Source of the DNA: a virus
Reading direction: 5' to 3' (one strand)
Length of the DNA stretch: 64,000 bases
Virus record (IMG/VR): IMGVR_UViG_3300008117_007749
A model generated the notes under the pieces. The model had not been told where the DNA came from. It did not search any database and worked only from the letters and a program-made list of their open reading frames with translations. Shown here piece by piece: positions 1 through 64,000 of this stretch (positions are counted from its first letter, which is position 1; every line of letters starts with the position of its first letter). The position numbers were made by a program, and so were the translations under genes.

Positions 1-12
1 TTCTCTCTTTTT

Positions 13-480
13 TTATACCCCAAATTTTATACACTGGTCAGTTATATACTTAGAGTGTTCTAATTGCAAGTGAGTTGCTAAACCAATAGTTATGTGATAT
101 CCAAAATAAGGATCTCCTAAACCTATTACATTTCTAATGTTTTGAGCATCATCGGACTCAGCCTTTAACCACCAGTGACCTTTTTTATTAGACCTAACTA
201 TAGTAGGATCATATTTAACTATAACTTCTTTACCATCAAAAAGGTCTCTTGCTTGTAAATAAATTTCATCATCTACAATATCATTAATAAATGTTAAGTG
301 AGTTCCTCTTAAAGGTTTATTCAAAAATAAATTAAATCTTTTTTTCAAGAACCAAGAGTAGTATTCATATAAGTCACAGTCAAATTTAACAATAGCAACT
401 TTTTTCCACGCAGATTGAGCATTGTGCTTTTTAGTCACATTGATTGGATCAAACACTATTTTACCCTTTATCTCAAACAT
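13..480 (-). CDS. 2H phosphoesterase family protein (T4 gp57B/Acb1-like fold)
   Basis: Two HxT motifs (GTHLTFI, GYHITIG) about 70 aa apart. Start placed at ATG 480, just downstream of a TATCTTTG element. Confidence 0.7.
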   Translation of the reverse strand: MFEIKGKIVFDPINVTKKHNAQSAWKKVAIVKFDCDLYEYYSWFLKKRFNLFLNKPLRGTHLTFINDIVDDEIYLQARDLFDGKEVIVKYDPTIVRSNKKGHWWLKAESDDAQNIRNVIGLGDPYFGYHITIGLATHLQLEHSKYITDQCIKFGV

Positions 481-485
481 AAAAC

Positions 486-517
486 AAAGATACAATATTT
501 TTTTAATATATACAACA
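486..517. promoter_or_regulatory. Divergent promoter region: Bacteroidota-type -7 box (TATCTTTG, minus strand 486-493, TTG 20 nt upstream) and TTAATATATAC (plus strand 503-513)
   Basis: Motifs read directly between two divergent genes. Confidence 0.5.
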
Positions 518-949
518 ATGATACTAACTACACTTATTGTAATGAATATTCTTTGGGTTATTTATTCTATTACAGAAGGAATAAGGGAAGGTTTTTATTG
601 GCACTATGAAAATCAATCAAAGAAAGTTTGTGATTTTGATGTAAATCCGATTTTTCATATACAAAGAATTTTAGTACTCTTAATTTCAAGTAAATTTATG
701 GTTCATACTATAGGTTGGTACTCGCTTCTTTCGGTATTATGTATGGTTTTGATGTTTAGTTTCTTTCACAACGGAGCTCACTATTATACAAGAAATAAAC
801 TACAAAAAGACCTTTATACAAAAGGATGGAAAGATGAGTCAAAAACACCACCAAGATTTACAGGACTAATTACTTACTCAAAAAGAACAATATTAATGTC
901 GGTTGGTTTTTTAGCTCAAGTATTTATCTATCTATTTTTATTAAATTAA
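518..949 (+). CDS. Membrane protein, hypothetical
   Basis: Several hydrophobic segments; ATG 518 follows TTAATATATAC. Confidence 0.6.
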   Translation: MILTTLIVMNILWVIYSITEGIREGFYWHYENQSKKVCDFDVNPIFHIQRILVLLISSKFMVHTIGWYSLLSVLCMVLMFSFFHNGAHYYTRNKLQKDLYTKGWKDESKTPPRFTGLITYSKRTILMSVGFLAQVFIYLFLLN

Positions 950-956
950 TTACAAT

Positions 957-1112
957 ATGAAAAAAGTTACAAACAATAAAACAAGTAAATTAGAAAAATT
1001 TATAACCATTTTTTGTAAAGAAAGAGGTTGGAATGCAAAAGAATTAACGACTGGACAAATGTTGTTTATTACAAACCAACCCGAATATCAGAATATCATA
1101 AAAAATGGTTAG
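957..1112 (+). CDS. Small hypothetical protein, 51 aa (MKKVTNNKTSKLEKFITIFCKERGWNAKELTTGQMLFITNQPEYQNIIKNG)
   Basis: Not in the ORF track. Fills the gap exactly; its stop overlaps the convergent gene's stop (TTAG). Confidence 0.6.
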   Translation: MKKVTNNKTSKLEKFITIFCKERGWNAKELTTGQMLFITNQPEYQNIIKNG

Positions 1113-2173
1113 ATGAAACTTTTTAAATGATTTGCTGGAATTTGTTTGAGGTCTTCAATTAAATCCATTAATTCATTTCTATTAGCAATGTATTCATAAG
1201 AACCTGAGAAGGTAGCCCCGTGTAAATTTTGACCATCCCATGTCAAATCAATATAATCCGAATGCATCCCTGATGTTTTTAAATATGTAGAAATAGTTTC
1301 CTTTTCAACTTCAATTTGCTCATCAGATATCATCATTTTAGATGTTTTTCCTTCATAATTGACCCAAGTAAAATTATAACTTTGAAAAATAAGATTATCG
1401 TCGGTTTCATCAAAATCCCAATCATCCTCATATGAGTATAAAGAAGCCTCTCTTACAATTGGTAAATCTTCCCAGTCAATTTTAACAACAGCTTTACATA
1501 ACTTTTCTAAATGTTGTATATCTTGTCTTTCACTGTGTGTGTGTTCAGAATAATAACCAACTGATATATTAGTACATTCAGGAATAAGTCCAGTAAATTG
1601 AGCAGAGTCTGTATAAATACCTGTTGGATCGGGCATATATTTGAAAGTTTGTTCAACTGAATTCAGTTTTTTTGAAAGTTCTTTTGCAAAAGTATCAGAA
1701 CAACATACTCCATAAAATTGCTCTGTTATAACTGAGTCAGTACCTCTTCTATCAAATGAAACACATTTAGTGATGTATTTTGAAAACTCTGTTTCTTTCC
1801 ATTTCTTTGATAACCTCGATGAACCAACACATCCTCTTTCTTCACCAATAAAGAAGTAGTATAAACCAGGCACATTATTCTCTATCATATAGAGTATTAT
1901 AGTCATACCTGCTTTATCATCAGCTCCTAATATTGAATCACCGTCTGTTTTAATAATATTTCCGTCAAAAATGTGTTTTACTTTCTTTTGAGACCTATCA
2001 GCAGTATCAAGGTGACAAGTAAACATAGTAGTAGGATTACTACCTATTTCAATATAGAAATTACCACATCCATCCTCTTTATAATCTTTTGGTAAATGTG
2101 ATTTTAATTCATTTTCAGTCCCGTGTGGATAAGTTTTTCCAGTTAGTTGTAAAAACTTCTTTTTTATTTTCAT
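1109..2173 (-). CDS. M28/M20-clan zinc peptidase
   Basis: TCHLDTAD, ILGADDKAG, IGEERG, SFDRRG and ISVGYYSEH metal-ligand motifs. Confidence 0.8.
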   Translation of the reverse strand: MKIKKKFLQLTGKTYPHGTENELKSHLPKDYKEDGCGNFYIEIGSNPTTMFTCHLDTADRSQKKVKHIFDGNIIKTDGDSILGADDKAGMTIILYMIENNVPGLYYFFIGEERGCVGSSRLSKKWKETEFSKYITKCVSFDRRGTDSVITEQFYGVCCSDTFAKELSKKLNSVEQTFKYMPDPTGIYTDSAQFTGLIPECTNISVGYYSEHTHSERQDIQHLEKLCKAVVKIDWEDLPIVREASLYSYEDDWDFDETDDNLIFQSYNFTWVNYEGKTSKMMISDEQIEVEKETISTYLKTSGMHSDYIDLTWDGQNLHGATFSGSYEYIANRNELMDLIEDLKQIPANHLKSFI

Positions 2174-2207
2174 TTTTTTATATATTTATGTAAATTTAAC
2201 AATTATT

Positions 2208-2741
2208 TCAGTCATTTCCAAACAAATGCTCTAATTTCTTATCTCTTATGTAAGCTAATTTCAGTGATTCTAGTGTTGAAGTAACATTATCTATTTTATC
2301 AGTTATCCAAGTATCTACTTTGTGTAAATCTTTATACTCTTTTCTAATACAAAAATCATTAACATCATCACTGGTTTTGTAATGAAATTCTTTTGCTACA
2401 ATTATCGAGTCAATTTCGAATTTTTGTATTTCAGAAATATATTGCCACATATTATTTTTTGTAATTGACCAAAAATCAAACACCAATAAATCAACTCTAA
2501 ATAAATTTGACTTATCATTTATTTTTTCTGAAAAGTCTTCAAATTTTGAAAATTCAATTTTATTGTTTAAATAGTGATAAAGACAAAGGTCATGATATTT
2601 AGAAGATGAACTAGGTTTATTAGGTGTAAAAAGTAAATAATTTCTTCCGGCTAAATCAAAAAAATTAACTATCTGACTAACACCAGAACCAACTTCACTT
2701 ATATCACCAGTGAAATAATTAAACTTTTTTAGGTCGACCAT
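2208..2741 (-). CDS. Hypothetical protein with C-terminal IRDKKLEHLF motif
   Basis: ORF; start at MVDLKK, overlapping the upstream gene end. Confidence 0.6.
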   Translation of the reverse strand: MVDLKKFNYFTGDISEVGSGVSQIVNFFDLAGRNYLLFTPNKPSSSSKYHDLCLYHYLNNKIEFSKFEDFSEKINDKSNLFRVDLLVFDFWSITKNNMWQYISEIQKFEIDSIIVAKEFHYKTSDDVNDFCIRKEYKDLHKVDTWITDKIDNVTSTLESLKLAYIRDKKLEHLFGND

Positions 2742-3117
2742 GATGATTCTTCTTTTTAACATCGACCACAAAATCATTGACGTGAAGAAATCTTCTTCCT
2801 ATCAGAAGTGGGTATTTCATTTCTTTTCTATTAGATAAAGAAACAAATATACTATATTTTTTTTGACCAATTATAATTTTAGTTTTAATTGCGTATCTTT
2901 TTTGTTTTTCACCATTGGAGCTCTTAACTTCTATCTCGGACCAATTACAAAAATGATAAGTATTATTTCCAATTTTTACTTCTAACTGATTTTCTAATTC
3001 TTTAATTGAATCTACATGTAAAGAAGCATTAAAAGCACCAGTATCTATCTTAGCTGTTAAAAAACCTTCTAATAATTTTGGAAAAAAAACTTTCTCTAAT
3101 CTACCAATTTTTTTCAT
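2719..3117 (-). CDS. Retropepsin-like aspartic protease (RimK-associated 'putative ATP-dependent Zn protease' family)
   Basis: AKIDTGA..SLH, VKSSNG..QKRY, LSNRKEMKYPLLIGRRFL. Confidence 0.8.
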   Translation of the reverse strand: MKKIGRLEKVFFPKLLEGFLTAKIDTGAFNASLHVDSIKELENQLEVKIGNNTYHFCNWSEIEVKSSNGEKQKRYAIKTKIIIGQKKYSIFVSLSNRKEMKYPLLIGRRFLHVNDFVVDVKKKNHHGRPKKV

Positions 3118-3146
3118 TTAGCCCTGATTTTGTTTATATATACTAT

Positions 3147-6100
3147 ATGATATTGATTTTAAAAATATCCAATTCGGATTTTTCAATTTATACTAACGAA
3201 TTCAATGAATGTTTAAAATATAACTTATCTATATTTGAAAGAATTTTTATTTTTTCTGATTTTCATTTAAGAGATTTTTCAGGTCATCCTAAAATTAGAG
3301 TATTCAAGTCACGTACTATTCAACCAACATTTAATTGTATAAATATTGCAAAAAGTAATGCAATTTCTAATGATATTTTTATTTTCTCAAATCCATTTGT
3401 AAAGTGGAAAGATTTGTCTTCACTTAATAATATTTCTAAAATTGAATGTTATCATAAACCCGATTGTTTTTATGTTTTTCATAGAAATTTACCACTACAC
3501 CAATCAAATGACTTAGATTCGATATTTGTAAATTTAAAAAGCTTTTCAGTTGATATAGAAAGGATTAAATCATGGCCAAATACTGAATCGCATACAAATA
3601 AAGAACAAATCCAAGTAATTAGAAGAAAGTCAGTTCCTTCTAATAAATCAATTTTATTAAATTCAAGTAGGGAAAAGAAACTTGATGTTTTAATAGTTTC
3701 TGTAAACTATAATGATTTTTTACTCACATCTTTACCATATAACAAAAAGATATTTGATAACATAACAGTAGTCACATCTACAGATGATTTAATGTGTCAA
3801 AAAATATGTGAAAAGTTTAGAGTTAATTGTTTAATAACAGATGTTATGTATGATAGCGACTCTAAATTCAATAAAGGAAAAGCTATAAACTATGGATTAA
3901 GTCAAATTGAAAATAAAGATCTAATATTAATATTAGATGCTGACATTATAGTAACCGAAAAAATAGAATTGAATCAATTAGATGATGAATCTCTTTACAC
4001 ATCTGGTAGATGGATATGTGAAACATATCACAGATTTCAGAATTGGGAAAAATCAAAAGACACTAATGATTTAAACAAATGGGAAAATGACAGAGGCTTT
4101 GGATTCTTTCAACTTTTTAACTCAAATAACCAAATATTGAATGGTAATTTTTATCCAGAAAATTTCAAAGACGCATCAATGTCAGATTTAGTTTTTAGAG
4201 ATAAATTCACAAGTAGAAGAAGTATAGAAAATAAAATAATACATTTAGGAGAAGCTTATACAAATTGGTCAGGTAGAAAAACTGCTAGATTTTTAACCGA
4301 TGATGATTTCTCAGTAATATTTAATAAAAAATCAACATTCACTATTTGTTCTTATTATTTTAATTATAGGGGAGACCTTAGACAAAAGAATAATTTTATA
4401 AAGTTTTTAGAACAATGGAAAGATTACTATGAAAATATGATTGTTGGAATTGTGGATTATGGAGATATAGACTTTGAAATTCCTTGTAAGACAATGACAA
4501 TCAAAGGTGATGAAGAAAATAAAATTTGGTCTAAAGAAATACTAATTAATAAAATAATCGAAACAGTTGATACTGATTATTTTATTTGGATAGACGGCGA
4601 CTTAATTTATGAAAATTTAGATTGGTTAAATAACATAGACGAAGTTGCAAAAGATAACGACTTTGTTCAATTATTTGAAACAATCAATTATTTAGATGAA
4701 ACTGGTAATATTTTGGAGTCTCATAAATCAATTATTTCAACTGGCTCAACTAACATAGACCAACTTTTAGGAAAGGGATATAAACCAGGTGGTTCTTGGC
4801 TTGGTAAAACATCTATACTCAAAGAAAATAAACTTTTTGAGAAAATGTACGTTGGTGGTGGAGATACTATTTTTGTATATGGGCTCTTCCATATAGATAA
4901 TGGATTTACTTTACAAAAAGTAAAAGAATATAACAATAATATTGGAAAAGAAGCACAGAGGTGGATAAATTCTCATAAAAAAACAAAAGTATCTTTTTTA
5001 GATGTTTGTTTGGACCATTTATATCATGGAAATCTTCAGAATAGAAATTACGACAATAGGTATAAAAAACTAAAAGAGTTTGAATCAGAAATAGATGTTA
5101 CTATACTAATTTTAGCACATAAACCTAGTGAATATTTGAAAAAATGCATATTGTCTGCAAAGAATCAAAAATTTAATGGCAATTTAGAAATATTATTGAC
5201 CTCAGACTCTTGTTCTGAATTGTCTTATGTAGAGTCGGAATATAATATAAGATTCACATTGGCACAAAAACCAGTCAAAAACTCATCTTGCTCATTTAAT
5301 TTTAATCACGGAGTAAAAGAATCAAAGGGCAAGTATATTAAAATTTTAGCTTATGATGACTTTCTATTAGAAGATACAATTCAAAATTTATATGATGAAA
5401 TAAAATCAGATAAATTTAGCCTAATTCATGCTAATTGTTACGAGGTTCATGAGAATCAAGTAAAAACTTACATACCAGAAGTTAAATCAATAAAAATTGA
5501 TGATTTATTAGTTAAAAACCATATTCATGGAGGTACAATAATCTTCAACAAAGAAGACTTTTTAGACACCAACGGATTAAACGATAATTTAATTTATGCA
5601 GAAGAATATGATTTTTATTTTAAACTACTTAGCAGAGGTAAAAAAATTGGTTATTTAGATAAATTTGTATATAATTACAGAAGACATTCCGGACAAAAGG
5701 GAACATTATCACTCACAAATGACGAAAAGTTAGCCAAATCTAAAATAGTCGAGAAGATAAGAAATAATTACAGACCTAAAAAAATAGTGTGTGGAATTGC
5801 AACAATATATGATAGAAAAGACTCATTAAAAAAAACAATCAATTCAATAATTGATCAAGTAGACGAGTTATTTGTCTATCAGAATGGATACTATAAAGTT
5901 TTTGATTTTCTAATTGACACTAAAATAAAAATTTTTAGCTCTATACACACCGGAATAGACATGGGTGACGCTGGAAAATTCTATAACATAGAAAATATCA
6001 AAGACTCATATTATTTCTCAATTGATGATGATTTGATATATCCTTCAAATTATGTCGAAAATACTATAGAAGAATTAAAAAAATTAAACAATGAATCAGT

Positions 6101-7172
6101 TGTCAGCTACCACGGTAAAAATTATAGTAAAAAAGCAACTTCATATTACAAACAAATATCTGAAAATTACAGATGTTTAAAGAATGTAGATGAAAACAAA
6201 GATATAGAATTTCCGGGAACAGGAGTGATGAGTTTTTGGACCGAATATTTAAAACTAAAATTCAAAGATTTTGAATATGCAAACATGGCGGATGTTTTTT
6301 TAGGAATTATAATTAAAAATCAAAATAAAAAATGCAAAGTACTTAATCACAAAGAGGGATGGATTAAACATGATGATATAAATATAGATAACAGCCTTTT
6401 TGTAGTAAATAAAAATAATAAAAAAATAGATGAAGTTTTTAATAGAAGAAACTTACCAAAAATTTGCATTGTGACTACTATGTGGCAAAGACACAGACTT
6501 ACTGACTTTGTATTTTCATATTATAATAAATTAAAATCAGAACTAAAAAATGAAATCAACCTAACCCTTATAGCATGTGGTTCTGAAGGAGAAGTCTCAA
6601 AAAAAATAGCTGAAAATAATGGATTTTATTATGTTGAATTTTCAAATTTTCCACTTTCAAAAAAACATAATGAAATTTTTATCAAATCAAAAGAATTTAA
6701 TCCCGATGGTGTTATATTGATTGGATCTGATGATTTTTTATCTAAAGAAACTTTATTGACTTATAAAAATCTATTAAACGATTACGAATACATCGGTTTT
6801 AAAGATTTTTATCTTCTTAACGAAAAGTCCGAATTAAGATACTGGAAAGGATATGAAAATGAAAGAGTTGGAGAACCAATTGGCGGTGGAAGATTCTATA
6901 GAAAGGATTTTTTAGAAAAAATAAATTGGCAACCCTGGGGTAAAGTAGAAATTAATAAATCTTTAGACCATGCATTTTCAAAACAGATACAAAATATAAC
7001 ATTAAATTCAAAGGTAATTGAGTGCTCGGATAAGAATGGAATAGTATTTACCATAAGGAGCACAACTAACATAACAAAAATGAATAATATTGGTCATTTA
7101 GTGGATAGTAAAATTGTGAATGATAAAATTTGTAATTTTTACGAATTACTAAAATTACAAAAAGAAATATAA
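3147..7172 (+). CDS. Multi-domain glycosyltransferase (about five tandem GT-A/GT2-like domains)
   Basis: DxD-type motifs ILDADI, WIDGDL, LAYDD, SIDDDL and IGSDD with FNKGKAIN, GGGD and HGG context. Start at 3147 after TTTATATATAC. Confidence 0.8.
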   Translation: MILILKISNSDFSIYTNEFNECLKYNLSIFERIFIFSDFHLRDFSGHPKIRVFKSRTIQPTFNCINIAKSNAISNDIFIFSNPFVKWKDLSSLNNISKIECYHKPDCFYVFHRNLPLHQSNDLDSIFVNLKSFSVDIERIKSWPNTESHTNKEQIQVIRRKSVPSNKSILLNSSREKKLDVLIVSVNYNDFLLTSLPYNKKIFDNITVVTSTDDLMCQKICEKFRVNCLITDVMYDSDSKFNKGKAINYGLSQIENKDLILILDADIIVTEKIELNQLDDESLYTSGRWICETYHRFQNWEKSKDTNDLNKWENDRGFGFFQLFNSNNQILNGNFYPENFKDASMSDLVFRDKFTSRRSIENKIIHLGEAYTNWSGRKTARFLTDDDFSVIFNKKSTFTICSYYFNYRGDLRQKNNFIKFLEQWKDYYENMIVGIVDYGDIDFEIPCKTMTIKGDEENKIWSKEILINKIIETVDTDYFIWIDGDLIYENLDWLNNIDEVAKDNDFVQLFETINYLDETGNILESHKSIISTGSTNIDQLLGKGYKPGGSWLGKTSILKENKLFEKMYVGGGDTIFVYGLFHIDNGFTLQKVKEYNNNIGKEAQRWINSHKKTKVSFLDVCLDHLYHGNLQNRNYDNRYKKLKEFESEIDVTILILAHKPSEYLKKCILSAKNQKFNGNLEILLTSDSCSELSYVESEYNIRFTLAQKPVKNSSCSFNFNHGVKESKGKYIKILAYDDFLLEDTIQNLYDEIKSDKFSLIHANCYEVHENQVKTYIPEVKSIKIDDLLVKNHIHGGTIIFNKEDFLDTNGLNDNLIYAEEYDFYFKLLSRGKKIGYLDKFVYNYRRHSGQKGTLSLTNDEKLAKSKIVEKIRNNYRPKKIVCGIATIYDRKDSLKKTINSIIDQVDELFVYQNGYYKVFDFLIDTKIKIFSSIHTGIDMGDAGKFYNIENIKDSYYFSIDDDLIYPSNYVENTIEELKKLNNESVVSYHGKNYSKKATSYYKQISENYRCLKNVDENKDIEFPGTGVMSFWTEYLKLKFKDFEYANMADVFLGIIIKNQNKKCKVLNHKEGWIKHDDINIDNSLFVVNKNNKKIDEVFNRRNLPKICIVTTMWQRHRLTDFVFSYYNKLKSELKNEINLTLIACGSEGEVSKKIAENNGFYYVEFSNFPLSKKHNEIFIKSKEFNPDGVILIGSDDFLSKETLLTYKNLLNDYEYIGFKDFYLLNEKSELRYWKGYENERVGEPIGGGRFYRKDFLEKINWQPWGKVEINKSLDHAFSKQIQNITLNSKVIECSDKNGIVFTIRSTTNITKMNNIGHLVDSKIVNDKICNFYELLKLQKEI

Positions 7173-7187
7173 AAAAGAAATAATAAT

Positions 7188-7724
7188 ATGTATAATTCAA
7201 AAGAATACTGGAACAAAAGACAAGATCCTAACAAAAGTAATTACACAAACTATATAGAAGATTCAGAAATACCAAAACTTATAGAGGACTGCAATTCTAT
7301 ATTAGATATAGGATGTGGTATAGGAAGAACATTCAAATTTTATGCAGATAAGAAAGTAACTGGTGTTGATTTTAGCGAGCTTTATCGACAAAGAGCAATT
7401 GAAGAAGCATCAAAACATGAAATAGATTTTGAACATCTAATATATGATATACATAAAAATGATTTACCTTTTGAGGATAATCACTTTGACATTGGTATAA
7501 CAGTTAAAGTTTTGTTACATGCTCCTCAAAAAGAAATGATTAGAATATTAACCGAGATGCACAGAGTTTGTAAAAAAGTTTTACTCATATCCTATCATGA
7601 TGAGAACAAAAATCTTGCTGAACATTGTTTTGCTCATGATTATATTTCAGAATTAAACAAATTGGGATATTCGATTGAATATAGCAAAATAATAAAAAAT
7701 CAAATTATAATAGTCTATGGATAA
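7188..7724 (+). CDS. Class I SAM-dependent methyltransferase
   Basis: ILDIGCGIGR, GVDFS, LPFEDNHFD, VLLH. Confidence 0.85.
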   Translation: MYNSKEYWNKRQDPNKSNYTNYIEDSEIPKLIEDCNSILDIGCGIGRTFKFYADKKVTGVDFSELYRQRAIEEASKHEIDFEHLIYDIHKNDLPFEDNHFDIGITVKVLLHAPQKEMIRILTEMHRVCKKVLLISYHDENKNLAEHCFAHDYISELNKLGYSIEYSKIIKNQIIIVYG

Positions 7725-8619
7725 AATACAATTATTAAAAATTGTTGAATTCATAGAAAGTAAATTCAATAATGTTAAAAAGATAAATACAGAAAGAATA
7801 TTATCAATAAGTAAAGTAATAAATAAATTAGAAAACTCTGACGAAGAGAGTCTGATGTGGCTTAATGAAAAAAATAAAAATAGAATTTTTGAAATATCAA
7901 CCGGAACGGTAATATGTTCTTTAGATTCTGAAATTCCAACAAATCCAAATCTATCAATTATTTTAGTTGAAAATCCAAGATTAGTATTTTCGGAAATATT
8001 AAAGAATTTTTTTGTGGAAAAACAGAATCATAAAATTCATTCAATTAATAACACTGATAATAAAATAGGAAAGAATGTTAATATTGGTAGAAACACAGTG
8101 TTAGAAGACGGTGTAATAATTGGTAACAATACTTATATAGGTAACAATAATGTCATATTAAAAAGCACAATAATTGGTAATAATGTAATAATAGGTAATA
8201 ATAATACAATAGGTGGTGTTGGGTTTGGTTATGAAAAAAACGAACTTGGTGAGTATGAATTAATTCCACATATAGGAAATGTTGTCATTGAAGACAATGT
8301 AGAAATAGGAAATAACAATTGCATCGACAGAGCAGTTTTAGGATCTACTATGTTAAGAAAAAACTGTAAAATTGATAATCTAGTTCATATAGCACACGGT
8401 GTTGATATAGGCGAGAACTCTCTAATAATAGCAAACTCAATGATAGCGGGAAGTGTTACAATTGGCGAAAATACCTGGATCGCTCCATCAACTTCGATAA
8501 TAAATAAATCATCAGTTGGTAGTAATAGCATGACCGGTATAGGCACAGTTGTTATAAAAAATATACCTAATAATGAATTACACATTGGTATTCCTTCAAA
8601 AAAATTAAAAGATATATGA
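7717..8619 (+). CDS. LpxD-like hexapeptide-repeat acyltransferase
   Basis: ENPRLVFS, GFGY, PHIGNVVIEDNVEIG, IDRAVLGST, KIDNLVHIAH; left-handed beta-helix repeats. Confidence 0.85.
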   Translation: MDKIQLLKIVEFIESKFNNVKKINTERILSISKVINKLENSDEESLMWLNEKNKNRIFEISTGTVICSLDSEIPTNPNLSIILVENPRLVFSEILKNFFVEKQNHKIHSINNTDNKIGKNVNIGRNTVLEDGVIIGNNTYIGNNNVILKSTIIGNNVIIGNNNTIGGVGFGYEKNELGEYELIPHIGNVVIEDNVEIGNNNCIDRAVLGSTMLRKNCKIDNLVHIAHGVDIGENSLIIANSMIAGSVTIGENTWIAPSTSIINKSSVGSNSMTGIGTVVIKNIPNNELHIGIPSKKLKDI

Positions 8620-9239
8620 ATGTTTTAATACTATCCCCACACACAGATGATGCGGAATTAGGATGTGGAGGAACAATATCAAAGTTGTTAGAACAAGGTA
8701 ATAATATTTTTGTTGCGATATTTTCACATTGTGATGACTCACTACCAAAAAATTTTATAAAAGGAACACTAAAGGAAGAATGTAAAAACTCACTAATAAG
8801 TTTGGGAGTTTTGGAAAATAATATTTTATTTTTTGACTATAAAGTCAGGTACTTCAACTACGAAAGACAAAGTATTTTAGAAGATTTAGTAGTAATCAAA
8901 AAAAATATATCACCAGAATTAGTTTTTACACCATCAATTGATGACCATCATCAAGATCACAAAACCATATCAGAGGAGTCTATAAGATGTTTTAAAAATA
9001 ATTGCTCAATACTTAGTTATGAACTAATATGGAACAACACCGGATTCAAAAATCAAATGTATTTCTCGTTATCCGAAAAAAACATAAATGATAAAATAAA
9101 TAGCTTAAGTTTCTATAAATCACAATCAAAAAGAAAATACATGAGCTCAGAATTTATAAAATCTCTTGCATTAGTAAGAGGAATTCAAAATGGAGTAAAT
9201 TTAGCCGAAGCATTTGAAGTAATAAGATATAAGTTTTAA
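8616..9239 (+). CDS. PIG-L/LmbE family N-deacetylase
   Basis: SPHTDDAELGCGG, DHHQDH, YKSQ, AEAF. Confidence 0.85.
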   Translation: MNVLILSPHTDDAELGCGGTISKLLEQGNNIFVAIFSHCDDSLPKNFIKGTLKEECKNSLISLGVLENNILFFDYKVRYFNYERQSILEDLVVIKKNISPELVFTPSIDDHHQDHKTISEESIRCFKNNCSILSYELIWNNTGFKNQMYFSLSEKNINDKINSLSFYKSQSKRKYMSSEFIKSLALVRGIQNGVNLAEAFEVIRYKF

Positions 9240-9284
9240 ACAAAAATATATCATTATGATATAAATAAAAAATAATTATTTTAA

Positions 9285-10046
9285 ATGAACCAAACTCATT
9301 CTTTCACATACGTTATTGGATATAGACACCAAATAGATAGATTAAACAACCTCAGAAGAGTTTTAGATTGGATAAACGGATTTATGGGTGTAGAAGTTTT
9401 ATTAATTGAACAAGATACACATTCTAAGATATCACATATGGGTCTTAGATGTAAGCACGTTTTCTTAAAATCAAATAAACCGTATAACAAATCGTGGGCA
9501 TTTAATTACGCCACCAAGATAGCAAAATCAAATATAATTGTTTTTGCTGATTCAGACCTACTGATGGATCCTAATCATTTTATTGAATCTCTTAAACATT
9601 TAGAACAATTTGAAATGGTGAATCCTTATAATTCAGTAATTGATCTAGAACCCCAAGAGTCAGCAATGCAGTTTGAAGATGTAATAAAGATTAATAGACC
9701 AGGTAGAGGAGAAACCGACCACCAAAAAGTTCCAATTTGTGGAGGAATTTGTATGTTCAGAAAAGACGCAATAAATAAAATCGGCGGATGGAATGAAAAT
9801 TTTATCGGATGGGGAGGAGAAGATGACTTTGTATCTATCAAAGTTCAACATTTTTTAAATTGGAAACAAATGGAAGCAAAATGTTATCATCTCTTTCATT
9901 CAAGACCTCAACCAGATATGAATCTATATCAAAAAAATTTACAACTTCACAACACGTATCTGAATATGACTAAAGAAGAATTCTCAAAACAACTTTATAA
10001 AGATATTGCTCGTAATGGTTTAAAAAACAAATATGACACATTTTAA
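9285..10046 (+). CDS. Glycosyltransferase (GT2/GT7 galactosyltransferase C-terminal-like)
   Basis: YNKSWAFN, FADSD, GGWNENFIGWGGEDD, HLFH. Confidence 0.8.
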   Translation: MNQTHSFTYVIGYRHQIDRLNNLRRVLDWINGFMGVEVLLIEQDTHSKISHMGLRCKHVFLKSNKPYNKSWAFNYATKIAKSNIIVFADSDLLMDPNHFIESLKHLEQFEMVNPYNSVIDLEPQESAMQFEDVIKINRPGRGETDHQKVPICGGICMFRKDAINKIGGWNENFIGWGGEDDFVSIKVQHFLNWKQMEAKCYHLFHSRPQPDMNLYQKNLQLHNTYLNMTKEEFSKQLYKDIARNGLKNKYDTF

Positions 10047-10779
10047 AGAACAATTAAAAACTATCTGTAACTATTCAGATAAGCAAATGAAATTGCCTAA
10101 TGCTCAATTAATGTATGTTGATATGATTTCTTCAGATGACGAAGAGTATCAGAGAAAAGTTAAACAACAAAATAGAGAATTGGTTGTTGAGGCTATATTA
10201 GATGATAAAGTCGAAGAGTTAAACATATTTAGAGAAAATCAAGTAGTTGATGTCTCTAACCAATATAACTCGACATCCACAATGGGCGTTATCGGTCCGA
10301 AAATAATGCAAATTAATATGACTGCTCAAAGATTTGAGAGTTATGAAAAGAGTTGGAATGAAGTGATTGATTTCTTAAATAAAAATACACAAAGTCCAAA
10401 ATCTAAAGCAAATGGACCATACTCATCATTAGATATCACTTTACAAGATGATTTTGATGTAGATTATAGAAAGATAATCTCAAAGATACTAATGTGTTCT
10501 AATATAATTGCGATGGATGGTAGAATTGGATCAGGAACATCAGTAATATATGGAAAAAACCTCTTACCATATATGTCTCAGTTTGATAAGGATAATAACG
10601 GAAATAACTTAACTACTTATTATAGTAAATTGGTTGATGATGATAAAGTAATTGTTTGTAGAGGAAATAATATAGACCAACCAGGATTACTATTTATCGA
10701 TAATTCACTAACTGGAAACTACTTCTTTAATCAAACTCCAAACTGGCATAAACAATATTGTTGGTTTAGAATTATTTAG
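10033..10779 (+). CDS. Truncated paralog of this phage's major capsid protein
   Basis: Colinear blocks shared with 61563..63269: LMYVD/LLYID, GVIGPKI (identical), RKIISKILMCSNIIAMDGRIG/RKLVTKIAHASNYIATEGRVG, KVIVCRGNNIDQPGLLF/RIVLGRKNNPDQPGIIF. Confidence 0.75.
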   Translation: MTHFKEQLKTICNYSDKQMKLPNAQLMYVDMISSDDEEYQRKVKQQNRELVVEAILDDKVEELNIFRENQVVDVSNQYNSTSTMGVIGPKIMQINMTAQRFESYEKSWNEVIDFLNKNTQSPKSKANGPYSSLDITLQDDFDVDYRKIISKILMCSNIIAMDGRIGSGTSVIYGKNLLPYMSQFDKDNNGNNLTTYYSKLVDDDKVIVCRGNNIDQPGLLFIDNSLTGNYFFNQTPNWHKQYCWFRII

Positions 10780-11311
10780 AAGCTACTCTTAATTTGTCAT
10801 ATTTAGATAACAACATAAACATATCTTTCCACTCAATCTCAGGATTTTCAACTTTTTTCTGATACCATTTATTATTATTTAAATACTCAACTATCATTCC
10901 GACTTTAAAATCTTCTAATTTATTTGGTTTCCAATATCTTACTTGTTCAACAAAAGAAAAACTTACTCCATTATATAGATAGGACATGTTATCAGCGTCC
11001 GTGTTATAAAGTGTAATACCTAAAGGCTTCTCAGATCCGTCTTTAAACAATTTTTTTGCTAAATTTTCTCCGGTATATTTAATTATTCCACAATCTTGAT
11101 GAAAATGATTTAATAAAAAAATCAAGTCTTTTCTTAACTCATCATTATCGATGTTAGAAAAAGCCATAACTGAATCTTCATACTGACCCTGATAATAACC
11201 TTTTATTGGAAGTATTTGATAATTTTTTGCATACAATATCGAAACCATATCATCTAATCTTTCAGACGAAAGGAGTATAAAAGCTAATTTAGGATTAGTT
11301 AAATCTATCAC
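10772..11311 (-). CDS. Hypothetical protein
   Basis: 179-aa ORF preceded by TTAATATATAT. Confidence 0.6.
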   Translation of the reverse strand: MIDLTNPKLAFILLSSERLDDMVSILYAKNYQILPIKGYYQGQYEDSVMAFSNIDNDELRKDLIFLLNHFHQDCGIIKYTGENLAKKLFKDGSEKPLGITLYNTDADNMSYLYNGVSFSFVEQVRYWKPNKLEDFKVGMIVEYLNNNKWYQKKVENPEIEWKDMFMLLSKYDKLRVASK

Positions 11312-11335
11312 AGAATATATATTAATATTAGTTTT

Positions 11336-12565
11336 TCACTTTAAATCAAATTCTTTTGATAACTCATAATCAAAAATATTTTTGATTTCTTCTTTATATA
11401 TTTTAGGAAAAACTATACTATCATGAACCGTTATTAATTTTATATCAGGATATAAAATCATAATTTTTTTTATGATTTTATTGTAGATTAATTTTGATTC
11501 AGCTCTTTGTAAATCATGAGCCAATACTTTATGATTACCCCATTCTTTTTTATATAACTTTATGAAATTATAAATTGTAGGAAATAATTTATTAAATTCA
11601 ATGTCCGCTTTTGAGTTGCTTCTGTTTCTTCCAAAAAGAACCTTATATGTCATTTCCTTTACTAAATTTCTATCTTTTTCACCAGTTGATTGCATTAAAA
11701 ATTGATAAAATTTCCCAGTCATTGTTAGTTGCTTAAAAAATTCAAATTCATCTCGATTGACCCATGCGGTTTGTGAGTCAGAAATCAATTTACATAAGAA
11801 AAGAGGCTGACTATTTTTAATATCTAATTCAAAAGTCTCTAGTCCGTCTATTAATAAACAATTTTTACGTATAAATGATTTTAGTATTGTAAAATTTGTA
11901 TGAAGTCTTCCATAATCATCAAAATGGTAAAATATATGTTTATCATTTATTGATTCAACTGAATAAATATTTCTATTATAAATGTCAATGTCTTCTTTTT
12001 TAAGACAGTTCAAATAAAATAGACTTCTTTCAAAATCAATATCAACTGAAAAAAGGTCTGATATTAATTTTTCTCGTATATCTATATTAATAGAAGACTT
12101 ATCAATATCTACAAATTCAATAGTGTCAAATATTTTCTTTTTATATTTTTTTACCAAAACTTTATCTTGATTATTTGTTCTTTTAATCTGTTCTTTAAAT
12201 ATTGTAGGATTTAAAGAATAGATTCTAGACGTAACACCTTTTTTATAATTACAAATCATCTTTATTATACTTTTATCAACAAGATAATCAATATAATGTT
12301 TGTATAAGTATCCATATTTATCTTTTAAAACTTGAGCATTTATCGTAAATTTATTTTCTTTCTTAAAATAATATTTAAGAAGAAGGTTATGAACGATATC
12401 AATTAAGTAAGAAGTCTTAATTTTTTCATCTTTGTAAAAGATATGACTTGTCTTGGAAACTAATTCAAGACATTTAGGTAAGAATTGTAAAGATTGATTT
12501 TTTTTATTAAGTTTTTTAGTAATATTTGATTTATAAAGAGAAGGTAAATTATTGGATATTTTCAT
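11336..12565 (-). CDS. Minimal family-A-fold polymerase-like protein (no exonuclease domain)
   Basis: DDYGRLHT, motif A LDIKNSQP, motif B RNLVKEMTYKVLFG, LQRAES, motif C ITVHDSI. Confidence 0.6.
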   Translation of the reverse strand: MKISNNLPSLYKSNITKKLNKKNQSLQFLPKCLELVSKTSHIFYKDEKIKTSYLIDIVHNLLLKYYFKKENKFTINAQVLKDKYGYLYKHYIDYLVDKSIIKMICNYKKGVTSRIYSLNPTIFKEQIKRTNNQDKVLVKKYKKKIFDTIEFVDIDKSSINIDIREKLISDLFSVDIDFERSLFYLNCLKKEDIDIYNRNIYSVESINDKHIFYHFDDYGRLHTNFTILKSFIRKNCLLIDGLETFELDIKNSQPLFLCKLISDSQTAWVNRDEFEFFKQLTMTGKFYQFLMQSTGEKDRNLVKEMTYKVLFGRNRSNSKADIEFNKLFPTIYNFIKLYKKEWGNHKVLAHDLQRAESKLIYNKIIKKIMILYPDIKLITVHDSIVFPKIYKEEIKNIFDYELSKEFDLK

Positions 12566-12600
12566 ATAGATTATATATGATATTCACATTATGGTTTTTG

Positions 12601-12792
12601 TTAAGGAAATATATTTTTGATTGAATTTTTTCGTTTTTCAATTCTAAAAATTCTTTCTATTTCTTTCTCTAAGGAAACACCATGATATGAGTTTAAATCC
12701 TGCACCATTTCATGTGACCAAGTAGCTCTTAGAGATCTTGTTTCAGATCTAACCTCAACAGAAGTCATATTAAGATTAATTTCCTTCATCAT
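12601..12792 (-). CDS. Small protein resembling a segment of canonical T4-type gp23, fused to a KRKNSIKNIF tail
   Basis: EINLNMTSVEVRSETRSLRATWSHEMVQDLNSYHGVSLE resembles the gp23 segment (K/S)R.LKA.(W/Y)(S/T).ELAQDL.A.HG.DA. Confidence 0.6.
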   Translation of the reverse strand: MMKEINLNMTSVEVRSETRSLRATWSHEMVQDLNSYHGVSLEKEIERIFRIEKRKNSIKNIFP

Positions 12793-14129
12793 TTAAGAGG
12801 TGTTTTAGGCTCGTCTGTTGATTCTGGTGTTATTGGCATTTTTCCACCTTTTCCTTTTTTCTTTTTATCAGAAGGAATTCCTTTCTCAAACTCATCATAT
12901 ACGTCAGGATATACTTGACCCTCAGCATCTGTGTCATATTGAATCTCAAAGAAGTCACCAAAGTCTAAAAGACCAGCTCGTCCTAATTCTATTTCATGCA
13001 TCTTATTTAGATATTTAGAAATATATACATCAATATCATCTACAAATTTGTTAAATAAACTGACTGTATTTTCCGTAAATACACCAATAGCTTTCTTTCT
13101 CTTTTTATTGAATGATCCTAATATCACTTTAAAAATATATTCTAACTTTTTATCTTCTGTTATATAGTCTTTAGTTAATTTATTTTTAATTAACTCGGTA
13201 TTAATTTTGAACTTCTCTTTGTCGAAAAATTCAGGAACAGTGAAGTCAAAATTTAATAAATCTTCTTTTACTTCACTCATATAGATATTGAATAACTTAC
13301 AAATAAGATAGATGTAGATTTCATCCTTTTTCTCACCTTTTAAATTTATATCGGTCAAATTTACCGACTGACAAAAATTTAAGAAATTCACAAGTATTAA
13401 AGTATAAATTTCAACAAAATCTGTCTGATTAGTATCACTGAATCTTTTATAAAGAGGATTCAATAATTCAAAAGAAATATCTCTACTTTGACTTCTAATA
13501 ACTAATTTTTCTAAATTCTTTTGAAAGTCTTCATTCATTAAAAAGGAATTATCTAAACTAGGATTTAGTATTTTATAGAAAAAATAAGCAAATGATTTTT
13601 CACCAAAAACATATTCTAAATCTTCTTCCGAAGTGTTAATAAAGTATTTTATCGCCTCTTTCATAGTCTCGGTCAATTGACCCTGGTAAATAACGGGTAT
13701 CAAATCAACTTGAAATAATCTAGCATACTCATCTAACTCATCTATTGAAAAGTCATACTTTTTATTTTTATTAATAGCAGTGATAACTAATTGATTTTGA
13801 GGAACTCTATTATACTCAATATTAGCAGGTTGATTATCAGGAAAATATTCAAAACAAAACCACCATTTTCTATTGAGTAAATTCTTCACATTTACGTCTA
13901 ATTCACTAAAGAACTTAATTACCGGATTATAGTAATTTTGCATAGCCAAATCTATCAAATTTATTGGCTCATTTGAAATAGACTTTGGTCTAATTTCAAA
14001 TTCATTTCCATTCCAATTGACCCATATTTTTGATCCTTGAATATCTTCCAATACAAGGATTTCATCATTGAACAATTCTGATATAAGTTGCTCATCGTCA
14101 ATTCCATTTAAGGTTATTAATTTACTCAT
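12789..14129 (-). CDS. RNA ligase (Rnl2)-like fold protein, probably catalytically inactive
   Basis: Motif I reads LEDIQGS instead of EKxDGS; FCFEY motif III-like; IPVIYQG. Confidence 0.5.
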   Translation of the reverse strand: MSKLITLNGIDDEQLISELFNDEILVLEDIQGSKIWVNWNGNEFEIRPKSISNEPINLIDLAMQNYYNPVIKFFSELDVNVKNLLNRKWWFCFEYFPDNQPANIEYNRVPQNQLVITAINKNKKYDFSIDELDEYARLFQVDLIPVIYQGQLTETMKEAIKYFINTSEEDLEYVFGEKSFAYFFYKILNPSLDNSFLMNEDFQKNLEKLVIRSQSRDISFELLNPLYKRFSDTNQTDFVEIYTLILVNFLNFCQSVNLTDINLKGEKKDEIYIYLICKLFNIYMSEVKEDLLNFDFTVPEFFDKEKFKINTELIKNKLTKDYITEDKKLEYIFKVILGSFNKKRKKAIGVFTENTVSLFNKFVDDIDVYISKYLNKMHEIELGRAGLLDFGDFFEIQYDTDAEGQVYPDVYDEFEKGIPSDKKKKGKGGKMPITPESTDEPKTPLK

Positions 14130-14169
14130 ACGTTGATTTCTGTTTTTATCGTAGGTATATATTATAAAT

Positions 14170-14442
14170 CTAAGCTTCCTGTAAAAAACTCAACATAATA
14201 TCAATGTTTTCTTTTGAAAATCCGTCTAAAGGAGTACCTCCGGATTTCAGATAGTTATTGTGCAATTCATTATACTCATCTTCAGTATAAAAATTACCAT
14301 CAATTCCCTCAATTACATTAGTGTGGTGTGAAGATATAGTTTTATTTTGAAGTCTGGTTTCTCCATAAGCAGGACCAACAGGACCAACTAATTCAGTACC
14401 AGATATTTCTTCATTAAATTGTTTCCATTTTTTAATCTTCAT
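14170..14442 (-). CDS. Hypothetical protein with N-terminal MKIKKWKQFNEE tag
   Basis: ORF and shared N-terminal motif. Confidence 0.6.
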   Translation of the reverse strand: MKIKKWKQFNEEISGTELVGPVGPAYGETRLQNKTISSHHTNVIEGIDGNFYTEDEYNELHNNYLKSGGTPLDGFSKENIDIMLSFLQEA

Positions 14443-14891
14443 TAACTGGCTTCAATTTTTTCAAAGTACTCATCATGTTCTTCTAATGAATAATGGTCTT
14501 TCTTTAAGTTATATATTAAATTATAAAGAAATTTTTCATGTAAATTATGTTTTATACTACCTTTCATGATAATTACTGATGAATCTTTCTCATAGTCATT
14601 TTCAACATCTATTATTTCTAAACCTAACTTACCATCTCTATCTGTTAAATTACAAATTACTTTTTTACCTAGTACTATCATTTCTTTTATTTTAGTAGAA
14701 ACTACGCTTTTTGAAAGTAACATATAATCTCTGTTATTAGATAATTGAGTTTCATTATAAAGATCTAAAAAATTATGTTCTTTTGATGTTAATTTAGACT
14801 TTTGACAAATTTTATTCAAAATTCTTTTAATCTCAATCTCTTTAAGTGATTCTCCAAGTATGTAATGTTGTATCATTTTTCTAATATTCAT
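14442..14891 (-). CDS. Hypothetical protein with DUF6576-like helical motif
   Basis: EIKRILNKICQKSKLTSKEHNFL resembles IDxILDKI...SLTxxEKxFL. Confidence 0.5.
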   Translation of the reverse strand: MNIRKMIQHYILGESLKEIEIKRILNKICQKSKLTSKEHNFLDLYNETQLSNNRDYMLLSKSVVSTKIKEMIVLGKKVICNLTDRDGKLGLEIIDVENDYEKDSSVIIMKGSIKHNLHEKFLYNLIYNLKKDHYSLEEHDEYFEKIEAS

Positions 14892-14953
14892 AAGTTATAT
14901 ATTATAAGAAGTATCTATGTTTTTTATATATACTTTGAAATTGAAAGTTTTTT

Positions 14954-17900
14954 ATGGATAAACAGTTATTAAAAGCTTTAGAGAATGTTGCCTTCGCTTT
15001 GGAAGACATGACGGAAGCATTAAAGAATAGAGAAAAAAAAGGTGGAGGCTCTGCTACTGGAGCTGCTCTTACTAAAGGAGATTTTGGTGATCAACTAAAA
15101 GAAATTAGTGTTGAGATAAAATCAATCAAAAAAGACACTCAGGAGATACTTCGCCAACAACAAACAATTCTTTCTATGCAAAAGAAAAAGTCTAGTGATA
15201 AAAAATCTGGACTTTTTGAGGAAGCAGGTGGTGACAAGAAAAAGGAAAGTAGTCTTAAAAAAGGAGTAGCGACTATCATATTAATAGCGATTGCTGTATT
15301 AGCAATAGGAATGGCTTTCAAATTAGTCGGTAAAATAGATTTTCTTTCTGTTATTGGACTTGGATTAGCCATATTGGCAATTTCTTTTGCTTTTGAAAAA
15401 GTAGCGAAATTAAAACTCGAAGTAAAAGAAGTATTAGTTGCTTCTTTAGCATTAGTTCTAATGGCGGTTGCAATAACTATGTCTTCATGGATTTTAAAAC
15501 TAATAACACCAATTGGATTCGCACAAATGGTTACAGCTATTTTAATTGCTGCAATGTTTGCGGTGATGGCATCCAAATTAGAAAAGGTATTTATTGCAGT
15601 AGCGGTCTTTCATAGACTAAGAGTTAAAAAAACTGCCTTAGTTTTAGCATTAGTTTCAATAGCAGCAGCAATTACCGCATCATCCTGGATTTTACTACTT
15701 GTAACTCCAATTGGATTTCTACAAGCACTCACAGCAATATTAATAGCAGGTGTTTTTGCAGTAATAGCATTCAACTTTGAAAAGATAGCACTGGGAGTAG
15801 CTGCCTTTGATAAACTAAATGTTAAAAAATCAGCTTTAATATTGACACTCGTTGGAATTGCTACCGCAATTACTTTATCATCTTGGATTATGGCCTTAAT
15901 TATACCTATGAGTTTCGGAAAAGCTATAACAGCCATTTTAATATCCGCAATATTTTTAATTATATCATTAAATTTTGAAAAAATTGCACTGGGTATAGCA
16001 GCATTTGATAAATTAAAAATTAAGAAAAGTGTTTTATTACTCACTCTTGTTGGAATCGCTACAGCAATAACTCTTTCATCATGGGTGATGGCTTTAATTA
16101 TACCTACAACACTATCACAATTTTTGACAGCACTTGGAATAGCTCTATTGTTCGCACTTATGTCCTATGTAATGCCAGAACTAGCAGCTGGTTTATATAT
16201 AATTGATAAAATACTTGGTAAAAAAGGAGTATTCTTATTCCCACTTGTATTTGTAGCAATTTCAGCTGCTATAATGCTCTCTTCTCACATATTAAATATG
16301 AGCGCTGACATTGCACTCGGAAAAATTCTACAGATAGCAGTATTTGGAGTAGCACTGGCTATTATTGTATTAGCAATGTTACCTTCCGTATTATTAGTTG
16401 GGGCGGTAGCTGCTTCAGGGGTTGGAGCAGGAGCAATAGGATTAGGTGTTTTAATGATACCACTAATAGCAGCTGCTATTATGGCATCTTCTCACATTTT
16501 GAATGCCGGAACGTATTCGAAATATCCAAGTTGGAAATGGTCTCTTAGTGTAGGACTATCAATGACTATATTCGGAGCAGCAGTAGTTGCTTTAGGAGCA
16601 ATAGCATTGACAGGTATCGGAATCGCAGCGGTTGCTGCAGGAATGTTACTAGTTCCATTAGTTGCCCTATCTATAGTTTTAGTTGATAAAGTAATAAGAA
16701 AAGGTAAATATGATAAATATCCAAGTTTAAAATGGATACTAAGTGTAGGATCTGTAATGACTGGATTTGCAATTGCTATAGTAGGACTAGGAGCTTTAGC
16801 ACTGACAGGTATAGGGTTAGTAGCTGTTTTAGCAGGAGTATTAGTTGTCCCAATGATTGCAAAGACAATTGTTAAAGTAGATGGTATAATCAGAAAAGGT
16901 AAATATGATAAATATCCAGGTTTAAAATGGATATTAAGTGTTGGAACCGTAATGACTGCTTTTGGAGCAGCAGTTGTAACACTAGGTGTATTAGCAATCA
17001 CAGGATTTGGATTAGGAGCAGTAGCGTTGGTGGCTGGCTCATTAGCGGTTTTACTGATAGCAGCGACAATTGTAGAAACTGATAAAATAATAGGTAAGGG
17101 TAAATATGATAAATATCCAGGTTTAAAATGGATATTAAGTGTTGGAGCAGTAATGACTGGATTTGGAGCAGCGGTTGTAACCTTAGGTATATTAGCTATA
17201 ACAGGATTTGGCTTAGGAGCAGTAGCGATGATTGCTGGAGCTGGAGCAGTTATACTAATCGCAGCGACAATTTTAGCAACTGATAAAATAATAGGTAAAG
17301 GTAAATATGATAAATTCCCAGGAGCCAGATGGATTTTGAGTATAGGAGCTCTGTTAGCAATTTTTGGAGCAGCGGTCGTAACTCTCGGTATATTAGCTAT
17401 AACAGGATTTGGATTGGGAGCGTTAGCTATTGTAGTAGGAACAAAAATGGTTCCAAAGATAGCAAAGACGATTGTTGCGGTAGATGAGATACTTTCAAAA
17501 GGAAAATATAATAAAGGTCCAAATTGGCAATGGGCCTCATCAGTTGGATCTTTAATGTTAGTATTCGGAGGAGCTATTCTTGGAGTAGGATTACTAATAG
17601 TATCTAGTTTAGGACTTGGATACGTTGCCATAAAAGCAGGTTCAGCCGCAGTAAAACTAATTGCTCAATCAATTGTAGATGTTGCTGGTATTTTTGCAAA
17701 AAGTGGAGCTGTTTGGAAACAAGGTCCAACTAAGAAGTGGGCTGAAGGTGTTTCAATAGCATTAGGCGCATTTTCACCTATTTATAAAATGTTGATGAGC
17801 GGTGGAATTATGTCTATATTTGCTGGATCAGGACCAAGTCCTACGAAATTCGCAGCTGCAATAAGGACTATTTCTCAGGGTATTGTTGATGCTGCTAACT

Positions 17901-19099
17901 TCTTTGGAGCACCGGGCATGAAAGCGGTTTATAAAGGCGGACCTTCTAAAAAATGGGCCGAAGGTGTCGGATTAGCCATTGGAGCATTCGCACCTGTGTA
18001 TAAAATTTTAGCAGCCGAGAAAGGACTTTTTGGTTCAGGAGTTTCAATCGATAAATTCAAGAAAGCAATTATAACAATATCTAAAGGTATTGTGGAAGCA
18101 GCTGGAATATTTGGAAAAAACAAAGCAACTTTTGATAAAGGAAATTATCCTTCTGCAAAATGGGGACAGGGTGTAGGAGCAGCTATCAGAGCTTTTGCTC
18201 CGGTATTCAAAGCTCTAAGTGAAGATACTGGATGGTTCTCATCCGGAGATGATGTCATCAAAGGAATGGTAAATGGAATTAAGAGTATCGCAGGAGCTAT
18301 AGTTGCAGTAGGTCTCAAATTTTCAAATAAAAACATTGACTGGAAATCTTATCCAACAAAAAAATGGTCTTGGGCTTTAAAATTAGCAGTTGGAAGTTTT
18401 GTAAGAGTATCACAATCTATAGCAGAATTAGATTTAAGTATTTTAAATAATCCTATTGTTGTAGCAAATAAAATGTCAAACATTGCGAAAATATTTGCTA
18501 AAAATAAAAAATTCTTTGATACAAAATTTGACCAAAACTGGGTAAAAAGAATAAGAAAGAGTTTATTAGATTTTAATTCATTAGTTAGAGAACTTCAAAA
18601 ATCAAAAGGAGGAGGTATTCTTGGATCATTAGCAGACGCTGCTAAAAATTTAACGGGTAACGATCCTATAACTCAGATGGCAAAACAAATGATAACTTTA
18701 TCAAAAGGATATGATGCATTAGCAAACTCATTAATTAAATTAGGATTCGCAATGAAATTGTTAAATTTAAAAAGTTTTTCACAATTAGCGATGCTTACAA
18801 ATGCGATTCAGAGTGGGAAACAAATTGATGTTAGAGAATCATCCAACAAAAAAGTTGGAAAAACTGATGGTGAGATGGCTCGTGTAACAGCAAGTGGGAA
18901 AAAAGAGGGAGAAGATAGTGGTCCAGCTTTAAAGGGAAATCTTCAACAAAAAAATAACATTTGGTATTTATCAGAACAGGTTGAAAAAACAAATAAAATA
19001 TTAAAAATGATTGCAAGATCTACTGCTACAATTGATGAATTTATTACATTACAAACCGATGGTAAAATCAAACAAGCTCCTCCGTTAGATAAAATGTAA
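14954..19099 (+). CDS. Probable tail tape measure protein
   Basis: 1381 aa, Ala/Gly/Ile-rich helical. Repeats of about 65-68 aa (AITxSSWI; KYDKYPxLKWILSVG; GPxKKWAEGV) with coiled-coil termini. Confidence 0.6.
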   Translation: MDKQLLKALENVAFALEDMTEALKNREKKGGGSATGAALTKGDFGDQLKEISVEIKSIKKDTQEILRQQQTILSMQKKKSSDKKSGLFEEAGGDKKKESSLKKGVATIILIAIAVLAIGMAFKLVGKIDFLSVIGLGLAILAISFAFEKVAKLKLEVKEVLVASLALVLMAVAITMSSWILKLITPIGFAQMVTAILIAAMFAVMASKLEKVFIAVAVFHRLRVKKTALVLALVSIAAAITASSWILLLVTPIGFLQALTAILIAGVFAVIAFNFEKIALGVAAFDKLNVKKSALILTLVGIATAITLSSWIMALIIPMSFGKAITAILISAIFLIISLNFEKIALGIAAFDKLKIKKSVLLLTLVGIATAITLSSWVMALIIPTTLSQFLTALGIALLFALMSYVMPELAAGLYIIDKILGKKGVFLFPLVFVAISAAIMLSSHILNMSADIALGKILQIAVFGVALAIIVLAMLPSVLLVGAVAASGVGAGAIGLGVLMIPLIAAAIMASSHILNAGTYSKYPSWKWSLSVGLSMTIFGAAVVALGAIALTGIGIAAVAAGMLLVPLVALSIVLVDKVIRKGKYDKYPSLKWILSVGSVMTGFAIAIVGLGALALTGIGLVAVLAGVLVVPMIAKTIVKVDGIIRKGKYDKYPGLKWILSVGTVMTAFGAAVVTLGVLAITGFGLGAVALVAGSLAVLLIAATIVETDKIIGKGKYDKYPGLKWILSVGAVMTGFGAAVVTLGILAITGFGLGAVAMIAGAGAVILIAATILATDKIIGKGKYDKFPGARWILSIGALLAIFGAAVVTLGILAITGFGLGALAIVVGTKMVPKIAKTIVAVDEILSKGKYNKGPNWQWASSVGSLMLVFGGAILGVGLLIVSSLGLGYVAIKAGSAAVKLIAQSIVDVAGIFAKSGAVWKQGPTKKWAEGVSIALGAFSPIYKMLMSGGIMSIFAGSGPSPTKFAAAIRTISQGIVDAANFFGAPGMKAVYKGGPSKKWAEGVGLAIGAFAPVYKILAAEKGLFGSGVSIDKFKKAIITISKGIVEAAGIFGKNKATFDKGNYPSAKWGQGVGAAIRAFAPVFKALSEDTGWFSSGDDVIKGMVNGIKSIAGAIVAVGLKFSNKNIDWKSYPTKKWSWALKLAVGSFVRVSQSIAELDLSILNNPIVVANKMSNIAKIFAKNKKFFDTKFDQNWVKRIRKSLLDFNSLVRELQKSKGGGILGSLADAAKNLTGNDPITQMAKQMITLSKGYDALANSLIKLGFAMKLLNLKSFSQLAMLTNAIQSGKQIDVRESSNKKVGKTDGEMARVTASGKKEGEDSGPALKGNLQQKNNIWYLSEQVEKTNKILKMIARSTATIDEFITLQTDGKIKQAPPLDKM
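16511..17560 (+). repeat. Intragenic tandem repeat, 195-201 bp period (six copies of the KY..YP..W..S.G unit)
   Basis: Units start at about 16511, 16706, 16901, 17102, 17303 and 17504. Confidence 0.8.
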
Positions 19100-19122
19100 A
19101 CAATTTTAAAATAAAAAATATA

Positions 19123-19542
19123 ATGGATATGTTTAAAAAGTTAAAATTATTTCTCACATACAGAAAATTTATTAGCCAGAATAAAACTGAGCTAGAAACT
19201 ATGTTCAATATAAGAGTTGATAAAGCTCAAAGACTTTATACTGTAATAAATATTCCCGAAGAATTAATAGGAGAAGCATATTCTATAAAAAAATCTGATA
19301 TTGATAGAATATCAGAAACTTACTTAAGACAATTCTCATCAGAACTATCAAACTATTTAGATAATAAAAATCTAAAAGAACTTTATGATGTTTATGAAAT
19401 TCAAAAAGTAGACAAATACTCATATCTTTTAGTTTTTGGATTTTCACTTTTCAAAAGTCAAAAATATTATAACACTCTATATTATGGAGTAATACCAGGT
19501 ATATCAATTTCAATTATCGCATTACTTTTAATCTTATTATAA
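19123..19542 (+). CDS. Hypothetical protein with C-terminal TM anchor
   Basis: C-terminal hydrophobic helix. Confidence 0.6.
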   Translation: MDMFKKLKLFLTYRKFISQNKTELETMFNIRVDKAQRLYTVINIPEELIGEAYSIKKSDIDRISETYLRQFSSELSNYLDNKNLKELYDVYEIQKVDKYSYLLVFGFSLFKSQKYYNTLYYGVIPGISISIIALLLILL

Positions 19543-19588
19543 ACTTTATCCCAAAATAACAATATAATAAAAAAATTATATTAACAAA

Positions 19589-20017
19589 ATGGATAGATTT
19601 TATGAATTATCTGAGGATACCACTAATGACTTTTTTGAAGTTTTCAACAAAAAGTCATTTCCCGTATCTGTAAAATTCCAATTTATTGGAGACAGCAAAC
19701 AAAAAAACCTAATTAAGATTGCTAAAGTAGCCGATGATTACGCTTTCATTCTTCAGAAAGAACTCAAAGTTTGCATCAATGAAGACCTAATGAATGTTTA
19801 TGATGATGAGTCAGTAACTATTTTATTTGAACAAGAAATTGATAAAATAAATATTAACTTAGATTCGGGTAAAATAAAATTAGTAAAAACAGACCTAAAT
19901 ACTTTTTCATCTTTAGTAAATAAATACGGAGTAGAAAAAGTTGCTAGAGCAAATAAAGTAGAAGAGTTATATCAAGAGCAACAAAGTGATGCTAAAGACG
20001 AAGAATTTATTATATAA
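19589..20017 (+). CDS. Hypothetical protein
   Basis: ORF preceded by AATATATAA. Confidence 0.6.
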   Translation: MDRFYELSEDTTNDFFEVFNKKSFPVSVKFQFIGDSKQKNLIKIAKVADDYAFILQKELKVCINEDLMNVYDDESVTILFEQEIDKININLDSGKIKLVKTDLNTFSSLVNKYGVEKVARANKVEELYQEQQSDAKDEEFII

Positions 20018-20019
20018 TC

Positions 20020-20265
20020 ATGATTAAACCAAATGAAATAGGAAAAAATTATATCTCGGCTCTACGAATTAAATACTTAGCAGAGATGGAAGAAGCTAAA
20101 GCAAATTTATCTCTTTACTCATCCAATCTTACAGGAATTGGAGAACACTCTGATCTAATGACTGAATTCAATCTTTGGATTGAAAAATACACAGATGCTA
20201 AAGACAAATTATCATCTTTAGATGAATTATTTGATATAACACTAAGTAGTGTTATCAAAGGATAA
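20020..20265 (+). CDS. Hypothetical helical-hairpin protein
   Basis: ORF in operon; GIGEHSD turn between amphipathic helices. Confidence 0.6.
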   Translation: MIKPNEIGKNYISALRIKYLAEMEEAKANLSLYSSNLTGIGEHSDLMTEFNLWIEKYTDAKDKLSSLDELFDITLSSVIKG

Positions 20266-20288
20266 AAAATAAAATATAAATATAAATT

Positions 20289-20951
20289 ATGGAAAATTTT
20301 CAAACAAATGTTGTTAAACCAAAAACTTCTTTTACAGTAAATGAAACTGAATATCTACTTATAGACTCAAATTTTGAAACTGAACTGGATAATTCAATAA
20401 AAAGTGTAAATGATTATATAAATAATAATCACGGTAAAGGAAAATCTAATCAAGAACAAGATTCTCTTTATTTAGAGTCACAAAAATTGTGGAAAGAATT
20501 TGCAAAAAATCTTAAAGATGCAAAATATAACTTCTATCTTAATCAAGACCAGTTAAACTTTTTAACAGACTTAGTTTTAACAAAACTTGAATATGATGTC
20601 AATACCGTATTTTTTGCAATCGAGTTAAAGTCAATGTTTGATGAAATGAAATCCACCAAGCTTAAAAATTCAACCGATATGGCATGTCATAAGTTAAATG
20701 CGACAGAAATTACTTATCTTTATCACTTAATTTCTAAACACAATGTAAAAGGACTTAATAAAAGTGCAATTCTTTTCTCTGAAATACTTTTAAAAATTGG
20801 AGACATTAGTAAAGTTTTTAATTACTATGACACGACTGGTAAAAATCTTTCAACAGATATTCAAGACTGGGTTGCCACTTTTGAAGAAAGTGTAATAAAA
20901 GAAGAAAGAAAACCCAAAACAATCGAGGCTCAAGTTCTTCCAAACAATTAA
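20289..20951 (+). CDS. Hypothetical protein
   Basis: 220-aa ORF followed by a hairpin. Confidence 0.6.
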   Translation: MENFQTNVVKPKTSFTVNETEYLLIDSNFETELDNSIKSVNDYINNNHGKGKSNQEQDSLYLESQKLWKEFAKNLKDAKYNFYLNQDQLNFLTDLVLTKLEYDVNTVFFAIELKSMFDEMKSTKLKNSTDMACHKLNATEITYLYHLISKHNVKGLNKSAILFSEILLKIGDISKVFNYYDTTGKNLSTDIQDWVATFEESVIKEERKPKTIEAQVLPNN

Positions 20952-20969
20952 AATAAATTACTTAATTTT

Positions 20970-20997
20970 AACCTCTTCAATTTGAAGAGGTTTTTTT
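20970..20997. terminator. Intrinsic terminator between convergent genes
   Basis: AACCTCTTCAA/TTGAAGAGGTT stem plus T run. Confidence 0.75.
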
Positions 20998-23900
20998 ATG
21001 TATAAACTGGAGTGATAGGCACAAAAGGCCCAATTGGATCAATATACCTATATGGCTCTTGTAAATCTTTTGTTCCTTTAAGATAATAATTCTTTTTATC
21101 TCTATACACACTACCATATCCATTATGAGAGCTAACCTCAATAACTAAGAATGGGTCGATATTTGAATCTACAGTAAAGTTATAAGGTGTAAGTTCTTCA
21201 CCAGGTCTTGTTTCAGTTAAAGTCTGAACTGGTTCTAAATCAATTTGTTTCCATTCTGTAATCTTCAACCAATTTGTTGGATCTAAATTCGGAATAACAG
21301 TAGAATTTGGATCACCAAGTCCACTATAAACATAATAATCTCTCTCCCATTCAACCGTAGATGTTGATTCATAAGTTGAGAATTCATCCCAGGTACTAAC
21401 ATTCTCGAATCTTCTAGGATTTTTTATTCTATTGTTATCAATTTGTGATTCATAAATTTTATCAAAATAAGCTACCTTATCACCTTTATTATAGGTAACA
21501 TATGGAGCCCATTCTTTATATATTTTATAAGTTCTAATTTTAATATCATATAACTCAGGAACAGAAACTTTAGAATTATAATATGGTTTTGGATTTGGTA
21601 AAAACTCATTAATCTGATTTGTACCAGGTAATATATTATAGAAATCTAAAACACAATTATAAACAGTAGAACCAGAATTAACCGGATGCAAATAAGCCTC
21701 ATTCATTTTAAAGGTTACCGGTGACATTTCATCACTAATTTTAATTATTCTCATGTCATAAGTTTGATGAGTTATTTGGTTACCTCCAGTAAAGAAAGCT
21801 CTTCCTGTAATATCAAGTATTTTATGAGTTAAAGGAATAATATTTCTTTTTAGCCAATATTTTAAACCTTGTAGTTTTATAATGATTTCATCTAAGCTAT
21901 AATTGAGAATATAATTTCCCTCTTTATCGGTTATGAAATAAGTTAGATTGAACATGTTTGTCTCTTCATAATTATCACTTGGTAGATATTTTATCAGAAA
22001 ATCTTGTTCATTCCACCCCTTTATAGTATTATCGAATATATCCGGAATCTCCACTTTAAAGAGTTTTCCAAATTCTTTTGAATTAACATCTTTATTTCGA
22101 TAATATTCATTCAATTGCAAATCATTATATCCAAAATAATTGATTGCATTAATTAATGACTTATAAGAACCTATGTATGGATAAATTACATTTCTAACCA
22201 TCAACATCTCTTTTCTCTTCTTATTAAGATACATCCAATCTATACCACCTTCATTAATATCATATTCTTTAAAAATAAAGACTTCATCTGGATTTATGAG
22301 TTTTCCTATATTCCCTAATTCGGTTTTAAATCTAATATCTTCTTCTTCAGTTTGACCCCAAGTAATGAATCTTCCTATTTCTCTATCTCTAACTCTAAAA
22401 TTTGTTTTTAGGTAAGTTGTTTTACCATACTGTGGATAGTTGGTCAAAACTGTATTTTCATTTTCTAAAATATCAACATCGATGTTGAAAAAATCTACAA
22501 TTAAAATCTTTGTATAAACCTCTCTTATTTTAACTATAATCGCATTATTATCAGAAATATATTGATTTTTAACATTAGAAGTATCTTTGACATAGATTAC
22601 CAAATGCTGGCCAGGTTTTAATCCTCTACCCGTAAAATTGACAGAAGATGTTTCATTTATAAAAATTCTACCTCTTTTATCAGTTACGTTTTCTATATCT
22701 ATTGTTTCAAAAGTTATATTTGTAAGTGAATCTGAAATAATATCAAATTCAATTTCTTCTTTTTTATAAAGTTGTAAAACAGAACGTAAAGCTCCTTCAT
22801 TATCAGCTTTAAATCCTAAAAATAACTCTAAAGCCTGAGGAGCTGAAGATACATCATCTTCATCATCTACGTAACTTAACGTATATTCAACCTTATCAAA
22901 TATTGTTTGTTGATAAGCAGAATAAGAAACTTTAGTTATATCTTTATTTATATTTCTATTTAAAACTGCATTTTTTAGAGGTTTTTCTCCACTATAAGCA
23001 TAGACACCAGTAGTAGCTAATTGTTCTCCTGAAAAATCATATATAAAAAACTCAGGAACTTCATCACTTAGCCACTTCCAGTAGTATTTTACAGAAACAT
23101 CACCTTCAAAATTTTCACGTGGTCTTCTAAAATAATCTCTAGTCTTTAACCAAATACTTTCTCTTGGTTCATAATTTGGATCTAAAGTTCCATAAACATT
23201 ATCCTCAATATTAGAAAACGTTAGAGGTAATGGATTTATTTGGTTGTTCAACTCAACTGATACTTCTACAACTGAATTTAAAGTAGGTTGAATTGCCCAA
23301 ACAGTCTTTCTCTCAGGATTATAAATAATTCTTCCCGTACCAGAAGGCAAAGGTTGAGTATTCAATACCTGTTTTGTTTGAGAGTCTAATATAACTATTG
23401 TATTAAAAGCTTGAGAGGACATATAAACATCACCATCAAATTGATTAACAACCAAATAACCATAATTACTTAATAAAGTAGAATCAGCAGTTGTATCGGA
23501 TAGGTCCAAATCATAATAATTAAAACTAGAGTCCGATATATTCATAAGACCCGAGATGTTATTAAAAATAATATCTCTAAATCCATATGTTGAAACATTA
23601 GTTATTGATTGAGTAACCCCATTGTCAATTTCCCAAAGTGTTCCTGATCCATAAACATAAACCGCTTCTTGAACTGGTTCGTAAAATATTGAGTTGGTTG
23701 CCCCGGGAACTCCATAAGCTGTCGAGAAAGATCGATTGACTCCATTAATTCTTATAACATGACCAGTACCAGCAAATGAAGTTATATACATATCTTGTTC
23801 AAAGTCATTAAATACCATAGCACCTCCAGAACAATCAAATCCACCATTTGGAATAACACCAGAAGGATTATTTGTTAAATTATCAGATGTCCAATATCGC

Positions 23901-26740
23901 GGAGTTCCATTGTTTTTAAATGTTAGATAAACATCTCCATTTACAGGATTTATTTCTATTTCTTGAGCAATATTTGAAAAAGTAATTCCAGTAATTAATA
24001 AGTTACTTGTTGGATCTACAACCCATAAATAACTTTCCGATAAGCAATAAAGATAACTATTTATTGGATTGAATTTCATTTCAATACTTTGAGTATTACC
24101 AGGTAGCAAAATACTAGTAATGTACTCACCTAAAAAAGCATCAATTACAACAACACCATCACCAAAACAATAAATTGAATTAGATAGTTGTATATACTCA
24201 ATATCAACAAAGTTTCCTGATCCTGGATTCGAACTAAAGTTAAAAGTATTAACAGAATAAACGTTTGGATAGACTGTAAGTGAAAACATATTTGGATCAA
24301 ACATAGTAGGATCAAAAGGTCCTCCGGTTCCACCAGTTGGAGGAACAATAATCGTGCAAGCAGTTTGACCAAATCCATTGTTAAATCCAAGTATAGCAAA
24401 TGCTCCTGTATTACACTCAGGTCCGGTCAATCCCCAGAAAGGACCTTGATAACTTAAATTCATTGATGTTGGTTCAAGATTCTGTATAACGTAATCTTGA
24501 TTAAGCCAAGGATAAAAAGTATTATTAATCGCAAAAGCCATTCCAGTTGCAAATCCTTCTTGTTCAAAGGATACTGTAGAAGATTGAGGAATAACTACTT
24601 CATTTGAAGCGACCAATACACCCTCGTTACCCAAAAGTCTTTTTGTGATTTTATAATCAACAATTCCTGGAATATTCAACTTACCAGTATTTATAGTATA
24701 GTCTAATCTAAAATCAGCATCTAATAAATCTAATCTTAATATTGTATTATAAGCCCCAGCTAAAACTCCAAATTCCAAAAGAGTCTCGGCATGTTCCTCA
24801 GCCCAGGCTGTTAGAGTAGCCGAGATATTAGGAACGGAATTAGTAGCAAAAATTGTTTGTACTCCATAATCCTCATCATTAATATTAATAGTTAAATAAG
24901 GTCCTAAATTTGTAAATAATATTTTTGAATGTTCAATATAATAAAAAGCTGTTGTTCCTACTTCTATTTCCTCGATAGTTATTGGAACATTTGGATATTG
25001 AGATTTAATTAGAATTGAGTTGTAAAATATTGACGTAGAGTTTCCAGTATATTGAAGATCCACAATTATACCTAATGAAAGTAGTCTAAAACTCCATCTT
25101 CTTAACCAACTTCTCAAAGTTCTATCAATAGTTCTCTCCATATCGATTGTAGAACCCGAAAAAACAAATGCTACTTCTTCATCATAGACCATTCCATTTA
25201 TCAAAATCTTAATCCCAACCTCATCAATGTCGGTAAAAACAACATTATATCTAAAATTTTGAGAAAAATTGTAATTCAGTTCATAATCTAAAACTTCTTC
25301 TACTTCAACTAATCTTTCAATTGTTTGTCTTGTTTGACCGACTGAAAAAGTTGAACCTAACTGAGTGTGGTAAAAATTGACTTGCGTATATAAAGACGCA
25401 TATTTTAAATCAGCTCTTAATTTATTATTCTCATAAAATAAATCAACATTAAAAAGATCTAAATCTGTTTTAAATTTTTGAGCCGCTGACGCCAATGTGA
25501 CCTCATTTGAGACAGTAAAACCATAAGTGTAGTAAAATCTATCTGTAGTAAAATACAATTGAGCATCTAGCAAGTTTTCAACAAATGTAGGCTGTTCTAC
25601 TTTGATATAATCAGGATTGGACCAATAAGTAGTATTTTCCGGATTAACAAAGTTAGTAGCTTCTGATAATCCAAAACTCTGTGTATAAGCTTGAATACAC
25701 TGATAAATTCTATTGTTATAAATAACCTGAGACTGTAAAGCAAAGTAGGTAGCCTGAGTAATTTTATCAAACTCTGGTATTCCAGCTACAGTATAAAAGT
25801 TATTATTATTAAATGATCCAATAATTTTAAACTCTTTACCCGGCTTCATTGATTGTGGATAATTAAAATTGTCTATAATTTTGATTATTCCACCAGATTG
25901 TATTTCCATTTCTCCAGAATAAACTAGTGGAACATCGGTCTTTGTTATAACTTCAATTATTAAATCAGAGTTTTGCGGAAAAGCTGACTTATTCAAAATA
26001 TATTCAAAGTGAGTAGCATCAGTCAAGTTGGGATTTTTTACAACTAAAATTTCATCATTTTTCTCACTACCTACAACATTTAATTTTTTACCAACATAAT
26101 ACTTTTGATGAAAATCTGGCTCATTCCAACTTGCTAATTTATTATTAAAATTAACAGCATAGTCATAAACACCAAAAGCATTAACTCCGGAAATACTATA
26201 CAATGGAGTTAAATTGGGAGTTTGAGTTGAAAGAAGACCAGTATATATAGATTGATAAGTTGTTTCAAATGTTGCATTGTCCATCTGAGAAAGTATCATA
26301 ATTGCTCCTGGTTTTGATCCTACAACAGTATAAATCTGATCAGTATTTGTAAATTCCGTAAATGATTCATTAAACCTAATAAAAGTACCAATTGGGAATT
26401 TTGCGTCAAAATTATCACCATAAATCCACTTAGTATAAAAAGTCGGATCGTTATTCACAGGCTCTATTGTAGTTATTGATTGAGTAGCCCATTTGGATCC
26501 ATAAAAATGAAATCCATATTCGTTAAATAATTGAAATTTATTAGTTGTAAGCTGACCAGGCAGCTCAAAATCAAAAGAAGGAATATGCTCTAGAGTATAT
26601 AAACCGACTGTTTTGTATGTATCGTTTGAGTTTTCGTGAAAAAGTATATCACCCTCAAATCTTTCTTCAACTTCATTATAGTTGAAATTCAGATAATCTC
26701 CTTCTTTGTTGAAAAAGTATAAATTTTTATGATTAGACAT
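20996..26740 (-). CDS. Large virion structural protein (baseplate wedge-like) with beta-propeller and CBM5/12-like repeats
   Basis: 1914 aa, acidic and beta-rich. Blade repeats NPINSYLY/NPVNGDVY/EPVQEAVY/NPERKTVW; W..Y..GDKV.Y..Y modules; PYIGSYKSLINAINYFG. Confidence 0.55.
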   Translation of the reverse strand: MSNHKNLYFFNKEGDYLNFNYNEVEERFEGDILFHENSNDTYKTVGLYTLEHIPSFDFELPGQLTTNKFQLFNEYGFHFYGSKWATQSITTIEPVNNDPTFYTKWIYGDNFDAKFPIGTFIRFNESFTEFTNTDQIYTVVGSKPGAIMILSQMDNATFETTYQSIYTGLLSTQTPNLTPLYSISGVNAFGVYDYAVNFNNKLASWNEPDFHQKYYVGKKLNVVGSEKNDEILVVKNPNLTDATHFEYILNKSAFPQNSDLIIEVITKTDVPLVYSGEMEIQSGGIIKIIDNFNYPQSMKPGKEFKIIGSFNNNNFYTVAGIPEFDKITQATYFALQSQVIYNNRIYQCIQAYTQSFGLSEATNFVNPENTTYWSNPDYIKVEQPTFVENLLDAQLYFTTDRFYYTYGFTVSNEVTLASAAQKFKTDLDLFNVDLFYENNKLRADLKYASLYTQVNFYHTQLGSTFSVGQTRQTIERLVEVEEVLDYELNYNFSQNFRYNVVFTDIDEVGIKILINGMVYDEEVAFVFSGSTIDMERTIDRTLRSWLRRWSFRLLSLGIIVDLQYTGNSTSIFYNSILIKSQYPNVPITIEEIEVGTTAFYYIEHSKILFTNLGPYLTININDEDYGVQTIFATNSVPNISATLTAWAEEHAETLLEFGVLAGAYNTILRLDLLDADFRLDYTINTGKLNIPGIVDYKITKRLLGNEGVLVASNEVVIPQSSTVSFEQEGFATGMAFAINNTFYPWLNQDYVIQNLEPTSMNLSYQGPFWGLTGPECNTGAFAILGFNNGFGQTACTIIVPPTGGTGGPFDPTMFDPNMFSLTVYPNVYSVNTFNFSSNPGSGNFVDIEYIQLSNSIYCFGDGVVVIDAFLGEYITSILLPGNTQSIEMKFNPINSYLYCLSESYLWVVDPTSNLLITGITFSNIAQEIEINPVNGDVYLTFKNNGTPRYWTSDNLTNNPSGVIPNGGFDCSGGAMVFNDFEQDMYITSFAGTGHVIRINGVNRSFSTAYGVPGATNSIFYEPVQEAVYVYGSGTLWEIDNGVTQSITNVSTYGFRDIIFNNISGLMNISDSSFNYYDLDLSDTTADSTLLSNYGYLVVNQFDGDVYMSSQAFNTIVILDSQTKQVLNTQPLPSGTGRIIYNPERKTVWAIQPTLNSVVEVSVELNNQINPLPLTFSNIEDNVYGTLDPNYEPRESIWLKTRDYFRRPRENFEGDVSVKYYWKWLSDEVPEFFIYDFSGEQLATTGVYAYSGEKPLKNAVLNRNINKDITKVSYSAYQQTIFDKVEYTLSYVDDEDDVSSAPQALELFLGFKADNEGALRSVLQLYKKEEIEFDIISDSLTNITFETIDIENVTDKRGRIFINETSSVNFTGRGLKPGQHLVIYVKDTSNVKNQYISDNNAIIVKIREVYTKILIVDFFNIDVDILENENTVLTNYPQYGKTTYLKTNFRVRDREIGRFITWGQTEEEDIRFKTELGNIGKLINPDEVFIFKEYDINEGGIDWMYLNKKRKEMLMVRNVIYPYIGSYKSLINAINYFGYNDLQLNEYYRNKDVNSKEFGKLFKVEIPDIFDNTIKGWNEQDFLIKYLPSDNYEETNMFNLTYFITDKEGNYILNYSLDEIIIKLQGLKYWLKRNIIPLTHKILDITGRAFFTGGNQITHQTYDMRIIKISDEMSPVTFKMNEAYLHPVNSGSTVYNCVLDFYNILPGTNQINEFLPNPKPYYNSKVSVPELYDIKIRTYKIYKEWAPYVTYNKGDKVAYFDKIYESQIDNNRIKNPRRFENVSTWDEFSTYESTSTVEWERDYYVYSGLGDPNSTVIPNLDPTNWLKITEWKQIDLEPVQTLTETRPGEELTPYNFTVDSNIDPFLVIEVSSHNGYGSVYRDKKNYYLKGTKDLQEPYRYIDPIGPFVPITPVYT

Positions 26741-26760
26741 TAATTCTAATTGAGTTTTAA

Positions 26761-26806
26761 CTATATATTAAAAACCTATTTCTCAATCGTCAAAATTAAT
26801 ATATAA
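26761..26806. promoter_or_regulatory. Back-to-back TTAATATATA motifs driving divergent genes
   Basis: Minus-strand TTAATATATAG at 26761-26771 and plus-strand TTAATATATAA at 26796-26806. Confidence 0.65.
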
Positions 26807-26809
26807 GAT

Positions 26810-27178
26810 ATGAGTAAAATTTATAATTATGACGATTTTCTTAATGAAGAGTTTTTTAAAAAACTTTTTGGTAGAAATAAAAAGTCTGAAAAAAAATCCA
26901 ATACTGATATATGCGTTGAGGAGATAATAAATTTTCTTGCAGAAAACGGAATTTACACATGGGATGATTTTCTTTATTCAAAAAAGACCGATAAGTATAT
27001 TATAAACAAAATAATTGATGGTTCTGCTCAAAATATGAAGGACGTTGAGGAAATAAGATTCAGACTAAGAATCGAGTTATCAAGCAGACAACAACTAAAA
27101 GAATGGATGAAAGAATTAGAAGCTCAAGAAGAGTATGAGAAATGTGCTAAAATTTTAAAAGCAATAAATAATAAATAA
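26810..27178 (+). CDS. Hypothetical protein with N-terminal tag (MSKIYNYDDFLNEE) and C-terminal UVR-like motif
   Basis: LEAQEEYEKCAKILKAI. Confidence 0.6.
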   Translation: MSKIYNYDDFLNEEFFKKLFGRNKKSEKKSNTDICVEEIINFLAENGIYTWDDFLYSKKTDKYIINKIIDGSAQNMKDVEEIRFRLRIELSSRQQLKEWMKELEAQEEYEKCAKILKAINNK

Positions 27179-27193
27179 AAATAAATCACAGAT

Positions 27194-28129
27194 ATGAAAA
27201 TTAAAAAACTCTCTGAAAAGGATAAAAATAAAGACCAAGAGGCTTTATTCAACGTAAAGTCTTTAGAAAAAGATAAAGAAAACAGACCTTCTTTCAAAAC
27301 TTCAGTTGAAGACCAAGAAAAAATTGAAAAAGAATTCAAAAAGAATTCTGATAAAGTTGAAAAGTTTGAATCTTTCATTGATATTCATATAGATAATATT
27401 GAAAATTTAGAAATTAAACACGATGAAGATAACTTTGATGCAGACTACGAAGAAAGTGAAACATCTGGTTGTGGATGTTGTAGTGACTGCACGGGAGAGG
27501 AAGGTTGTTATTGTGGATGTGATGACTGCAAATGTGATACTGATGAAAATGTTAAAAAAGCATCTGAATTTGTAAATGTTCTGTTTTCAGAGAGTTTAAA
27601 GTATCATTTAGAAAATAATAAACCAATAACTGAAAATATTTTCAGACCAGGCTCAGAAGCTTTCTATCAAGTTATTAAAGAGGCTCGCCAATTATTTGAT
27701 GAAGGAAAAGTCAAATTATGTGAAATAGATAAAGAAATTTATGAATCAACAGAAATTGGTAAATTTGGTTACTTTAACGGAGAATTAGTTCCTTTGGATT
27801 TACCTATGGAAAATATAGAATTTGTTTCTGAAGCAGAATATAAAGGAAAAGAAGTGAAATTAAATCACCCAATGAGAAATAGCGGCGGTGGAAAAAAATA
27901 CTATGTTTATGTTAAAAATCCAAAAACAGGAAATGTTAAAAAGATTTCTTTCGGTGATGTTCACGGTGGCTTAACAGCTAAAGTTAGTAATCCAGACGCT
28001 AGAAAGTCATTTGCGGCTCGTCATAAATGTTCAACTAAGAAAGATAAGACTAAAGCTGGATACTGGGCGTGTCGTCTGACGAAATACGGACATTTGTGGG
28101 GTGGTAAAACTTATCCTGGATTCTGGTAA
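27194..28129 (+). CDS. Phage protein with Cys-rich segment and basic C-terminal domain common in T4-like phages
   Basis: GCGCCSDC...CYCGCDDCKC; AEYKGKEVKLN...KKISFGD...ARKSFAARHKC...AGYWAC. Confidence 0.65.
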   Translation: MKIKKLSEKDKNKDQEALFNVKSLEKDKENRPSFKTSVEDQEKIEKEFKKNSDKVEKFESFIDIHIDNIENLEIKHDEDNFDADYEESETSGCGCCSDCTGEEGCYCGCDDCKCDTDENVKKASEFVNVLFSESLKYHLENNKPITENIFRPGSEAFYQVIKEARQLFDEGKVKLCEIDKEIYESTEIGKFGYFNGELVPLDLPMENIEFVSEAEYKGKEVKLNHPMRNSGGGKKYYVYVKNPKTGNVKKISFGDVHGGLTAKVSNPDARKSFAARHKCSTKKDKTKAGYWACRLTKYGHLWGGKTYPGFW

Positions 28130-28136
28130 TTGATTT

Positions 28137-28403
28137 ATGGAACTACCTTTCAAAGAAAATAAAATATCAGATAATACATTTATCAGAGTATTCAGTCAAA
28201 ACACTGATTCTGGAGAGTTTATGTGGCACAGAGATTACGAAGATCGTATAATAGAGTCAATTGAAGATACAGATTGGAAAATACAAATAGATAACGAACT
28301 ACCTAAATTAATAGAGGGAAAAGTATTTATACCAATGGGAGCTTATCATAGATTGATAAAAGGAACAGGTGATTTAAAGATTAAATTAGATAAACTCTAC
28401 TAA
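28137..28403 (+). CDS. Small cupin-like protein
   Basis: WHRD..DR and IPMGAYHRLIKG His pattern. Confidence 0.55.
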   Translation: MELPFKENKISDNTFIRVFSQNTDSGEFMWHRDYEDRIIESIEDTDWKIQIDNELPKLIEGKVFIPMGAYHRLIKGTGDLKIKLDKLY

Positions 28404-28609
28404 CTCTTTTGAGCAACTAATACATAATAATTTTCCTGATGATTAAATCGCTGTCTAATATATTTAGACAAGTCAGAGCATTTTTCATACTCTTCTAATT
28501 CCGCAAGTTTTGTAATAACTTTTTGTAGATATTTTTCTGAATAAATTTTAAAATCTACAGTGTAAGGTTTATTAGAAAGACATCTATCATAAACTTCGTA
28601 TGGATCCAT
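28400..28609 (-). CDS. Small protein with UVR-like motif
   Basis: LAELEEYEKCSDLSKYI. Confidence 0.55.
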   Translation of the reverse strand: MDPYEVYDRCLSNKPYTVDFKIYSEKYLQKVITKLAELEEYEKCSDLSKYIRQRFNHQENYYVLVAQKS

Positions 28610-28610
28610 T

Positions 28611-29738
28611 TTAGTCGTTTTTTGAATTAAAATTTTCTTTGTAAATCTTTATAACTTCGTTATACTCGTTCAAAATTCCTTGTTTAAACTTTTCATTATC
28701 ATATTTTTGTTTTAAAATATACTCTTTTACATAATCTTCATAATCCAATGCTATTGATATCTCAAAAGTCTCTTCATCAACTTCGATTGCCTCATTTAAC
28801 TCATCATCATCTTCTAGATTTTTAGTAATGTCATCTATATATTCTACAGAAGCAAAGTTACTTTTTTCTAAAATAACTTCCAATTTTCTTCTTAGTTTTC
28901 TATTTGAAATTAAAAGATTGTTAGAAATAGCAATATCAATATAATCTTTAGAATCTTTAAGACTTTCTAATAATTGAACATCATCTTCACCAACAACTCT
29001 GACTTTTTTAAATACAGGTGATACTTTATTTGGAATAAATTCCTCTGTGTTATCTTCAGTATCAATTACAAAAATTCCTTTTTGGTCACCGTAGTCATTT
29101 CTATCCATTTGGAAAATCGAACCCACAAATGTAAAGTTTTTATTACGCTGGACAAGGTGTATATGCCCAGAATATACTCCTTTAAAAGCCGAAAAGTTTT
29201 CAATATCAATTTTATCAGAGTTTTTGTGAGCAACCGATGTTAAGTGCATTTTACAACCATTTAAATCAGAGTGACAAAAAAGATACTCACAATCTCTATT
29301 TTCATCTATGTATTTGGCCTGTTCTAATCTTTTCTCAATATAGGGCATCATAAGTATTTTTCTACCATTATATTCAATCTTAGTAACTTTATCGTAAATT
29401 GTTACATCAGGAATATATCTAAATGGTCTGATTGAGTTTATTTCAGAAGCAGATTTTGACCAAAGGTCATGATTTCCTATTATAATATGGGTAGGTGCGA
29501 TTTTACATAGCTCCTCAACCACATCCATTCCATAGTTTAATAAATTGATTGGAATAACATTTCTATTATCAAATAAGTCACCTAAATGAACAATAATATC
29601 ACCTGGTTGAACTCTTTTTTTAAGAGTTGGAATTAGAAATTCTGTAAAATACTCCTGATGAACTTTATACCACTTATCGACAGAATTTGGATATCCAAGT
29701 CCAATATGTGAATCACCTATAAGGTAAATTTTAGACAT
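28611..29738 (-). CDS. Recombination endonuclease, Mre11/SbcD-like (T4 gp47)
   Basis: GDSHIG, HLGDLFDNR, IGNHD, FCHSD, SGHIH metallophosphoesterase motifs. Confidence 0.88.
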   Translation of the reverse strand: MSKIYLIGDSHIGLGYPNSVDKWYKVHQEYFTEFLIPTLKKRVQPGDIIVHLGDLFDNRNVIPINLLNYGMDVVEELCKIAPTHIIIGNHDLWSKSASEINSIRPFRYIPDVTIYDKVTKIEYNGRKILMMPYIEKRLEQAKYIDENRDCEYLFCHSDLNGCKMHLTSVAHKNSDKIDIENFSAFKGVYSGHIHLVQRNKNFTFVGSIFQMDRNDYGDQKGIFVIDTEDNTEEFIPNKVSPVFKKVRVVGEDDVQLLESLKDSKDYIDIAISNNLLISNRKLRRKLEVILEKSNFASVEYIDDITKNLEDDDELNEAIEVDEETFEISIALDYEDYVKEYILKQKYDNEKFKQGILNEYNEVIKIYKENFNSKND

Positions 29739-29800
29739 AAATTAAAACATTTTTTGTTACTATATATAGTCTAAAATCAAAAATAGTTGTATTATTTACT

Positions 29801-30139
29801 CTATGAATCTTTTCTTCTGGCTTCTCTAGCACATTTCTCACATCCTCTACCAGAATAAAGGTGAGCATCCGGAGTCTGCTCAAATACTCCATGAACTGGA
29901 CATATTATCTTTACTTTAGTTCTGCAATTCTCATATAGAACTAAATCATATACATACTTATTATTGTGTTTGATTATGGACTTTAAAATAAATTGCCTAC
30001 TTTTTAAACTTTTTCTATTTAACACCTTCAACTCTTTTGATATAGCCATTTCTTTTGATTTGCAATTTTTATTACAGAATCTTCTATCAGGTCTTCCGTA
30101 TTTTATTGGTCTTCCGCAATATCTATAGTTACAGTTCAT
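29801..30139 (-). CDS. Zinc-finger / zinc-ribbon DNA-binding protein (homing-endonuclease-associated modules)
   Basis: CxxxxC...FCNKNC and KVKIICPVHGVFEQTP..H..GRGCEKC; no nuclease motif seen. Confidence 0.6.
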   Translation of the reverse strand: MNCNYRYCGRPIKYGRPDRRFCNKNCKSKEMAISKELKVLNRKSLKSRQFILKSIIKHNNKYVYDLVLYENCRTKVKIICPVHGVFEQTPDAHLYSGRGCEKCAREARRKDS

Positions 30140-30257
30140 AATTATATCTATTAAATCTAAAAAGTGGAAAAGGCAATTTTTACAACATATTTGTTTCAAA
30201 AAGACTTAGAGACAAAAACGAGAAAAATATATAATATACAAAAAAATAATAAAAAAC

Positions 30258-30878
30258 ATGGGATTACCACATTTTACTCAAGTAATTAACACAGGAACAC
30301 CAGGGGGACCTGGAACATTACCTGATGAGGTTGTATACTTAAACCTGTTTGAGATAAACTTTATCTTACCAGTTATACTTCAAGCTCAAGGTAGAGATCC
30401 ACTTTTATTGCTTCAAAACGCAACTAAAATAGACTTAAACTTAACTGAATTTGGAGTTACAGCAAAACCACAAAGATTCAAGTATTCAACTAGAATGTTT
30501 ATGACTCCTCCGGATAAAACAGACATTGCTTTTTCAATTCCATTCCAAGTGAATGTGAATCAAGCAGGTTCTATGGAAACTTGGAATACTTTAAAAGCTT
30601 GGTACGATTTAGTGTTCAACTCTCAAAACGGAGCTCTTCACTATAAATCTGATATCATCGGAACAATTATTGTAAATCAACACGATAAGAAAGGTGTTGT
30701 ATTAAGAAGAGTAACTTTTCAAAACGTTCAATTAACCAAAATAAGTGGATTTTCACTTGACTGGGGTTCTAACAACATTCAAGAAAACGTTTCAGCTGAT
30801 TTCGTAGCTGATTACTTCATCGATGAGTACATTGATGCTCAGTTTCAGATTAATCCACCAATCGTTAGTGGTTATTAA
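30258..30878 (+). CDS. Tail tube protein (gp19-like)
   Basis: NLFEI.F, W..L.AWYDLV, Y..DI..Q.D..G...R..TFQN...ISG..LDW; size and context. Confidence 0.8.
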   Translation: MGLPHFTQVINTGTPGGPGTLPDEVVYLNLFEINFILPVILQAQGRDPLLLLQNATKIDLNLTEFGVTAKPQRFKYSTRMFMTPPDKTDIAFSIPFQVNVNQAGSMETWNTLKAWYDLVFNSQNGALHYKSDIIGTIIVNQHDKKGVVLRRVTFQNVQLTKISGFSLDWGSNNIQENVSADFVADYFIDEYIDAQFQINPPIVSGY

Positions 30879-30896
30879 TATTAAACTACTTAAAAC

Positions 30897-30928
30897 AAAA
30901 AAACCCACCAAATTTTGGTGGGTTTTTT
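30897..30928. terminator. Bidirectional intrinsic terminator
   Basis: A7-CCCACCAAA/TTTGGTGGG-T6. Confidence 0.8.
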
Positions 30929-30940
30929 ATTTCTACAGTT

Positions 30941-31195
30941 TTAGAACTTTGGCATACTGAAATTTGGCGCACTAAAGTTTCCAGCTCCCTTCATCATTGA
31001 AGATGTGTCAGGCATTGACTTTGAATGATCATCTTCTTGTTTCTTCTTCTCTTTTTCTTCCTCTTCAATTAATTCATTAACGAGTTTGATGTTTTCTTCA
31101 AACATCCAGAATGGCCAACCATCAATTGCCCATTCTTGAAGATGAAAATGTTTTTGAAGCTGTAATTTATTCTTTAATATATGCTTCAAAGGCAT
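30941..31195 (-). CDS. Baseplate hub assembly protein (gp51-like)
   Basis: L.KHFH....IDGWPFWMFE..I..V...IEEE pattern, directly after the gp26-like gene (start MPLKHI). Confidence 0.6.
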   Translation of the reverse strand: MPLKHILKNKLQLQKHFHLQEWAIDGWPFWMFEENIKLVNELIEEEEKEKKKQEDDHSKSMPDTSSMMKGAGNFSAPNFSMPKF

Positions 31196-32108
31196 CTGAA
31201 ACAACGAAAATGCCTGAGGCTCCGTTGGGAAATTGCATATCAGTGCGGACCTCCGCACCGCACTCACAAGTTTTTTTCAAATCTTTGATACCAAAAGTCA
31301 TCTTTGTAACAGCAGCATTCAAAAATTGGAAAGAGATATCATCCATTTCTTCAAACTCTTTTAATTTAGCTTTGATACCGTCGTATGTTATTGCAGTTCT
31401 ACCTGGTAACATAAATGGAATAATCTTTAAGAAAGAAAGATTTGGTGTTCTTTTTTCATTATTTTCTTTGACAATATAGTCGGTAAATGCTTTTTGTAAT
31501 CCAATATTTGGAGGAGTTAATTCAAAGTTTTTACCATTGACCGTTTTGAAATTAAAAGTTCTTGAAGACAAACTAAAATATTTTTGTAACTTCTCATCGA
31601 TATCATAATAGTCAAAGTGATTTCTGTTTAATTCTATTTTTTGCTCAGCACCACAAGCACCACAATTTAGCGTAACAGCTAAAGAGTTTCCTTGTTGAAA
31701 AGTAAGCTCTCTAATTAAAAATATTAAATATAACCTGTCCTGGTCTTTAACCTCAAGAAATGATCCAACTTTACCATCAGGGTATTTAATCCTAACACAC
31801 GCTTGAAGCATATCATTCATTTTTTCAACTATATCGTAGAAGTTTTCATCATCAACCATAGAATAAGCTTGTATTTCTTTCACTTGAGCTGGTCTTACCA
31901 TAAAGAGTGTTCCGGTTGGATAAAATTGACCACAAGGTAGTTGATTTACATCCATATTAAAGAATTGTAAATCTGTAGTTCTTGAAGCATCTACTTGTTG
32001 AATAAATGGAATCTCCCCATCAGCAATTTTTTTACCAGTTTCTAACTCACTTAAATGTTTTTTTAAGTAGTCTTCTTCTGACATTTCTTGTTTTTTATTA
32101 TCTGACAT
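31167..32108 (-). CDS. Baseplate hub subunit (gp26-like)
   Basis: LPCGQFY, VRPAQVKE, DRLYLIFLIRELT, CGAC and CECG zinc knuckles. Confidence 0.7.
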   Translation of the reverse strand: MSDNKKQEMSEEDYLKKHLSELETGKKIADGEIPFIQQVDASRTTDLQFFNMDVNQLPCGQFYPTGTLFMVRPAQVKEIQAYSMVDDENFYDIVEKMNDMLQACVRIKYPDGKVGSFLEVKDQDRLYLIFLIRELTFQQGNSLAVTLNCGACGAEQKIELNRNHFDYYDIDEKLQKYFSLSSRTFNFKTVNGKNFELTPPNIGLQKAFTDYIVKENNEKRTPNLSFLKIIPFMLPGRTAITYDGIKAKLKEFEEMDDISFQFLNAAVTKMTFGIKDLKKTCECGAEVRTDMQFPNGASGIFVVSDAFEAYIKE

Positions 32109-32192
32109 ATTATTAAATATTTTTTTTTATATATTCGAGAGTTTATCTCCTCTATTATAATTAATAATTTCAAATAAGTTTATATTATAAAT

Positions 32193-32223
32193 AAAAAAAC
32201 CTCCAATTATAATTGGAGGTTTT
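32193..32223. terminator. Intrinsic terminator after tail sheath gene
   Basis: A7-CCTCCAATT/AATTGGAGG-T run. Confidence 0.75.
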
Positions 32224-32245
32224 AGATTGTTTAATTATTCTTATC

Positions 32246-35200
32246 TTAAGAGTTGATGAAACCACCAGCACTGATAGCACCTGTTCTAAGAATCGTAATG
32301 TTATTAACAATAACACCCATTCCTTTGATTGGTTCAACATAAGTATCAAGAACACCGATTTGATTATCAATGATTTCTGGAGTGTTATTTTCATCATCCA
32401 TTTTATTGAAATAGTTATATAAACCATTTTTACCAACATATGTTTCACAAATAACGTCAGCTCTTAACTTAATTTCAGCTCTGATATCTGGTGTATTAAA
32501 TTTCCACTGGAAGTCCAATAACATTCTCGATAACTCTCTCTCAAGTTCAATCAATACCTCTCTTACGTGAATGTAAGAAAGAGCTGACTTATAAAGAGTC
32601 TGAGCCGTATTTTCAGTCTCAATTACAAAACCTCTATTTCTTTTGAATACCAAAGGATTCATTTGAGCTATGTTAAGGTTTTCAATATCACTTGGAGTTA
32701 AATCTTGTTCCAAACTATTGATGTTTGTAATTCTACCATTAGTAACACCCGCAGCTATCGTCCAAGGAGTAACATTTCCTACATTAGAGATATGTTTTCT
32801 CATATATGTAGTTGCTACGAATGGAGCTGGTGGATGATCTAAAGGTCTTCCATTATCATTTATATTTACATAAGGGAAGAAGTATCCTACACAAGTTGTT
32901 CCTCCTCCTTCACCAAATGAGTAAAGGAATGCTGGATTACTCTCAGGATCACCTCCTGAAGCAATAAACGCAGTTTGTAAAACTCCTTCATTATTAACAA
33001 AAGAAGGCGAAGATGAATTTTTGAAAGATCTAGCAGACGGCATGTTAATGAAACCGAATGAGTCTAATCTATCTCCACAAATATCCATCAATTGTTGCTT
33101 ACTTCTTTCAGTAAGACCCAATCCAAATGAGTCAATTAAATATCTAAAGTCAATTGCTTCTTTATTAGTTGTTGCTTTAAATAAAGGTGTTCCTTTAGCA
33201 ACTAAGTTTAAGATAGCATTTTGCTTAGATTCTGTACCATCAGGAAGTGAAGCATTTCTGATTCTAAATCCTTTAAGAGAGATTGCCTTATATGTAGTAG
33301 CATATTGATCGATTGTTACAAATCTTGTAGTTTGTAAGTCACCACCAAAGTTTCTTATAGCAATTCTTGAGTCACAAGTAACCTCAACAAGTGATGGATC
33401 TCCACTATATTGTCTTTTAGAAAGAACTCTAGTTATTTTTCTTGGATATTCACCAACTTGTAAAAGTGATGTATCATAGAAAGCCTCTAAGAAATCACCA
33501 ACTTTAATTTCTGTATATCTAGCACCATCAATTAAAATCTTATTAGGTGTTTGAACATAACCAGATGGAACCTCAAGTTCAATAGTCTGAGTAAAGTTTG
33601 ACTTATCAGATTGAACATAGAAAGTATTATTTGCTTCAGGATCAACATCAATATCACTATCAAGTAAAGAGTCTTTAAACTCAACCGAAAGTACTCCATT
33701 TCCATCTAAGAACATTCTTAAATAATGTCTTCCTAAATAGTCATAAATAAGACTAACATCAAATAGTTCTTCATATTCAACTTCTTCATTAACTTGATAA
33801 GCGAAGAAGTTAGAAGCTGTATAACCAAGAGCCGCTGCTAACTGAGCTGGAGTTTGACCAGCATTTACAGAGTTTGATACTATTGTAAATGATCCTTTAT
33901 TTTTAGAAGCTGAAGGGAACATTAGTTGTTCAAAAGTTGCTAAGTTAGTCTCAGTTTCAAAGCTAGGAGCATTGAAGATAATATAATCATAACCAGCGTA
34001 TGAAGACGTAGGTGATCCAAGAGGAGCAGATTCTCCATCCACAAATACCACATCAACTGTTCCACCTGTAGAAGCATACGCGTTAGCAAATCCACCATCC
34101 ATAGCCGAAGCATCAAGATATAGTCTGTTAGCGTAGAAGAAGTCTTTTGTATTGATTTGACCATCAAAATATCTTTGATAGAATTTAGAGTATTTTGCAA
34201 CAACTCCCAATTCATTTAAGCTTGTTCCAGCAACTTCATCCTTAGTGATTACGCCATCAAATCCAAGTAAGAATTCGTTATCTTCAGTATAAAGAATAAA
34301 CATACCACCTAATACATTAGAAAGTTCGGCTTGTGAAAGACCAGTTGTTAAAATAAACGACTTATTTTGAGTTGTTGAATTAACAATATTTGAAATAGTC
34401 ACATTCGACATACTATATTTCACATCAGTATCAGTTGGTCCAAGTAAAAGAGTCATTTTATCTTTTCCTGGGCTATCAATAATATTTGTTAATCTGTTAA
34501 ATAGTTTAAATCTTCTGTATTGATCGTAGTTAGATGGACTAGCGATTGCCGCTGTATCATTAAATGTAATTTTAATTTTACCAGTAGTTGGGTCTTCTAA
34601 TGAGATATAATAGTCGTCACCAGATTGAGTACCAAATTGATAATCAATAAATCCTTGTGTTCCAACATTAACATTTATAAAGTTAGATACAAGTGAACCT
34701 AAATTGACAAATTGATTAGCATTTACATCAACATCAATATATCCTAATACGATATCTGTTGTAGCGACACTTGGATTAACACCTTCTGTCAAGCTATTAA
34801 TAACTGAGATTTCACCAGTATTATCAATAACAAATACTGAACGGTATGTCGCAGTAGTTGTAGAGTAAGGATAATCAGAAGCACTTATATTAAGTGTAAC
34901 TGAACCAGATGATGTTCCTTGAACAGGAATATAAGTCTCTCCAATAACAACATAAGAATCAGATATCAAATCATAATCAACACTAATAGATTGAGTTGAA
35001 GATGTGATAGGAGAAGTCGGTCTTGTAACACCATACACCGAATATTCAGCAAACCAAGCAGTTCTCTCATCAGCATTTACCACAACACCCGAAGGCTTAA
35101 CACCACCAGAAACGTTTCCACCAAATGCATGAGGATCTTGATTAATATATCCATATCCGGACCAAGTACCACCCAACATAGCAGTTACGTTACCAGGTAA

Positions 35201-36226
35201 GTCTAATGGAGTATTAGTAATCATCACAGATTCAGTGATGGTTTCTTTATAAGAAAGGAAATTAACATCCATATCTTCAGCTCCAACTAAAGTATTACCT
35301 AATAAGTCAAGTAATCCTGTGTAATAGTCTTTTTCAACTAAATCATTGTTAAATGCACAGAACACACCAGTTCTATCAGTATCTCTGTTAATTGTAGTTT
35401 CAATAAATATATTTCTTCCGTTTAAATCTCTAAAATATGGTATTAATGACAATCCTTCATAATAAGCAAGTGTAGTGATATTTCTATCATTGGCGAAGTT
35501 TCTAACTTCACTCTTTCTCAAACCAGAAGCATTAAAGTAAGCACTCCATCTGTTATCAACAGCAAGTTCTTGATAATTTGACCAATCACCAGCTACAATA
35601 ACAACATCCACTAAGTAATCAGACGCATAATCATTAGGATTGACATAAGCTGGCATTCTTTCAATTGATCCGTACCACTCTAACATAGTTCTATCAAAAC
35701 CAGTTAATGTAGATTTGAAAGTAAATATAGTTACATATCTATCTGATAAGTTAGTTAGACTTAATGCTCTCTCTGAGTAACCTAAGTTATTTTTTGTAAG
35801 ATTAATAAATGACTCAGTGTCTCTTTTCCAGAAACCAGTAGTATCAAAAAATCTTCTATATGGACCTTCTCTTTCAATGTCGTTGTTATATCCAGAAGAA
35901 GATGATAATGATTGATATTCAATCACATCTAAAGTATCGTCTGTTAATAACAAGTTCATTGCAAAAACAGGAGCTGTTTCAAGCATTTTTGCAACTGTTC
36001 TGTGAAAGAATGATCCTTTTCTCTCAAGAGATCTATCTAATTGACCAAAAATAGACTCAAAATCACCAGTAGTAGTGACTCTGATTGGAGTATTAACTGG
36101 TCCTTTTTTAGAAACCCCAATAATTAAATTTGTGATTCCTTCTACCACAGGACTAGTTATGACTGATTTGTCAAATTCCTCGATGAAGATTCCTGGTCTC
36201 TTGTATTTTCCAATTTGAATTGCCAT
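32246..36226 (-). CDS. Tail sheath protein (gp18-like) with a large central insertion
   Basis: N-terminal RPGIFIEEFD..GVSKKGPVNTP; C-terminal PWTIAAG..NG, NPLVF, SALSYIHVREVL, MDDENNTPEIIDNQIGVLDTYVEPIKGM. Confidence 0.92.
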   Translation of the reverse strand: MAIQIGKYKRPGIFIEEFDKSVITSPVVEGITNLIIGVSKKGPVNTPIRVTTTGDFESIFGQLDRSLERKGSFFHRTVAKMLETAPVFAMNLLLTDDTLDVIEYQSLSSSSGYNNDIEREGPYRRFFDTTGFWKRDTESFINLTKNNLGYSERALSLTNLSDRYVTIFTFKSTLTGFDRTMLEWYGSIERMPAYVNPNDYASDYLVDVVIVAGDWSNYQELAVDNRWSAYFNASGLRKSEVRNFANDRNITTLAYYEGLSLIPYFRDLNGRNIFIETTINRDTDRTGVFCAFNNDLVEKDYYTGLLDLLGNTLVGAEDMDVNFLSYKETITESVMITNTPLDLPGNVTAMLGGTWSGYGYINQDPHAFGGNVSGGVKPSGVVVNADERTAWFAEYSVYGVTRPTSPITSSTQSISVDYDLISDSYVVIGETYIPVQGTSSGSVTLNISASDYPYSTTTATYRSVFVIDNTGEISVINSLTEGVNPSVATTDIVLGYIDVDVNANQFVNLGSLVSNFINVNVGTQGFIDYQFGTQSGDDYYISLEDPTTGKIKITFNDTAAIASPSNYDQYRRFKLFNRLTNIIDSPGKDKMTLLLGPTDTDVKYSMSNVTISNIVNSTTQNKSFILTTGLSQAELSNVLGGMFILYTEDNEFLLGFDGVITKDEVAGTSLNELGVVAKYSKFYQRYFDGQINTKDFFYANRLYLDASAMDGGFANAYASTGGTVDVVFVDGESAPLGSPTSSYAGYDYIIFNAPSFETETNLATFEQLMFPSASKNKGSFTIVSNSVNAGQTPAQLAAALGYTASNFFAYQVNEEVEYEELFDVSLIYDYLGRHYLRMFLDGNGVLSVEFKDSLLDSDIDVDPEANNTFYVQSDKSNFTQTIELEVPSGYVQTPNKILIDGARYTEIKVGDFLEAFYDTSLLQVGEYPRKITRVLSKRQYSGDPSLVEVTCDSRIAIRNFGGDLQTTRFVTIDQYATTYKAISLKGFRIRNASLPDGTESKQNAILNLVAKGTPLFKATTNKEAIDFRYLIDSFGLGLTERSKQQLMDICGDRLDSFGFINMPSARSFKNSSSPSFVNNEGVLQTAFIASGGDPESNPAFLYSFGEGGGTTCVGYFFPYVNINDNGRPLDHPPAPFVATTYMRKHISNVGNVTPWTIAAGVTNGRITNINSLEQDLTPSDIENLNIAQMNPLVFKRNRGFVIETENTAQTLYKSALSYIHVREVLIELERELSRMLLDFQWKFNTPDIRAEIKLRADVICETYVGKNGLYNYFNKMDDENNTPEIIDNQIGVLDTYVEPIKGMGVIVNNITILRTGAISAGGFINS

Positions 36227-36289
36227 ATTGTTATTTTAATTTTTTATAATTTTTATAGTATATATAAAGTTGAAAAAATGATATTTTTT

Positions 36290-36823
36290 CTATTTTTGGT
36301 CTTCTTGTTTAATATTCTGTGTATTTTTAGTAATTTCTTTCTTTAAATCTTCCATTTTTTTAGTATGTTTAGTTTTAAAGTCTTGTAACTCTTTCATCTT
36401 ATTGGCTATTTTAGCATCGTAACTACCCATTCTCGACTTAATATCATTCAATTTAAATGATATACGTTGTTTAATATCAGACCCCTGCGCTAAAGACATT
36501 TCACTATTAAAATCATCTAATTTAATTTTATCATCTGTTTTATTTTTTTGAATATCAAATATTTCTTTTTGAAGTCTTAATAATTTTGTAAGTTCCGATA
36601 AAAACGGATTTTTATCCTTTTCTTCACCTAATATCTTTTTTAAACCTTCTTCAATTTCTAAATTATTAGAAGTGCTACTATAGAGAGATTCAATTTTAGA
36701 CTTTTTTTGATTATATTCTAATAAATTTTGTGACACATCATTTGTCTGTTCCTTTGCAAGTTTAACATCAGGTTTATCAGTGTCTTTAATTTCAATATCT
36801 TCAAAGTATTTTAAGTATTTCAT
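36290..36823 (-). CDS. Coiled-coil protein with N-terminal MKYLKYFE tag
   Basis: Heptad-rich; shared N-terminal motif. Confidence 0.6.
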   Translation of the reverse strand: MKYLKYFEDIEIKDTDKPDVKLAKEQTNDVSQNLLEYNQKKSKIESLYSSTSNNLEIEEGLKKILGEEKDKNPFLSELTKLLRLQKEIFDIQKNKTDDKIKLDDFNSEMSLAQGSDIKQRISFKLNDIKSRMGSYDAKIANKMKELQDFKTKHTKKMEDLKKEITKNTQNIKQEDQK

Positions 36824-39696
36824 TTTGATTTTGAAATATTTTCATCAGATTTTAGACTTTCTAAAATATTTTTAAAACCAGAGGTTTGGTCAATGGCAAC
36901 TCTCAATTTAGCCATATCCGTATTTTTGTAAAGAGTATATGTTTCTTTATCTTTCTCTCCACTCTGTTTAGATAAAAAGTGAATATCTTTAACTGAAATT
37001 GTTTTTCCTTTTTCATCATTTTTTCCCTTTGAATCAATAGCGTTAATTTCAAATTTTTCTTTTCTTTTAAGTATAAAATCTATTAAATCTTGTTTTTTAA
37101 TTTTTGTCCCAAATATTCCAAAGGATTCTTTTTCTAATTTGACCTGGGCTCCATTTTTAATGGAATCTTCTCTACTCACAGTAGGTGATCCTCCCTTAAT
37201 TTGAGACTTTAAATAAGCATTGTGATAGTAAAAAGTTCTTGAATAAGTCAGATAATAGAAATCTTTTTGAAAATCTTGAATATTAAAATAAAATCTAACA
37301 TCTTCTCCCTTTTCGTTGGTTGCCTTTATCTGAAAAGACATTCCATCAAATTTACCAGAATTCAATTCATCTTTGACTTCCTCTCTTCTAACAAAAACAT
37401 ACTTCAATTCTTCAATAGCATCAGCAATAGGACCAATATCTTCAGTATCTGGATTTCCAGTTCTTGGATCTTTATCACTAACACTCTCATCTTTGATATC
37501 AACGTCATCAGTCACTTCACCAAAATATTTGTTAAGGTATTTCTTTTGAGTTCCCGCAGTACTACCGGAATCACTAGATTTATATAATTCTTCACCATCT
37601 AATAAGTCTAAAATCATCTGTCTAAGAATAGCACCAGCGTTATCTTTAACTCTATCACCATTTCTTATTGATGTGCCTTTATCAAATACCTCTTCATATT
37701 CTTTGAAAACATCAAATACATAATTTTCCCACTTATTAAATAGTCTATTATTTCTATAAGGACCATCTCCTTTTCCCGACATTTCACCAGATGTGTTACC
37801 AAAGGCGGTCCATTGATTCATAGTAATGGCATTTAATTTACCATCTGTTCTTCCTGAAAAAGGTATAGCATTTTTAGTATGTATTTTATAAGCTCTATTA
37901 AATATTCTAAAGATTTCAATAATAGGTCCGATTCCTTGAATAACTATTCGACCTTCATTATCTTTTTTATACTCTTTAACTTTCTCTTCAACTTCATCTA
38001 CATCATCTTGTGAAATTGCCCAATATTTTAAGTCAAAGTTCTTATTGTAATATTCTCTAATTTGGTCAGATACAGACTTTTTAGTTTCACCTTCACCCTC
38101 ACCTTCTTCAGCTTCATTTATTTTACGAATAAATGAATCATATTTTAGAAGAACTTTTTCATTTTTCTTTACTTCTTCACCTTCTTCTTTCTTAGGCTCT
38201 ATTTTCTTAATTTGAGATTTTGTAAGAACTTTCATCGCCTCAACATATTCCTTAAGTGGTTTTCCTAAATCACCTAAACCACCGTAAAGATTTTCACCAT
38301 CAAATTGCATCGCTCTTTTAGTAAAGATTGCAATTTTTTGAGACACGTTTATAGTAGTTCCAGTATTATCTAAAACTTCTAGACTCTCTTTATACAGTGG
38401 ATCTTGAGCCGCATTTAATGTATTCTTTTTATCACCAACTAAAAATCGATTAACTTCAAAGAAAAGACTATAAATAACTCTTTTTGCACGAGCTGTAACT
38501 TTTTTATCTTTAACAACAGCTTGTGATGTAACCGCATTTAAGAAATCAGTTGTCACCGAAATGTCTTTATCTTTAGACTCTAAAAATTCACAAGACTTTT
38601 TAAGTTTAGCAAAGGCCTGAGTTAGAAAATCTTCACCGGTTTTGATATTGGCTCTTTCCTGACCACCACCAGCGCCTATTGGCGTTTTACTACCTTCTTT
38701 ATTACTACCACCTAAAGCATCTTCGAATAAGAACATAAAGTCCTCCATTACAAGTACTATTTCAGCTGGTAGCGTTTGAGTATTTTTGTCTTTTCCTGGC
38801 TCAAAAAACTCAGCGAATTTCTTTTTTTCACCTTTATGTGTTACAATTTGATTCTTTGCCAAGATATCTTTTTCTTTTAACTTGAATTTATTTGTTTGTA
38901 AATCTGTTGCTATTTTAGTCAATGTATCACCTTGTTTTGTAACATATGTATGTTTTTTCGAATCAGCTTGAGGTTTTGCATTTATTGTAACTTTTTTATA
39001 ATAAGCCAAAATAAGAGCAAGTGACTTTAATGATTTAATCATTGTTGTGTAAATAGGTTTTCCATCAGAACCGGTCTGACCATCAGCTGACTGAGAATCT
39101 TCTCCTTGACCATCACCTTCTCCTTCTTCACCCTCACTGAGTTCTTCTTCTCTTGATCTCCCACCTTCATCATCTTTGAATTGGTCAAGCCATTTTCTAA
39201 ATTCTTCTAATTTATCCAACAACTCTTCTTTTACATCTTGACTTTCTTCATCAACCTGAATTGCATCTATCTCGAAAATTGTTTCATCACAGATATTTTT
39301 AATATCACCAACTCTAAGACCATCTTCGACTGCTTGAGTCAAAGCTCTCAGAAGAGTTGCTATTTTCATTCTAGATATTCTAGAACCTGTTTCAGAATCT
39401 TCATTTGAAATTTCTTCAATAGATGTTTGCATTATATAATTGAAATGATTCTTCAATCTTCTACCTTGAATATCTATTCTAAGAGCGTTTGCATTTTCTT
39501 GAACTTTTCTTAATGTGGAGTTTATAAGTCTTCCCAATAAAGAGTCTCCCCAGTTAATCTCGTTACCTAATGGCCCAGTATTTGGACTACTTTCATAAAC
39601 TTTCTGCAAATTTTTATAAAAGAGTTCTTCTTGTTGTTTTTCTCTAATCTGAGACCTTTTTTGTAAGTAATTATCTTTGTGATTTAAATACTTCAT
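36820..39696 (-). CDS. Large probable internal virion protein with LysM-like segment
   Basis: HTYVTKQGDTLTKIA; acidic linkers; internal KYDSFIRKINEAE. Start at 39696 after TTAATATATAG. Confidence 0.55.
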   Translation of the reverse strand: MKYLNHKDNYLQKRSQIREKQQEELFYKNLQKVYESSPNTGPLGNEINWGDSLLGRLINSTLRKVQENANALRIDIQGRRLKNHFNYIMQTSIEEISNEDSETGSRISRMKIATLLRALTQAVEDGLRVGDIKNICDETIFEIDAIQVDEESQDVKEELLDKLEEFRKWLDQFKDDEGGRSREEELSEGEEGEGDGQGEDSQSADGQTGSDGKPIYTTMIKSLKSLALILAYYKKVTINAKPQADSKKHTYVTKQGDTLTKIATDLQTNKFKLKEKDILAKNQIVTHKGEKKKFAEFFEPGKDKNTQTLPAEIVLVMEDFMFLFEDALGGSNKEGSKTPIGAGGGQERANIKTGEDFLTQAFAKLKKSCEFLESKDKDISVTTDFLNAVTSQAVVKDKKVTARAKRVIYSLFFEVNRFLVGDKKNTLNAAQDPLYKESLEVLDNTGTTINVSQKIAIFTKRAMQFDGENLYGGLGDLGKPLKEYVEAMKVLTKSQIKKIEPKKEEGEEVKKNEKVLLKYDSFIRKINEAEEGEGEGETKKSVSDQIREYYNKNFDLKYWAISQDDVDEVEEKVKEYKKDNEGRIVIQGIGPIIEIFRIFNRAYKIHTKNAIPFSGRTDGKLNAITMNQWTAFGNTSGEMSGKGDGPYRNNRLFNKWENYVFDVFKEYEEVFDKGTSIRNGDRVKDNAGAILRQMILDLLDGEELYKSSDSGSTAGTQKKYLNKYFGEVTDDVDIKDESVSDKDPRTGNPDTEDIGPIADAIEELKYVFVRREEVKDELNSGKFDGMSFQIKATNEKGEDVRFYFNIQDFQKDFYYLTYSRTFYYHNAYLKSQIKGGSPTVSREDSIKNGAQVKLEKESFGIFGTKIKKQDLIDFILKRKEKFEINAIDSKGKNDEKGKTISVKDIHFLSKQSGEKDKETYTLYKNTDMAKLRVAIDQTSGFKNILESLKSDENISKSK

Positions 39697-39768
39697 GTTA
39701 AAGTAAAATATATTTTTTCTATATATTAAGATTAAATTGCTCAATTTTTACTTTATTTAATAAATAAA

Positions 39769-39799
39769 TTTGTCACTTCTAATTTTTTTATTATATTTG
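39769..39799 (+). promoter_or_regulatory. Bacteroidota primary-sigma promoter (TTTG-N19-TATATTTG)
   Basis: -33 TTTG at 39769-39772 and -7 TAnnTTTG at 39792-39799. Confidence 0.65.
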
Positions 39800-39828
39800 T
39801 ATAAATAATCACTACAAAAAACAAAAAA

Positions 39829-40272
39829 ATGAAAAACATCATCTGCGTTGATTTAACTAAATACAATCAGTCACAATTGTCAAAAATATCAGACATTATC
39901 GGTATAGTAGATGGGTCTCTTCAATCTTCAAAAAAAGAAGGTGTTAAGAAAGTTTTTTTCGATAAAGAAAAAAACTTATTCATCGGTGAAATAATTAAAG
40001 AAACATCTAATTACCTATATTCTTACAAAGGTCTTATACTCACAACAGAATATTCTTATCTTTCAAAAAAAGAAAAAGAAAATCTTATCAAAATGTCAGG
40101 AACTAATTTTGATAGTAAAAACTCAGTTGTCAAAGTTCAAAACACTAAATCCGAATCAACGATTTCTGTAAAACTTGAGGTAGATGCTATTTTAGAAAAA
40201 ATATTCAATTTTGGAATTAATTCTTTGACAAAATCTGAAAAAGAGTTTTTGGACAAAGAGTCTCAGAAATAA
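39829..40272 (+). CDS. Hypothetical early protein with C-terminal DUF6576-like motif
   Basis: VDAILEKIFNFGINSLTKSEKEFL. Confidence 0.6.
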   Translation: MKNIICVDLTKYNQSQLSKISDIIGIVDGSLQSSKKEGVKKVFFDKEKNLFIGEIIKETSNYLYSYKGLILTTEYSYLSKKEKENLIKMSGTNFDSKNSVVKVQNTKSESTISVKLEVDAILEKIFNFGINSLTKSEKEFLDKESQK

Positions 40273-40275
40273 TGT

Positions 40276-40310
40276 AAAAAACCGACAAAATTTGTCGGTT
40301 TTATTTTTTT
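40276..40310 (+). terminator. Intrinsic terminator
   Basis: AAAACCGACAAA/TTTGTCGGTTTT plus T run. Confidence 0.75.
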
Positions 40311-40419
40311 AAAATTATTTTTTTTGAAATTTTATTAAATTTTTTAAAAAATCCGCCTTTTCAAATATTAATGAAAAAAAGTTCTAATATATAACCATGT
40401 AAATTGAACTTTTTTAAAG

Positions 40420-40701
40420 ATGGAAATTTTAGAACTTAAGTATAATGATAGAATTTATACTAACAAACGTGACATAATCAATACACTTAAATCAAATGAA
40501 TTTTATTGGTTAATTGACTCAGAGATTGCAGATGCTGTCATTGAGATAAAAAATAATACACTTATATGGCATGATGGTATATTTATGACTGGAGACTGGC
40601 ACTATGGAATATTCAAAAATGGTGAATTTTACGGTAACTGGGAAAACGGAATATGGGAAAGCGGTTTATTTAAAGGCAATTGGAAAAGCGGATTAAAATA
40701 A
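40420..40701 (+). CDS. Protein with (W/F)xxG pentapeptide-like repeats
   Basis: WHDGIFMTGDWHYGIFKNGEFYGNWENGIWESGLFKGNWKSG. Confidence 0.6.
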   Translation: MEILELKYNDRIYTNKRDIINTLKSNEFYWLIDSEIADAVIEIKNNTLIWHDGIFMTGDWHYGIFKNGEFYGNWENGIWESGLFKGNWKSGLK

Positions 40702-40718
40702 AAAATAATCACACTACT

Positions 40719-41171
40719 ATGAAAAAGAGAAAACTTTTAATTGATTCAGAAATATCTGAATCTATTTTTAAAGATGAAAAAACAAAAATAAATAAAATAG
40801 ACGGAGAGTGGTATTTTGAAATTGGAAGAGAAGTTACATCAGACTTAGCAGAAGCAGTAACTTTAATGATGAGACTTTATGATTCTAAAGATGAAATTTG
40901 GAATTTGGAAATTAAAACAAAGTCAGAATCTATTACACCAGAAAAATGTTTATTCTGGCTTACTGGTGGTAAAAATGAATGGTCGTCTTGTGAAAATTAC
41001 ATCATTAATTGGTCAAAGTGTCATTTAGATTTTCAGGAAGAATTTGGAATATTGATTATAAATATTGTAAAAAGGTCAAAAAATTTAGGTGATATTAGAA
41101 AACATTTTTTAAAATATTTGAACTTAGCCATTCTATACGATTTTGCATTAAGTAAAGGATTTATCAACTAA
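40719..41171 (+). CDS. Hypothetical protein
   Basis: ORF, start MKKRKLL. Confidence 0.55.
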   Translation: MKKRKLLIDSEISESIFKDEKTKINKIDGEWYFEIGREVTSDLAEAVTLMMRLYDSKDEIWNLEIKTKSESITPEKCLFWLTGGKNEWSSCENYIINWSKCHLDFQEEFGILIINIVKRSKNLGDIRKHFLKYLNLAILYDFALSKGFIN

Positions 41172-41176
41172 CTTTT

Positions 41177-41208
41177 AAAACCCATCAATTTGATGGGTTT
41201 TGTTTTTT
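41177..41208 (+). terminator. Intrinsic terminator
   Basis: AAAACCCATCAA/TTGATGGGTTTT. Confidence 0.75.
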
Positions 41209-41219
41209 ATATATAGTCT

Positions 41220-41477
41220 ATGGAAGAATTTGAAAAAATTTGTAAGAATCCCTGGTGTAAAGGATTGTTTAGATACAATGAAACTCATTTTATAAAAAAA
41301 GAAGACGGTACCTTAGAACATCCAAAAACTTGTCATAAATGTAATAGCTTTTCAAATGATTTAAGTGGTGGTGTTGAATGGAACGACAAAACTTATGAAG
41401 AAAGAGAAGACGAATGTTTTTATCCAGGATCTTCAATTTATTCATATAAATATAAAATTACTCAATATAGACAATGA
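41220..41477 (+). CDS. Small zinc-finger protein
   Basis: CKNPWC ... CHKC. Confidence 0.6.
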   Translation: MEEFEKICKNPWCKGLFRYNETHFIKKEDGTLEHPKTCHKCNSFSNDLSGGVEWNDKTYEEREDECFYPGSSIYSYKYKITQYRQ

Positions 41478-42346
41478 CAGCTCATTTTTTTGATATCAAT
41501 TCAGTTATTCAATCACATGCTGAGGTTTGGATTGTTTCGAAATCCGAGCCTAATAAACCAATACTTAAAGTTTCTCAGTCAGATTTTAATTTGATTAAGA
41601 AAGGAATATTCAAAAAACACGAACAACAAATAAAAATAAATGGTCAAAGTTATTGGATAGACGAACAAACTATGAATAAATTAAAAATTAGATGTAAAAA
41701 TCTAAAAGTTAATATAAATAACCTTCACTTTTCAATGCAAGAATTTATGAATCCAGAATTAATCAGTAACATTAACTTTAAAATCTGGAATGAACACTTT
41801 ATTCATTTAAGAAACTCACAAGATGATATTTATATAATCTGCTCTAAAAACAACAAAAGAAACTATGAGTCACTAATTGACAAATTAGAGGAAGATATGA
41901 GAAATATCGGAATACAAATAAAAGACTATTATTTTATTTCAGAGACTTTTTATAATAGAGATCAGGACGATATATCTCATAAAAAATGTAGGCTTATATT
42001 ACAACACATCGTTGGATTGAAAACAGATATCGATAAATTTACAGAAGAAGAAATTACCAAATACGATAAAATAATATTTTATGATGACGAAATTGAGTCA
42101 ATTGATTTAATCAATAACTCAAATACTTTATTAAAATTTCTTTATGGTAATTCAGAAAAAAATGTTCAAAGTAATATCAAAGAAATTCTAAAATCTTATC
42201 CAGTAGTTGAGACAAATCTTGTTACATTCAATAAAGTAAATATATTTGTAAAAAAGGAAATAAAAATTGAATTAGATAAAATTTTTAAGACTTTTGAAAG
42301 TTTTAGTCTTTTTTACCAGAATCTTTATTTAACATCGCGGTCTTAA
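41474..42346 (+). CDS. HAD-superfamily-like protein (degenerate motif I)
   Basis: HFFDINSV, IICSK, K, FYDD. Confidence 0.5.
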   Translation: MTAHFFDINSVIQSHAEVWIVSKSEPNKPILKVSQSDFNLIKKGIFKKHEQQIKINGQSYWIDEQTMNKLKIRCKNLKVNINNLHFSMQEFMNPELISNINFKIWNEHFIHLRNSQDDIYIICSKNNKRNYESLIDKLEEDMRNIGIQIKDYYFISETFYNRDQDDISHKKCRLILQHIVGLKTDIDKFTEEEITKYDKIIFYDDEIESIDLINNSNTLLKFLYGNSEKNVQSNIKEILKSYPVVETNLVTFNKVNIFVKKEIKIELDKIFKTFESFSLFYQNLYLTSRS

Positions 42347-42932
42347 TAAGTTCATTTAGTTTTCTATTATCCATAATCTCACCATCAGTATTTGTACTCT
42401 CAGACAACTCTTCGTTGTTTTTTATATCTGGATTTTCAATTTCATTGAATCCCATATCCTTTCTCAATGTTTTCCAAAACTTTTCAAAATCAGTTCTTTG
42501 ACCCATTAAAAATTTAGAGTTCTCTCTTATTTGACCAATAGTCTGATTAACTACTTCATGCATTCTAGCAGAATTATCACCATTATCAACTTGTCTTAAT
42601 TGAGAAAGGAAGTTTTTTCTAGTCATTTTTTGTAGAAAAAGACCTTCAGCATAAACCATAGCATCCTCTTTCATTTTGTTTTTGATGTAAGGGTGTTCTT
42701 TTAATTGAGGAATATCACTTAAATAAAGATCAACTAAAGACTCTAATACATCCATAGATTGTTGTGATGAAACTGTTAAGTCTGAATCATAGTCATATAT
42801 TTCAATTTCACCTAAATCAGGTAAATCTTCTGGCTTAGCTAAGTGTTTTGATATATCAAAATCACCACCCTCTGACTGAATCTGTTCAAATTCATCTTTC
42901 AATCTATTTCTTTCGTTTTCTGATTTCGACAT
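42303..42932 (-). CDS. Probable terminase small subunit (gp16-like)
   Basis: NGDNSARMHEVVNQTIGQI resembles T4 gp16 NADSPRHMEVFATLMGQM; divergent from TerL. Confidence 0.55.
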   Translation of the reverse strand: MSKSENERNRLKDEFEQIQSEGGDFDISKHLAKPEDLPDLGEIEIYDYDSDLTVSSQQSMDVLESLVDLYLSDIPQLKEHPYIKNKMKEDAMVYAEGLFLQKMTRKNFLSQLRQVDNGDNSARMHEVVNQTIGQIRENSKFLMGQRTDFEKFWKTLRKDMGFNEIENPDIKNNEELSESTNTDGEIMDNRKLNELIKTAMLNKDSGKKD

Positions 42933-42976
42933 AGAAGCGGTTTTTTACGATATATATAATAAAACGGTCTTTCCGT

Positions 42977-45118
42977 ATGACTAATATTAGAGAAGAAAAA
43001 GAAAAACAGATGATATTTACTACCAAATTGGTAGATGAATCAACTGATAAGATAAATGACGGTGTTGTTTTAAAACGATATCAAAATCCATGGCTAAAAA
43101 GTGAAGTAGGTCTAAGAAGATCGGGAGTAACTTTCAGAATGACTCCCGATGAACAACAAGAGTATGTAAGATGTGCAATAGATGTTCATTACTTTGTTGA
43201 AAAATATTGTAAAGTTAAAAGAGAAGATGGTTCAATTGGAAATATTTTCCTAAGAGATTATCAGAAAGATATATTAGATAACTTTGTAAATAGTAGATTT
43301 AATATACTTATGGCCTCTCGACAAGTAGGAAAAACAGTCTCTTCTTCAATTTTTATGTTACATAAAATTCTTTTTGATAATGATAAAAACATAATGATTG
43401 TTGCAAACAAAGGAGATACAGCTGTAGAAATCGTCGATAAAATAAAATCAATTTATACATTGCTTCCATTCTTCTTAAAACCAGGTATAAAAACTTGGAA
43501 TCAAAAGTCACTAACATTTGAGAATGGATGTAGAATAAAAACATCAGCTAGAACAAAAACTCCAGCAATCGGTTTCACCATTGACGTTCTTTATTTAGAT
43601 GAGTTTGCTCATATTCCTTCGAATATCATCGAACCATATTATACCGCTGCTTTCCCAACTACAGCTGCTGTACAAAACTCAAAAATTATAATTACTTCCA
43701 CTCCTAATGGTATGAATCTATTTCATAAACTTTTAACAGACGCTGAAAGACCAGAGGGAGATCCATTAAGGAATAACTATAAAGCAATGAGAGTCTATTG
43801 GTATCAAGTACCTGGTAGATTTGTAACATATTTAAGACTAAACTCACATAAGCTATATGAACATGGATTAACAAAAGAGGAGATTTTTGAAATTTGCAGA
43901 GAAAGATGGGAAAATAAAACAAAAATTGAAATAGGATATAACTCTGACTTACAAAAAGATGTAATTCATATCTATAATAATGAAAATTGCTCTGATGAAG
44001 ATGTCAAATCAATGACATTTATAGATAACAAAGGATTTGAAGTTCCTATTAGATTTTTAGCGGAAGTGACCACTTGGAAAGAAGAAGCAATAAAAGACAT
44101 TGGAGGAGAAGACGCATTTAATCAAGAATACGGTCTAAGGTTTATAAATGCTTCAAAATCACTATTAAATGAAGGAATAATAGATGAGCTACTTAGAAAC
44201 AAAAAGAACTATGAATTTGAAGAAATTTACGAATTTGATAAAAAAATAAAATTTAGTTATAGAGATTTGAAATGGGTAGATGATGATAATATATTCTTAC
44301 CAGTAAGAAGAAAAGAATATAAAATAGTTATATCAGTGGATATATCCGAAGGTTTAGGTCAAGACTACTCAGTGATAAATATTTTTAAAATAAGCGAAAA
44401 GACTAAAGAAACAATAGAATCTCAAAAAGATTCTTATAAATCCATAGTTGATTTCTTTAGACTTGAACAAGTAGGAATTTTCAGAAGCAATCTAGTATCA
44501 GTAAAACAATTATCCGAGTTCTTATACATTTTGGCATTTGAATATCTAAATCCTGAAAATGTAAAAATAGTTCTTGAATTAAATAACTATGGAAACACCC
44601 TTTTAGCTGAAATGCCTCACGTTTTTGATGGAAATAATAACTACGGATCATCTATCTTTGTAAGATATAAACATAGAGCGGATTCGACAGAAGAAAAAAT
44701 TGGACTCAAAGTTGGTGAAAATAAGAATCTTTTGGTGAAAGATTACCAAGATTTAATGTATGCTAAATCATTTGCTATCAATAACGAGGATACTATAAGA
44801 GAAATTACAACATTTGTTAAACACATAACAACAGCTGGTAACGTGAGATACGCAGCAGACGTTGGACATGATGATACAGTAATGACTATAGTAAATGCTA
44901 CTACAGTTTTTCAAAAAAATGAGTTTAAGGAAATGGTTGAAGAATATTCTAACAAACAATTAGATAAAGAAATGCTATCATATATTAAAGAATGTATGAA
45001 TAGACTTGACTATGTTGAGGGTGTTGATTACGGACAAGTATTGAGAATTAGAAGACAAAATCAAAATCAAAGAAATATGAACAAAAACTCAGGAATTAAC
45101 TGGTTTGGTAAAAATTAA
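42977..45118 (+). CDS. Terminase large subunit (gp17-like)
   Basis: LRDYQ, ASRQVGKT (Walker A), LYLDEFAH (Walker B), ITSTPNG, FNQEY, SVDISEGLGQDYS, ELNNYG, GHDD. Confidence 0.95.
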   Translation: MTNIREEKEKQMIFTTKLVDESTDKINDGVVLKRYQNPWLKSEVGLRRSGVTFRMTPDEQQEYVRCAIDVHYFVEKYCKVKREDGSIGNIFLRDYQKDILDNFVNSRFNILMASRQVGKTVSSSIFMLHKILFDNDKNIMIVANKGDTAVEIVDKIKSIYTLLPFFLKPGIKTWNQKSLTFENGCRIKTSARTKTPAIGFTIDVLYLDEFAHIPSNIIEPYYTAAFPTTAAVQNSKIIITSTPNGMNLFHKLLTDAERPEGDPLRNNYKAMRVYWYQVPGRFVTYLRLNSHKLYEHGLTKEEIFEICRERWENKTKIEIGYNSDLQKDVIHIYNNENCSDEDVKSMTFIDNKGFEVPIRFLAEVTTWKEEAIKDIGGEDAFNQEYGLRFINASKSLLNEGIIDELLRNKKNYEFEEIYEFDKKIKFSYRDLKWVDDDNIFLPVRRKEYKIVISVDISEGLGQDYSVINIFKISEKTKETIESQKDSYKSIVDFFRLEQVGIFRSNLVSVKQLSEFLYILAFEYLNPENVKIVLELNNYGNTLLAEMPHVFDGNNNYGSSIFVRYKHRADSTEEKIGLKVGENKNLLVKDYQDLMYAKSFAINNEDTIREITTFVKHITTAGNVRYAADVGHDDTVMTIVNATTVFQKNEFKEMVEEYSNKQLDKEMLSYIKECMNRLDYVEGVDYGQVLRIRRQNQNQRNMNKNSGINWFGKN

Positions 45119-45399
45119 CCATTTTCTTCCATTGTTACAGACAATCCAGAATTTTGTAATTTTTCTTTCATAGAAGAAATTGTATCAAAATCTCCGTATT
45201 TTACATCACATTTTCCTTTAAAATGGACAATATGAGCACATTGATTTGCTTGCTCAAATTCGTGACCACAGTATTTCATAAGACAATTGATTACATGATC
45301 AAACGTATTATGATCATCATTATGAAGGTCTAATCGATAAGGTTTAGAAAGTAATTCTTTTACTTTACTTTGTGTTTTCTTTTTTGTAATTGTTGCCAT
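45115..45399 (-). CDS. clpS: ATP-dependent Clp protease adaptor ClpS
   Basis: LHNDDHNTFDHVI..L...C.H..EQA..CA..VHFKGKC.V. Confidence 0.85.
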   Translation of the reverse strand: MATITKKKTQSKVKELLSKPYRLDLHNDDHNTFDHVINCLMKYCGHEFEQANQCAHIVHFKGKCDVKYGDFDTISSMKEKLQNSGLSVTMEENG

Positions 45400-45414
45400 A
45401 TAAGTAATATTATT

Positions 45415-45936
45415 TTATGAGTTAAAAGTTTTAGCTGTTTTATTTACAACATCTACTATTGTAACCACACACATCTGTGTTTTAGCCCATTCTTCAAAAT
45501 GAGGTAGATGTTCCAATCTATCATCATACATAACAAAATGACGACAACCTGTTTTTGATATCATTTTTTCAAAAAGAGTAGTTTTAAATTTAAAAGTATC
45601 ACCTCCCCAATTAAGATATAATTCATCAAATTGAAAATTGTAGTATTCTAATATTTTAGAAACAGCGTCTCTCATTCCCGTAACCGTATCCAATCTACCG
45701 GTTGCTAATATTAAGTAACCACTTGGATCATTTTTTGCATCTACATATTTTTTATAAACCCATTCGTTTTTTGGTGTATCAAAAATAGAAATATCTAAAG
45801 TTTCTACTTTAGACCACCATCCTCTATGAGGCCAGACACTGCCAGTTTTTTCTTGCCATATTTGCTTCCCCGGTTCAGGTAACATAGTATGTATTAATGT
45901 TTCATCAAAGTCGAATGAGTATAAAGTATTATACAT
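45415..45936 (-). CDS. HAD phosphatase (RNA-repair 'Swiss Army Knife'-like HAD)
   Basis: FDFDETL, GWW, ILATGR, FK, YDDR. Confidence 0.7.
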   Translation of the reverse strand: MYNTLYSFDFDETLIHTMLPEPGKQIWQEKTGSVWPHRGWWSKVETLDISIFDTPKNEWVYKKYVDAKNDPSGYLILATGRLDTVTGMRDAVSKILEYYNFQFDELYLNWGGDTFKFKTTLFEKMISKTGCRHFVMYDDRLEHLPHFEEWAKTQMCVVTIVDVVNKTAKTFNS

Positions 45937-46019
45937 AAAATTTATTTATTTTTTCACAAATATATATAAATTATTTAAAAGTAGAAACAGAAGAATAAAA
46001 AATTATATATAATTTAATT

Positions 46020-46436
46020 ATGAAAATACAACTTGACTTTAAATCGATTTTAATTTTGGTGTTTTTAGGAATATCAATTTTGTTTTTCTCAATGTGGTTT
46101 CTAAAAGGAACTGGTTATAAAAAAGAATTTAAGAAACTAGAATTAGAATTTCAAAAATTACAAAAAACAAGAGATTCATTAGAAGCAGTCAATATAAAAT
46201 TAAAAATTGACTTTGAAAAAATTCAACAGAAAATTGATGAAAGAAATTTAGAAATTAAAAAGGTAGAATATGAATTAGTAAAAGTTAAAAAAGATCTTAA
46301 TTCATCCAATAATCAATTACAAAAAAATAAAAAAGATTTAGAAGAGACTAGAAAAAAAATAGAAAAACTTAAAAAAGATCCAATAAAGAGAGAAGGCGAA
46401 GACCTTATAAATTCTCTTAAAGAAAAATTAAAATAA
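46020..46436 (+). CDS. Membrane-anchored coiled-coil protein (i-spanin-like)
   Basis: N-terminal TM helix plus long heptad region. Confidence 0.5.
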   Translation: MKIQLDFKSILILVFLGISILFFSMWFLKGTGYKKEFKKLELEFQKLQKTRDSLEAVNIKLKIDFEKIQQKIDERNLEIKKVEYELVKVKKDLNSSNNQLQKNKKDLEETRKKIEKLKKDPIKREGEDLINSLKEKLK

Positions 46437-46438
46437 AA

Positions 46439-46936
46439 ATGAAAAATATATTAATAACTTCAATATTCTTAATTTTATCAACTATTTGTTTCTCTCAAGA
46501 CTATCCTAGAATTGAAACTGATTCAAACGGAATAAAATTGGTAGTAATGACTTATGAACAAGCTCAAAAAATTGATAACGCATTTGAATTAGTCACTCTA
46601 TTAGAAAAGGCAGGAGCTGAATGTGATAGTCTTACTCTATCTTATGTAAAAGTTATAGACGGTCTAAAAAGACAAGTTTCTCTTTTAGAATTAGATTTAA
46701 GTTTATATAAAGGACAAGTAATAGACAAAGATAGACAATTATCAAATATTCAAAAACAATTAAATAATTGCGAAACTAATAAAGCAGCATGTGATTCTCA
46801 AATTTCTATAAGAGATAGTCAAATTAATTTACTCAATGATGAAATTAAGACTTTGAAAACAAAGAGAAATATTGCATATGGTGTAGGGATTGGAGGAGTT
46901 ATCGGAGGCATTCTACTTGTTTTATTTATTCATTAA
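46439..46936 (+). CDS. Secreted coiled-coil protein with C-terminal TM (spanin-like partner)
   Basis: Signal peptide ending CFS-Q, coiled coil, GVGIGGVIGGILLVLF. Confidence 0.5.
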   Translation: MKNILITSIFLILSTICFSQDYPRIETDSNGIKLVVMTYEQAQKIDNAFELVTLLEKAGAECDSLTLSYVKVIDGLKRQVSLLELDLSLYKGQVIDKDRQLSNIQKQLNNCETNKAACDSQISIRDSQINLLNDEIKTLKTKRNIAYGVGIGGVIGGILLVLFIH

Positions 46937-46996
46937 AATTGAAAAAAAATTGGTTTTTTTAATTAATATATACATTATAAAAAATATAGCTATAAA

Positions 46997-47752
46997 ATGA
47001 AGCACATTAGAACATTTGAAAGTTATCGTATAAGAAAAAACAGAGAAGAGATTATTAAAGAATCTGTTCTTCAAGTAAACGATATCTATAAAGTTAAGAC
47101 TATGATTGATATTCCACAATCATTAATCAATGCTTATGTTAAAAAAGTAAAAGATACTACAGGTAAAAACTTGAGACAATTTTTTGGAGATGTTGATATC
47201 GCTGAAGAAATTGTTAAGTATATAAACTTGAATAATCTTGATGTTGAAAAACTACCAGGAAATGCTCTCATGGGTGGGGCTCAAGGACAAACTCAAGGAC
47301 AAAATCAGACACAAGTTCAAGTAGAAGGTGGTCAAGAACAAGCTCAAACACAAGAACAAGCTCAAACACAAGGACAAGCTCAAACACAAGGACAAGCTCA
47401 AACACAAGGACAAGCTCAAACACAAGGACAAGCTCAAACACAAGGACAAGCTCAAGGTCAAGGACAAGCTCAAGGTCAAGCTCAAGGTCAAGGACAAGCT
47501 CAGGGTCAAGGACAAGCTCAAGGACAAGCTCAAGGTCAAGGACAAGCTCAAGGTCAAGGACAAGCTCAGGGTCAAGGACAAGCTCAAGAAGGAGAATTTG
47601 AAGAACCACAAGCTCAAGGACAAGCTCAAGGACAAGCTCAGGGTCAAGGACAAGGTCAGGGTCAAGGACAAGCTCAAGGACAAGCTCAAGGACAAGCTCA
47701 AGGACAAGCTCAAGAAGAGGAAGAAGAGGGAGAAGAGGAATTACCAGCTTAA
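46997..47752 (+). CDS. Tagged protein (MKHIRTFESY) with Gln-Gly-Gln-Ala low-complexity tail
   Basis: ORF after TTAATATATAC, followed by a terminator. Confidence 0.75.
   Translation: MKHIRTFESYRIRKNREEIIKESVLQVNDIYKVKTMIDIPQSLINAYVKKVKDTTGKNLRQFFGDVDIAEEIVKYINLNNLDVEKLPGNALMGGAQGQTQGQNQTQVQVEGGQEQAQTQEQAQTQGQAQTQGQAQTQGQAQTQGQAQTQGQAQGQGQAQGQAQGQGQAQGQGQAQGQAQGQGQAQGQGQAQGQGQAQEGEFEEPQAQGQAQGQAQGQGQGQGQGQAQGQAQGQAQGQAQEEEEEGEEELPA
47333..47713 (+). repeat. Coding tandem repeat of 6/12/18-bp units (CAAGCT, CAAGGA, CAAACA, CAAGGT)
   Basis: e.g. (CAAGCTCAAACACAAGGA)n then (CAAGCTCAAGGA/T)n. Confidence 0.95.
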
Positions 47753-47772
47753 TCTAAAATAAAATATTAAAG

Positions 47773-47799
47773 AAACCCATCAGAAATGATGGGTTTTTT
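47773..47799 (+). terminator. Intrinsic terminator
   Basis: AAACCCATCA-GAAA-TGATGGGTTT plus T run. Confidence 0.8.
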
Positions 47800-47815
47800 A
47801 TTTAATATATAGTTT

Positions 47816-48430
47816 ATGAAGTTTATTAAAACATTTGAAAGCTACAATGAAGATACTTTAATCATAGTGGATGTTCAGAAATCATTTAGAAAGTATTTTT
47901 CCGAAATGTATCTAAACGAACTTAAAAAATACTGTAAAAATTTTAATAATGTTTATCAGATTTGGGATAATCATCCGGATGGTAAAAATGTGGATAAAGA
48001 TTATCTATATGATGAGACTCCTGAAATTCCTATCCATAAAGACATTTATCACTTTCCAAATCAAAAAGAATTAATTGAAAAAAGATATAATTACGACGTT
48101 GATGCCGATTTTTACAAGAAAATACTAGATAAAGAAGTTTATGATAAAATTAGTAAAAAAGAAGAGGAAAAAACATTAAAAAAAGGAGATATCTTTGAGA
48201 CAAAGGAGGGAACTATAATCACATTTATAAACAACAATCATGTTTGGTTTCACTGTCCTAAAAAACTATATGATCTTTTAATAGACTTAAAGGGAAGAGA
48301 AGTTACTATTGTTGGTGGAGCTGACGGCGAGTGTCTAGAGGATGTAGTAACAACAGCTGAAAGTTTAGGTGTCAAAATAAAAAGAGATTATAAATACATC
48401 TGGACCGCTACAAGTTGTCCAATAAAGTAG
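47816..48430 (+). CDS. Isochorismatase/nicotinamidase-like cysteine hydrolase with N-terminal tag
   Basis: LIIVDVQKSF, IEK, VGGADGECL (Asp-Lys-Cys triad). Confidence 0.7.
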   Translation: MKFIKTFESYNEDTLIIVDVQKSFRKYFSEMYLNELKKYCKNFNNVYQIWDNHPDGKNVDKDYLYDETPEIPIHKDIYHFPNQKELIEKRYNYDVDADFYKKILDKEVYDKISKKEEEKTLKKGDIFETKEGTIITFINNNHVWFHCPKKLYDLLIDLKGREVTIVGGADGECLEDVVTTAESLGVKIKRDYKYIWTATSCPIK

Positions 48431-48437
48431 AAAACAA

Positions 48438-48890
48438 ATGAAATATTTAAAATTTTTTGAAAACTTCGAATATGAAGAAATAGAATTACCAGAAGAAGAG
48501 TATCTTTACATCCAACCCTCACAAATTAAAAATGCAGGTAATGGTCTTTTTACCTCTATAGATATAGAATGTGGTGAAATCATTTCTAAATTTAAAGGGG
48601 AAGTAATATCAGATGAAGAAGCAAAAAGAAGAGCCTATCTAGGAGATGATGATTACTTTATGAATTTACCATCAGGAGAAACTTTAGACTGTAAAAGAAC
48701 AGATTGTTTTGCTAAATTTGCAAATGATGCTGAAGGAATTCCTTCAAATTTTGAAAATAACTCAATTATAACAATGGACGATGATAACAATGTTGTTTTA
48801 TTATCAGATAGAGATATCAAATCAGGTGAAGAAATATTTGTTGGATACGGAAAAAGTTACTGGAAAATAAATAAATATCGAGTTAATTAA
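48438..48890 (+). CDS. SET-domain protein lysine methyltransferase with N-terminal tag
   Basis: SQIKNAGNGLF, GEII..FKG, AKFAND, RDIKSGEEIFVGYG..YW. Confidence 0.85.
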   Translation: MKYLKFFENFEYEEIELPEEEYLYIQPSQIKNAGNGLFTSIDIECGEIISKFKGEVISDEEAKRRAYLGDDDYFMNLPSGETLDCKRTDCFAKFANDAEGIPSNFENNSIITMDDDNNVVLLSDRDIKSGEEIFVGYGKSYWKINKYRVN

Positions 48891-49264
48891 GAAACAGAAG
48901 CATAAACTTCATAACCCGCTACCTCAAAGTTTATTTCCATATATTCTTGAAATCTCTCTGGATCTTCAAAAAATTCAACTAATAAAGAATATTCAATTTC
49001 TTTTAATTCAGGAATATATTCATTTATTTGTGATTTAATTTCATTTTCTATACTTTCAGCTGATAATCTTGTCTCATGTAATAGTTGATATAAATCTCCT
49101 CCGAAATTAGGATCACCAAAAAAATCACCTTTATTAGTGAATAAAATCATTTCATATTTTTGTATTATAACTCTTACAACATCATCCTCAATAATATCCG
49201 GAGTTTTAAATCTGGGATGACCAGGGTACCCTATATAAAAATCTACAAAATTAAAATTACTCAT
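48887..49264 (-). CDS. Baseplate wedge protein (gp25-like)
   Basis: ILFTNKGD...DPNFGGDLYQLL.E...I..QI..YIP. Confidence 0.8.
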   Translation of the reverse strand: MSNFNFVDFYIGYPGHPRFKTPDIIEDDVVRVIIQKYEMILFTNKGDFFGDPNFGGDLYQLLHETRLSAESIENEIKSQINEYIPELKEIEYSLLVEFFEDPERFQEYMEINFEVAGYEVYASVS

Positions 49265-49290
49265 AAAATTATATATTAAAAATTAGAATC

Positions 49291-50262
49291 TCAATTCAAT
49301 ATATCTCTTATTTTTCCAATAATAGTCATCGCTAGTATTATTGGGTCGGTATTGGTTTCTAATTTAGAACCATAGTCAGCGATAATATAATTACATTCAA
49401 ATAATTTTTCTATACTTTTTCCCTCAGATATAGACCAATCAATAAAAGGTTTTCCTAGAAGTTTTATCATTGTGTCAATTCTATCAGCTGTAAATGTATT
49501 CATTAGAAAATGATAAATTTTCTCATAATCTAAAGATTTATCATAGATAATATTATATAAATCTAATTTTATTTTATTTGAAACGTTTATCGATGAGGTA
49601 TTTGTGACACCGGATTCTAAGAAACTTTGAACTTCCACAATTATACTTCTAAAGTCTGGAAATTTCTTTTGAATTATCGAAACCAACTCTTCTTTTTTGA
49701 TTTCTTTTTGCTCTGTTGGTAGAATTGTTGTTGTTAATCTTTTAAATATTTCCTGCTTTAAAAACTTTTCTTCTTCCATATTTTGACAATCAAAGCATAT
49801 TTGAGGTATTCTAGATTTTATCCCATCCGAAATTTTGTTTATATGATTAGTTGTTATTATAAACCTTACATTCTTATTATACTTCTCAATAAATGCTTTA
49901 AATGCATCTTGAAATTGAGATGATACTCTTTCAAACTCATCTAAAAATATATATTTGATATCAGAATCAGAATCAGATAACATTAATGGAGTAAATTTAC
50001 AGAAGTCTTCAATTTGATTTCTCAAAACATCAATTGATGTAAAAAGTGAGGAGTTTAGTTCAAGAAAAGGTTTATCTTTTGTGTATTTACCAATTAATAT
50101 TCTAGCTAAGCTAGTCTTTCCGGTACCAAAGTGTCCGTAAAAAATGTAATTACCATTTATTCCATTTTCGAATTGTTTTTTTATTCTTGGAAGTAATATA
50201 ATATCTTCTAATTTTTTAGGACGCCATTTTTCCCATAACAATAATTGATTAACTGAACTCAT
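49291..50262 (-). CDS. Sliding clamp loader large subunit (gp44/RFC-like AAA+)
   Basis: WEKWRPKKLEDIIL, GHFGTGKTS, FLDEFE, FIITTN, IKSR, FPDFR. Confidence 0.9.
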   Translation of the reverse strand: MSSVNQLLLWEKWRPKKLEDIILLPRIKKQFENGINGNYIFYGHFGTGKTSLARILIGKYTKDKPFLELNSSLFTSIDVLRNQIEDFCKFTPLMLSDSDSDIKYIFLDEFERVSSQFQDAFKAFIEKYNKNVRFIITTNHINKISDGIKSRIPQICFDCQNMEEEKFLKQEIFKRLTTTILPTEQKEIKKEELVSIIQKKFPDFRSIIVEVQSFLESGVTNTSSINVSNKIKLDLYNIIYDKSLDYEKIYHFLMNTFTADRIDTMIKLLGKPFIDWSISEGKSIEKLFECNYIIADYGSKLETNTDPIILAMTIIGKIRDILN

Positions 50263-50334
50263 AAATTTTATATGATTTTACTATGTGAAAGTTATAGATA
50301 AATGCAGGGACTAAGTTTTTTATATATAACGAAT

Positions 50335-51516
50335 ATGATTGGAGAAAAATTTAATTTTGAAGATGTATTTTTTAGAGACTTAACGGTTTGTGTCTTAGAC
50401 ACACTAGAAGGCCAAGTCAATTGGATTAATAGATTCTCATCAGGGGATATTCCGGTTAGCGTACCATTTTACTACTCACTGAGTGGCGATGAAAGATTTT
50501 TACTTGATTCTTTTCAAGATGATATAGTATCAGAAAACAGATTTGTTGAACTAAATACCGATATCATACCAAGAGGACATCTTACACTAACAGGATTTAA
50601 TATTAAGTCAGATGAATTTGCCAATCCAAATGTTTGGCTTAGAATGGTTGTTGAAAATGAAATAGAAATTAGAAAAGTTTTAGCAAAAGTGAGAGCAATT
50701 CCGATTACTGTAAATTATGACTTAACTATTCTTCTCTCAAATGAAATAGACACATTTAAGTGTAGTCAAGCTATTATGGACACACTTTGGATTTATAAAT
50801 TTATGTATTTTGAATACAACTTTATGAATATTGACGCGGTGATATTAATGCCAGATTCTAATCAAATTGAATTATCTAGAGAAAAAAACCTCACCAGTGA
50901 TAACAACATCACATTAAAAGTGTCTTTTACGGTAGAAACTTATTATCCAGCATTTAGAAGAGATAGAGTAAATATTGAAGGATATCCTAAATATTATGGA
51001 GGATCAATGACAGATCTTAACAATTACACAATAACAGGAGGTGTTTCTGAGTACTTTGCAGGTCCTGGTTTTACAGGATCAAGCAGCAGAAATCCTACAT
51101 TTACTTCCGTAACAAACACAACAAATGAGGCAAGTGGATTTCCAGGATGGCCAAGACCACCATATATTGGTCCTCCATTTTTAACACCTCCATTTTCAAC
51201 CATCGGAGGTACTGAAACAGGAGTAACAGGAGTTCCGGGTCAAGATGGAAATACTGGATTCTTTGGACAAACTGGTGGATTCAATGAATTAAGTAATCCA
51301 TTTGGATCTAACTTATCACAAGTAATTGGTCCTAACGGAACTCTTACAAATGACCCTGACTACTTTATGGTTTCACCAAAAAGAACAAAATGGTTTAACA
51401 ATATACTAAAAGCGAGACAGAGGTCTGCTGCTCAAAGTCCTAATCCAAACTCAGGACCACCAACAAATGCTAATGATGGAGCATCAAATCCACCAACAAA
51501 TCCTAATCCTTTGTAA
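50335..51516 (+). CDS. Tail sheath stabilizer/terminator (gp15-like) with Gly/Pro-rich C-terminal extension
   Basis: VPFYY, IPRG, AIPITVNYDLTI, FTVETYYP; start at 50335 after TTTATATATAA. Confidence 0.65.
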   Translation: MIGEKFNFEDVFFRDLTVCVLDTLEGQVNWINRFSSGDIPVSVPFYYSLSGDERFLLDSFQDDIVSENRFVELNTDIIPRGHLTLTGFNIKSDEFANPNVWLRMVVENEIEIRKVLAKVRAIPITVNYDLTILLSNEIDTFKCSQAIMDTLWIYKFMYFEYNFMNIDAVILMPDSNQIELSREKNLTSDNNITLKVSFTVETYYPAFRRDRVNIEGYPKYYGGSMTDLNNYTITGGVSEYFAGPGFTGSSSRNPTFTSVTNTTNEASGFPGWPRPPYIGPPFLTPPFSTIGGTETGVTGVPGQDGNTGFFGQTGGFNELSNPFGSNLSQVIGPNGTLTNDPDYFMVSPKRTKWFNNILKARQRSAAQSPNPNSGPPTNANDGASNPPTNPNPL

Positions 51517-51588
51517 AATTATAAAATGACAAAAAGTGACTTTTTTGTGTTAATATATAGTAATAAAGAAAAAATAATATTTTAAAAT

Positions 51589-52872
51589 ATGAAGAATCTT
51601 AAACTCGAGTTGTTTAACTTCAAAAAGAATCTTTCCCTTGATCAAGAAGAGATTTCTGTTATAGTAGAAGGACATATGAATGCTTGCATAGAGCACTCAG
51701 AAAAAACAATAATCAAATCATTAAATGAGAGATTAAAAGCTTATACTTATGATAAGAGTGTTAAGTCTCTTTTAGAGGGCCTAAACGATGACATGGCTAA
51801 TTATGAATTGTTATATGAATTAAAGAATTTATATAATGTTTTAAATTCAAAAAATCAAGGAGAGCTTTATAGACAACCAATTAATGTTTTATTACAAACT
51901 ATTAATCTTGAATCAGATCAAGATAGAATGTCTAAAATTCTTAATGAATTAGCTGTTTATGATTGGGTACCTGAAGTTAAATTATTTGTTCACAATTTAA
52001 CTACTTCTCCTGAGAAGAGAAGCAACTTGTTAAGTGGGGGTAAAGGGGAATCAGTTTATTCAATTGTAGAACAAGTAGAAAATGGTCACATCGCACTTAT
52101 CAAAGATTCTTGGTTTATTTTAACAGAAAACACAATCGAAAAAACTTTACTTGAATCAAATATTAAAGAAGAAGGAGAACTTAGAACTCTAAGAACTTTA
52201 GAAACTGCTATGAAATATGCTACAGTTAATGAGGATAGAATTAATTTCAGAATTTCTGAATATCTTACATTAGGTCTTTCCGTTTCTAAAAAAGGAGGAA
52301 TCTACATAAATGACGACGAATTAAACTCAGACACTACACTTGAGTCTTTATTTAATTCTCCGATTGTTCCAATCGTAAATAAGAACTTCTATCCAATTTT
52401 ATTAGAAGTATCTGAAAATTTAGACAAATTTGTAGAATTAGACGTAGTTAAGAAAATTGAAAACCTCATAAATCCTCACTTAGAGTGCTACGCATTTAAC
52501 TACAAAAACAACACTTATCTTTACAGATGTGATGAAAGATATGGAAATTCTTTCTTTAAATACGAATCGGCTTTAGAATTAGTAAATGAAGTAAGAAATG
52601 AGTTAAACTATGATTTAACTTACTTTTATGAAAATAAATTATCTAAAGAAACTGTTGTTAAAAGAAAACTTGAAGATAAAGAAAGAGAAATCAGTTTAAA
52701 GCTAGAAGATGTTCAATTCAACATTGAAAAAGTCAGAGGATCAATTCAAATGATAGGCGAATCAGAAGTTTTAACTACCGCTCTTAAAAACTTAGAAAAA
52801 AGAGAAGTAGTTCTTAAAGCTGAACTTGGTGGTGTTAAAGAACTTCAATATAAAGAAAGAATTAAACTTTAA
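51589..52872 (+). CDS. Hypothetical (probable virion) protein with C-terminal coiled coil
   Basis: Own TTAATATATAG motif and terminator. Confidence 0.6.
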   Translation: MKNLKLELFNFKKNLSLDQEEISVIVEGHMNACIEHSEKTIIKSLNERLKAYTYDKSVKSLLEGLNDDMANYELLYELKNLYNVLNSKNQGELYRQPINVLLQTINLESDQDRMSKILNELAVYDWVPEVKLFVHNLTTSPEKRSNLLSGGKGESVYSIVEQVENGHIALIKDSWFILTENTIEKTLLESNIKEEGELRTLRTLETAMKYATVNEDRINFRISEYLTLGLSVSKKGGIYINDDELNSDTTLESLFNSPIVPIVNKNFYPILLEVSENLDKFVELDVVKKIENLINPHLECYAFNYKNNTYLYRCDERYGNSFFKYESALELVNEVRNELNYDLTYFYENKLSKETVVKRKLEDKEREISLKLEDVQFNIEKVRGSIQMIGESEVLTTALKNLEKREVVLKAELGGVKELQYKERIKL

Positions 52873-52893
52873 TTTTTTTAAAATATAAAAATT

Positions 52894-52923
52894 AAATCCT
52901 CAAAGAAATTTGAGGATTTTTTT
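52894..52923 (+). terminator. Intrinsic terminator
   Basis: AAATCCTCAAA/TTTGAGGATTT plus T run. Confidence 0.75.
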
Positions 52924-53017
52924 GTTTTATAAACTTTTTAAATAAATTAATATATAACATGAAGTAAAAAGCTTCAAAGAAATAATCAGATTATTTCTTA
53001 AAAATAAAGCTTAATGA

Positions 53018-53383
53018 ATGTATTTAAATAATAAAGATCTATACGTAGAAATTATCGTATCAAAAGCACAAGGCAAACTTACCAGAAACGCCGAAAAAAT
53101 GTTAGAACTCCTAGCCAAAAAAACAATAAAAAAAATGAGATACTGGTCAAATGATGACAAATTAGACTGTTATCAATCTGGACTTTTAGATATGTTCCAA
53201 AACTGGTACAATTTTAATGAAGACAAATCAGTTAACGCATTTGCTTACTTCACCGAAGTATTTAAAAGAGGAATAGCCAAAGGATTTAATGAAATCTATA
53301 AAAAGAAAGGTGATAACGAAAATCAGATTAAATTAATATCAATTGAAGGAAGTAACGATGGACAAGGTCTTCACTCAATCTAA
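53018..53383 (+). CDS. Late-transcription sigma factor (gp55-like, minimal)
   Basis: YLNNKDL...NFNEDKSVNAFAYFTEV..RGI resembles gp55 YVNNKEL...NFD..K..NP.AY.T. Confidence 0.75.
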   Translation: MYLNNKDLYVEIIVSKAQGKLTRNAEKMLELLAKKTIKKMRYWSNDDKLDCYQSGLLDMFQNWYNFNEDKSVNAFAYFTEVFKRGIAKGFNEIYKKKGDNENQIKLISIEGSNDGQGLHSI

Positions 53384-53400
53384 ATAGAATATAAGTCATT

Positions 53401-53433
53401 AAAAAACCCACTTAAAAGTGGGTTTTTGTTTTT
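53401..53433. terminator. Bidirectional intrinsic terminator
   Basis: A6-CCCACTT/AAGTGGG-T5. Confidence 0.75.
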
Positions 53434-54494
53434 TACGAATAAACTGTTTCTAACATTTTAGCAGATACCAAATAAGGATCACAATTTGAAGATGGTCTTC
53501 TATCTTCAAAATATCCTCGTCCATCCACAAGTGATTGAGCCGGAATTCTAATAGATGTATCTCTAGTGCTATACCCATAGCTAAATTCATGAATTCCCGA
53601 TGTCTCATGCTCACCGGTCAATCTTTGTTCGTTATGCAAACCATAAACTTCAATATGTTCCATATGAGATGATTCAAGTTTTGGCATTGTTTCTTTAATC
53701 AATTCAATACCACCATCTTCTCTCATTTCTTTAGAAGAGAAATTAACGTGACACCCTGTTCCATTCCAGTCACCTTTGATAGGCTTTGGATGCAAAGAAA
53801 CATTAACACTATGTTTTTCAGCAACTCTTTCTAAGATATATCTTGATATCCAAAGTTGATCAGAACCGTTGAGAGCCGTAACAGGACCAATTTGATATTC
53901 CCATTGTCCAAGTAGAACTTCGGCATTGATTCCCGAGATATCTAAACCAATCTCTAAACACATATCCATATGCTCCTCAACAATTTGACGACCAATTACT
54001 GTATCAGCCCCAATTCCACAATAGTAGTCACCTTGTGCTCTTGGAGTTTTACCAACTTCAAATCCCAAAGGCAAACCAACACCCTCTCCAAAAGGCATAC
54101 CCGGCTTATGAGTCAAAGTGTATTCTTGTTCCCAACCAAACCAAGGAGCATCATTCTTAATTAAAGAATTAAGATTTAAACCATCTACAATAGAAGCTAA
54201 TTTTCTTCTATTGTTTGTTGGATGATTAGTTCCATCTGGACTCAAAACCTCACAAAATACTAATTTATTAGGATATTCTCTAAATGGATCTTTACAAACA
54301 AATACTGGTTTTAACAAACAATCTGTGTTTTTACCTTTACCTGCCTCTGCTTGAAGAGTTGAACTACCATCAAAAGACCACATTGAGTAGTCCTCGGGAT
54401 TCATAGTTTCTGCTTTATCAACTATTTTTGTTTTACTTCTGAGTTGCTGGGGCTCGGAACCATCTAACCAAATATACTCTAATTTAATTTTCAT
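53433..54494 (-). CDS. glnII: Glutamine synthetase type II
   Basis: EYIWLDG, LRSKT, WSFDGSST, FGWEQEY, YYCG, GINAEV..GQWEYQIG, GDWNGTGCHVNFS, RLTGEHET, EDRRPSSNCDPY. Confidence 0.93.
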   Translation of the reverse strand: MKIKLEYIWLDGSEPQQLRSKTKIVDKAETMNPEDYSMWSFDGSSTLQAEAGKGKNTDCLLKPVFVCKDPFREYPNKLVFCEVLSPDGTNHPTNNRRKLASIVDGLNLNSLIKNDAPWFGWEQEYTLTHKPGMPFGEGVGLPLGFEVGKTPRAQGDYYCGIGADTVIGRQIVEEHMDMCLEIGLDISGINAEVLLGQWEYQIGPVTALNGSDQLWISRYILERVAEKHSVNVSLHPKPIKGDWNGTGCHVNFSSKEMREDGGIELIKETMPKLESSHMEHIEVYGLHNEQRLTGEHETSGIHEFSYGYSTRDTSIRIPAQSLVDGRGYFEDRRPSSNCDPYLVSAKMLETVYS

Positions 54495-54562
54495 AAAAGT
54501 GTTTTTTTTTATTTTATTAAATTTTAAAACAAAGTTTAGATAAATAAATATACTTTTGTAAT

Positions 54563-54853
54563 ATGAGATTAGCTATTATACAAATTTGGGAAGAGTCGTT
54601 TAGTGATAACTCAATATCACCCGATGGATGCACTTTACATATTGATAAAGAATATAGAAATAGATATGTTGAAAATTTTTATAACAACAGAACAGAAGAA
54701 GTACCAGATACTTACGAAAGGATAGTAGGTAGAGAATCATTTGTTAAAATATCAGAAGAATTATGGGATATACTCTCAATAAACAAAAATATAAGAATAA
54801 CAGAAGTTGAATTCAATAACCTAATTGGTTTTAAAAAAATAAAACAAGCATGA
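54563..54853 (+). CDS. Hypothetical protein
   Basis: Q.WEES...PDGC.LH motif. Confidence 0.6.
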   Translation: MRLAIIQIWEESFSDNSISPDGCTLHIDKEYRNRYVENFYNNRTEEVPDTYERIVGRESFVKISEELWDILSINKNIRITEVEFNNLIGFKKIKQA

Positions 54854-55203
54854 TATCTTACTTATCACTTATTCCTCTCTTTATTTGGATGAATCTTTTT
54901 TATCTTTCCAATATTACTAAAATTGATATTAGGTTTCATCAAATAGATTTGTCAAAAAGTAATAAGACTTTAATTTTATTTTATATTACTAAAATTTTAT
55001 ACTGGATGTGGATAATTTTTGGAATTTATTTGAAATTATACACCCCAGTGTTGATACTTATCTCACTGACTATAGTAAAGTTTTTGTCATATCGTTTTTC
55101 AACTAAATTATACAAAATATCTAACTTAATAACACCTATAATCTCAATAGTGTTAATGACTTTGATAGTTTTAACTTATTTTTTAAACATTAAACTTTTT
55201 TAA
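54850..55203 (+). CDS. Membrane protein, hypothetical
   Basis: Three to four hydrophobic segments. Confidence 0.55.
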   Translation: MISYLSLIPLFIWMNLFYLSNITKIDIRFHQIDLSKSNKTLILFYITKILYWMWIIFGIYLKLYTPVLILISLTIVKFLSYRFSTKLYKISNLITPIISIVLMTLIVLTYFLNIKLF

Positions 55204-55710
55204 GTGATCTTCAGTTATTATAATAAATTCATATCCCTTCTTATTACAATATGATATCATAGTTTCCCACTTATTCTTATTCTTATAAGCCATTTTTAAA
55301 TCGTATTCAAAGTTTTTTAACTTTTTTGCACCAGACTGAGGAACAACTAACCGACCTTCATTTAAGTCTTGAACCATTTTATACTCTTTCATTGGCTTAA
55401 CTTCAACCACTACTTGTTTTAAAGATCCATCTTCCAGTCTCATTTCATAGTAAAAATCAGGATAGTAACAATGCTCTTTAATTTTTGTATCTCCGTTTTC
55501 AAAATGGGTCATTTGATAAGGTATTCTCATACATTCAGCCCCCCACTTTGTAATTTTAGTATTGTGGTCTAACCAAGTCATTATCTTCTTTTCCCAAGAA
55601 CTTCTAAAATAGACACCACCATAAGTATTTAACTTTATGACTTTATCTTTAAACTTAGGTATATAATTACCCTGATTATAGTTCTTATTACTTGGTTTAG
55701 AATTTAACAT
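55183..55710 (-). CDS. Head completion nuclease (gp4, TnsA-like)
   Basis: QGNYIPK, FRSSWE, W.AE..IPY, H.YYPDF, VEVKP, NKNKW, F.IITE. Confidence 0.88.
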   Translation of the reverse strand: MLNSKPSNKNYNQGNYIPKFKDKVIKLNTYGGVYFRSSWEKKIMTWLDHNTKITKWGAECMRIPYQMTHFENGDTKIKEHCYYPDFYYEMRLEDGSLKQVVVEVKPMKEYKMVQDLNEGRLVVPQSGAKKLKNFEYDLKMAYKNKNKWETMISYCNKKGYEFIIITEDHLKKFNV

Positions 55711-55758
55711 AAATAAAGGATTCTATTTATTTTATATATAAAATAAACTTTAAACCCT

Positions 55759-56472
55759 ATGGGAGAACTATATGAAAGACTAAAACTAAATAAGTTTGTA
55801 AAAAGCAATGACGTTCCAAGTTTTTTTAAGCAAAATTCTCTCGACTTCTATCAAAGATATTTAAAGTCAGATGATTATGTCAAATCAACTCCTGTCACAA
55901 ATATTATAAAAGGTCAATTTTATTTTTTTCACTATAAAGATGACTCTAACTGGGTCAAATGGTCTCCTGTTTTTGTAGTTGATGTAAAAGTTTATAGTAA
56001 TAAAATTATTTTACTATGTGTAAATTTTAATTTTCTACCTTTAGAGGTAAGAGTGGCTATTTTTGATAAGTATCTTACAGAAGCTGATTTTGAAAAGTGT
56101 GAAAGACTAAAAGGCAGACACTTTATAAAAGTTAAATTTGAGCCAATGTATAATGAGTTAAAAAGATTGAAACTAGAGTATTGTTTAATGGAATATAATG
56201 CTATTCAAATTGCTCAAGCACACAGAATTCATTTTACATTACTACCCGAATTTCTTTATTCTCAACATCCAAAGAATAAATATGACCCTAAAAAACTTAT
56301 TCAAATTTGGAAAAAGAAAGCAGAAACTTCTGTAGAAAGAGACTCTGAAATGTCACAACTAGCTATTGATGATCTATATAACTTTGATAAGGATTTTACA
56401 ACAAAATTTAAAGTTTTAGAAGGACACATCAAAAGGATTAGAGCAAGTGCTCAAAAATATGGAAAAGGCTAA
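55759..56472 (+). CDS. DNA end protector protein (gp2-like)
   Basis: GQFYFFHY, W..WSPVF, NFNFLP..R. Confidence 0.65.
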   Translation: MGELYERLKLNKFVKSNDVPSFFKQNSLDFYQRYLKSDDYVKSTPVTNIIKGQFYFFHYKDDSNWVKWSPVFVVDVKVYSNKIILLCVNFNFLPLEVRVAIFDKYLTEADFEKCERLKGRHFIKVKFEPMYNELKRLKLEYCLMEYNAIQIAQAHRIHFTLLPEFLYSQHPKNKYDPKKLIQIWKKKAETSVERDSEMSQLAIDDLYNFDKDFTTKFKVLEGHIKRIRASAQKYGKG

Positions 56473-56801
56473 TCTAATAGATTGTCAATATTAAAGTCTC
56501 TATAAACTTGTTTTGTTATATCACCTAAACCAGTATCAAGTAATTTATCAAAATTTGAATCTGTTGAGTCAATCTCATAATCTTTAAGTGTTTCTAAATT
56601 TTTATTATACCACATATAAAAGAAATCACATGCAGTCTCAACTATATCTTCATAAGAAGGTTCCGAAACTGAATCATAAGCACAAAATAAAATTCTAACA
56701 TCTAATGGCTGTTCAGTGTCATAGATAATATCAATTGATTTATTCCAATTTAAGTTTATAGTAAATCCTAATTTTTCAATTCTATCTAAATGATCAAACA
56801 T
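56469..56801 (-). CDS. Hypothetical protein with C-terminal YRDFNIDNLL motif
   Basis: ORF in operon. Confidence 0.6.
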   Translation of the reverse strand: MFDHLDRIEKLGFTINLNWNKSIDIIYDTEQPLDVRILFCAYDSVSEPSYEDIVETACDFFYMWYNKNLETLKDYEIDSTDSNFDKLLDTGLGDITKQVYRDFNIDNLLD

Positions 56802-57024
56802 TTTTTAATATTTTACTAAGTTTATTCTCTCTTTTATCTTCTATTTCAATTGGTTCTACTATTATCTCACCGTTTGATATTCTAATTTCCCATTTGTTAC
56901 CAGTGACATCATCAAGTAGAGCTAATTTTTTTATAACACAATAACCATCTGGTTCTATTCTAAGAACAGAATCACCAGTTGAACTATTCACATTAAATAT
57001 ATTAGGTTGAAGTTTAACAGTCAT
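56794..57024 (-). CDS. Small beta-rich protein with C-terminal KRENKLSKIL motif
   Basis: ORF in operon. Confidence 0.6.
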   Translation of the reverse strand: MTVKLQPNIFNVNSSTGDSVLRIEPDGYCVIKKLALLDDVTGNKWEIRISNGEIIVEPIEIEDKRENKLSKILKNV

Positions 57025-57965
57025 TATAGTTTAATACCGGTTTTGGGATCGTAATTCATAATTAACAACTCAATACCTTTAGCTTGTTCGGATTTTAAAT
57101 CAGAGTTGTTTCCACCTTGAGCCGAACTTCTAAATACTTCTTTCTCTGTCCAAACGTATTTATCTTTAGGTAATAACTCTTCTAAAAGAGGAAAATAATA
57201 ATAAGAAAGTGACCAACGACACTTAGTCTTTTTGATTAACTCCAATAGTCTTCTATGAGAAGCTGGTCCAAACATTCCTTCTTTGTCAGCACCATACCAA
57301 AACAATCTTTTAGCGTCATCTTCACCATTTTCATCTGGTCTGAAGTATGGTGGATCCAAATAAAGATAAGTATCTTCTGAATCATATTTTGTAATAAGTT
57401 CTTCAAAATCAATATTTAAGAAATCAGTAATTGATTGTAATTTAGGAGTATATTTATTTTTTTTCAATTTATCAATAAGAACTTCTAATTTCAAACGGTC
57501 TTTATCTTTTTTATAACCATTGAAACCAGCACCTCGAGGATAAACAGAGTTATGAGCAGAAGTGATAAGAAAAGCATAAATAGCGGCTTTCTCAAAATCA
57601 CCAATTTCAAAATTCATATCATCTAAGAAATCATTTTTTTGATATTCTTTATAAATCTTTTTATAGAAATCCCATTTCTTTAATGGATCTGTTTCTTCTG
57701 TGAAAAGAAGAGTATTTTTTAAATTCTCTAAATAAGGTAGGAACTCCTCAGGTTGTGATGAACACTTGTATAAGTTCACCTGATGACGATTTTTATCATT
57801 ATAGACAACTACATCGAATTTAAGTTGATCGTCATCCATATACGTTCCCATTGAACCAGAAAAAGGTTCTAAATACGTTTTAATTCCAGTTTTTGGGATT
57901 TTTGTATTGATTAATTCTTGAAATGCTGAGGAACTCTTACCTCCGAAATAACTTATTACCGCCAT
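57024..57965 (-). CDS. DNA adenine methyltransferase (D12/Dam family)
   Basis: SYFGGKS, YLEPFSGS, VYND, YLDPPY, LSY, ELLIMNY. Confidence 0.88.
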   Translation of the reverse strand: MAVISYFGGKSSSAFQELINTKIPKTGIKTYLEPFSGSMGTYMDDDQLKFDVVVYNDKNRHQVNLYKCSSQPEEFLPYLENLKNTLLFTEETDPLKKWDFYKKIYKEYQKNDFLDDMNFEIGDFEKAAIYAFLITSAHNSVYPRGAGFNGYKKDKDRLKLEVLIDKLKKNKYTPKLQSITDFLNIDFEELITKYDSEDTYLYLDPPYFRPDENGEDDAKRLFWYGADKEGMFGPASHRRLLELIKKTKCRWSLSYYYFPLLEELLPKDKYVWTEKEVFRSSAQGGNNSDLKSEQAKGIELLIMNYDPKTGIKL

Positions 57966-57966
57966 T

Positions 57967-58485
57967 TTATTTATTTTGATTTTTAATTTGTTCTTCTAGT
58001 GAAGGTCTTTCATTTTGTTGTCTTAATTCTTCTCTAATCTTCATTAAAATTTTACCTAAATGATTTTCACCAATACTATTACATTTTGGACAAGAACACT
58101 GACCCCAAAAGACATCGTGCCAAAAGTTACCCTCTATAAGTTCTAATTTACCAGTATCCAATAACATCTCGCATAATTTAGGATCTTTGAATTTTTCACG
58201 AATTCCCCAATTCATAAAGTCTAATTTTTTTTCTTCCCAATCTTGTCTAACTTTTACTCGACTTCCTAATTTTTTTACATCACCAGCATCTGGTATTCTA
58301 GCAATTAACTCTCTAAAATCAGGAGCAGTATAATAAACACCATCAATGAATTGCATTTGAGTAACTTTTAGAGCAACATAATAGTGTTCTACAGAAGGAT
58401 ATGTAATTCCTTTATGTTCAATTTTACAGGGATAAAAGTTTGAAAGGAAATAATAACGACCTCTAAAAGAATTGATATAACTCAT
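57967..58485 (-). CDS. NADAR (YbiA-like) family protein
   Basis: FLSNFYP, YPSVEHYY.A.K, K.LG..V..R.DW, KF, LL.TG..ELIEGN.W.D.FWG, GENHLGKILM.IR. Confidence 0.9.
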   Translation of the reverse strand: MSYINSFRGRYYFLSNFYPCKIEHKGITYPSVEHYYVALKVTQMQFIDGVYYTAPDFRELIARIPDAGDVKKLGSRVKVRQDWEEKKLDFMNWGIREKFKDPKLCEMLLDTGKLELIEGNFWHDVFWGQCSCPKCNSIGENHLGKILMKIREELRQQNERPSLEEQIKNQNK

Positions 58486-58506
58486 AATTCTTATATGTTA
58501 TAAATT

Positions 58507-58531
58507 AAAAAAGTCCACCTTAGGCGGACTT
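58507..58531 (-). terminator. Terminator of tmRNA
   Basis: AAGTCCGCCT/AGGTGGACTT followed by T run on the minus strand. Confidence 0.75.
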
Positions 58532-58536
58532 AATTT

Positions 58537-58913
58537 TAGTGGAGATGACCGGCTCTGCCTCCGGTGTCTTCCCTAGCTAACAATAATTATTCATTTACAG
58601 GCTTAGTGAAATTTTTCTAAACTCACAAAATATTTAGTTGAACTAACCCATCACTCTAACAATTCTGGTTTCACATTTTAAACTGTGTGATTCAGCTGGA
58701 GAATTTTTGCGATTAGCTTAAAAGCTTAAACTACTGCTAGCTCTTCTGCCTTAAGCATGTTGTTTTGTAACGCCGCTACTAAATCTTCACGGGATGCTAC
58801 TTCATTTGTTTTGCCATTTACGACTTTTGTTACCTAATTTATTAGTCGGTCATTTAACCACCCGACACCTGCATAACTACCACTACTCTATGAATCTATT
58901 CTATGACATCCCC
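58537..58913 (-). ncRNA. ssrA: tmRNA (ssrA)
   Basis: 5' GGGGAUG pairs with 3' CAUCUCC-A including G3:U; GAC + ACCGG/CCGGU T-arm; about 375 nt; internal tag ORF 58815-58726 after GUAAAU. Confidence 0.88.
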
Positions 58914-58974
58914 ATAGTCATTGTAATTATTTTACAAATGTATATATAATATTTGAAAATAAGAAAAAGTTTAA

Positions 58975-59544
58975 TTAAAATGGCATATTATCATCTTCTA
59001 AACCTTCATCTAATGTAAAACCAAACGAAAGTATTCCACCACCGGATTTCGATTGCCAAATGTCAAATTCAGCATCATATTGAGCTAATATATCTCTTTT
59101 AAGTTTGTTAGCTACTTCAAAAACTTTAATAATACTTCTAAGTGTCTCTTTTTTTGCCATATTAACTTCAATGACAATATCCTCATTTCTTTTTGCCGTA
59201 ATCTGAACATTATCAACACCCGAGTTTCTAAACATTTGACGAAGCAAATAAGTTAAATGTTGCACGTCATCATCATCATCATCATCATCTGATTCATATC
59301 CATAGTCATCATCTTCATCATCGAATTTAGGATTTGATGATTTTCTCGAGTTATCACGCGTACTTTCATCGTCATACCAATCATCATAATCTCCATAATC
59401 TTTAGTAGAATCATCATCATATCCATAATCATCTTCTGGCCAACGAGCTTCATTTTTCTTATTAGCAGAAAGTTCGTTATTAAGATGACTAAATTCGTCT
59501 TCTCTGATATTTTCTAAATATTTTATAAATGTTTTTATTTTCAT
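58975..59544 (-). CDS. Acidic (Asp-rich) protein with N-terminal tag MKIKTFIKYLE
   Basis: ORF; D/Y-rich low-complexity middle. Confidence 0.65.
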   Translation of the reverse strand: MKIKTFIKYLENIREDEFSHLNNELSANKKNEARWPEDDYGYDDDSTKDYGDYDDWYDDESTRDNSRKSSNPKFDDEDDDYGYESDDDDDDDDVQHLTYLLRQMFRNSGVDNVQITAKRNEDIVIEVNMAKKETLRSIIKVFEVANKLKRDILAQYDAEFDIWQSKSGGGILSFGFTLDEGLEDDNMPF

Positions 59545-59545
59545 A

Positions 59546-61087
59546 TTACTTTAGCTCTATTTTAAAATATGTTTCATCAAAGATTCCTAAATCCTCTATT
59601 TTGTACTTGTTAAGTATTGTCTGTATTCTTATAAGTGAATCATAAATTTCACCCATATCAGTCTCTTCTAAATCTAAACTAACAAATATTCTATCATCTT
59701 TACCAATGACCTTTACATCAATCCCAAATACATTCTTTTTAATCTCGTTTATAAGATTCTTATGTTTTGCAAATAATTCTTCATTATAACCAACCTTTCT
59801 TTTAATCGGAAGTTTATTCCAATCAACTTTAACAGAAGCCTCTGCTAACTTAATGAGGTAAGTCATATTTTGCATTTCTGTTCCTCTGTGTTCGTTATAA
59901 TAACCAACAGATATATTAGTACATTCAGCAATATCCTCCATTAGAGAAGCCGAATCAGTATAAACACCAGTTGTATCTAATGAAAGATTTAAACCGCTTT
60001 TGTTATATTCGTCACAAAGTGCTTGTCCAAACTCATTTGAACAACATTGTCTTCCCAACTGATGAGTAATCACAGATGTAGTTCTTCTTCTATCAAATGA
60101 TACACAAGCTTTAACATCAGTAAGATATTCACATCTATCATATATTGAAGAGAGTGCATTTGAACCAATTCCACCTCTTTCCTCACCAATAAAGAAATAG
60201 TAAATTCCCGGCACATTGTTAGTCATCATATATAACATAACAGCAGTTCCTGCTTTATCATCGGCTCCTAAAATTGAAGATCCATCAGTGTAGATATGCT
60301 CATCACCAGATCCAGTTTTAATTAGTCTAAAAGAATATCCCTCTTCCGATACTCTACCATTTGCTTGAAAAAGTTTAGTAGTTTTTTGCTCTCTATCGGC
60401 GGTATCTAAGTGACAAGTAAACATTATTGTTGGTTTATCACTTCCTATTATTTTATAATAATTACCAACTTCGTCTCTTTTTAAGTCTTTTGGTAAAAAC
60501 TGTAATACTTCTTTTTCATGTCTACAATCATCAAAATGAGGATAAGTTTTAGTAGTCAAAGACAGAAAAGTTGCCTTAACATCCTTTGGATTATAAGTAA
60601 AAGAAGGCACTTGTATTCTTTGAGCGGAAGTCGTAGATTCATCTCCGATATTATCAGAAACCATATCATTGTATTGATAAATAAAAGACTTTATTTCATC
60701 TTCAGTAAGAAGACCAGGCCAATAATATCTAAAGAACTTACCAATCTTCATATCAAATTTTTTACCACCAATAGTTACCTCAAAACAATAAGCCTTATTT
60801 GAAATTGTAACATCTGTAATTCCTAAACCATTTTGATACTTAGATCCAGGCTCACCCAACCAAAGCATTTCAAATGCAAGATAACTATCATTATCTTCCA
60901 TTTTCTTAAGAACTTTTTCTAATTCACTAGAAATTTTAATTCTAGCACTCCTATCTACGTCTTTTGGTGCTTCTTTTTTGAAAACATCTTCTTTAGATTT
61001 ATATGCACCAGTTGGTATATTTCTATTTGGATCAGTTATAGACTGTGTTCCAGCCTCAAATATTTGATTAAATTTAAATAAATTCAT
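59546..61087 (-). CDS. M28/M20-clan zinc peptidase paralog with N-terminal tag and extra domain
   Basis: Same motifs as 1109..2173 (TCHLDTAD, ILGADDKAG, IGEERG, ECTNISVGYY.EH). Confidence 0.8.
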   Translation of the reverse strand: MNLFKFNQIFEAGTQSITDPNRNIPTGAYKSKEDVFKKEAPKDVDRSARIKISSELEKVLKKMEDNDSYLAFEMLWLGEPGSKYQNGLGITDVTISNKAYCFEVTIGGKKFDMKIGKFFRYYWPGLLTEDEIKSFIYQYNDMVSDNIGDESTTSAQRIQVPSFTYNPKDVKATFLSLTTKTYPHFDDCRHEKEVLQFLPKDLKRDEVGNYYKIIGSDKPTIMFTCHLDTADREQKTTKLFQANGRVSEEGYSFRLIKTGSGDEHIYTDGSSILGADDKAGTAVMLYMMTNNVPGIYYFFIGEERGGIGSNALSSIYDRCEYLTDVKACVSFDRRRTTSVITHQLGRQCCSNEFGQALCDEYNKSGLNLSLDTTGVYTDSASLMEDIAECTNISVGYYNEHRGTEMQNMTYLIKLAEASVKVDWNKLPIKRKVGYNEELFAKHKNLINEIKKNVFGIDVKVIGKDDRIFVSLDLEETDMGEIYDSLIRIQTILNKYKIEDLGIFDETYFKIELK

Positions 61088-61104
61088 ATCAGTATATATT
61101 AAAT

Positions 61105-61488
61105 TTAAATAGTGATTTCTTCCGCATTTATATAATCAACTTTAACTTGACCATCATTCATACCAGGTTCTTTTTTGACAAACTTTCTTTGACAATAAAC
61201 CACTTTGACAGAAGGTTCTTTAGCTGCTTTTGAATTCTTTTTAGCAATTTCAGCGGCATATTTTAATATTTCAGGTGTAGGTAAGTTTTCTCTAACTCTT
61301 ATAACAACATGAGAACCAGGAACACCTTTAACGTGCATCCAAATATCTTCATCCTCAGCAACATTAAAAGTTAAATAGTCATTTGATTTAGCATCTCTTC
61401 CATATTGTAGAAAAAAACCATCAACTTCAATCTTTTTGATATCTGGGAATTTAGGCTTTTTACTTTCAAAATATTTCAAATATTTCAT
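61105..61488 (-). CDS. Stand-alone NFACT-R (RqcH/Rqc2 RNA-binding, DUF814-type) domain with N-terminal tag
   Basis: GRDAKSNDYLT...D.DIWMHVKGVPGSHVVIR...AA.IA...SKA...V.YCQRKFVKK..G...GQV. Confidence 0.85.
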   Translation of the reverse strand: MKYLKYFESKKPKFPDIKKIEVDGFFLQYGRDAKSNDYLTFNVAEDEDIWMHVKGVPGSHVVIRVRENLPTPEILKYAAEIAKKNSKAAKEPSVKVVYCQRKFVKKEPGMNDGQVKVDYINAEEITI

Positions 61489-61513
61489 TACATATATATT
61501 ATTTATATAAAAC

Positions 61514-61542
61514 AAAAAAGACCTCATTTAGAGGTCTTTTTT
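61514..61542 (-). terminator. Terminator after major capsid gene
   Basis: AAAAAAGACCTC/GAGGTCTTTTTT. Confidence 0.8.
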
Positions 61543-61562
61543 GAATATTTGGTAACTTAATA

Positions 61563-63269
61563 TTAGTTAAGGAAACCAGCTGCATCTACAACTTTGATAG
61601 TCATAAATTGCTTTTGTGGGAACCAACCAACTTCAGCAACTGCATATCTACTTCTTAGTAACATTCTTGGAGCGAATGTAGCTTCAGAAATGATAGAGAT
61701 TGACTGAGCCATTAAGTAAGGTACGAAAATGATACCTGGTTGGTCAGGATTGTTCTTTCTACCAAGAACGATTCTGTTGTCGTTATATTTCATATATGGA
61801 TCAACATAGATTGAAATATCACCAATTGAACCTACAGGGTAAAGTTGTCCAGAAGCATTCATTTTAGACTTCAACGGGTTAATTGTATAACCAGCGATAT
61901 CAGATAGAGCTGCAGCAAGACCTCCGTTTGTAATAACGTACTGAGCAGGACCTACACGACCTTCAGTTGCGATATAGTTAGAAGCGTGAGCAATCTTAGT
62001 GACAAGCTTTCTTTGAACAGCGTGAGTAGTTTCACCACCAGGACCACCTGTACCAACATAAGCTGTGTTTAAGTCGAAGATAGTCTTACCAGCTGGGTCA
62101 CCAGTTAATGCTGCACCTGCTGCTGGAGCTGAAGTTCTGTTAAGATCACCTAATTCAAAAATCTTAGCAACGATTTGCTTAGAGATTGTTTGAGATAATT
62201 CATTAACAAGAATAGATTCCATTTTTTGAACGATATCCATACCTGTGTTAGCTTTGATATCTTCAATTTCAGTTCTTCTAAGAGCTGAAGATACTTCGAT
62301 AGTACCAACTGCGATAGTTTTAGAAGAGATTTTTGGACCGATAACACCTGAGTAAGTATCATCATCATCCTGACGAGACATTGGGTAGTTTCCAGTAAAT
62401 CCAGAAGCTCCTGATGTCCAGTTTGAAGAGAATCCAGGGATATGATCTTCAAGAGCTGATACTAATTCAACTGTTAAGTTAGCAGCACCTGGAGTAACAG
62501 ATACAGTACCTACTGTAGCGATTTGATCAACCATTGACATAGTTGCATTGAAAGTGTTTCTTGTTTCATCAAATGACCAAAGAGCACCAGCACCACTATT
62601 AACAGCTGTATGAGATGTATTAAATTGTCTGAAAGCTCTAAACATTGGATAACCATCAATACGAGAGAATCCTAAGAATTCAACAACACCCGCTCTAGAA
62701 CCACCTGGATCAGCAGCAGCATTTACAGTTGAACCGTAGATGTTTGTGAACCATCTTCCTTGAAGACCACCTTGTGTTTGAGCACCAGCGTTAGCTGTCA
62801 AAGTAGCATTTACAGCAGCTTTCTGAGCAGCATCATCAACGTTTAATTTGAAAACTTGTGGTCTTTCATCTTGTTGTCCCAATCTTGTATCATCATATTG
62901 GAAGTCAATGTAAAGTAAGTCGATTTTTGGACCTGGAGAAGGTTTAACAGCAACAAGGTCAAGACCGATTGTTTGAGCTGCGATTTTCATAGCTACAGGT
63001 AATAGGTTTTGACCAACATCACCAGAACCAGGAGTTCCTGTGTAGTTAGCACCTACTGTTGTTCCAGCAGGACCACCAATTACTGGGTTCAATACTGCAC
63101 CCATACCAGCTACGTTAGAAGCGTTTACATACGCGTTCTCATTAATTGAGTGATACTCAGCATATTCTGACATCCAATCAAGTCTGTCTTCACCTGCTAC
63201 ACCCATGTTCTCAAGAACTGGAGACCACTTCTTAAGAGCTTTTGATTTGTCTATTCTAATGTGTGACAT
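61563..63269 (-). CDS. Major capsid protein (gp23-like)
   Basis: KKWSPVLE, AAQTIGLDLVAVKP, D..ESILVNEL.Q.I, VG..G...IYVDPY, GIIFVPY, TFAPR....SRYA; highly biased codon usage. Confidence 0.92.
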   Translation of the reverse strand: MSHIRIDKSKALKKWSPVLENMGVAGEDRLDWMSEYAEYHSINENAYVNASNVAGMGAVLNPVIGGPAGTTVGANYTGTPGSGDVGQNLLPVAMKIAAQTIGLDLVAVKPSPGPKIDLLYIDFQYDDTRLGQQDERPQVFKLNVDDAAQKAAVNATLTANAGAQTQGGLQGRWFTNIYGSTVNAAADPGGSRAGVVEFLGFSRIDGYPMFRAFRQFNTSHTAVNSGAGALWSFDETRNTFNATMSMVDQIATVGTVSVTPGAANLTVELVSALEDHIPGFSSNWTSGASGFTGNYPMSRQDDDDTYSGVIGPKISSKTIAVGTIEVSSALRRTEIEDIKANTGMDIVQKMESILVNELSQTISKQIVAKIFELGDLNRTSAPAAGAALTGDPAGKTIFDLNTAYVGTGGPGGETTHAVQRKLVTKIAHASNYIATEGRVGPAQYVITNGGLAAALSDIAGYTINPLKSKMNASGQLYPVGSIGDISIYVDPYMKYNDNRIVLGRKNNPDQPGIIFVPYLMAQSISIISEATFAPRMLLRSRYAVAEVGWFPQKQFMTIKVVDAAGFLN

Positions 63270-63348
63270 AGTTTAAATTTATTTTTTTTTGTTATCTATA
63301 TATAACCCTTTATTTCCCTAATTTTTGAAGGTGTGGATTTTTTATAGA

Positions 63349-63999
63349 TTAAATCTTTTTGAATCTTTCTAAAATAGCTTGAGCTTCATTATCAGAAAGT
63401 TTATCTTCTTGTATCAAAGTCTCGTGAGCAACTAATTTTTTAGTTACAGATTCATTCTTTTTGAGGTTTCTAGTTAACCAGAAATGCTCAACTTGTGATT
63501 CAGTCATTAAAACTTCAGATGGATAAAGTCTAGCTTGTGATAAGATAGATTTTTTAGCTGATTCGTTCATTTGACTCCAGATTGCCTTAGTGTTTTCAGG
63601 CATTAATCTGATTACTCTTTCTTCTAGAGTTTCATTCTTTGTAGATAGAGCTTCAGCGATTAATGATAGAACTTCCTTCTGTGTAAAATAACTACTTTCG
63701 TTTATGTGTAGTTTAACAGTTTCTTGTTCTTCATCAGAAAGTGCATAAAAGCTGTCAACTTGTGACTTGTTTAAGAATTTTAAGAAATTCAAGTCAGTTG
63801 TTTCAGAAACTTTACGTTTTTTAGCTTCTTCAATAAGTTTATTAATTGACTCAGACAATTCAGAATCTTCGTGACCACTTACTTCATAAGAATTTGGACC
63901 ACATTCTTCATCATCTTCGTTTTCATCTTCATTTTCATAAGAATAGGATTCTTCCTCTTCATGAGAAGGAACACCTTTATAATCATAATTGTTTTCATT
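63349..63999 (-). CDS. Prohead core/scaffold-like protein, C-terminal part (5' end outside window)
   Basis: Frame stays open to the window edge; Glu-rich with multiple (I/L/M)xE motifs; immediately upstream of the MCP gene. Confidence 0.55.
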   Translation of the reverse strand, partial: NENNYDYKGVPSHEEEESYSYENEDENEDDEECGPNSYEVSGHEDSELSESINKLIEEAKKRKVSETTDLNFLKFLNKSQVDSFYALSDEEQETVKLHINESSYFTQKEVLSLIAEALSTKNETLEERVIRLMPENTKAIWSQMNESAKKSILSQARLYPSEVLMTESQVEHFWLTRNLKKNESVTKKLVAHETLIQEDKLSDNEAQAILERFKKI

Positions 64000-64000
64000 C

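Follow-up and report, generated by a model that had tools for sequence, protein, structure and literature searches.

The virus DNA analysed here, a stretch of 64,000 nucleotides (the window), encodes a compact homologue of its own Gp23-type major capsid protein (MCP), and the gene for this small protein is paired with that of a glycosyltransferase, GT253. The pairing suggests a joint function of the two proteins, possibly the placing of sugars onto the virus shell. Our favoured reading, which we hold tentatively, is that the small protein is an old, cut-down Gp23-type derivative that serves as the partner of GT253 in capsid-directed glycosylation. An original prediction, made from the letters of the window, had given the coordinates of the small protein, its length and that of the MCP, a spacing of about 51 kb between the two genes and an overlap with a glycosyltransferase gene, and all of these were correct (Table 1); the measured distance between the two genes is 50.8 kb.

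Table 1. Features of the window that are discussed in the text.
Feature	Coordinates	Strand	Evidence
Glycan-gene island, variable among relatives	3078..9239	+	Pfam
AT-rich motif TATAA(A/T)(T/A)A with A-rich spacer	9259..9284	+	sequence
GT253, 253-aa GT-A glycosyltransferase (GT2/Glyco_transf_7C, WGGEDD motif)	9285..10046	+	Pfam, PHROG
Small MCP paralogue P0001, 248 aa	10033..10779	+	ORF; BLASTP, hhalign, AF2
MCP, full-size homologue, 568 aa, Gp23 family	61563..63269	-	Pfam PF07068 E 6.9e-27

The window lies within a 122-kb IMG/VR record and has a GC content of 25-38%. Its MCP shares 74-97% identity with MCPs found on contigs that reach 687 kb; with those of the curated phages LR745206 (635 kb) and LR756502 (642 kb) the identity is 76-77%. 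The record therefore most likely represents part of a huge-phage genome. The distance from the small-protein gene to the MCP gene is 12-23 kb in LR756502 and LR745206.

Judged by sequence comparison, the small protein is a true homologue of the Gp23-type MCP. As the original prediction would have it, the alignment of P0001 with the MCP of the window is significant (BLASTP E 7e-9, 30% identity between residues 146-222 and MCP residues 420-516). An alignment of 77 members of the small-protein family (A1) matched the MCP with 97.5% probability (E 6.9e-12) and, in hhalign, a 21-member MCP alignment with 98.4% probability (E 9e-15), these homology statistics, like that of BLASTP, coming from only the two C-terminal (A-domain) blocks. 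Moreover, the Pfam Gp23 model PF07068 was matched by 26 of the 77 family members (best E 2.1e-9), and the A1 profile retrieved the MCPs of PAU, PTm1, MA9V-1, MaF61, Lak-A2 and five huge phages. P0001 by itself found no match in Pfam or PHROG. When PDB sequences were searched, the family profile gave chance-level matches only and the MCP gave no match.

Four colinear blocks common to the two proteins had been described beforehand. The two C-terminal blocks are the significant ones, whereas the two N-terminal blocks are marginal when taken alone: the best two hhalign matches of the N-terminal half were the LMYVD and GVIGPKI motifs, which follow each other colinearly, with E values of 0.035 and 0.073. 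Both families nonetheless conserve them, L.Y[VI]D and G[VI]I[SG]PKI being present in about 150-200 of 249 small-family sequences and motifs of the LMYVD and GVIGPKI types occurring in the MCP consensus also. A fifth colinear block could be made out by eye, with LNKNTQSP (residues 115-122) in the small protein set against LNRTSAP (376-382) in the MCP. The AF2 model of the MCP that was available for superposition, built from 36 close homologues, is poor (pLDDT 46.9); the block mapping consists of sequence motifs, and we take it as right. Under this mapping, MCP residues 1 to ~100, containing the propeptide and the N-arm, are absent from the small protein, and a helical hairpin of ~50 residues (helices H34-56 and H60-69 in the AF2 model) replaces the ~185-residue insertion region of the MCP. 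Both the missing N-arm and the helix in place of the insertion region had been foreseen. Between the GVIGPKI and LN.T blocks, in the E-loop/spine region, the small protein has ~38 residues fewer, and its E-loop is apparently shortened.

An AF2 model of P0001 built on A1 was of high confidence (pLDDT 90.7, pTM 0.85) and contains the A and P domains of the HK97 fold, its top matches all being HK97-fold capsid proteins. T4 heads top the list of Foldseek matches in the PDB. In a search independent of Foldseek, the top match was T4 gp24 (1yue_A, Z 12.9, rmsd 4.1 over 199 aligned residues); gp23 (Z 12.3) came next, ahead of HK97-fold capsids and encapsulins, the encapsulins at Z 8.5-10.6. Among viral models, the 297-aa 'head vertex protein' of Vibrio phage nt-1 was matched (TMq 0.50), and the ESM Atlas returned capsid-like clusters at a score of 0.82, which is a lead only; the Atlas model is itself poor. 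Given the AF2 model and the fold matches, the small protein is predicted to be a complete HK97 fold in minimal form rather than a fragment, at odds with the partial fold that had been expected. An encapsulin was considered and rejected: the gene stands in a phage genome, its nearest relatives are Gp23 MCPs, and the protein lacks the N-arm and is short in the E-loop region.

T4-type phages typically place an MCP paralogue at the capsid vertices, as is established for T4. The small protein is unlikely to be a reduced vertex (penton) protein of the gp24 type, five copies of which would sit at each of the eleven non-portal vertices, the adjoining glycosyltransferase being either unrelated or merely glycosylating the small protein. 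Such a role would agree with gp24 as the top structural match, and with the lack of a second full-size Gp23 paralogue in LR745206, the closest complete huge phage. Nor need the small protein be too truncated for it, as had been argued originally: the predicted fold is complete, and compact vertex proteins do exist, since the nt-1 protein is among the fold matches. However, gp23 scores within one Z unit of gp24, and the fold therefore gives gp24 no clear preference. In T4 it is the N-arm, the insertion domain and the E-loop that tie the shell subunits together, and under the block mapping the first two are missing from the small protein and the third is shortened. Moreover, the gene lies 12-51 kb from the head module, inside a sugar operon. 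PAU, PTm1 and LR756504 share the MCP type and have no such small paralogue, so the MCP can presumably form pentons itself.

GT253 matched PF02709 (1.8e-9), PF00535 (1.2e-7) and the PHROG 'galactosyl transferase' (1.7e-16), and the overlap between its stop codon and the ATG of the small protein is 14 nt. HMM searches found a GT253-family gene directly upstream and on the same strand in 14 of the 17 loci with a stand-alone small protein, and the two genes abut or overlap in 13 of these 14. The pairing is kept where the small proteins are only 24-34% identical, and in the case of the distant members P0209 and P0244 the other neighbours differ and the GT253-family gene is still upstream. A separate search for related loci yielded a single locus for P0159 and none for P0209, P0213 or P0244. 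Two exceptions, P0213 and P0230, fall inside the MCP clade (SH-aLRT 99) as a separate, younger lineage of small paralogues beside a NADAR gene. Because they are of a different lineage, the pairing within the small family amounts to 14/15. One true family member, at locus L027, has no neighbouring glycosyltransferase, which speaks against the favoured reading; the adjacency could also be, in part, gene order inherited within one phage lineage. The small-protein gene is always at the end of the sugar-gene cluster. Co-folding of GT253 (alignment A2) with the small protein (A1) gave a score of 0.00, which counts neither for nor against binding.

The co-occurrence of the two proteins was counted over nine complete genomes, six of which were searched for GT253 as well as for the small protein. 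Both are present in LR745206 and LR756502. LR756504, LR756501, PTm1 and PAU contain neither a GT253 orthologue nor a stand-alone small protein, PAU giving two weak glycosyltransferase matches only (best E 2.5e-8). For MA9V-1, MaF61 and Lak-A2 the search, with the A1 profile, covered the small protein alone and found it absent. There was thus no cultured carrier among PTm1, PAU, MA9V-1, MaF61 and Lak-A2, the A1 profile matching only their MCPs.

In a further genome, LR756500 (462 kb), a domain of the small family is joined to a SIS domain in one 408-aa protein (family domain, hhalign 96.8%, E 2e-10; SIS, Pfam 1e-16). Its gene is the last of a Kdo/capsule operon that encodes a KpsC/S-like enzyme, two methyltransferases, a sulfotransferase, a GT2/GT7C enzyme, a pyruvyl transferase, KdsA and KdsB. 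The core tree does not separate the family domain of this fusion from the small family, and LR756500 otherwise gave a distant glycosyltransferase match only (E 1.3e-6). The fusion is hard to fit with a vertex protein. A soluble SIS isomerase in a Kdo operon would agree with a capsomer-like ring scaffold for cytoplasmic sugar-pathway enzymes that makes no contact with the capsid. The gene overlap with GT253 suggests that the two proteins are made in near-equal amounts, as members of one complex would be; this is in line with such a scaffold, and so is the A-domain, the part responsible for ring contacts in capsomers, being the best-kept part of the protein. Even so, we do not think this role a likely one: a generic scaffold needs no MCP-like motifs kept over a very long divergence, the oligomerisation of the small protein is an assumption, and we know of no HK97-fold scaffold for soluble enzymes besides encapsulin shells. 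The favoured partnership with GT253 in turn has to accommodate a fusion that may point to a plain oligomerisation scaffold, and a Kdo-pathway isomerase tethered to a capsid has no obvious use. That the small protein might be an adaptor for glycosyltransferases was already part of the original prediction. Conserved adjacency, co-occurrence and the domain fusion make this a serious candidate, with a link to sugar genes stronger than had been noted; the physical docking we infer.

The AT-rich motif upstream of GT253 ends 17-18 nt before the GT253 ATG, and it stands at an equal distance in the window and in L004, L005, L022, L024, L026 and L028, which are all the lineages checked. It resembles the T4 late promoter, with a TATAAATA-like element at 9260-9267, and could start a two-gene unit of GT253 and the small protein. 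Since TATAAATA alone is not enriched in the AT-rich window (21 found against 15.7 expected), we treat the motif as a putative promoter; a scan for TATAAATA upstream of ORFs was likewise not discriminating as a late-promoter marker. The glycan-gene island before it encodes a 1364-aa multi-domain glycosyltransferase, a methyltransferase, a hexapeptide (LpxD-like) acyltransferase and a PIG-L deacetylase, and GT253 is the last enzyme of this plus-strand cluster. The island genes differ in L004, L022/L023 and L049, and the pair of GT253 and the small protein stays.

A word-indexed search found 179 homologues of the small protein (64-100% identity, 230-262 aa), and an exhaustive search gave about 130 clusters at 50% identity, nearly all of 230-280 aa. 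R48 and G218 are invariant in the family and T119, R164, G166, K205, I207, W244 and F245 near-invariant, so that conserved positions are spread along the whole chain. The best-conserved blocks are the A-domain motifs held in common with the MCP. R48, T119, W244 and F245 are both conserved and specific to the small family, whose own parts are an N-terminal LK.ICNY.E motif and an NR.L.ID..LD helix that includes R48. No Ser/Thr enrichment, a sign of mucin-like O-glycosylation, was found in the variable loops. In comparison with the L004 relative, dN/dS is 0.19 for the small protein and 0.05-0.09 for the neighbouring genes, and no frameshifts were seen in relatives. Pseudogene decay, raised beforehand as the contrary outcome, was thus not seen. 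The small size and the lack of a direct Pfam or PHROG match for P0001, and nothing more, would suggest a decaying, functionless remnant of a capsid gene duplication; with this many close homologues and clusters, residues conserved over the whole length and such a dN/dS, we give that idea practically no credence. The conserved size, the intact reading frames of relatives and the confident fold led us to reject a pseudogene as well.

The small protein is 75% identical to its counterpart in L004, against 92-98% for its neighbours. Between the window and LR745206 it is only 27% identical, compared with 77% for the MCP and 59-77% for the neighbours, which is unlike a subunit locked into a capsid lattice and is a further point against a place at the vertices. 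Apart from a 63-aa Gp23-like ORF, the small-protein gene is the fastest-evolving of the block. Nucleotide identity to L004 is 95-100% in GT253 and falls to 58-82% within the small-protein gene, and dS reaches 0.67-0.70 in the small-protein gene and the one after it, as against 0.10-0.23 in the flanks. The contrast in dS indicates that a recombination tract adds to the faster change of the protein. In a tree on 90 shared core columns all related MCPs, those of PAU, PTm1 and Lak among them, form a clade outside which the small family branches; the family is therefore either old or very fast-evolving. The small protein had been called a paralogue of the phage's own MCP; it is indeed a miniaturised, intact paralogue under purifying selection, but its position outside the MCP clade does not support a recent copy.

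Rapid change of this kind would also be in keeping with a non-assembling capsid mimic, acting either as a decoy for capsid-sensing defence or as a dominant-negative poison for the capsids of co-infecting phages. The recombination tract at the locus could be read in the same way, as could the several other small Gp23-derived ORFs in these genomes. However, a mimic leaves the GT253 pairing, the co-occurrence and the SIS fusion unexplained, and the dN/dS of 0.19 indicates mainly purifying selection. Moreover, early expression would be expected of a decoy, yet the promoter-like motif looks like the T4 late consensus, and to our knowledge neither a sensor nor a target for a capsid mimic is known. 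We consider a mimic very improbable. The decoy for host sensors that was offered originally has fast evolution as its one line of support and fails to account for the tie to sugar genes.

In the favoured reading, that of a partner of GT253, the two proteins would be made together, late, from one two-gene unit. The retained A/P-domain core would bind MCP subunits or capsomers as a neighbouring shell subunit would, the LK.ICNY.E motif and the NR.L.ID..LD helix with R48 would hold or present GT253, and sugars from the variable upstream enzyme island would end up on the capsid. In a variant, the small protein would itself be the acceptor and thus a minor capsid glycoprotein, with T119, which is near-invariant and stands where a variable loop begins, as a candidate site. 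We favour the docking role, with the acceptor variant nearly as good, because an enzyme fusion and overlapping genes are more readily expected of subunits of one complex than of an enzyme and its substrate. Rather more doubtfully, we propose that huge phages have reused the HK97 fold as a non-shell targeting subunit that brings a glycosyltransferase or, when fused, a sugar enzyme to the capsid by subunit mimicry, which would amount to a phage-encoded machine for coating capsids with glycans. Two further points weigh against the partnership with GT253. A bridge between conserved partners (GT253 59-98% identical, MCP 77%) would be expected to exceed 27-31% identity, and the glycan island could serve another target, for example the host surface or DNA.

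Second copies of capsid proteins are known as vertex proteins, T4 gp24 being the example. Like gp24 (PDB 1yue), the small protein is a second, smaller HK97-fold paralogue of a Gp23-type MCP in the T4-like capsid lineage. It differs in its length (248 aa against 427 aa for gp24), in having no propeptide/N-arm or insertion domain, in evolving faster than the MCP, and in a gene that lies apart from that of the MCP and closes a sugar operon, where a glycosyltransferase gene is coupled to it. With Gp23 (PF07068) it shares the overall fold and the A-domain blocks RK..(S/T)KI...SN.IA..GR.GPA and D.(K/R)I(I/V)..R....(D/N)QPG; yet it is less than half the length, P0001 misses the Pfam model and the family lies outside the MCP clade. 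Encapsulins are likewise compact (~260-290 aa) HK97-fold proteins that lack the insertion domain and are used with enzymes, but they are of cellular origin, retain both E-loop and N-arm and package cargo with targeting peptides, whereas the small protein is phage-encoded, lacks the N-arm and has an apparently shortened E-loop.

The capsid and tail of mycobacteriophages are glycosylated by phage-encoded glycosyltransferases (cited indirectly in PMC11256854), and glycosylation of chlorovirus capsids is known (PMC9614988, PMC7019647). The likeness to these systems lies in virus-encoded glycosyltransferases, which here are linked genetically to a capsid-type protein. In the known cases of virion glycosylation the enzymes act on the MCP itself and no dedicated capsid-like partner is known to have been described, whereas in the present case the glycosylation is putative. 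In the literature on capsid paralogues and glycosylation in huge phages we found no description of the small family or of a capsid-like partner of a phage glycosyltransferase; papers on the phiKZ and Goslar capsids, in which the pentons consist of MCP, had no bearing on it. As far as our searches and knowledge go, a compact MCP copy with so firm a genetic link to a glycosyltransferase, fused in one phage to a sugar isomerase, has so far gone undescribed.

If the pairing is a physical complex, it would provide a first handle on whether and how phages of 0.5-0.7 Mb coat their capsids with self-made glycans, and would show the HK97 fold put to a use other than shell building. The cassette of GT253 and the small protein could then be expressed and tested without culturing the phage. 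Lastly, LR756501 encodes a 479-aa Gp23 paralogue in a phosphate-transport neighbourhood, and LR756500 two more small paralogues of 209 and 313 aa. These genomes contain several further small Gp23-derived ORFs, and the miniaturisation of capsid genes may therefore recur in huge phages.

The small paralog of the major capsid protein (MCP) and the 179-aa gene next to it both show a synonymous divergence of 0.67–0.70 from L004, a locus of a related phage, and the flanks one of 0.10–0.23. Judged from this sequence comparison, the stretch is a recombination tract. The four genes of the convergent block stand in one and the same order in every relative compared, close or distant (L004, L005, L022, L024, L026 and L028), and searches of these genes against Pfam and PHROG returned no match.

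The most variable member of this block is the 63-aa ORF, with 48% identity compared with 97–98% for its neighbours and a dN/dS of 0.51. It resembles residues 256–296 of T4 gp23 (E 0.05), shows no resemblance to the phage's own MCP and has a basic C-terminal tail, KRKNSIKNIF. A weak match to Pfam Gp23 is seen for its homologues in L004 and L022. Two adjacent ORFs elsewhere in the same genome look like pieces of the MCP (spine-helix and C-terminal) and contain a basic RKNSI-type motif similar to that tail. The complete huge-phage genome LR745206 contains three comparable small ORFs, whose matches to the Gp23 model lie in different parts of it. Small MCP-derived ORFs apparently recur across these huge-phage genomes.

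Further MCP paralogs were found in other phages. P0213 and P0230 form a second, independent family of small paralogs, which is placed inside the huge-phage MCP clade in the tree of core columns common to small paralogs and MCPs. These are preceded by an ORF of ~180 aa, with a Pfam NADAR match in L047 and none in L048, and no glycosyltransferase occupies that position. The 479-aa paralog of LR756501 is adjoined by PHO4 and PhoU-like phosphate genes.

Features of the window, of the same genome and of related phages
Feature	Location	Strand	Remark
Recombination tract, judged from sequence	window 10033..11311		basis: comparison with L004
Genes of 179, 409, 63 and 446 aa	window 10772..14129	-	convergent conserved block
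63-aa ORF	window 12601..12792	-	within conserved block; resembles T4 gp23 E-loop/spine segment
67-aa and 93-aa ORFs, adjacent	L003 1193..1396 and 1516..1797 (G000:C1:112285-112889)		same genome, outside window
Small MCP paralogs P0213, P0230 (253-266 aa)	L047 6934..7734; L048 7001..7762
MCP-derived paralogs, 209 and 313 aa	L044 1330..2901		LR756500; adjoining each other
MCP-derived paralog, 479 aa	L038 1387..2826		LR756501
816-aa protein	L027 3542..5992		436-kb contig; precedes small paralog

CheckV puts the completeness of the record (122303 bp) at 54%. Its MCP is 74–77% identical to those of curated or assembled phages of 600–690 kb, so the real genome size may exceed what this estimate implies several-fold. 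Lastly, the 816-aa protein of L027 combines SprB repeats and PKD domains with a CHU_C type IX secretion signal, an architecture that hints at Bacteroidota as the host.

What the first reader, a model, noticed from the sequence alone, without database searches (positions are those of the whole stretch)
12601..12792. 63-aa peptide resembling a foreign (canonical T4-type) capsid segment rather than the phage's own
Seen: TRSLRATWSHEMVQDLNSYHGVSLE resembles the conserved gp23 strand-helix (T4 SRQLKAAYSIELAQDLRAVHGMDAD). The equivalent region of this phage's MCP reads TIEVSSALRRTEIEDIKANTGMDIV. The fragment is fused to a KRKNSIKNIF tail. Inference: a captured capsid epitope that could poison assembly of co-infecting T4-like phages or titrate capsid-sensing defences.
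Basis: partly seen in the sequence, partly recalled or inferred. Interest (0 to 1): 0.75.

Follow-up and report, generated by a model that had tools for sequence, protein, structure and literature searches.

The report
Capsid-excerpt mini-protein with shared handle
A giant uncultured phage keeps a tiny, selected gene that copies the most conserved stretch of a standard T4-type shell protein (not of its own divergent shell protein) and joins it to a short helical tag shared with other mini-genes built from shell, portal and fibre pieces; the design is undescribed in print and its job, most likely molecular mimicry, is untested.

Summary
Observation confirmed. The 63-aa ORF (window 12601-12792, minus strand) matches Pfam Gp23 at E 7.6e-11 (42.4 bits, cut-off 24.4). 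It is 42-50% identical to canonical full-length capsid proteins but has no BLAST match to the resident capsid protein, whose own equivalent segment scores only 21 bits.

It is a real gene, not a relic. Dozens of 50%-identity clusters of 50-75 aa match its whole length. Gene order is fixed (RNA-ligase-like, mini, PolA-like) and dN/dS is 0.13-0.35.

The KRKNSIKNIF tail is a separate peptide module, R-K-x-S/K-I-x-K/N-I-F. It marks four small ORFs in this contig and ten in a complete 634-kb relative, with zero in the control. Their N-terminal parts are other capsid pieces, and probably a portal piece and a fibre-like piece.

AlphaFold gives a helical tail and an unfolded excerpt.

"Recently captured" is not supported: this is an old clade-wide gene. 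Mimicry as a decoy or assembly poison remains the best reading, at about 0.3, and is untested.

This scan has already noted similar "piece plus handle" mini-genes in other megaphages. I found nothing about them in the literature.

The parts
12601..12792 (-). 63-aa mini-gene ('type A'): a capsid excerpt plus a handle
   Evidence: ORF found. Pfam Gp23 E 7.6e-11. Conserved family. dN/dS 0.13-0.35.
12649..12789 (-). Residues 2-48: an excerpt of a canonical gp23-type capsid protein, comprising the strand returning from the E-loop, a short helix, the Y-H-G turn and the start of the spine helix. It corresponds to T4 gp23 residues 256-296.
   Evidence: AlphaFold gives residues 1-26 extended, helix 27-36, and a helix from residue 41.
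12607..12639 (-). Residues 52-62: the shared basic helical handle E-K-R-K-N-S-I-K-N-I-F
   Evidence: Invariant E52, R54 and IKNIF58-62. The same peptide motif, spelled with different codons, occurs in 3 other small ORFs of this contig and 9 others in relative LR745206.1. Predicted helical with pLDDT 88.
12789..14129 (-). Upstream 446-aa gene, RNA-ligase-like (a lead only). Its stop overlaps the mini-gene's start (ATGA).
   Evidence: Always upstream of the mini-gene in relatives.
11336..12565 (-). Downstream 409-aa gene, a minimal family-A-polymerase-like palm protein (a lead only). It follows the mini-gene directly in every locus examined.
Evidence: Synteny.
61563..63269 (-). Resident major capsid protein (568 aa), divergent in the stretch that the mini-gene copies
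10033..10779 (+). 248-aa cut-down paralogue of the resident capsid protein (A-domain region). It is a different kind of capsid derivative in the same neighbourhood.
Evidence: BLASTP against the resident capsid protein gives E 7e-9 over residues 420-516.

Best explanation
Shown: the ORF is a functional, protein-coding gene of a Bacteroidota-type megaphage clade. Its first ~48 residues are an excerpt of the most conserved P-domain stretch of a canonical T4-type capsid protein (strand, short helix, start of the spine helix). They are not taken from the phage's own capsid protein. Its last ~12 residues are a separate basic amphipathic helix, R-K-x-S/K-I-x-K/N-I-F, which is also carried by other small ORFs. 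The N-terminal parts of those ORFs are other pieces of the same canonical capsid type: the spine helix, the V-Y-x-D-P-Y strand and the A-P-Y-I-P...S-R-Y C-terminus. In a complete relative, the set probably also includes a portal piece and a fibre-like piece.

Inferred, as the most likely mechanism: molecular mimicry by peptide display. The excerpt does not fold on its own. It keeps the canonical residues because it must still be recognised by whatever recognises that stretch in a standard gp23-type protein. That could be a host sensor of unassembled capsid protein, or the folding and assembling subunits of a competing T4-like phage. The shared helix docks all such baits onto one common, still unidentified partner. 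The phage's own capsid protein has lost the copied motif, so it would be spared.
For: The excerpt is a real homologue of gp23.

It is of the canonical type, not the resident type.

It is under selection. In total 25 clusters at 90% identity and about 45 top representatives at 50% identity match the full length including the tail. No ortholog examined has an internal stop or frameshift. dN/dS is 0.13-0.31 pairwise and about 0.3 in each of strand, middle and tail. Its dN is similar to that of its neighbours.

The handle acts at the peptide level, not the DNA level. Arg is spelled CGA, AGA, CGT and AGG, and Ser is spelled TCA and TCT, among the copies.

The handle is specific. A regex hits only 4 ORFs in six frames of 122 kb. 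The DNA pattern gives 4 hits here and 10 in the complete relative, against 0 for the reversed control. All 10 lie near the C-terminus of ORFs of 35-79 aa.

The other pieces are conserved families too: type B has 45 clusters and type C has 263 proteins.

A portal piece is likely: Pfam Portal_T4 E 0.026, PHROG portal E 0.15, and BLASTP to the resident portal 5e-4. A fibre-like piece matches PHROGs at 3e-5.

AlphaFold gives a confident helix for the handle in types A and C and no autonomous fold for the excerpts.

There is precedent that short conserved gp23 stretches and capsid proteins are read by defences: Gol-Lit (PMC3014915), CapRel (PMC9712102) and Avs7/Dsr1 (PMC13581612).

The family is phage-only. 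A scan of 185,579 prokaryote genomes gave only a spurious guanylate kinase hit.
Against: No binding partner has been identified and no experiment exists. The gene sits among nucleic-acid-enzyme-like genes and is always directly upstream of the PolA-like gene. That could instead mean a role with that enzyme. Avs7 engages mainly the A-domain, not the P-domain pieces copied here (PMC13581612). A free Gol peptide activates, rather than blocks, its defence (PMC3014915). The middle of the mini-protein, including Y-H-G, is poorly conserved in distant members. A later check in this scan priced the mimicry reading of a similar family at only 13 in 100 (note e1-4035658). Detecting only the most conserved capsid stretches is partly an ascertainment effect.
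Confidence: 0.3

Rival explanations
1. An accessory factor of the phage's own head assembly. The handle would be a prohead- or scaffold-targeting signal, and the capsid pieces would add to, cap or cement the resident capsid lattice. Alternatively, the pieces would reassemble into a split P-domain-like module.
For: All four pieces come from the P-domain. Types B, D and C lie in the same order as in a capsid gene lacking its A-domain. Natural single-chain fusions of these pieces exist in metagenomes, namely P0129, P0120, P0151, P0086 and P0128. Scaffold proteins and T4 internal proteins use short amphipathic targeting helices (established knowledge).
Against: The pieces resemble canonical capsid proteins, not the resident one they would have to fit. 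Types A and B overlap at the start of the spine helix, so they are not clean complements. Type A sits in a non-structural operon with no T4-type late promoter motif nearby. The set also seems to include portal and fibre pieces.
Confidence: 0.2
2. Exapted for a non-capsid role. The protein would be a small subunit or regulator of the adjacent PolA-like or RNA-ligase-like enzymes, with the handle docking it on a replication or transcription hub, as the C-terminal clamp-binding tails of T4 gp43, gp33 and gp55 do.
For: The mini-gene is strictly adjacent to the PolA-like gene in all loci, even where other genes were inserted between the ligase-like gene and the mini-gene. The start overlaps the upstream stop, which suggests translational coupling. 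The handle has the K-x-x-I-x-x-I-F spacing of PIP-like boxes with a basic flank (seen in the sequence; the comparison is from memory).
Against: A new role would not explain why the excerpt stays closer to the gp23 consensus than the resident capsid protein does. Types B, C and D and the other tagged ORFs are not next to such enzymes. No gp45-type clamp was found in this contig or in the complete relative, although only PF09116 was searched.
Confidence: 0.2
3. A decaying remnant of a second capsid (gp24-like) gene, with no function of its own.
For: It is a fragment. The similarity could be extended slightly upstream through two stops, but with no gain in score. T4 has rnlB next to gene 24 (from memory).
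Against: The ORF is intact in every ortholog down to 38% identity. dN/dS is about 0.2-0.3, synteny is fixed, and the tail is conserved.
Confidence: 0.04

Closest known systems
T4 gp23 major capsid protein and gp24 vertex protein (Pfam PF07068; PDB 6uzc, 5vf3)
   Same: Residues 2-48 are homologous to the strand, short helix and start of the spine helix (T4 gp23 256-296). The canonical residues T-R-x-L-R-A-x-W-T-x-E...Q-D-L are retained.
   Different: The match covers only 47 of 376 profile positions. There is no N-arm, A-domain or insertion domain, and no autonomous fold is predicted. The protein carries an unrelated helical handle and is encoded in a non-structural operon.
Gol peptide of T4 gp23, activator of the e14 Lit protease (PMC3014915)
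   Same: It is a short, highly conserved stretch of a gp23-type protein that is biologically active as a free peptide and is read by a host factor.
   Different: Gol lies in the N-terminal quarter of gp23 (residues 93-122 as I recall them; PMC3014915 gives a 29-residue region in the first quarter). This excerpt corresponds to residues 256-296. Gol is part of the capsid gene, not a separate gene, and it turns a defence on.
Bodo saltans virus ankyrin-repeat proteins carrying fragments of essential viral genes (PMC5871332)
   Same: Fragments of essential viral proteins are fused to one constant module and multiplied in the genome. The authors proposed that they act as decoys.
   Different: That is a eukaryotic giant virus, and its constant module is a large ankyrin domain rather than a 10-residue helix. 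The function there is also only hypothesised.
C-terminal docking tails, e.g. the clamp-binding tails of T4 gp43, gp33 and gp55, and PIP-like boxes (established knowledge, recalled from memory)
   Same: A short motif near the C-terminus is shared by unrelated proteins of one phage and would be read by one partner. The spacing is h-x-x-h-aromatic with a basic flank.
   Different: No clamp was found. In type C the motif is internal. T4 tails are acidic and hydrophobic, not basic.
Small capsid-redirecting proteins of phage satellites (P4 Sid, SaPI CpmB) (established knowledge)
   Same: These are small proteins that act in trans on another phage's capsid assembly. CpmB does so by mimicking a helper protein's capsid-binding helix.
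   Different: They mimic scaffold or form external cages and are not excerpts of the capsid protein itself. They are encoded by satellites, not by a megaphage.

Membership tests
Pfam Gp23 (PF07068), T4-type HK97-fold major capsid proteins | Sequence match above the curated gathering score | tested here: met
   42.4 bits against a cut-off of 24.4, E 7.6e-11
Pfam Gp23 (PF07068), T4-type HK97-fold major capsid proteins | Complete HK97 fold (N-arm, E-loop, P-domain and A-domain) able to form capsomers | tested here: not met
   Only profile positions 131-177 of 376 are present. The 63-aa model has an extended N-terminus and two helices, pTM 0.32. There was no Foldseek match.
Gol peptide (Lit activator) | Corresponds to the Gol region in the first quarter of gp23 | tested here: not met
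   It aligns with T4 gp23 residues 256-296. Gol lies in the first quarter of gp23 (PMC3014915).
Gol peptide (Lit activator) | Binds EF-Tu and activates a Lit-type protease | not testable with these tools
   This needs biochemistry.
Clamp-binding / PIP-like C-terminal tails | Motif at the extreme C-terminus of several proteins, together with a sliding clamp encoded by or available to the phage | tested here: inconclusive
   The tail lies 1-12 residues from the C-terminus in 9 of 10 ORFs but is internal in type C. PF09116 found no gp45-type clamp in G000 or LR745206.1. Other clamp families were not searched.
T4 capsid-targeting sequence of internal proteins | N-terminal amphipathic peptide followed by a prohead-protease site | tested here: not met
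   The handle is C-terminal or internal, and no L/I-x-E site follows it (read from the sequence).
Megaphage 'virion-protein excerpt + shared handle' mini-proteins (noted in this scan, not found in print) | Small ORF whose variable part is homologous to a conserved stretch of a virion protein | tested here: met
Megaphage 'virion-protein excerpt + shared handle' mini-proteins (noted in this scan, not found in print) | The same short peptide tag on several otherwise different small ORFs of one genome, beyond chance | tested here: met
   There are 4 hits in G000 and 10 in LR745206.1, against 0 for the reversed pattern. Codons differ between copies.
Megaphage 'virion-protein excerpt + shared handle' mini-proteins (noted in this scan, not found in print) | Purifying selection and conservation across relatives | tested here: met
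Pseudogene remnant | Disrupted frames in orthologs and dN/dS near 1 | tested here: not met
   All orthologs are intact and dN/dS is 0.13-0.35.

The most novel reading that the evidence does not exclude
Megaphages run a modular 'excerpt display' system. About ten or more mini-genes per genome each present a conserved, canonical-type piece of a core virion protein (capsid, portal, fibre) on one shared helical handle that a single partner reads. The set would work as decoys against bacterial pattern-recognition immunity, or as dominant-negative weapons against co-infecting T4-like phages. The phage's own capsid protein would have diverged at the copied motif so as to be immune.
Probability: 0.25. 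Interest if true: 0.9.

Novelty: categorically new. Interest (0 to 1): 0.72.

Why it matters
If the reading holds, it reveals a general viral strategy that has not been described: keeping libraries of short copies of the conserved virion motifs that defences or rivals must recognise, all wired to one docking tag. It would give direct experimental handles, in the form of 60-aa peptides, on two open questions. One is which capsid, portal or fibre epitopes bacterial immune sensors read. The other is how giant, slow phages fend off faster competitors. It also bears on annotation, because such ORFs are currently unnamed or mislabelled, for example as 'coiled-coil DUF342'. Even without a known function, the result shows that a capsid-gene fragment can survive for a long time as an independent selected gene.

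Tried and rejected
1. The tail as a DNA or RNA element (promoter or repeat) read in frame. Rejected: the copies use different codons, the tail occurs only inside these ORFs, and dN/dS in the tail is about 0.3.

2. The tail as the translated 5' end of an intron, or the pieces as exons of one split gene. Rejected: types A and B overlap in profile coordinates (131-177 against 164-194), and in type C the tail is internal.

3. The tail as simply the second half of the spine helix. An ungapped alignment is possible for type A, but type B has the complete helix plus the tail, so the tail is a separate module.

4. The tail as a strand pairing with the N-terminal strand in a beta-alpha-beta mini-fold. 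Not supported: AlphaFold makes it helical.

5. A tmRNA-tag origin. ARAGORN finds no tmRNA or tRNA in the window.

6. A gp45-type clamp as reader of the tail. PF09116 was not found.

7. Foldseek of the model against the PDB found nothing.

8. A genome-wide tag in this contig. With the strict motif only the four mini-ORFs carry it. Looser patterns give 7 C-terminal hits against 0.5 expected, but those hits are heterogeneous.

9. Relatives in prokaryote genomes. The only hit was a spurious guanylate kinase.

10. The six extra tagged ORFs of LR745206.1 have no detectable homologues in this partial contig.

12. Pfam, PHROG and PDB sequence searches gave nothing for the two flanking genes.

13. A literature search found no description of such genes.

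Full report
**1. What is there**

The window is part of a 122,303-bp viral contig with 30% G+C, which CheckV estimates at 54% complete. Its nearest public relative is the 634,780-bp uncultured phage LR745206.1.

At 12601-12792 on the minus strand lies a 63-aa ORF. Its ATG overlaps the TGA of the upstream gene, forming ATGA.

- Residues 2-48 match Pfam Gp23 (PF07068) positions 131-177 of 376, at E 7.6e-11 and 42.4 bits against a gathering score of 24.4.
- They also match PHROG 138 'major head protein' at E 8e-10.

**2. Canonical type, not resident type**

The contig has one full-length capsid gene, at window 61563-63269 on the minus strand (568 aa; 95 bits on the Gp23 profile). The evidence that the mini-protein does not derive from it is as follows.

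- The resident protein's equivalent segment scores only 21-23 bits.
- BLASTP of the mini-protein against the resident protein finds nothing.
- Against canonical 550-670 aa capsid proteins from metagenomes, the mini-protein is 42-50% identical over 48 residues.
- In one common alignment the mean identities are: mini to canonical 38%, mini to resident 21%, and canonical to resident 22%.
- The resident protein carries a 7-residue deletion that removes the canonical A-x-W-T-P-E-L.

The complete relative LR745206.1 has only one full-length Gp23-type gene, and it is of the resident type. So no canonical full-length donor sits in these genomes today.

**3. A selected gene, not a relic**

- A word-indexed search found 25 clusters of 54-67 aa at 71-91% identity. 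IKNIF, R22, W25, Q31, L33, Y36 and G38 are invariant among them.
- An exhaustive profile search of 1.84 billion representatives found 369 hits. The top ~45 are all 48-74 aa and match the whole profile, tail included. Full-length capsid proteins match only positions 3-48, at E 4e-7 or weaker.
- Gene order is fixed in every contig fetched: a ~445-aa gene, the mini-gene, a ~410-aa gene, then a 179-aa gene. This holds even where the mini-protein is only 38-47% identical.
- In two lineages another gene has been inserted between the ~445-aa gene and the mini-gene, but the mini-gene stays directly upstream of the ~410-aa gene.
- Nei-Gojobori dN/dS is 0.13-0.31 among close orthologs, with dN similar to that of the neighbours. 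It is about 0.3 in each of strand, middle and tail in a deeper set.
- Nucleotide conservation is no higher than in the flanking genes.
- A scan of one genome from each of 185,579 prokaryote species gave only a chance match inside a guanylate kinase. The family appears to be confined to phages.

**4. The tail is a shared handle**

A peptide regex for the tail hits only four places in all six frames of the contig. These are the 63-aa ORF and three small adjacent ORFs about 46 kb away, outside the window (L003 1453-2057).

- **Type B** (67 aa) is the complete spine helix plus the tail (Pfam Gp23 positions 165-194). It forms a conserved family of 45 clusters.
- **Type C** (about 89 aa) is the capsid C-terminus, G-Y-V-W-A-P-Y-I-P ... 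S-R-Y ..., with the tail inserted in a loop. It forms a family of 263 proteins.
- **Type D** (59 aa) starts with what I read as the V-Y-x-D-P-Y ... K-I-L-x-G-x-K strand that precedes type C in capsid proteins. This is my reading of the sequences.
- The order B, D, C matches that of a canonical capsid gene lacking its A-domain.

The tail copies use different codons for Arg, Ser, Lys and Ile, so conservation is at the peptide level.

A degenerate DNA pattern for R-K-x-x-I-[NEKD]-[KNR]-I-[FY] finds 4 sites in this contig and 10 in the complete relative. The reversed control pattern finds 0. All ten sites lie near the C-terminus of ORFs of 35-79 aa.

Besides the four capsid pieces, two of the extra ORFs can be tentatively placed.

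- One resembles the C-terminal region of the T4-type portal: Pfam Portal_T4 E 0.026, PHROG 213 E 0.15, and BLASTP to the resident portal 5e-4.
- One resembles tail-fibre-like PHROGs at E 3e-5.

The portal and fibre assignments are weak and should be treated as likely, not shown.

**5. Structure**

- AlphaFold2 with a 54-sequence alignment gives mean pLDDT 79 for type A. Residues 1-26 are extended with no partner, residues 27-36 form a helix, and residues 41-59 form a helix that includes the tail, at pLDDT about 88.
- For type C the only confident element is again the tail helix, with pLDDT 71-76 against an overall 57.
- Foldseek found nothing.

The picture is an excerpt that does not fold on its own, joined to a helical handle.

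**6. Related short forms elsewhere**

Among the profile hits are single-chain proteins that join the same pieces in other ways.

- A plus B in one chain: P0120 and P0129.
- Strand, then helix, then A-P-Y-I-P: P0151.
- A capsid protein without its A-domain: P0086.
- A permuted form: P0128.
- Forms that add the Gol-like V-R-R...V-Q-P stretch: P0065, P0074 and P0100.

Some of these carry other terminal motifs, such as F-K-F-F-R-G at both ends or K-x-L-L-I-E-K. This suggests that different clades use different handles.

**7. Mechanism**

The strongest argument for mimicry is that the excerpts stay closer to the gp23 consensus than the resident capsid protein does. This suggests they are still constrained by whatever recognises those stretches in standard capsid proteins.

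Several defences are known to read capsid proteins or short gp23 stretches.

- Gol-Lit, where a 29-residue conserved gp23 region suffices (PMC3014915).
- CapRel (PMC9712102).
- Avs7 and Dsr1 (PMC13581612).

The other possible target is the assembling capsid of a competing T4-like phage. In that case the resident protein's loss of the motif would give self-immunity.

Several facts argue against committing strongly to this reading.

- The gene's neighbours look like nucleic-acid enzymes. The upstream gene is RNA-ligase-like and the downstream gene is a minimal family-A-polymerase-like protein. Both are leads from feature similarity and my own motif reading only.
- Avs7 mostly contacts the A-domain.
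- Free Gol activates, rather than blocks, its defence.
- A later check in this scan priced mimicry for a similar family at 13 in 100 (note e1-4035658).

I put mimicry at about 0.3, a role in the phage's own head assembly at 0.2, a role with the neighbouring enzymes or a replication hub at 0.2, and a functionless remnant at 0.04. The rest is unknown.

**8. Novelty**

My literature searches found no description of such genes. The nearest idea in print is the set of Bodo saltans virus ankyrin proteins that carry fragments of essential viral genes, proposed by the authors to be decoys (PMC5871332).

This scan has noted comparable 'piece plus handle' mini-genes and genome-wide C-terminal tags in other megaphages. 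Those notes are AI notes. They agree with what I found independently here, but they are not independent evidence of function.

Noticed in passing
G000:C1:112285-112889 (L003 1453-2057, outside the window): Three overlapping small ORFs (67, 59 and about 89 aa) are capsid pieces B, D and C. They lie in capsid order, and each carries the same R-K-x-S/K-I-x-K-I-F/Y motif. In type C the motif is inserted in a loop rather than placed at the end.
   Followed up: yes
LR745206.1 loci L030, L031, L034, L035, L036, L037: Six further ORFs of 35-70 aa in the complete relative end in the same tail. The L036 ORF looks like a portal C-terminal piece and the L035 ORF like a tail-fibre piece. The other four match no family.
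   Followed up: partly
window 12789-14129 (-): The 446-aa protein is RNA-ligase-like by Atlas features. Its motif-I-like stretch reads E-D-I-Q-G-S-K, with Asp where Rnl2-type ligases have the catalytic Lys (my reading, from memory). The same spelling occurs in the LR745206.1 ortholog. It may be an inactive or unusual ligase.
   Followed up: partly
window 11336-12565 (-): The 409-aa protein has family-A-polymerase-like motifs in the right order (D-I-K-N-S-Q, Y-K-V-L-F-G, V-H-D-S), and H-D-S is the spelling of T7-type RNA polymerases. No Pfam or PDB sequence hit was found. It is always directly downstream of the mini-gene.
   Followed up: partly
window 10033-10779 (+): The 248-aa protein is a cut-down paralogue of the resident capsid protein's A-domain region (BLASTP E 7e-9 to residues 420-516). 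It therefore derives from the resident type, unlike the mini-gene.
   Followed up: partly
window 62145-62324 (-) within the resident capsid gene: The resident capsid proteins of both this contig and LR745206.1 lack seven residues, including the conserved Trp of the canonical ...L-R-A-x-W-T-P-E-L... stretch. That is exactly the part the mini-gene preserves.
   Followed up: partly
proteins P0065, P0074, P0100, P0108, P0113, P0085 (metagenomic hits): These 80-125 aa capsid-piece proteins have an F-K-F-F-R-G-like motif at both the N- and the C-terminus. Some include the Gol-like V-R-R...V-Q-P stretch after the spine helix. Their origin and meaning are unknown.
   Followed up: no
window 2208-2777 (-) and 56794-57024 (-): A 189-aa ORF and a 76-aa ORF end in looser versions of the tag (R-D-K-K-L-E-H-L-F and R-E-N-K-L-S-K-I-L). 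The tag may therefore be used more widely than the strict pattern shows.
   Followed up: no
window 12601-12792 compared with its flanks: Pairwise dS of the mini-gene (0.25-1.07) is lower than that of both neighbours (1.6 to saturated), although windowed nucleotide identity is similar. With only 63 codons this may be noise, or it may reflect codon constraint.
   Followed up: partly
L021 5636-5968 and L026 2246-2440: In two lineages a gene has been inserted between the ligase-like gene and the mini-gene: a GGACT-family gene on the opposite strand in L021, and a 64-aa ORF in L026. This breaks the ATGA coupling but not the adjacency of the mini-gene to the PolA-like gene.
   Followed up: no

Follow-up and report, generated by a model that had tools for sequence, protein, structure and literature searches.

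A short N-terminal tag on unrelated late proteins of a huge phage resembles the capsid-targeting sequence of phage T4

The window, a stretch of 64,000 nt, lies within a 122-kb contig (134 ORFs), which is part of an uncultured phage of about 635 kb that belongs to the Mahaphage/Lak group and is among the largest phages known. The entire contig was searched and compared with LR745206.1 (a complete relative with 911 ORFs), LR756504.1 (a complete 636-kb relative), and LR756502.1. The phage encodes the head set of T4, with a gp20-like portal (Pfam Portal_T4, 1.2e-56), a gp23-like capsid protein, a gp21-type protease fused to the scaffold, and a gp55-like sigma factor (Table 1). The protease domain and eleven 14-residue scaffold repeats of the fusion protein are located just outside the window (genome positions 13747-15188). 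Its family profile matches the structure of T4 gp21 (5jbl, 1.7e-7), and all seven sequences compared share the catalytic His (in G-E-F-D-H-P) and Ser (in S-S-R-A-A-G). As a single sequence, the protease scores 21 bits against its Pfam family, which is below the threshold, and a single-sequence phmmer search against PDB gave no match. An alignment of the capsid propeptide revealed an invariant I-N-E-N at residues 42-45.

Table 1. Positions of tagged genes, head genes, and associated late genes in the window.
Feature	Position	Strand	Tag	Basis or remark
M28 peptidase paralogue, 354 aa	1109..2173	-	Weak tag-like start	Pfam M28 3e-6
90-aa protein	14170..14442	-	Class B, W-K-Q-F-N-E-E	
122-aa protein	26810..27178	+	Class B, Y-D-D-F-L-N-E-E	Promoter word 4 nt upstream
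311-aa protein	27194..28129	+	Degenerate N-terminal tag	Tag-like copy at residue 54
177-aa protein, no assigned function	36290..36823	-	Class A, M-K-Y-L-K-Y-F-E-D	
958-aa late protein	36820..39696	-		Promoter word 23 nt upstream
251-aa protein, no assigned function	46997..47752	+	Class A, M-K-H-I-R-T-F-E-S-Y	
204-aa protein, possibly isochorismatase-like	47816..48430	+	Class A, M-K-F-I-K-T-F-E-S-Y	Atlas lead
SET-domain methyltransferase, 150 aa	48438..48890	+	Class A, M-K-Y-L-K-F-F-E-N-F	Pfam SET 1.8e-11
gp55-like late sigma factor	53018..53383	+		PHROG 234 late sigma transcription factor, 6.7e-7
189-aa protein, no assigned function	58975..59544	-	Loose class B-like, F-I-K-Y-L-E	
M28-like peptidase, 513 aa	59546..61087	-	Loose tag	PHROG 4191 peptidase 1.4e-65
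NFACT-R protein, 127 aa	61105..61488	-	Class A, M-K-Y-L-K-Y-F-E-S	Pfam NFACT-R_1 1.1e-14
T4 gp23-type major capsid protein	61563..63269	-		Pfam Gp23 6.9e-27
Prohead protease-scaffold fusion, C-terminal 216 aa of 697 aa	63349..64000	-		Family profile and repeats

The initial annotation described a single N-terminal tag on about eleven unrelated proteins of the window and listed nine N-termini, all of which were found at the respective ORF starts. The common N-terminal signal exists, but two flavours had been lumped together: class A, with the pattern M-K-[Y/H]-[L/I]-[K/R]-x-[F/Y]-[E/N], and the T4-like class B, with the pattern aromatic-x-x-aromatic-[I/L/V]-x-E. The listed N-termini were fitted with ^M-[KR]-x-[ILFM]-[KR]-x-[FYW]-[EDN] for class A and with aromatic-x-x-aromatic-[ILVFMN]-x-E within about 15 residues for class B. 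Five of them (starts at 36823, 46997, 47816, 48438, and 61488) fit class A and two (14442 and 26810) fit class B; shuffles almost never match these strict patterns. The remaining two (59544 and 61087) fit only loosely. Three looser or internal copies, in the ORFs starting at 27194, 39696, and 41474, did not hold up as tags because they occupy non-N-terminal positions; the copy in the 41474 ORF is located 20 residues from the C-terminus. At the position of the 311-aa gene, a relative has two small tagged ORFs.

Database matches bear out the functions that had been assigned to the SET and NFACT-R proteins and to the M28 peptidase, whose PHROG match is complemented by the Pfam match of its paralogue. 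The alleged cysteine hydrolase of 204 aa has a weak lead to isochorismatase clusters of the Atlas (0.86) but no Pfam match, and the proposed LysM protein was not recovered, as no LysM domain is present in the tagged ORFs scanned. Six tagged ORFs searched against Pfam at loose thresholds had no match.

The 120 metagenomic orthologs of the NFACT-R protein, whose gene starts at 61488 and not at 61527, have tags of class A or class B. The tag of the 204-aa protein is kept in 106 of 120 orthologs, with exchanges of K/R, F/Y, and L/I; a homolog search with this protein yielded close phage orthologs and no bacterial ones. For this lineage, metagenomes contain more than 1,000 orthologs. Among the 66 metagenomic homologs listed for the SET protein (54-81% identity to it), 44 possess the tag; of the 22 without it, some of which are named Winogradskyella proteins, most have an unrelated N-terminus of similar length. 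The tag is absent from bacterial SET homologs, a check that had been suggested for this protein. In an AlphaFold model of the SET protein, residues 1-9 have a pLDDT of <50, with the tag disordered and separate from the fold. The M28-like peptidase has an N-terminal extension of about 42 aa that opens with M-N-L-F-K-F-N-Q-I-F-E-A and is lacking in the orthologs of LR745206.1 and LR756502.1. Orthologs of the 189-aa protein, whose gene shares a late unit with that of the peptidase, retain the motif aromatic-x-x-aromatic-L-E.

The enrichment of the tag at N-termini is pronounced. The strict pattern of the initial annotation matches 5 of the 134 ORFs of the contig (7 if alternative starts are allowed), compared with 0.01 matches in shuffled N-termini and none among 637 internal Met peptides or 33,265 arbitrary positions. 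At tag positions 2, 4, and 7, the column information exceeds that of shuffles by 3.7-6.6 SD. In its DNA form, the pattern has 7 matches in the contig and 25, 26, 19, and 11 matches in four related huge-phage genomes (LR756504.1 has 19 strict tags); control patterns gave 0-1 matches. There were no matches of the DNA form in an equally AT-rich jumbo phage of Tenacibaculum, and the enrichment was absent in Tenacibaculum phage PTm1, an equally AT-rich control. In LR745206.1, 71 of the 911 ORFs are tagged (45 class A and 26 class B; shuffles give 0.2 and 3.2, respectively). The tag set first noticed in the window is real, but it is a small part of about 70 tagged genes per genome.

The tag is portable and selected at the level of the peptide. 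After removal of the first 20 residues, the 71 tagged proteins of LR745206.1 fall into 66 BLAST clusters, which rules out common descent, and the 24 tagged ORFs of the contig form 23 clusters. Orthologs of the NFACT-R protein alternate between class A and class B, and those of the peptidase gain or lose the tag. In conservation, the columns of the tag match or exceed the SET domain, with position 6 free to vary. Since the use of synonymous codons within the tags equals that of the entire genome, selection must act on the peptide and not on the RNA; together with the presence of tags inside operons, this also rules out both a translational operator and a cassette of DNA or RNA.

The tagged genes have a promoter word in common with the structural genes. 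The word T-[A/T]-ATATATA is located directly before an ORF start in 50 of 55 occurrences, including those at capsid, portal, and sheath genes. Units headed by this promoter hold 65 of the 71 tagged ORFs (92%) but only 285 of the 840 untagged ORFs (p = 2e-22). In the window, it precedes the major capsid protein (27 nt upstream), the 251-aa protein (24 nt), the M28-like peptidase and its paralogue (5 nt each), and the 204-aa protein (4 nt); at the NFACT-R gene, the word occupies positions 61501-61493 and the ATG follows 4 nt further. Other tagged genes are in downstream positions: the 90-aa gene follows a promoter-bearing gene (14442-14891), and the start of the 177-aa gene overlaps the stop codon of the upstream gene, within an operon that is headed by the 958-aa gene's promoter. 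Judged from the promoter, the tagged genes would be expressed late, at the same time as the structural genes.

The closest known counterpart of the tag is the capsid-targeting sequence (CTS) of T4, which is present on the internal proteins termed IPI, IPII, and IPIII and on Alt and is removed by gp21 (Mullaney and Black 1996; PMC9026906, PMC3012670). Its residues 4 and 7 are needed for targeting and residues 8 and 10 for processing (PMC9026906). Like the tags described here, it is a short N-terminal peptide on unrelated proteins that starts with M-K, is hydrophobic or aromatic at positions 4 and 7, and ends with Glu. In class A tags, the same positions are hydrophobic (L/I at 4, F/Y at 7) and are followed by Glu, and the class B pattern recovers ipII and ipIII of T4. 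The residue after the Glu of the tag is Ser in 45% of class A and 35% of class B tags, compared with a background of 7%; the classic cut site [L/I]-x-E is lacking in class A tags.

The likeness extends to the scaffold. In this phage and four relatives, the coiled scaffold contains eleven 14-residue repeats with the core Y-S-E-Y-[I/L/V]-A-E, which were also detected by TRF. With a matrix built from these repeats only, the targeting sequences of ipII and ipIII rank at the top of 50,611 positions in the T4 proteome. Among the phage's own proteins, 6 of the top 40 matches are N-terminal, compared with 1.9 expected, and the best matches are internal or C-terminal in other proteins. Because this enrichment at the phage's own tags is only about threefold, the likeness concerns the pattern rather than the exact residues.

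These similarities in sequence suggest that the tag is, on balance, a capsid-loading signal of the T4 CTS type that has spread, in these huge phages, to about 70 genes of each genome. All computational tests that were run favour the head-loading function proposed in the initial annotation; the three internal look-alikes do not belong to the set, and the LysM and cysteine hydrolase functions found no confirmation. By analogy with T4, the head probably takes up the tagged proteins, which would reach the host along with the DNA. No virion proteome of this uncultured lineage was found in the literature, and docking, cleavage after Glu, presence in the virion, retention in the head, and injection are all modelled on T4. 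Tagged proteins would be made late, from the gp55-type promoter also used by head and tail genes. The free, amphipathic tag of 8-14 residues would then dock onto the scaffold core, which consists of a protein with the gp21-type protease at one end and the eleven CTS-like repeats in its middle, and the shell would close around the core and its docked cargo. By cutting behind the terminal Glu of every scaffold repeat and every tag, the protease would both clear the scaffold and release the cargo, which would remain in the head and enter the next cell together with the DNA; it would include host-derived and counter-defence-type enzymes. A broader proposition, which falls somewhat short of being probable, is that in the largest phages the T4 CTS has become a general address label by which the products of about 8% of the genes are loaded and injected through mimicry of a single 14-residue unit of the scaffold repeat. 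Such cargo would include enzymes newly acquired from hosts and enzymes of the counter-defence type, and this reading would also explain the origin of the T4 CTS.

Both systems combine a gp21-type protease with a gp20-type portal, a gp23-type capsid, and gp55-type late transcription. By contrast, three internal proteins and Alt are named for T4, whereas the present lineage, known from sequence alone, has about 70 tagged genes per genome, two interchangeable flavours of the tag, and a protease that is fused to a scaffold of CTS-like repeats. Its putative cargo is mostly acidic and includes recognizable enzymes of up to about 660 aa, some of them host-derived. Large heads and a gp21-related protease occur also in phages phiKZ, 201phi2-1, and SPN3US, whose heads carry dozens of extra proteins and whose ejection proteins are processed after Glu and delivered to the host (PMC5694885, PMC7411985). 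However, their propeptides are mostly 80-130 residues long, protein-specific, and cut at [S/A/G]-x-E (PMC5694885, PMC7411985), whereas the tag of the present lineage is uniform, about 10 residues long, and common to unrelated proteins.

The putative cargo identifiable in the relative includes a SMODS-associated NUDIX protein, a T4-type RNA ligase, GH108 and M15 wall hydrolases, an exonuclease, and a methyltransferase. The median pI of tagged proteins is 5.0, with values >8 in just 7-15%, whereas the internal proteins of T4 are basic; an acidic cargo is no bar to loading by a CTS because that of T4 also loads acidic foreign proteins (PMC9026906). Class A proteins have a median length of 151 aa, and many are without a known domain; some tagged proteins reach 400-660 aa, and a cargo of about 70 proteins is far above anything shown for T4. 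The tagged wall hydrolases could be plain late lysis enzymes. For cargo of the kinds listed above, production late in infection is most readily understood if the enzymes travel on to the next cell.

Among the alternatives, it is unlikely that the tag serves as a docking peptide for another late partner that is unrelated to the head, such as a modifying enzyme, a chaperone or unfoldase, an adaptor like the phage ClpS, or another assembly. A gene encoding a phage ClpS does adjoin a tagged cluster, but cleavage after the Glu of the tag would expose Ser, Asn, or Glu, which are not N-degrons of ClpS. A radical-SAM partner was rejected because no such gene co-occurs with the tagged genes: Pfam Radical_SAM has no match in the contig or in LR756504.1, despite the strict tags of the latter, and the single matches in LR745206.1 and LR756502.1 do not adjoin tag clusters. 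A partner outside the head would also fail to explain why the tag so specifically resembles the T4 CTS, the scaffold repeats, and the propeptide site of the capsid protein.

Rather improbable, too, is that the tagged proteins are accessory parts of the core or scaffold that are sent to the prohead but are degraded and expelled at maturation instead of being injected. Many class A proteins are indeed small, acidic, and domainless, like the T4 core proteins gp67 and gp68, and the tag pattern resembles the scaffold repeat. However, the tagged proteins include enzymes (SET, NFACT-R, NUDIX, RNA ligase, and wall hydrolases), whose synthesis for the purpose of destruction would hardly make sense, and the CTS-bearing proteins of T4 are cut once and kept.

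There is little to recommend the view that the motif is an element of late-gene expression, i.e., a favoured coding start that aids the translation of nearly leaderless mRNAs, either as RNA or as nascent peptide. The codons of the tag are AT-rich, and in many tagged genes the promoter word is located 4-8 nt before the ATG, so that their mRNAs should be almost leaderless. Yet this spacing is found in 12 of 18 tagged and in 11 of 28 untagged promoter-bearing genes, which is too weak for a strict tie between tag and leaderless spacing, and several tagged genes are located inside operons or overlap the stop codon of the upstream gene. Moreover, the synonymous codons are those of the entire genome, the motif is absent from PTm1, a phage that equals this one in GC content and class of host, and the conservative exchanges of F/Y, L/I, and K/R point to recognition of a peptide. 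An origin by chance or as a side effect of composition has practically no probability: low-GC genomes often have a Lys at position 2 and codons rich in A and T, but the almost complete lack of matches in shuffles, internal Met peptides, arbitrary positions, reordered DNA patterns, and the AT-rich control phage PTm1 rules it out.

If the tag is indeed a capsid-loading signal, huge phages enter their cells with a large, ready-made protein toolkit that spans methyltransferase, ribosome-rescue, nucleotide-signal-degrading, RNA-repair, and wall-degrading activities. Such a toolkit would go some way towards explaining their enormous heads and the many accessory genes whose "late" expression seems mistimed, and a simple sequence rule would predict the virion cargo of uncultured T4-like phages. 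To our knowledge, the receptor of the T4 CTS has not been known during the 30 years of its use as a packaging tool; the resemblance of the scaffold repeats to the T4 CTS suggests scaffold mimicry as its mechanism. The tags could also act as portable loading signals in engineered phage particles of Bacteroidota hosts.

The 958-aa late protein, which has no family match, harbors a class B-like motif and I-N-E-A at about residue 520 (window positions about 38113-38145), which may represent an internal processing site.

The initial annotation had proposed a shared, capsid-targeting-like tag on unrelated proteins, and all nine N-termini given in its support were found at their assigned positions. 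The strict form of the motif is present in 5 of the 134 open reading frames (ORFs) of the contig (7 with downstream Met residues accepted as starts) versus 0.01 in shuffled N-termini, which bears out the enrichment; it is absent from 637 internal Met peptides and 33,265 arbitrary positions. Three additional copies listed as "looser or internal" are internal or C-terminal and do not count as tags. In a motif-free calculation of column information across all N-termini, positions 2, 4, and 7 lie 6.6, 5.0, and 3.7 SD above within-sequence shuffles. A degenerate DNA form of the motif has 7 matches in the contig and 25, 26, 19, and 11 in the genomes of four relatives; controls with the pattern reversed or reordered have 0–1. 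The AT-rich Tenacibaculum jumbo phage PTm1 shares GC content, host class, and type of protease–scaffold fusion with the contig's phage but shows no enrichment of the motif, which therefore cannot be put down to AT-rich composition or to the way Flavobacteriia translate their genes.

The window corresponds to bases 15189–79188, read on the reverse strand, of a 122,303-bp virus contig (29% GC). Its major capsid protein shares 77% identity with that of LR745206.1, 76% with LR756502.1, 53% with LR756504.1, 52% with LR756501.1, and 38% with LR756500.1, all uncultured phage genomes of 462–735 kb, and ~30% with those of Lak megaphages and PTm1. The contig is therefore part of a huge phage genome (~635 kb). 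The top-matching bacterial homologs of the SET protein belong to Winogradskyella, which points to a host among the Flavobacteriaceae. A T4-type head module is present, with a gp20-like portal (1.2e-56), a gp21-type protease, and a gp23-like capsid protein. The protease is the N-terminal domain of a 697-aa protein; its single-sequence Pfam score (21 bits) is under the cut-off, and a profile of seven family members, with invariant columns for the catalytic His and Ser, matches the T4 gp21 structure 5jbl (1.7e-7). Other window genes encode the large terminase subunit, tail sheath, tail tube, a head-closure protein, and a gp55-like late sigma factor. The phage also encodes ClpS, a stand-alone NFACT-R protein, and, between the portal and protease genes, RNase R, a set tied to protein and RNA quality control.

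Coordinates of the features discussed (window positions unless another sequence is named)
Feature	Position	Strand	Remark
Major capsid protein, gp23-like	61563-63269	-	Pfam 6.9e-27
SET protein	48438-48890	+	tagged
NFACT-R protein	61105-61488	-	tagged
M28-like peptidase	59546-61087	-	tagged 42-aa extension
ClpS	45115-45399	-	
RNase R	contig, 11278-13155	-	
Late 958-aa protein	36820-39696	-	internal motif at ~38113-38145
Promoter word (examples)	61493-61501; 47803-47811; 26797-26805; 63297-63305		
Scaffold repeats	contig, 14646-15068 (L001)		42-bp period, 10.1 copies (Tandem Repeats Finder); ~120-540 bp past the window end
T4 gp61.1	NC_000866.4, 18966-19130 (L067)		54 aa, hypothetical
491-aa protein	LR745206.1, 603271-604746	-	
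83-aa protein	LR745206.1, 460435-460686	-	

The anatomy of the tags was worked out in the complete relative LR745206.1 (634,780 bp), for which a simple caller predicted 911 ORFs of 50 aa or more. Class A tags (M-[K/R]-[Y/H]-[L/I]-[K/R]-x-[F/Y]-[E/N], often followed by E/S or x-[F/Y]) occur 45 times versus a shuffle expectation of 0.2, on proteins with a median length of 151 aa; class B tags (aromatic-x-x-aromatic-[I/L/V/N]-x-E within the first 15 residues) occur 26 times versus 3.2, on proteins of median 265 and maximum 663 aa. The window has five class A, two class B, and two loose tags. Among 120 close NFACT-R orthologs, a majority carry class A and a minority class B ahead of the same downstream residues, so the two classes are interchangeable. 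Ser directly follows the tag-ending Glu in 45% of class A and 35% of class B tags versus a background of 7%. Strict class A tags are missing from the 735-kb genome LR756501.1, whose tags are all class B-like; it has at least nine radical-SAM genes versus none or one in the others. The capsid protein opens with M-S-H-I-R, near the M-K-H-I-R of class A; this is absent in more distant relatives and may be coincidence.

The tag is portable, and its carriers are largely unrelated to each other: without their first 20 residues, the 71 tagged proteins of LR745206.1 fall into 66 BLAST clusters, and 23 clusters result from the 24 in the contig. The class A tag of the SET protein is kept in 44 of the 66 metagenomic homologs examined (54–81% identity); in most of the remaining 22, among them two named Winogradskyella proteins (58% identity), an unrelated N-terminus of similar length takes its place, with the alignment resuming at the acidic linker. 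Tag columns not used for sequence selection (Tyr 3, Asn 9, aromatic 10) are nearly invariant, position 6 is free, and mean entropy is 0.68 bits in the tag, 1.38 in the linker, and 0.92 in the SET domain. In the AlphaFold model, the domain has a mean pLDDT of 84 and residues 1–9 are below 50, so that the tag is predicted to be a free peptide outside the fold. The M28-like peptidase has its tagged extension in the contig but not in the two closest relatives of the phage, so tags are gained or lost on orthologs. Because synonymous codons for K, L, I, Y, E, R, and N are used in the tags as they are genome-wide (Phe alone is marginal; p = 0.03), the conserved unit is the peptide rather than an RNA or DNA element.

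Tagged genes are strongly associated with the word T-[A/T]-ATATATA, of which 50 of 55 copies in the contig lie directly upstream of an ORF start, at 4–8 or 18–32 nt; late mRNAs with the shorter spacing would have next to no leader. The word stands before the capsid, portal, sheath, and head-closure genes as well as large structural genes; no copy was seen before genes with replication- or nucleotide-metabolism-like N-termini (clamp loader and SbcD alone being confirmed by searches), apart from one distant copy 58 nt upstream of the clamp loader. Because the genome encodes the sigma factor, the word is best read as a late promoter, likely a relative of that of T4. In LR745206.1, it lies within 45 nt upstream of 37 of 71 tagged versus 147 of 840 untagged ORFs (p = 4e-10), and 65 versus 285 of them belong to promoter-headed units (p = 2e-22); in the contig, such units include 13 of 13 tagged and 71 of 121 untagged ORFs. 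Some tagged genes are located inside operons, and one overlaps the stop codon of the upstream gene; therefore, the tag is not just a promoter-plus-start cassette.

Most tagged proteins lack a Pfam family. They are acidic (median pI 5.0), and membrane-like segments are rare. Pfam and family searches support the earlier assignment of SET, NFACT-R, and M28-like peptidase, which are the identifiable cargo of the window. Among 70 tagged proteins of LR745206.1, there is one each of a SMODS-associated NUDIX protein (4e-30), a T4-type RNA ligase (8e-21), GH108 and M15 wall hydrolases, an RNase T-type exonuclease, a methyltransferase, and a weak 2H/Acb1-like match. Although they stem from late genes, such enzymes would be most useful at the onset of infection. 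The same logic of early use despite late synthesis applies to IPI and Alt of T4, which are synthesized late, packaged, and act in the next cell.

In T4, the capsid targeting sequence (CTS), a peptide of ~10 residues on internal proteins, loads even foreign proteins into heads, with residues 4 and 7 serving targeting and 8 and 10 cutting (PMC9026906, PMC3012670, bioRxiv 2021.01.19.427310). The class B pattern, derived from huge-phage tags alone, matches four T4 ORFs, two of which, ipII and ipIII, bear annotations as internal virion proteins. Residues ~290–440 of the protease–scaffold protein form eleven tandem 14-residue repeats with the core Y-S-E-Y-[I/L/V]-A-E, which conforms to the class B pattern and has the same residue as the T4 CTS in 5 of 7 positions. 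Four relatives have 11–14 such repeats and LR756500.1 degenerate ones; PTm1 has none. When a matrix of 58 repeat cores only was scanned across 50,611 positions of the T4 proteome, the targeting sequences of ipII and ipIII ranked first (12.0 bits; runner-up, 9.0). The known maturation site of T4 gp23 likewise matches the pattern, and I-N-E-N is invariant in the capsid propeptide of the huge-phage lineage. Agreement between the repeat matrix and the tags of the phage itself is only loose; the likeness is one of pattern (two aromatics spaced three residues apart, then a hydrophobic residue and Glu), not of exact residues.

The best explanation, held with moderate confidence, is that the tags represent a greatly expanded head-loading system of the CTS type. 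The rest of the probability is divided among three alternatives, in which the tag marks core components destined for degradation, serves docking to another late partner, or acts as an expression element. A review of T4 speculated that the CTS is a general route by which T4-like phages bring new proteins into the head (PMC9026906). No description of such tags in huge phages was found in the searchable literature; the main new points are their scale, the two interchangeable flavors, the late-promoter statistics, the host-derived cargo, and the link to scaffold repeats.

Similar motifs occur in other proteins. T4 gp61.1, which adjoins the primase gene and has no annotation as an internal protein, starts with the very CTS-like M-K-T-F-K-E-F-I-K-E. 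In LR745206.1, the 491-aa protein has a near-perfect copy of the repeat core at its C-terminal end and the 83-aa protein has two; these may be other scaffold-binding modules. The internal class B-like motif of the 958-aa protein has I-N-E-A at its end, ahead of a Glu/Gly-rich stretch; it may be a protease site at which the protein is split.
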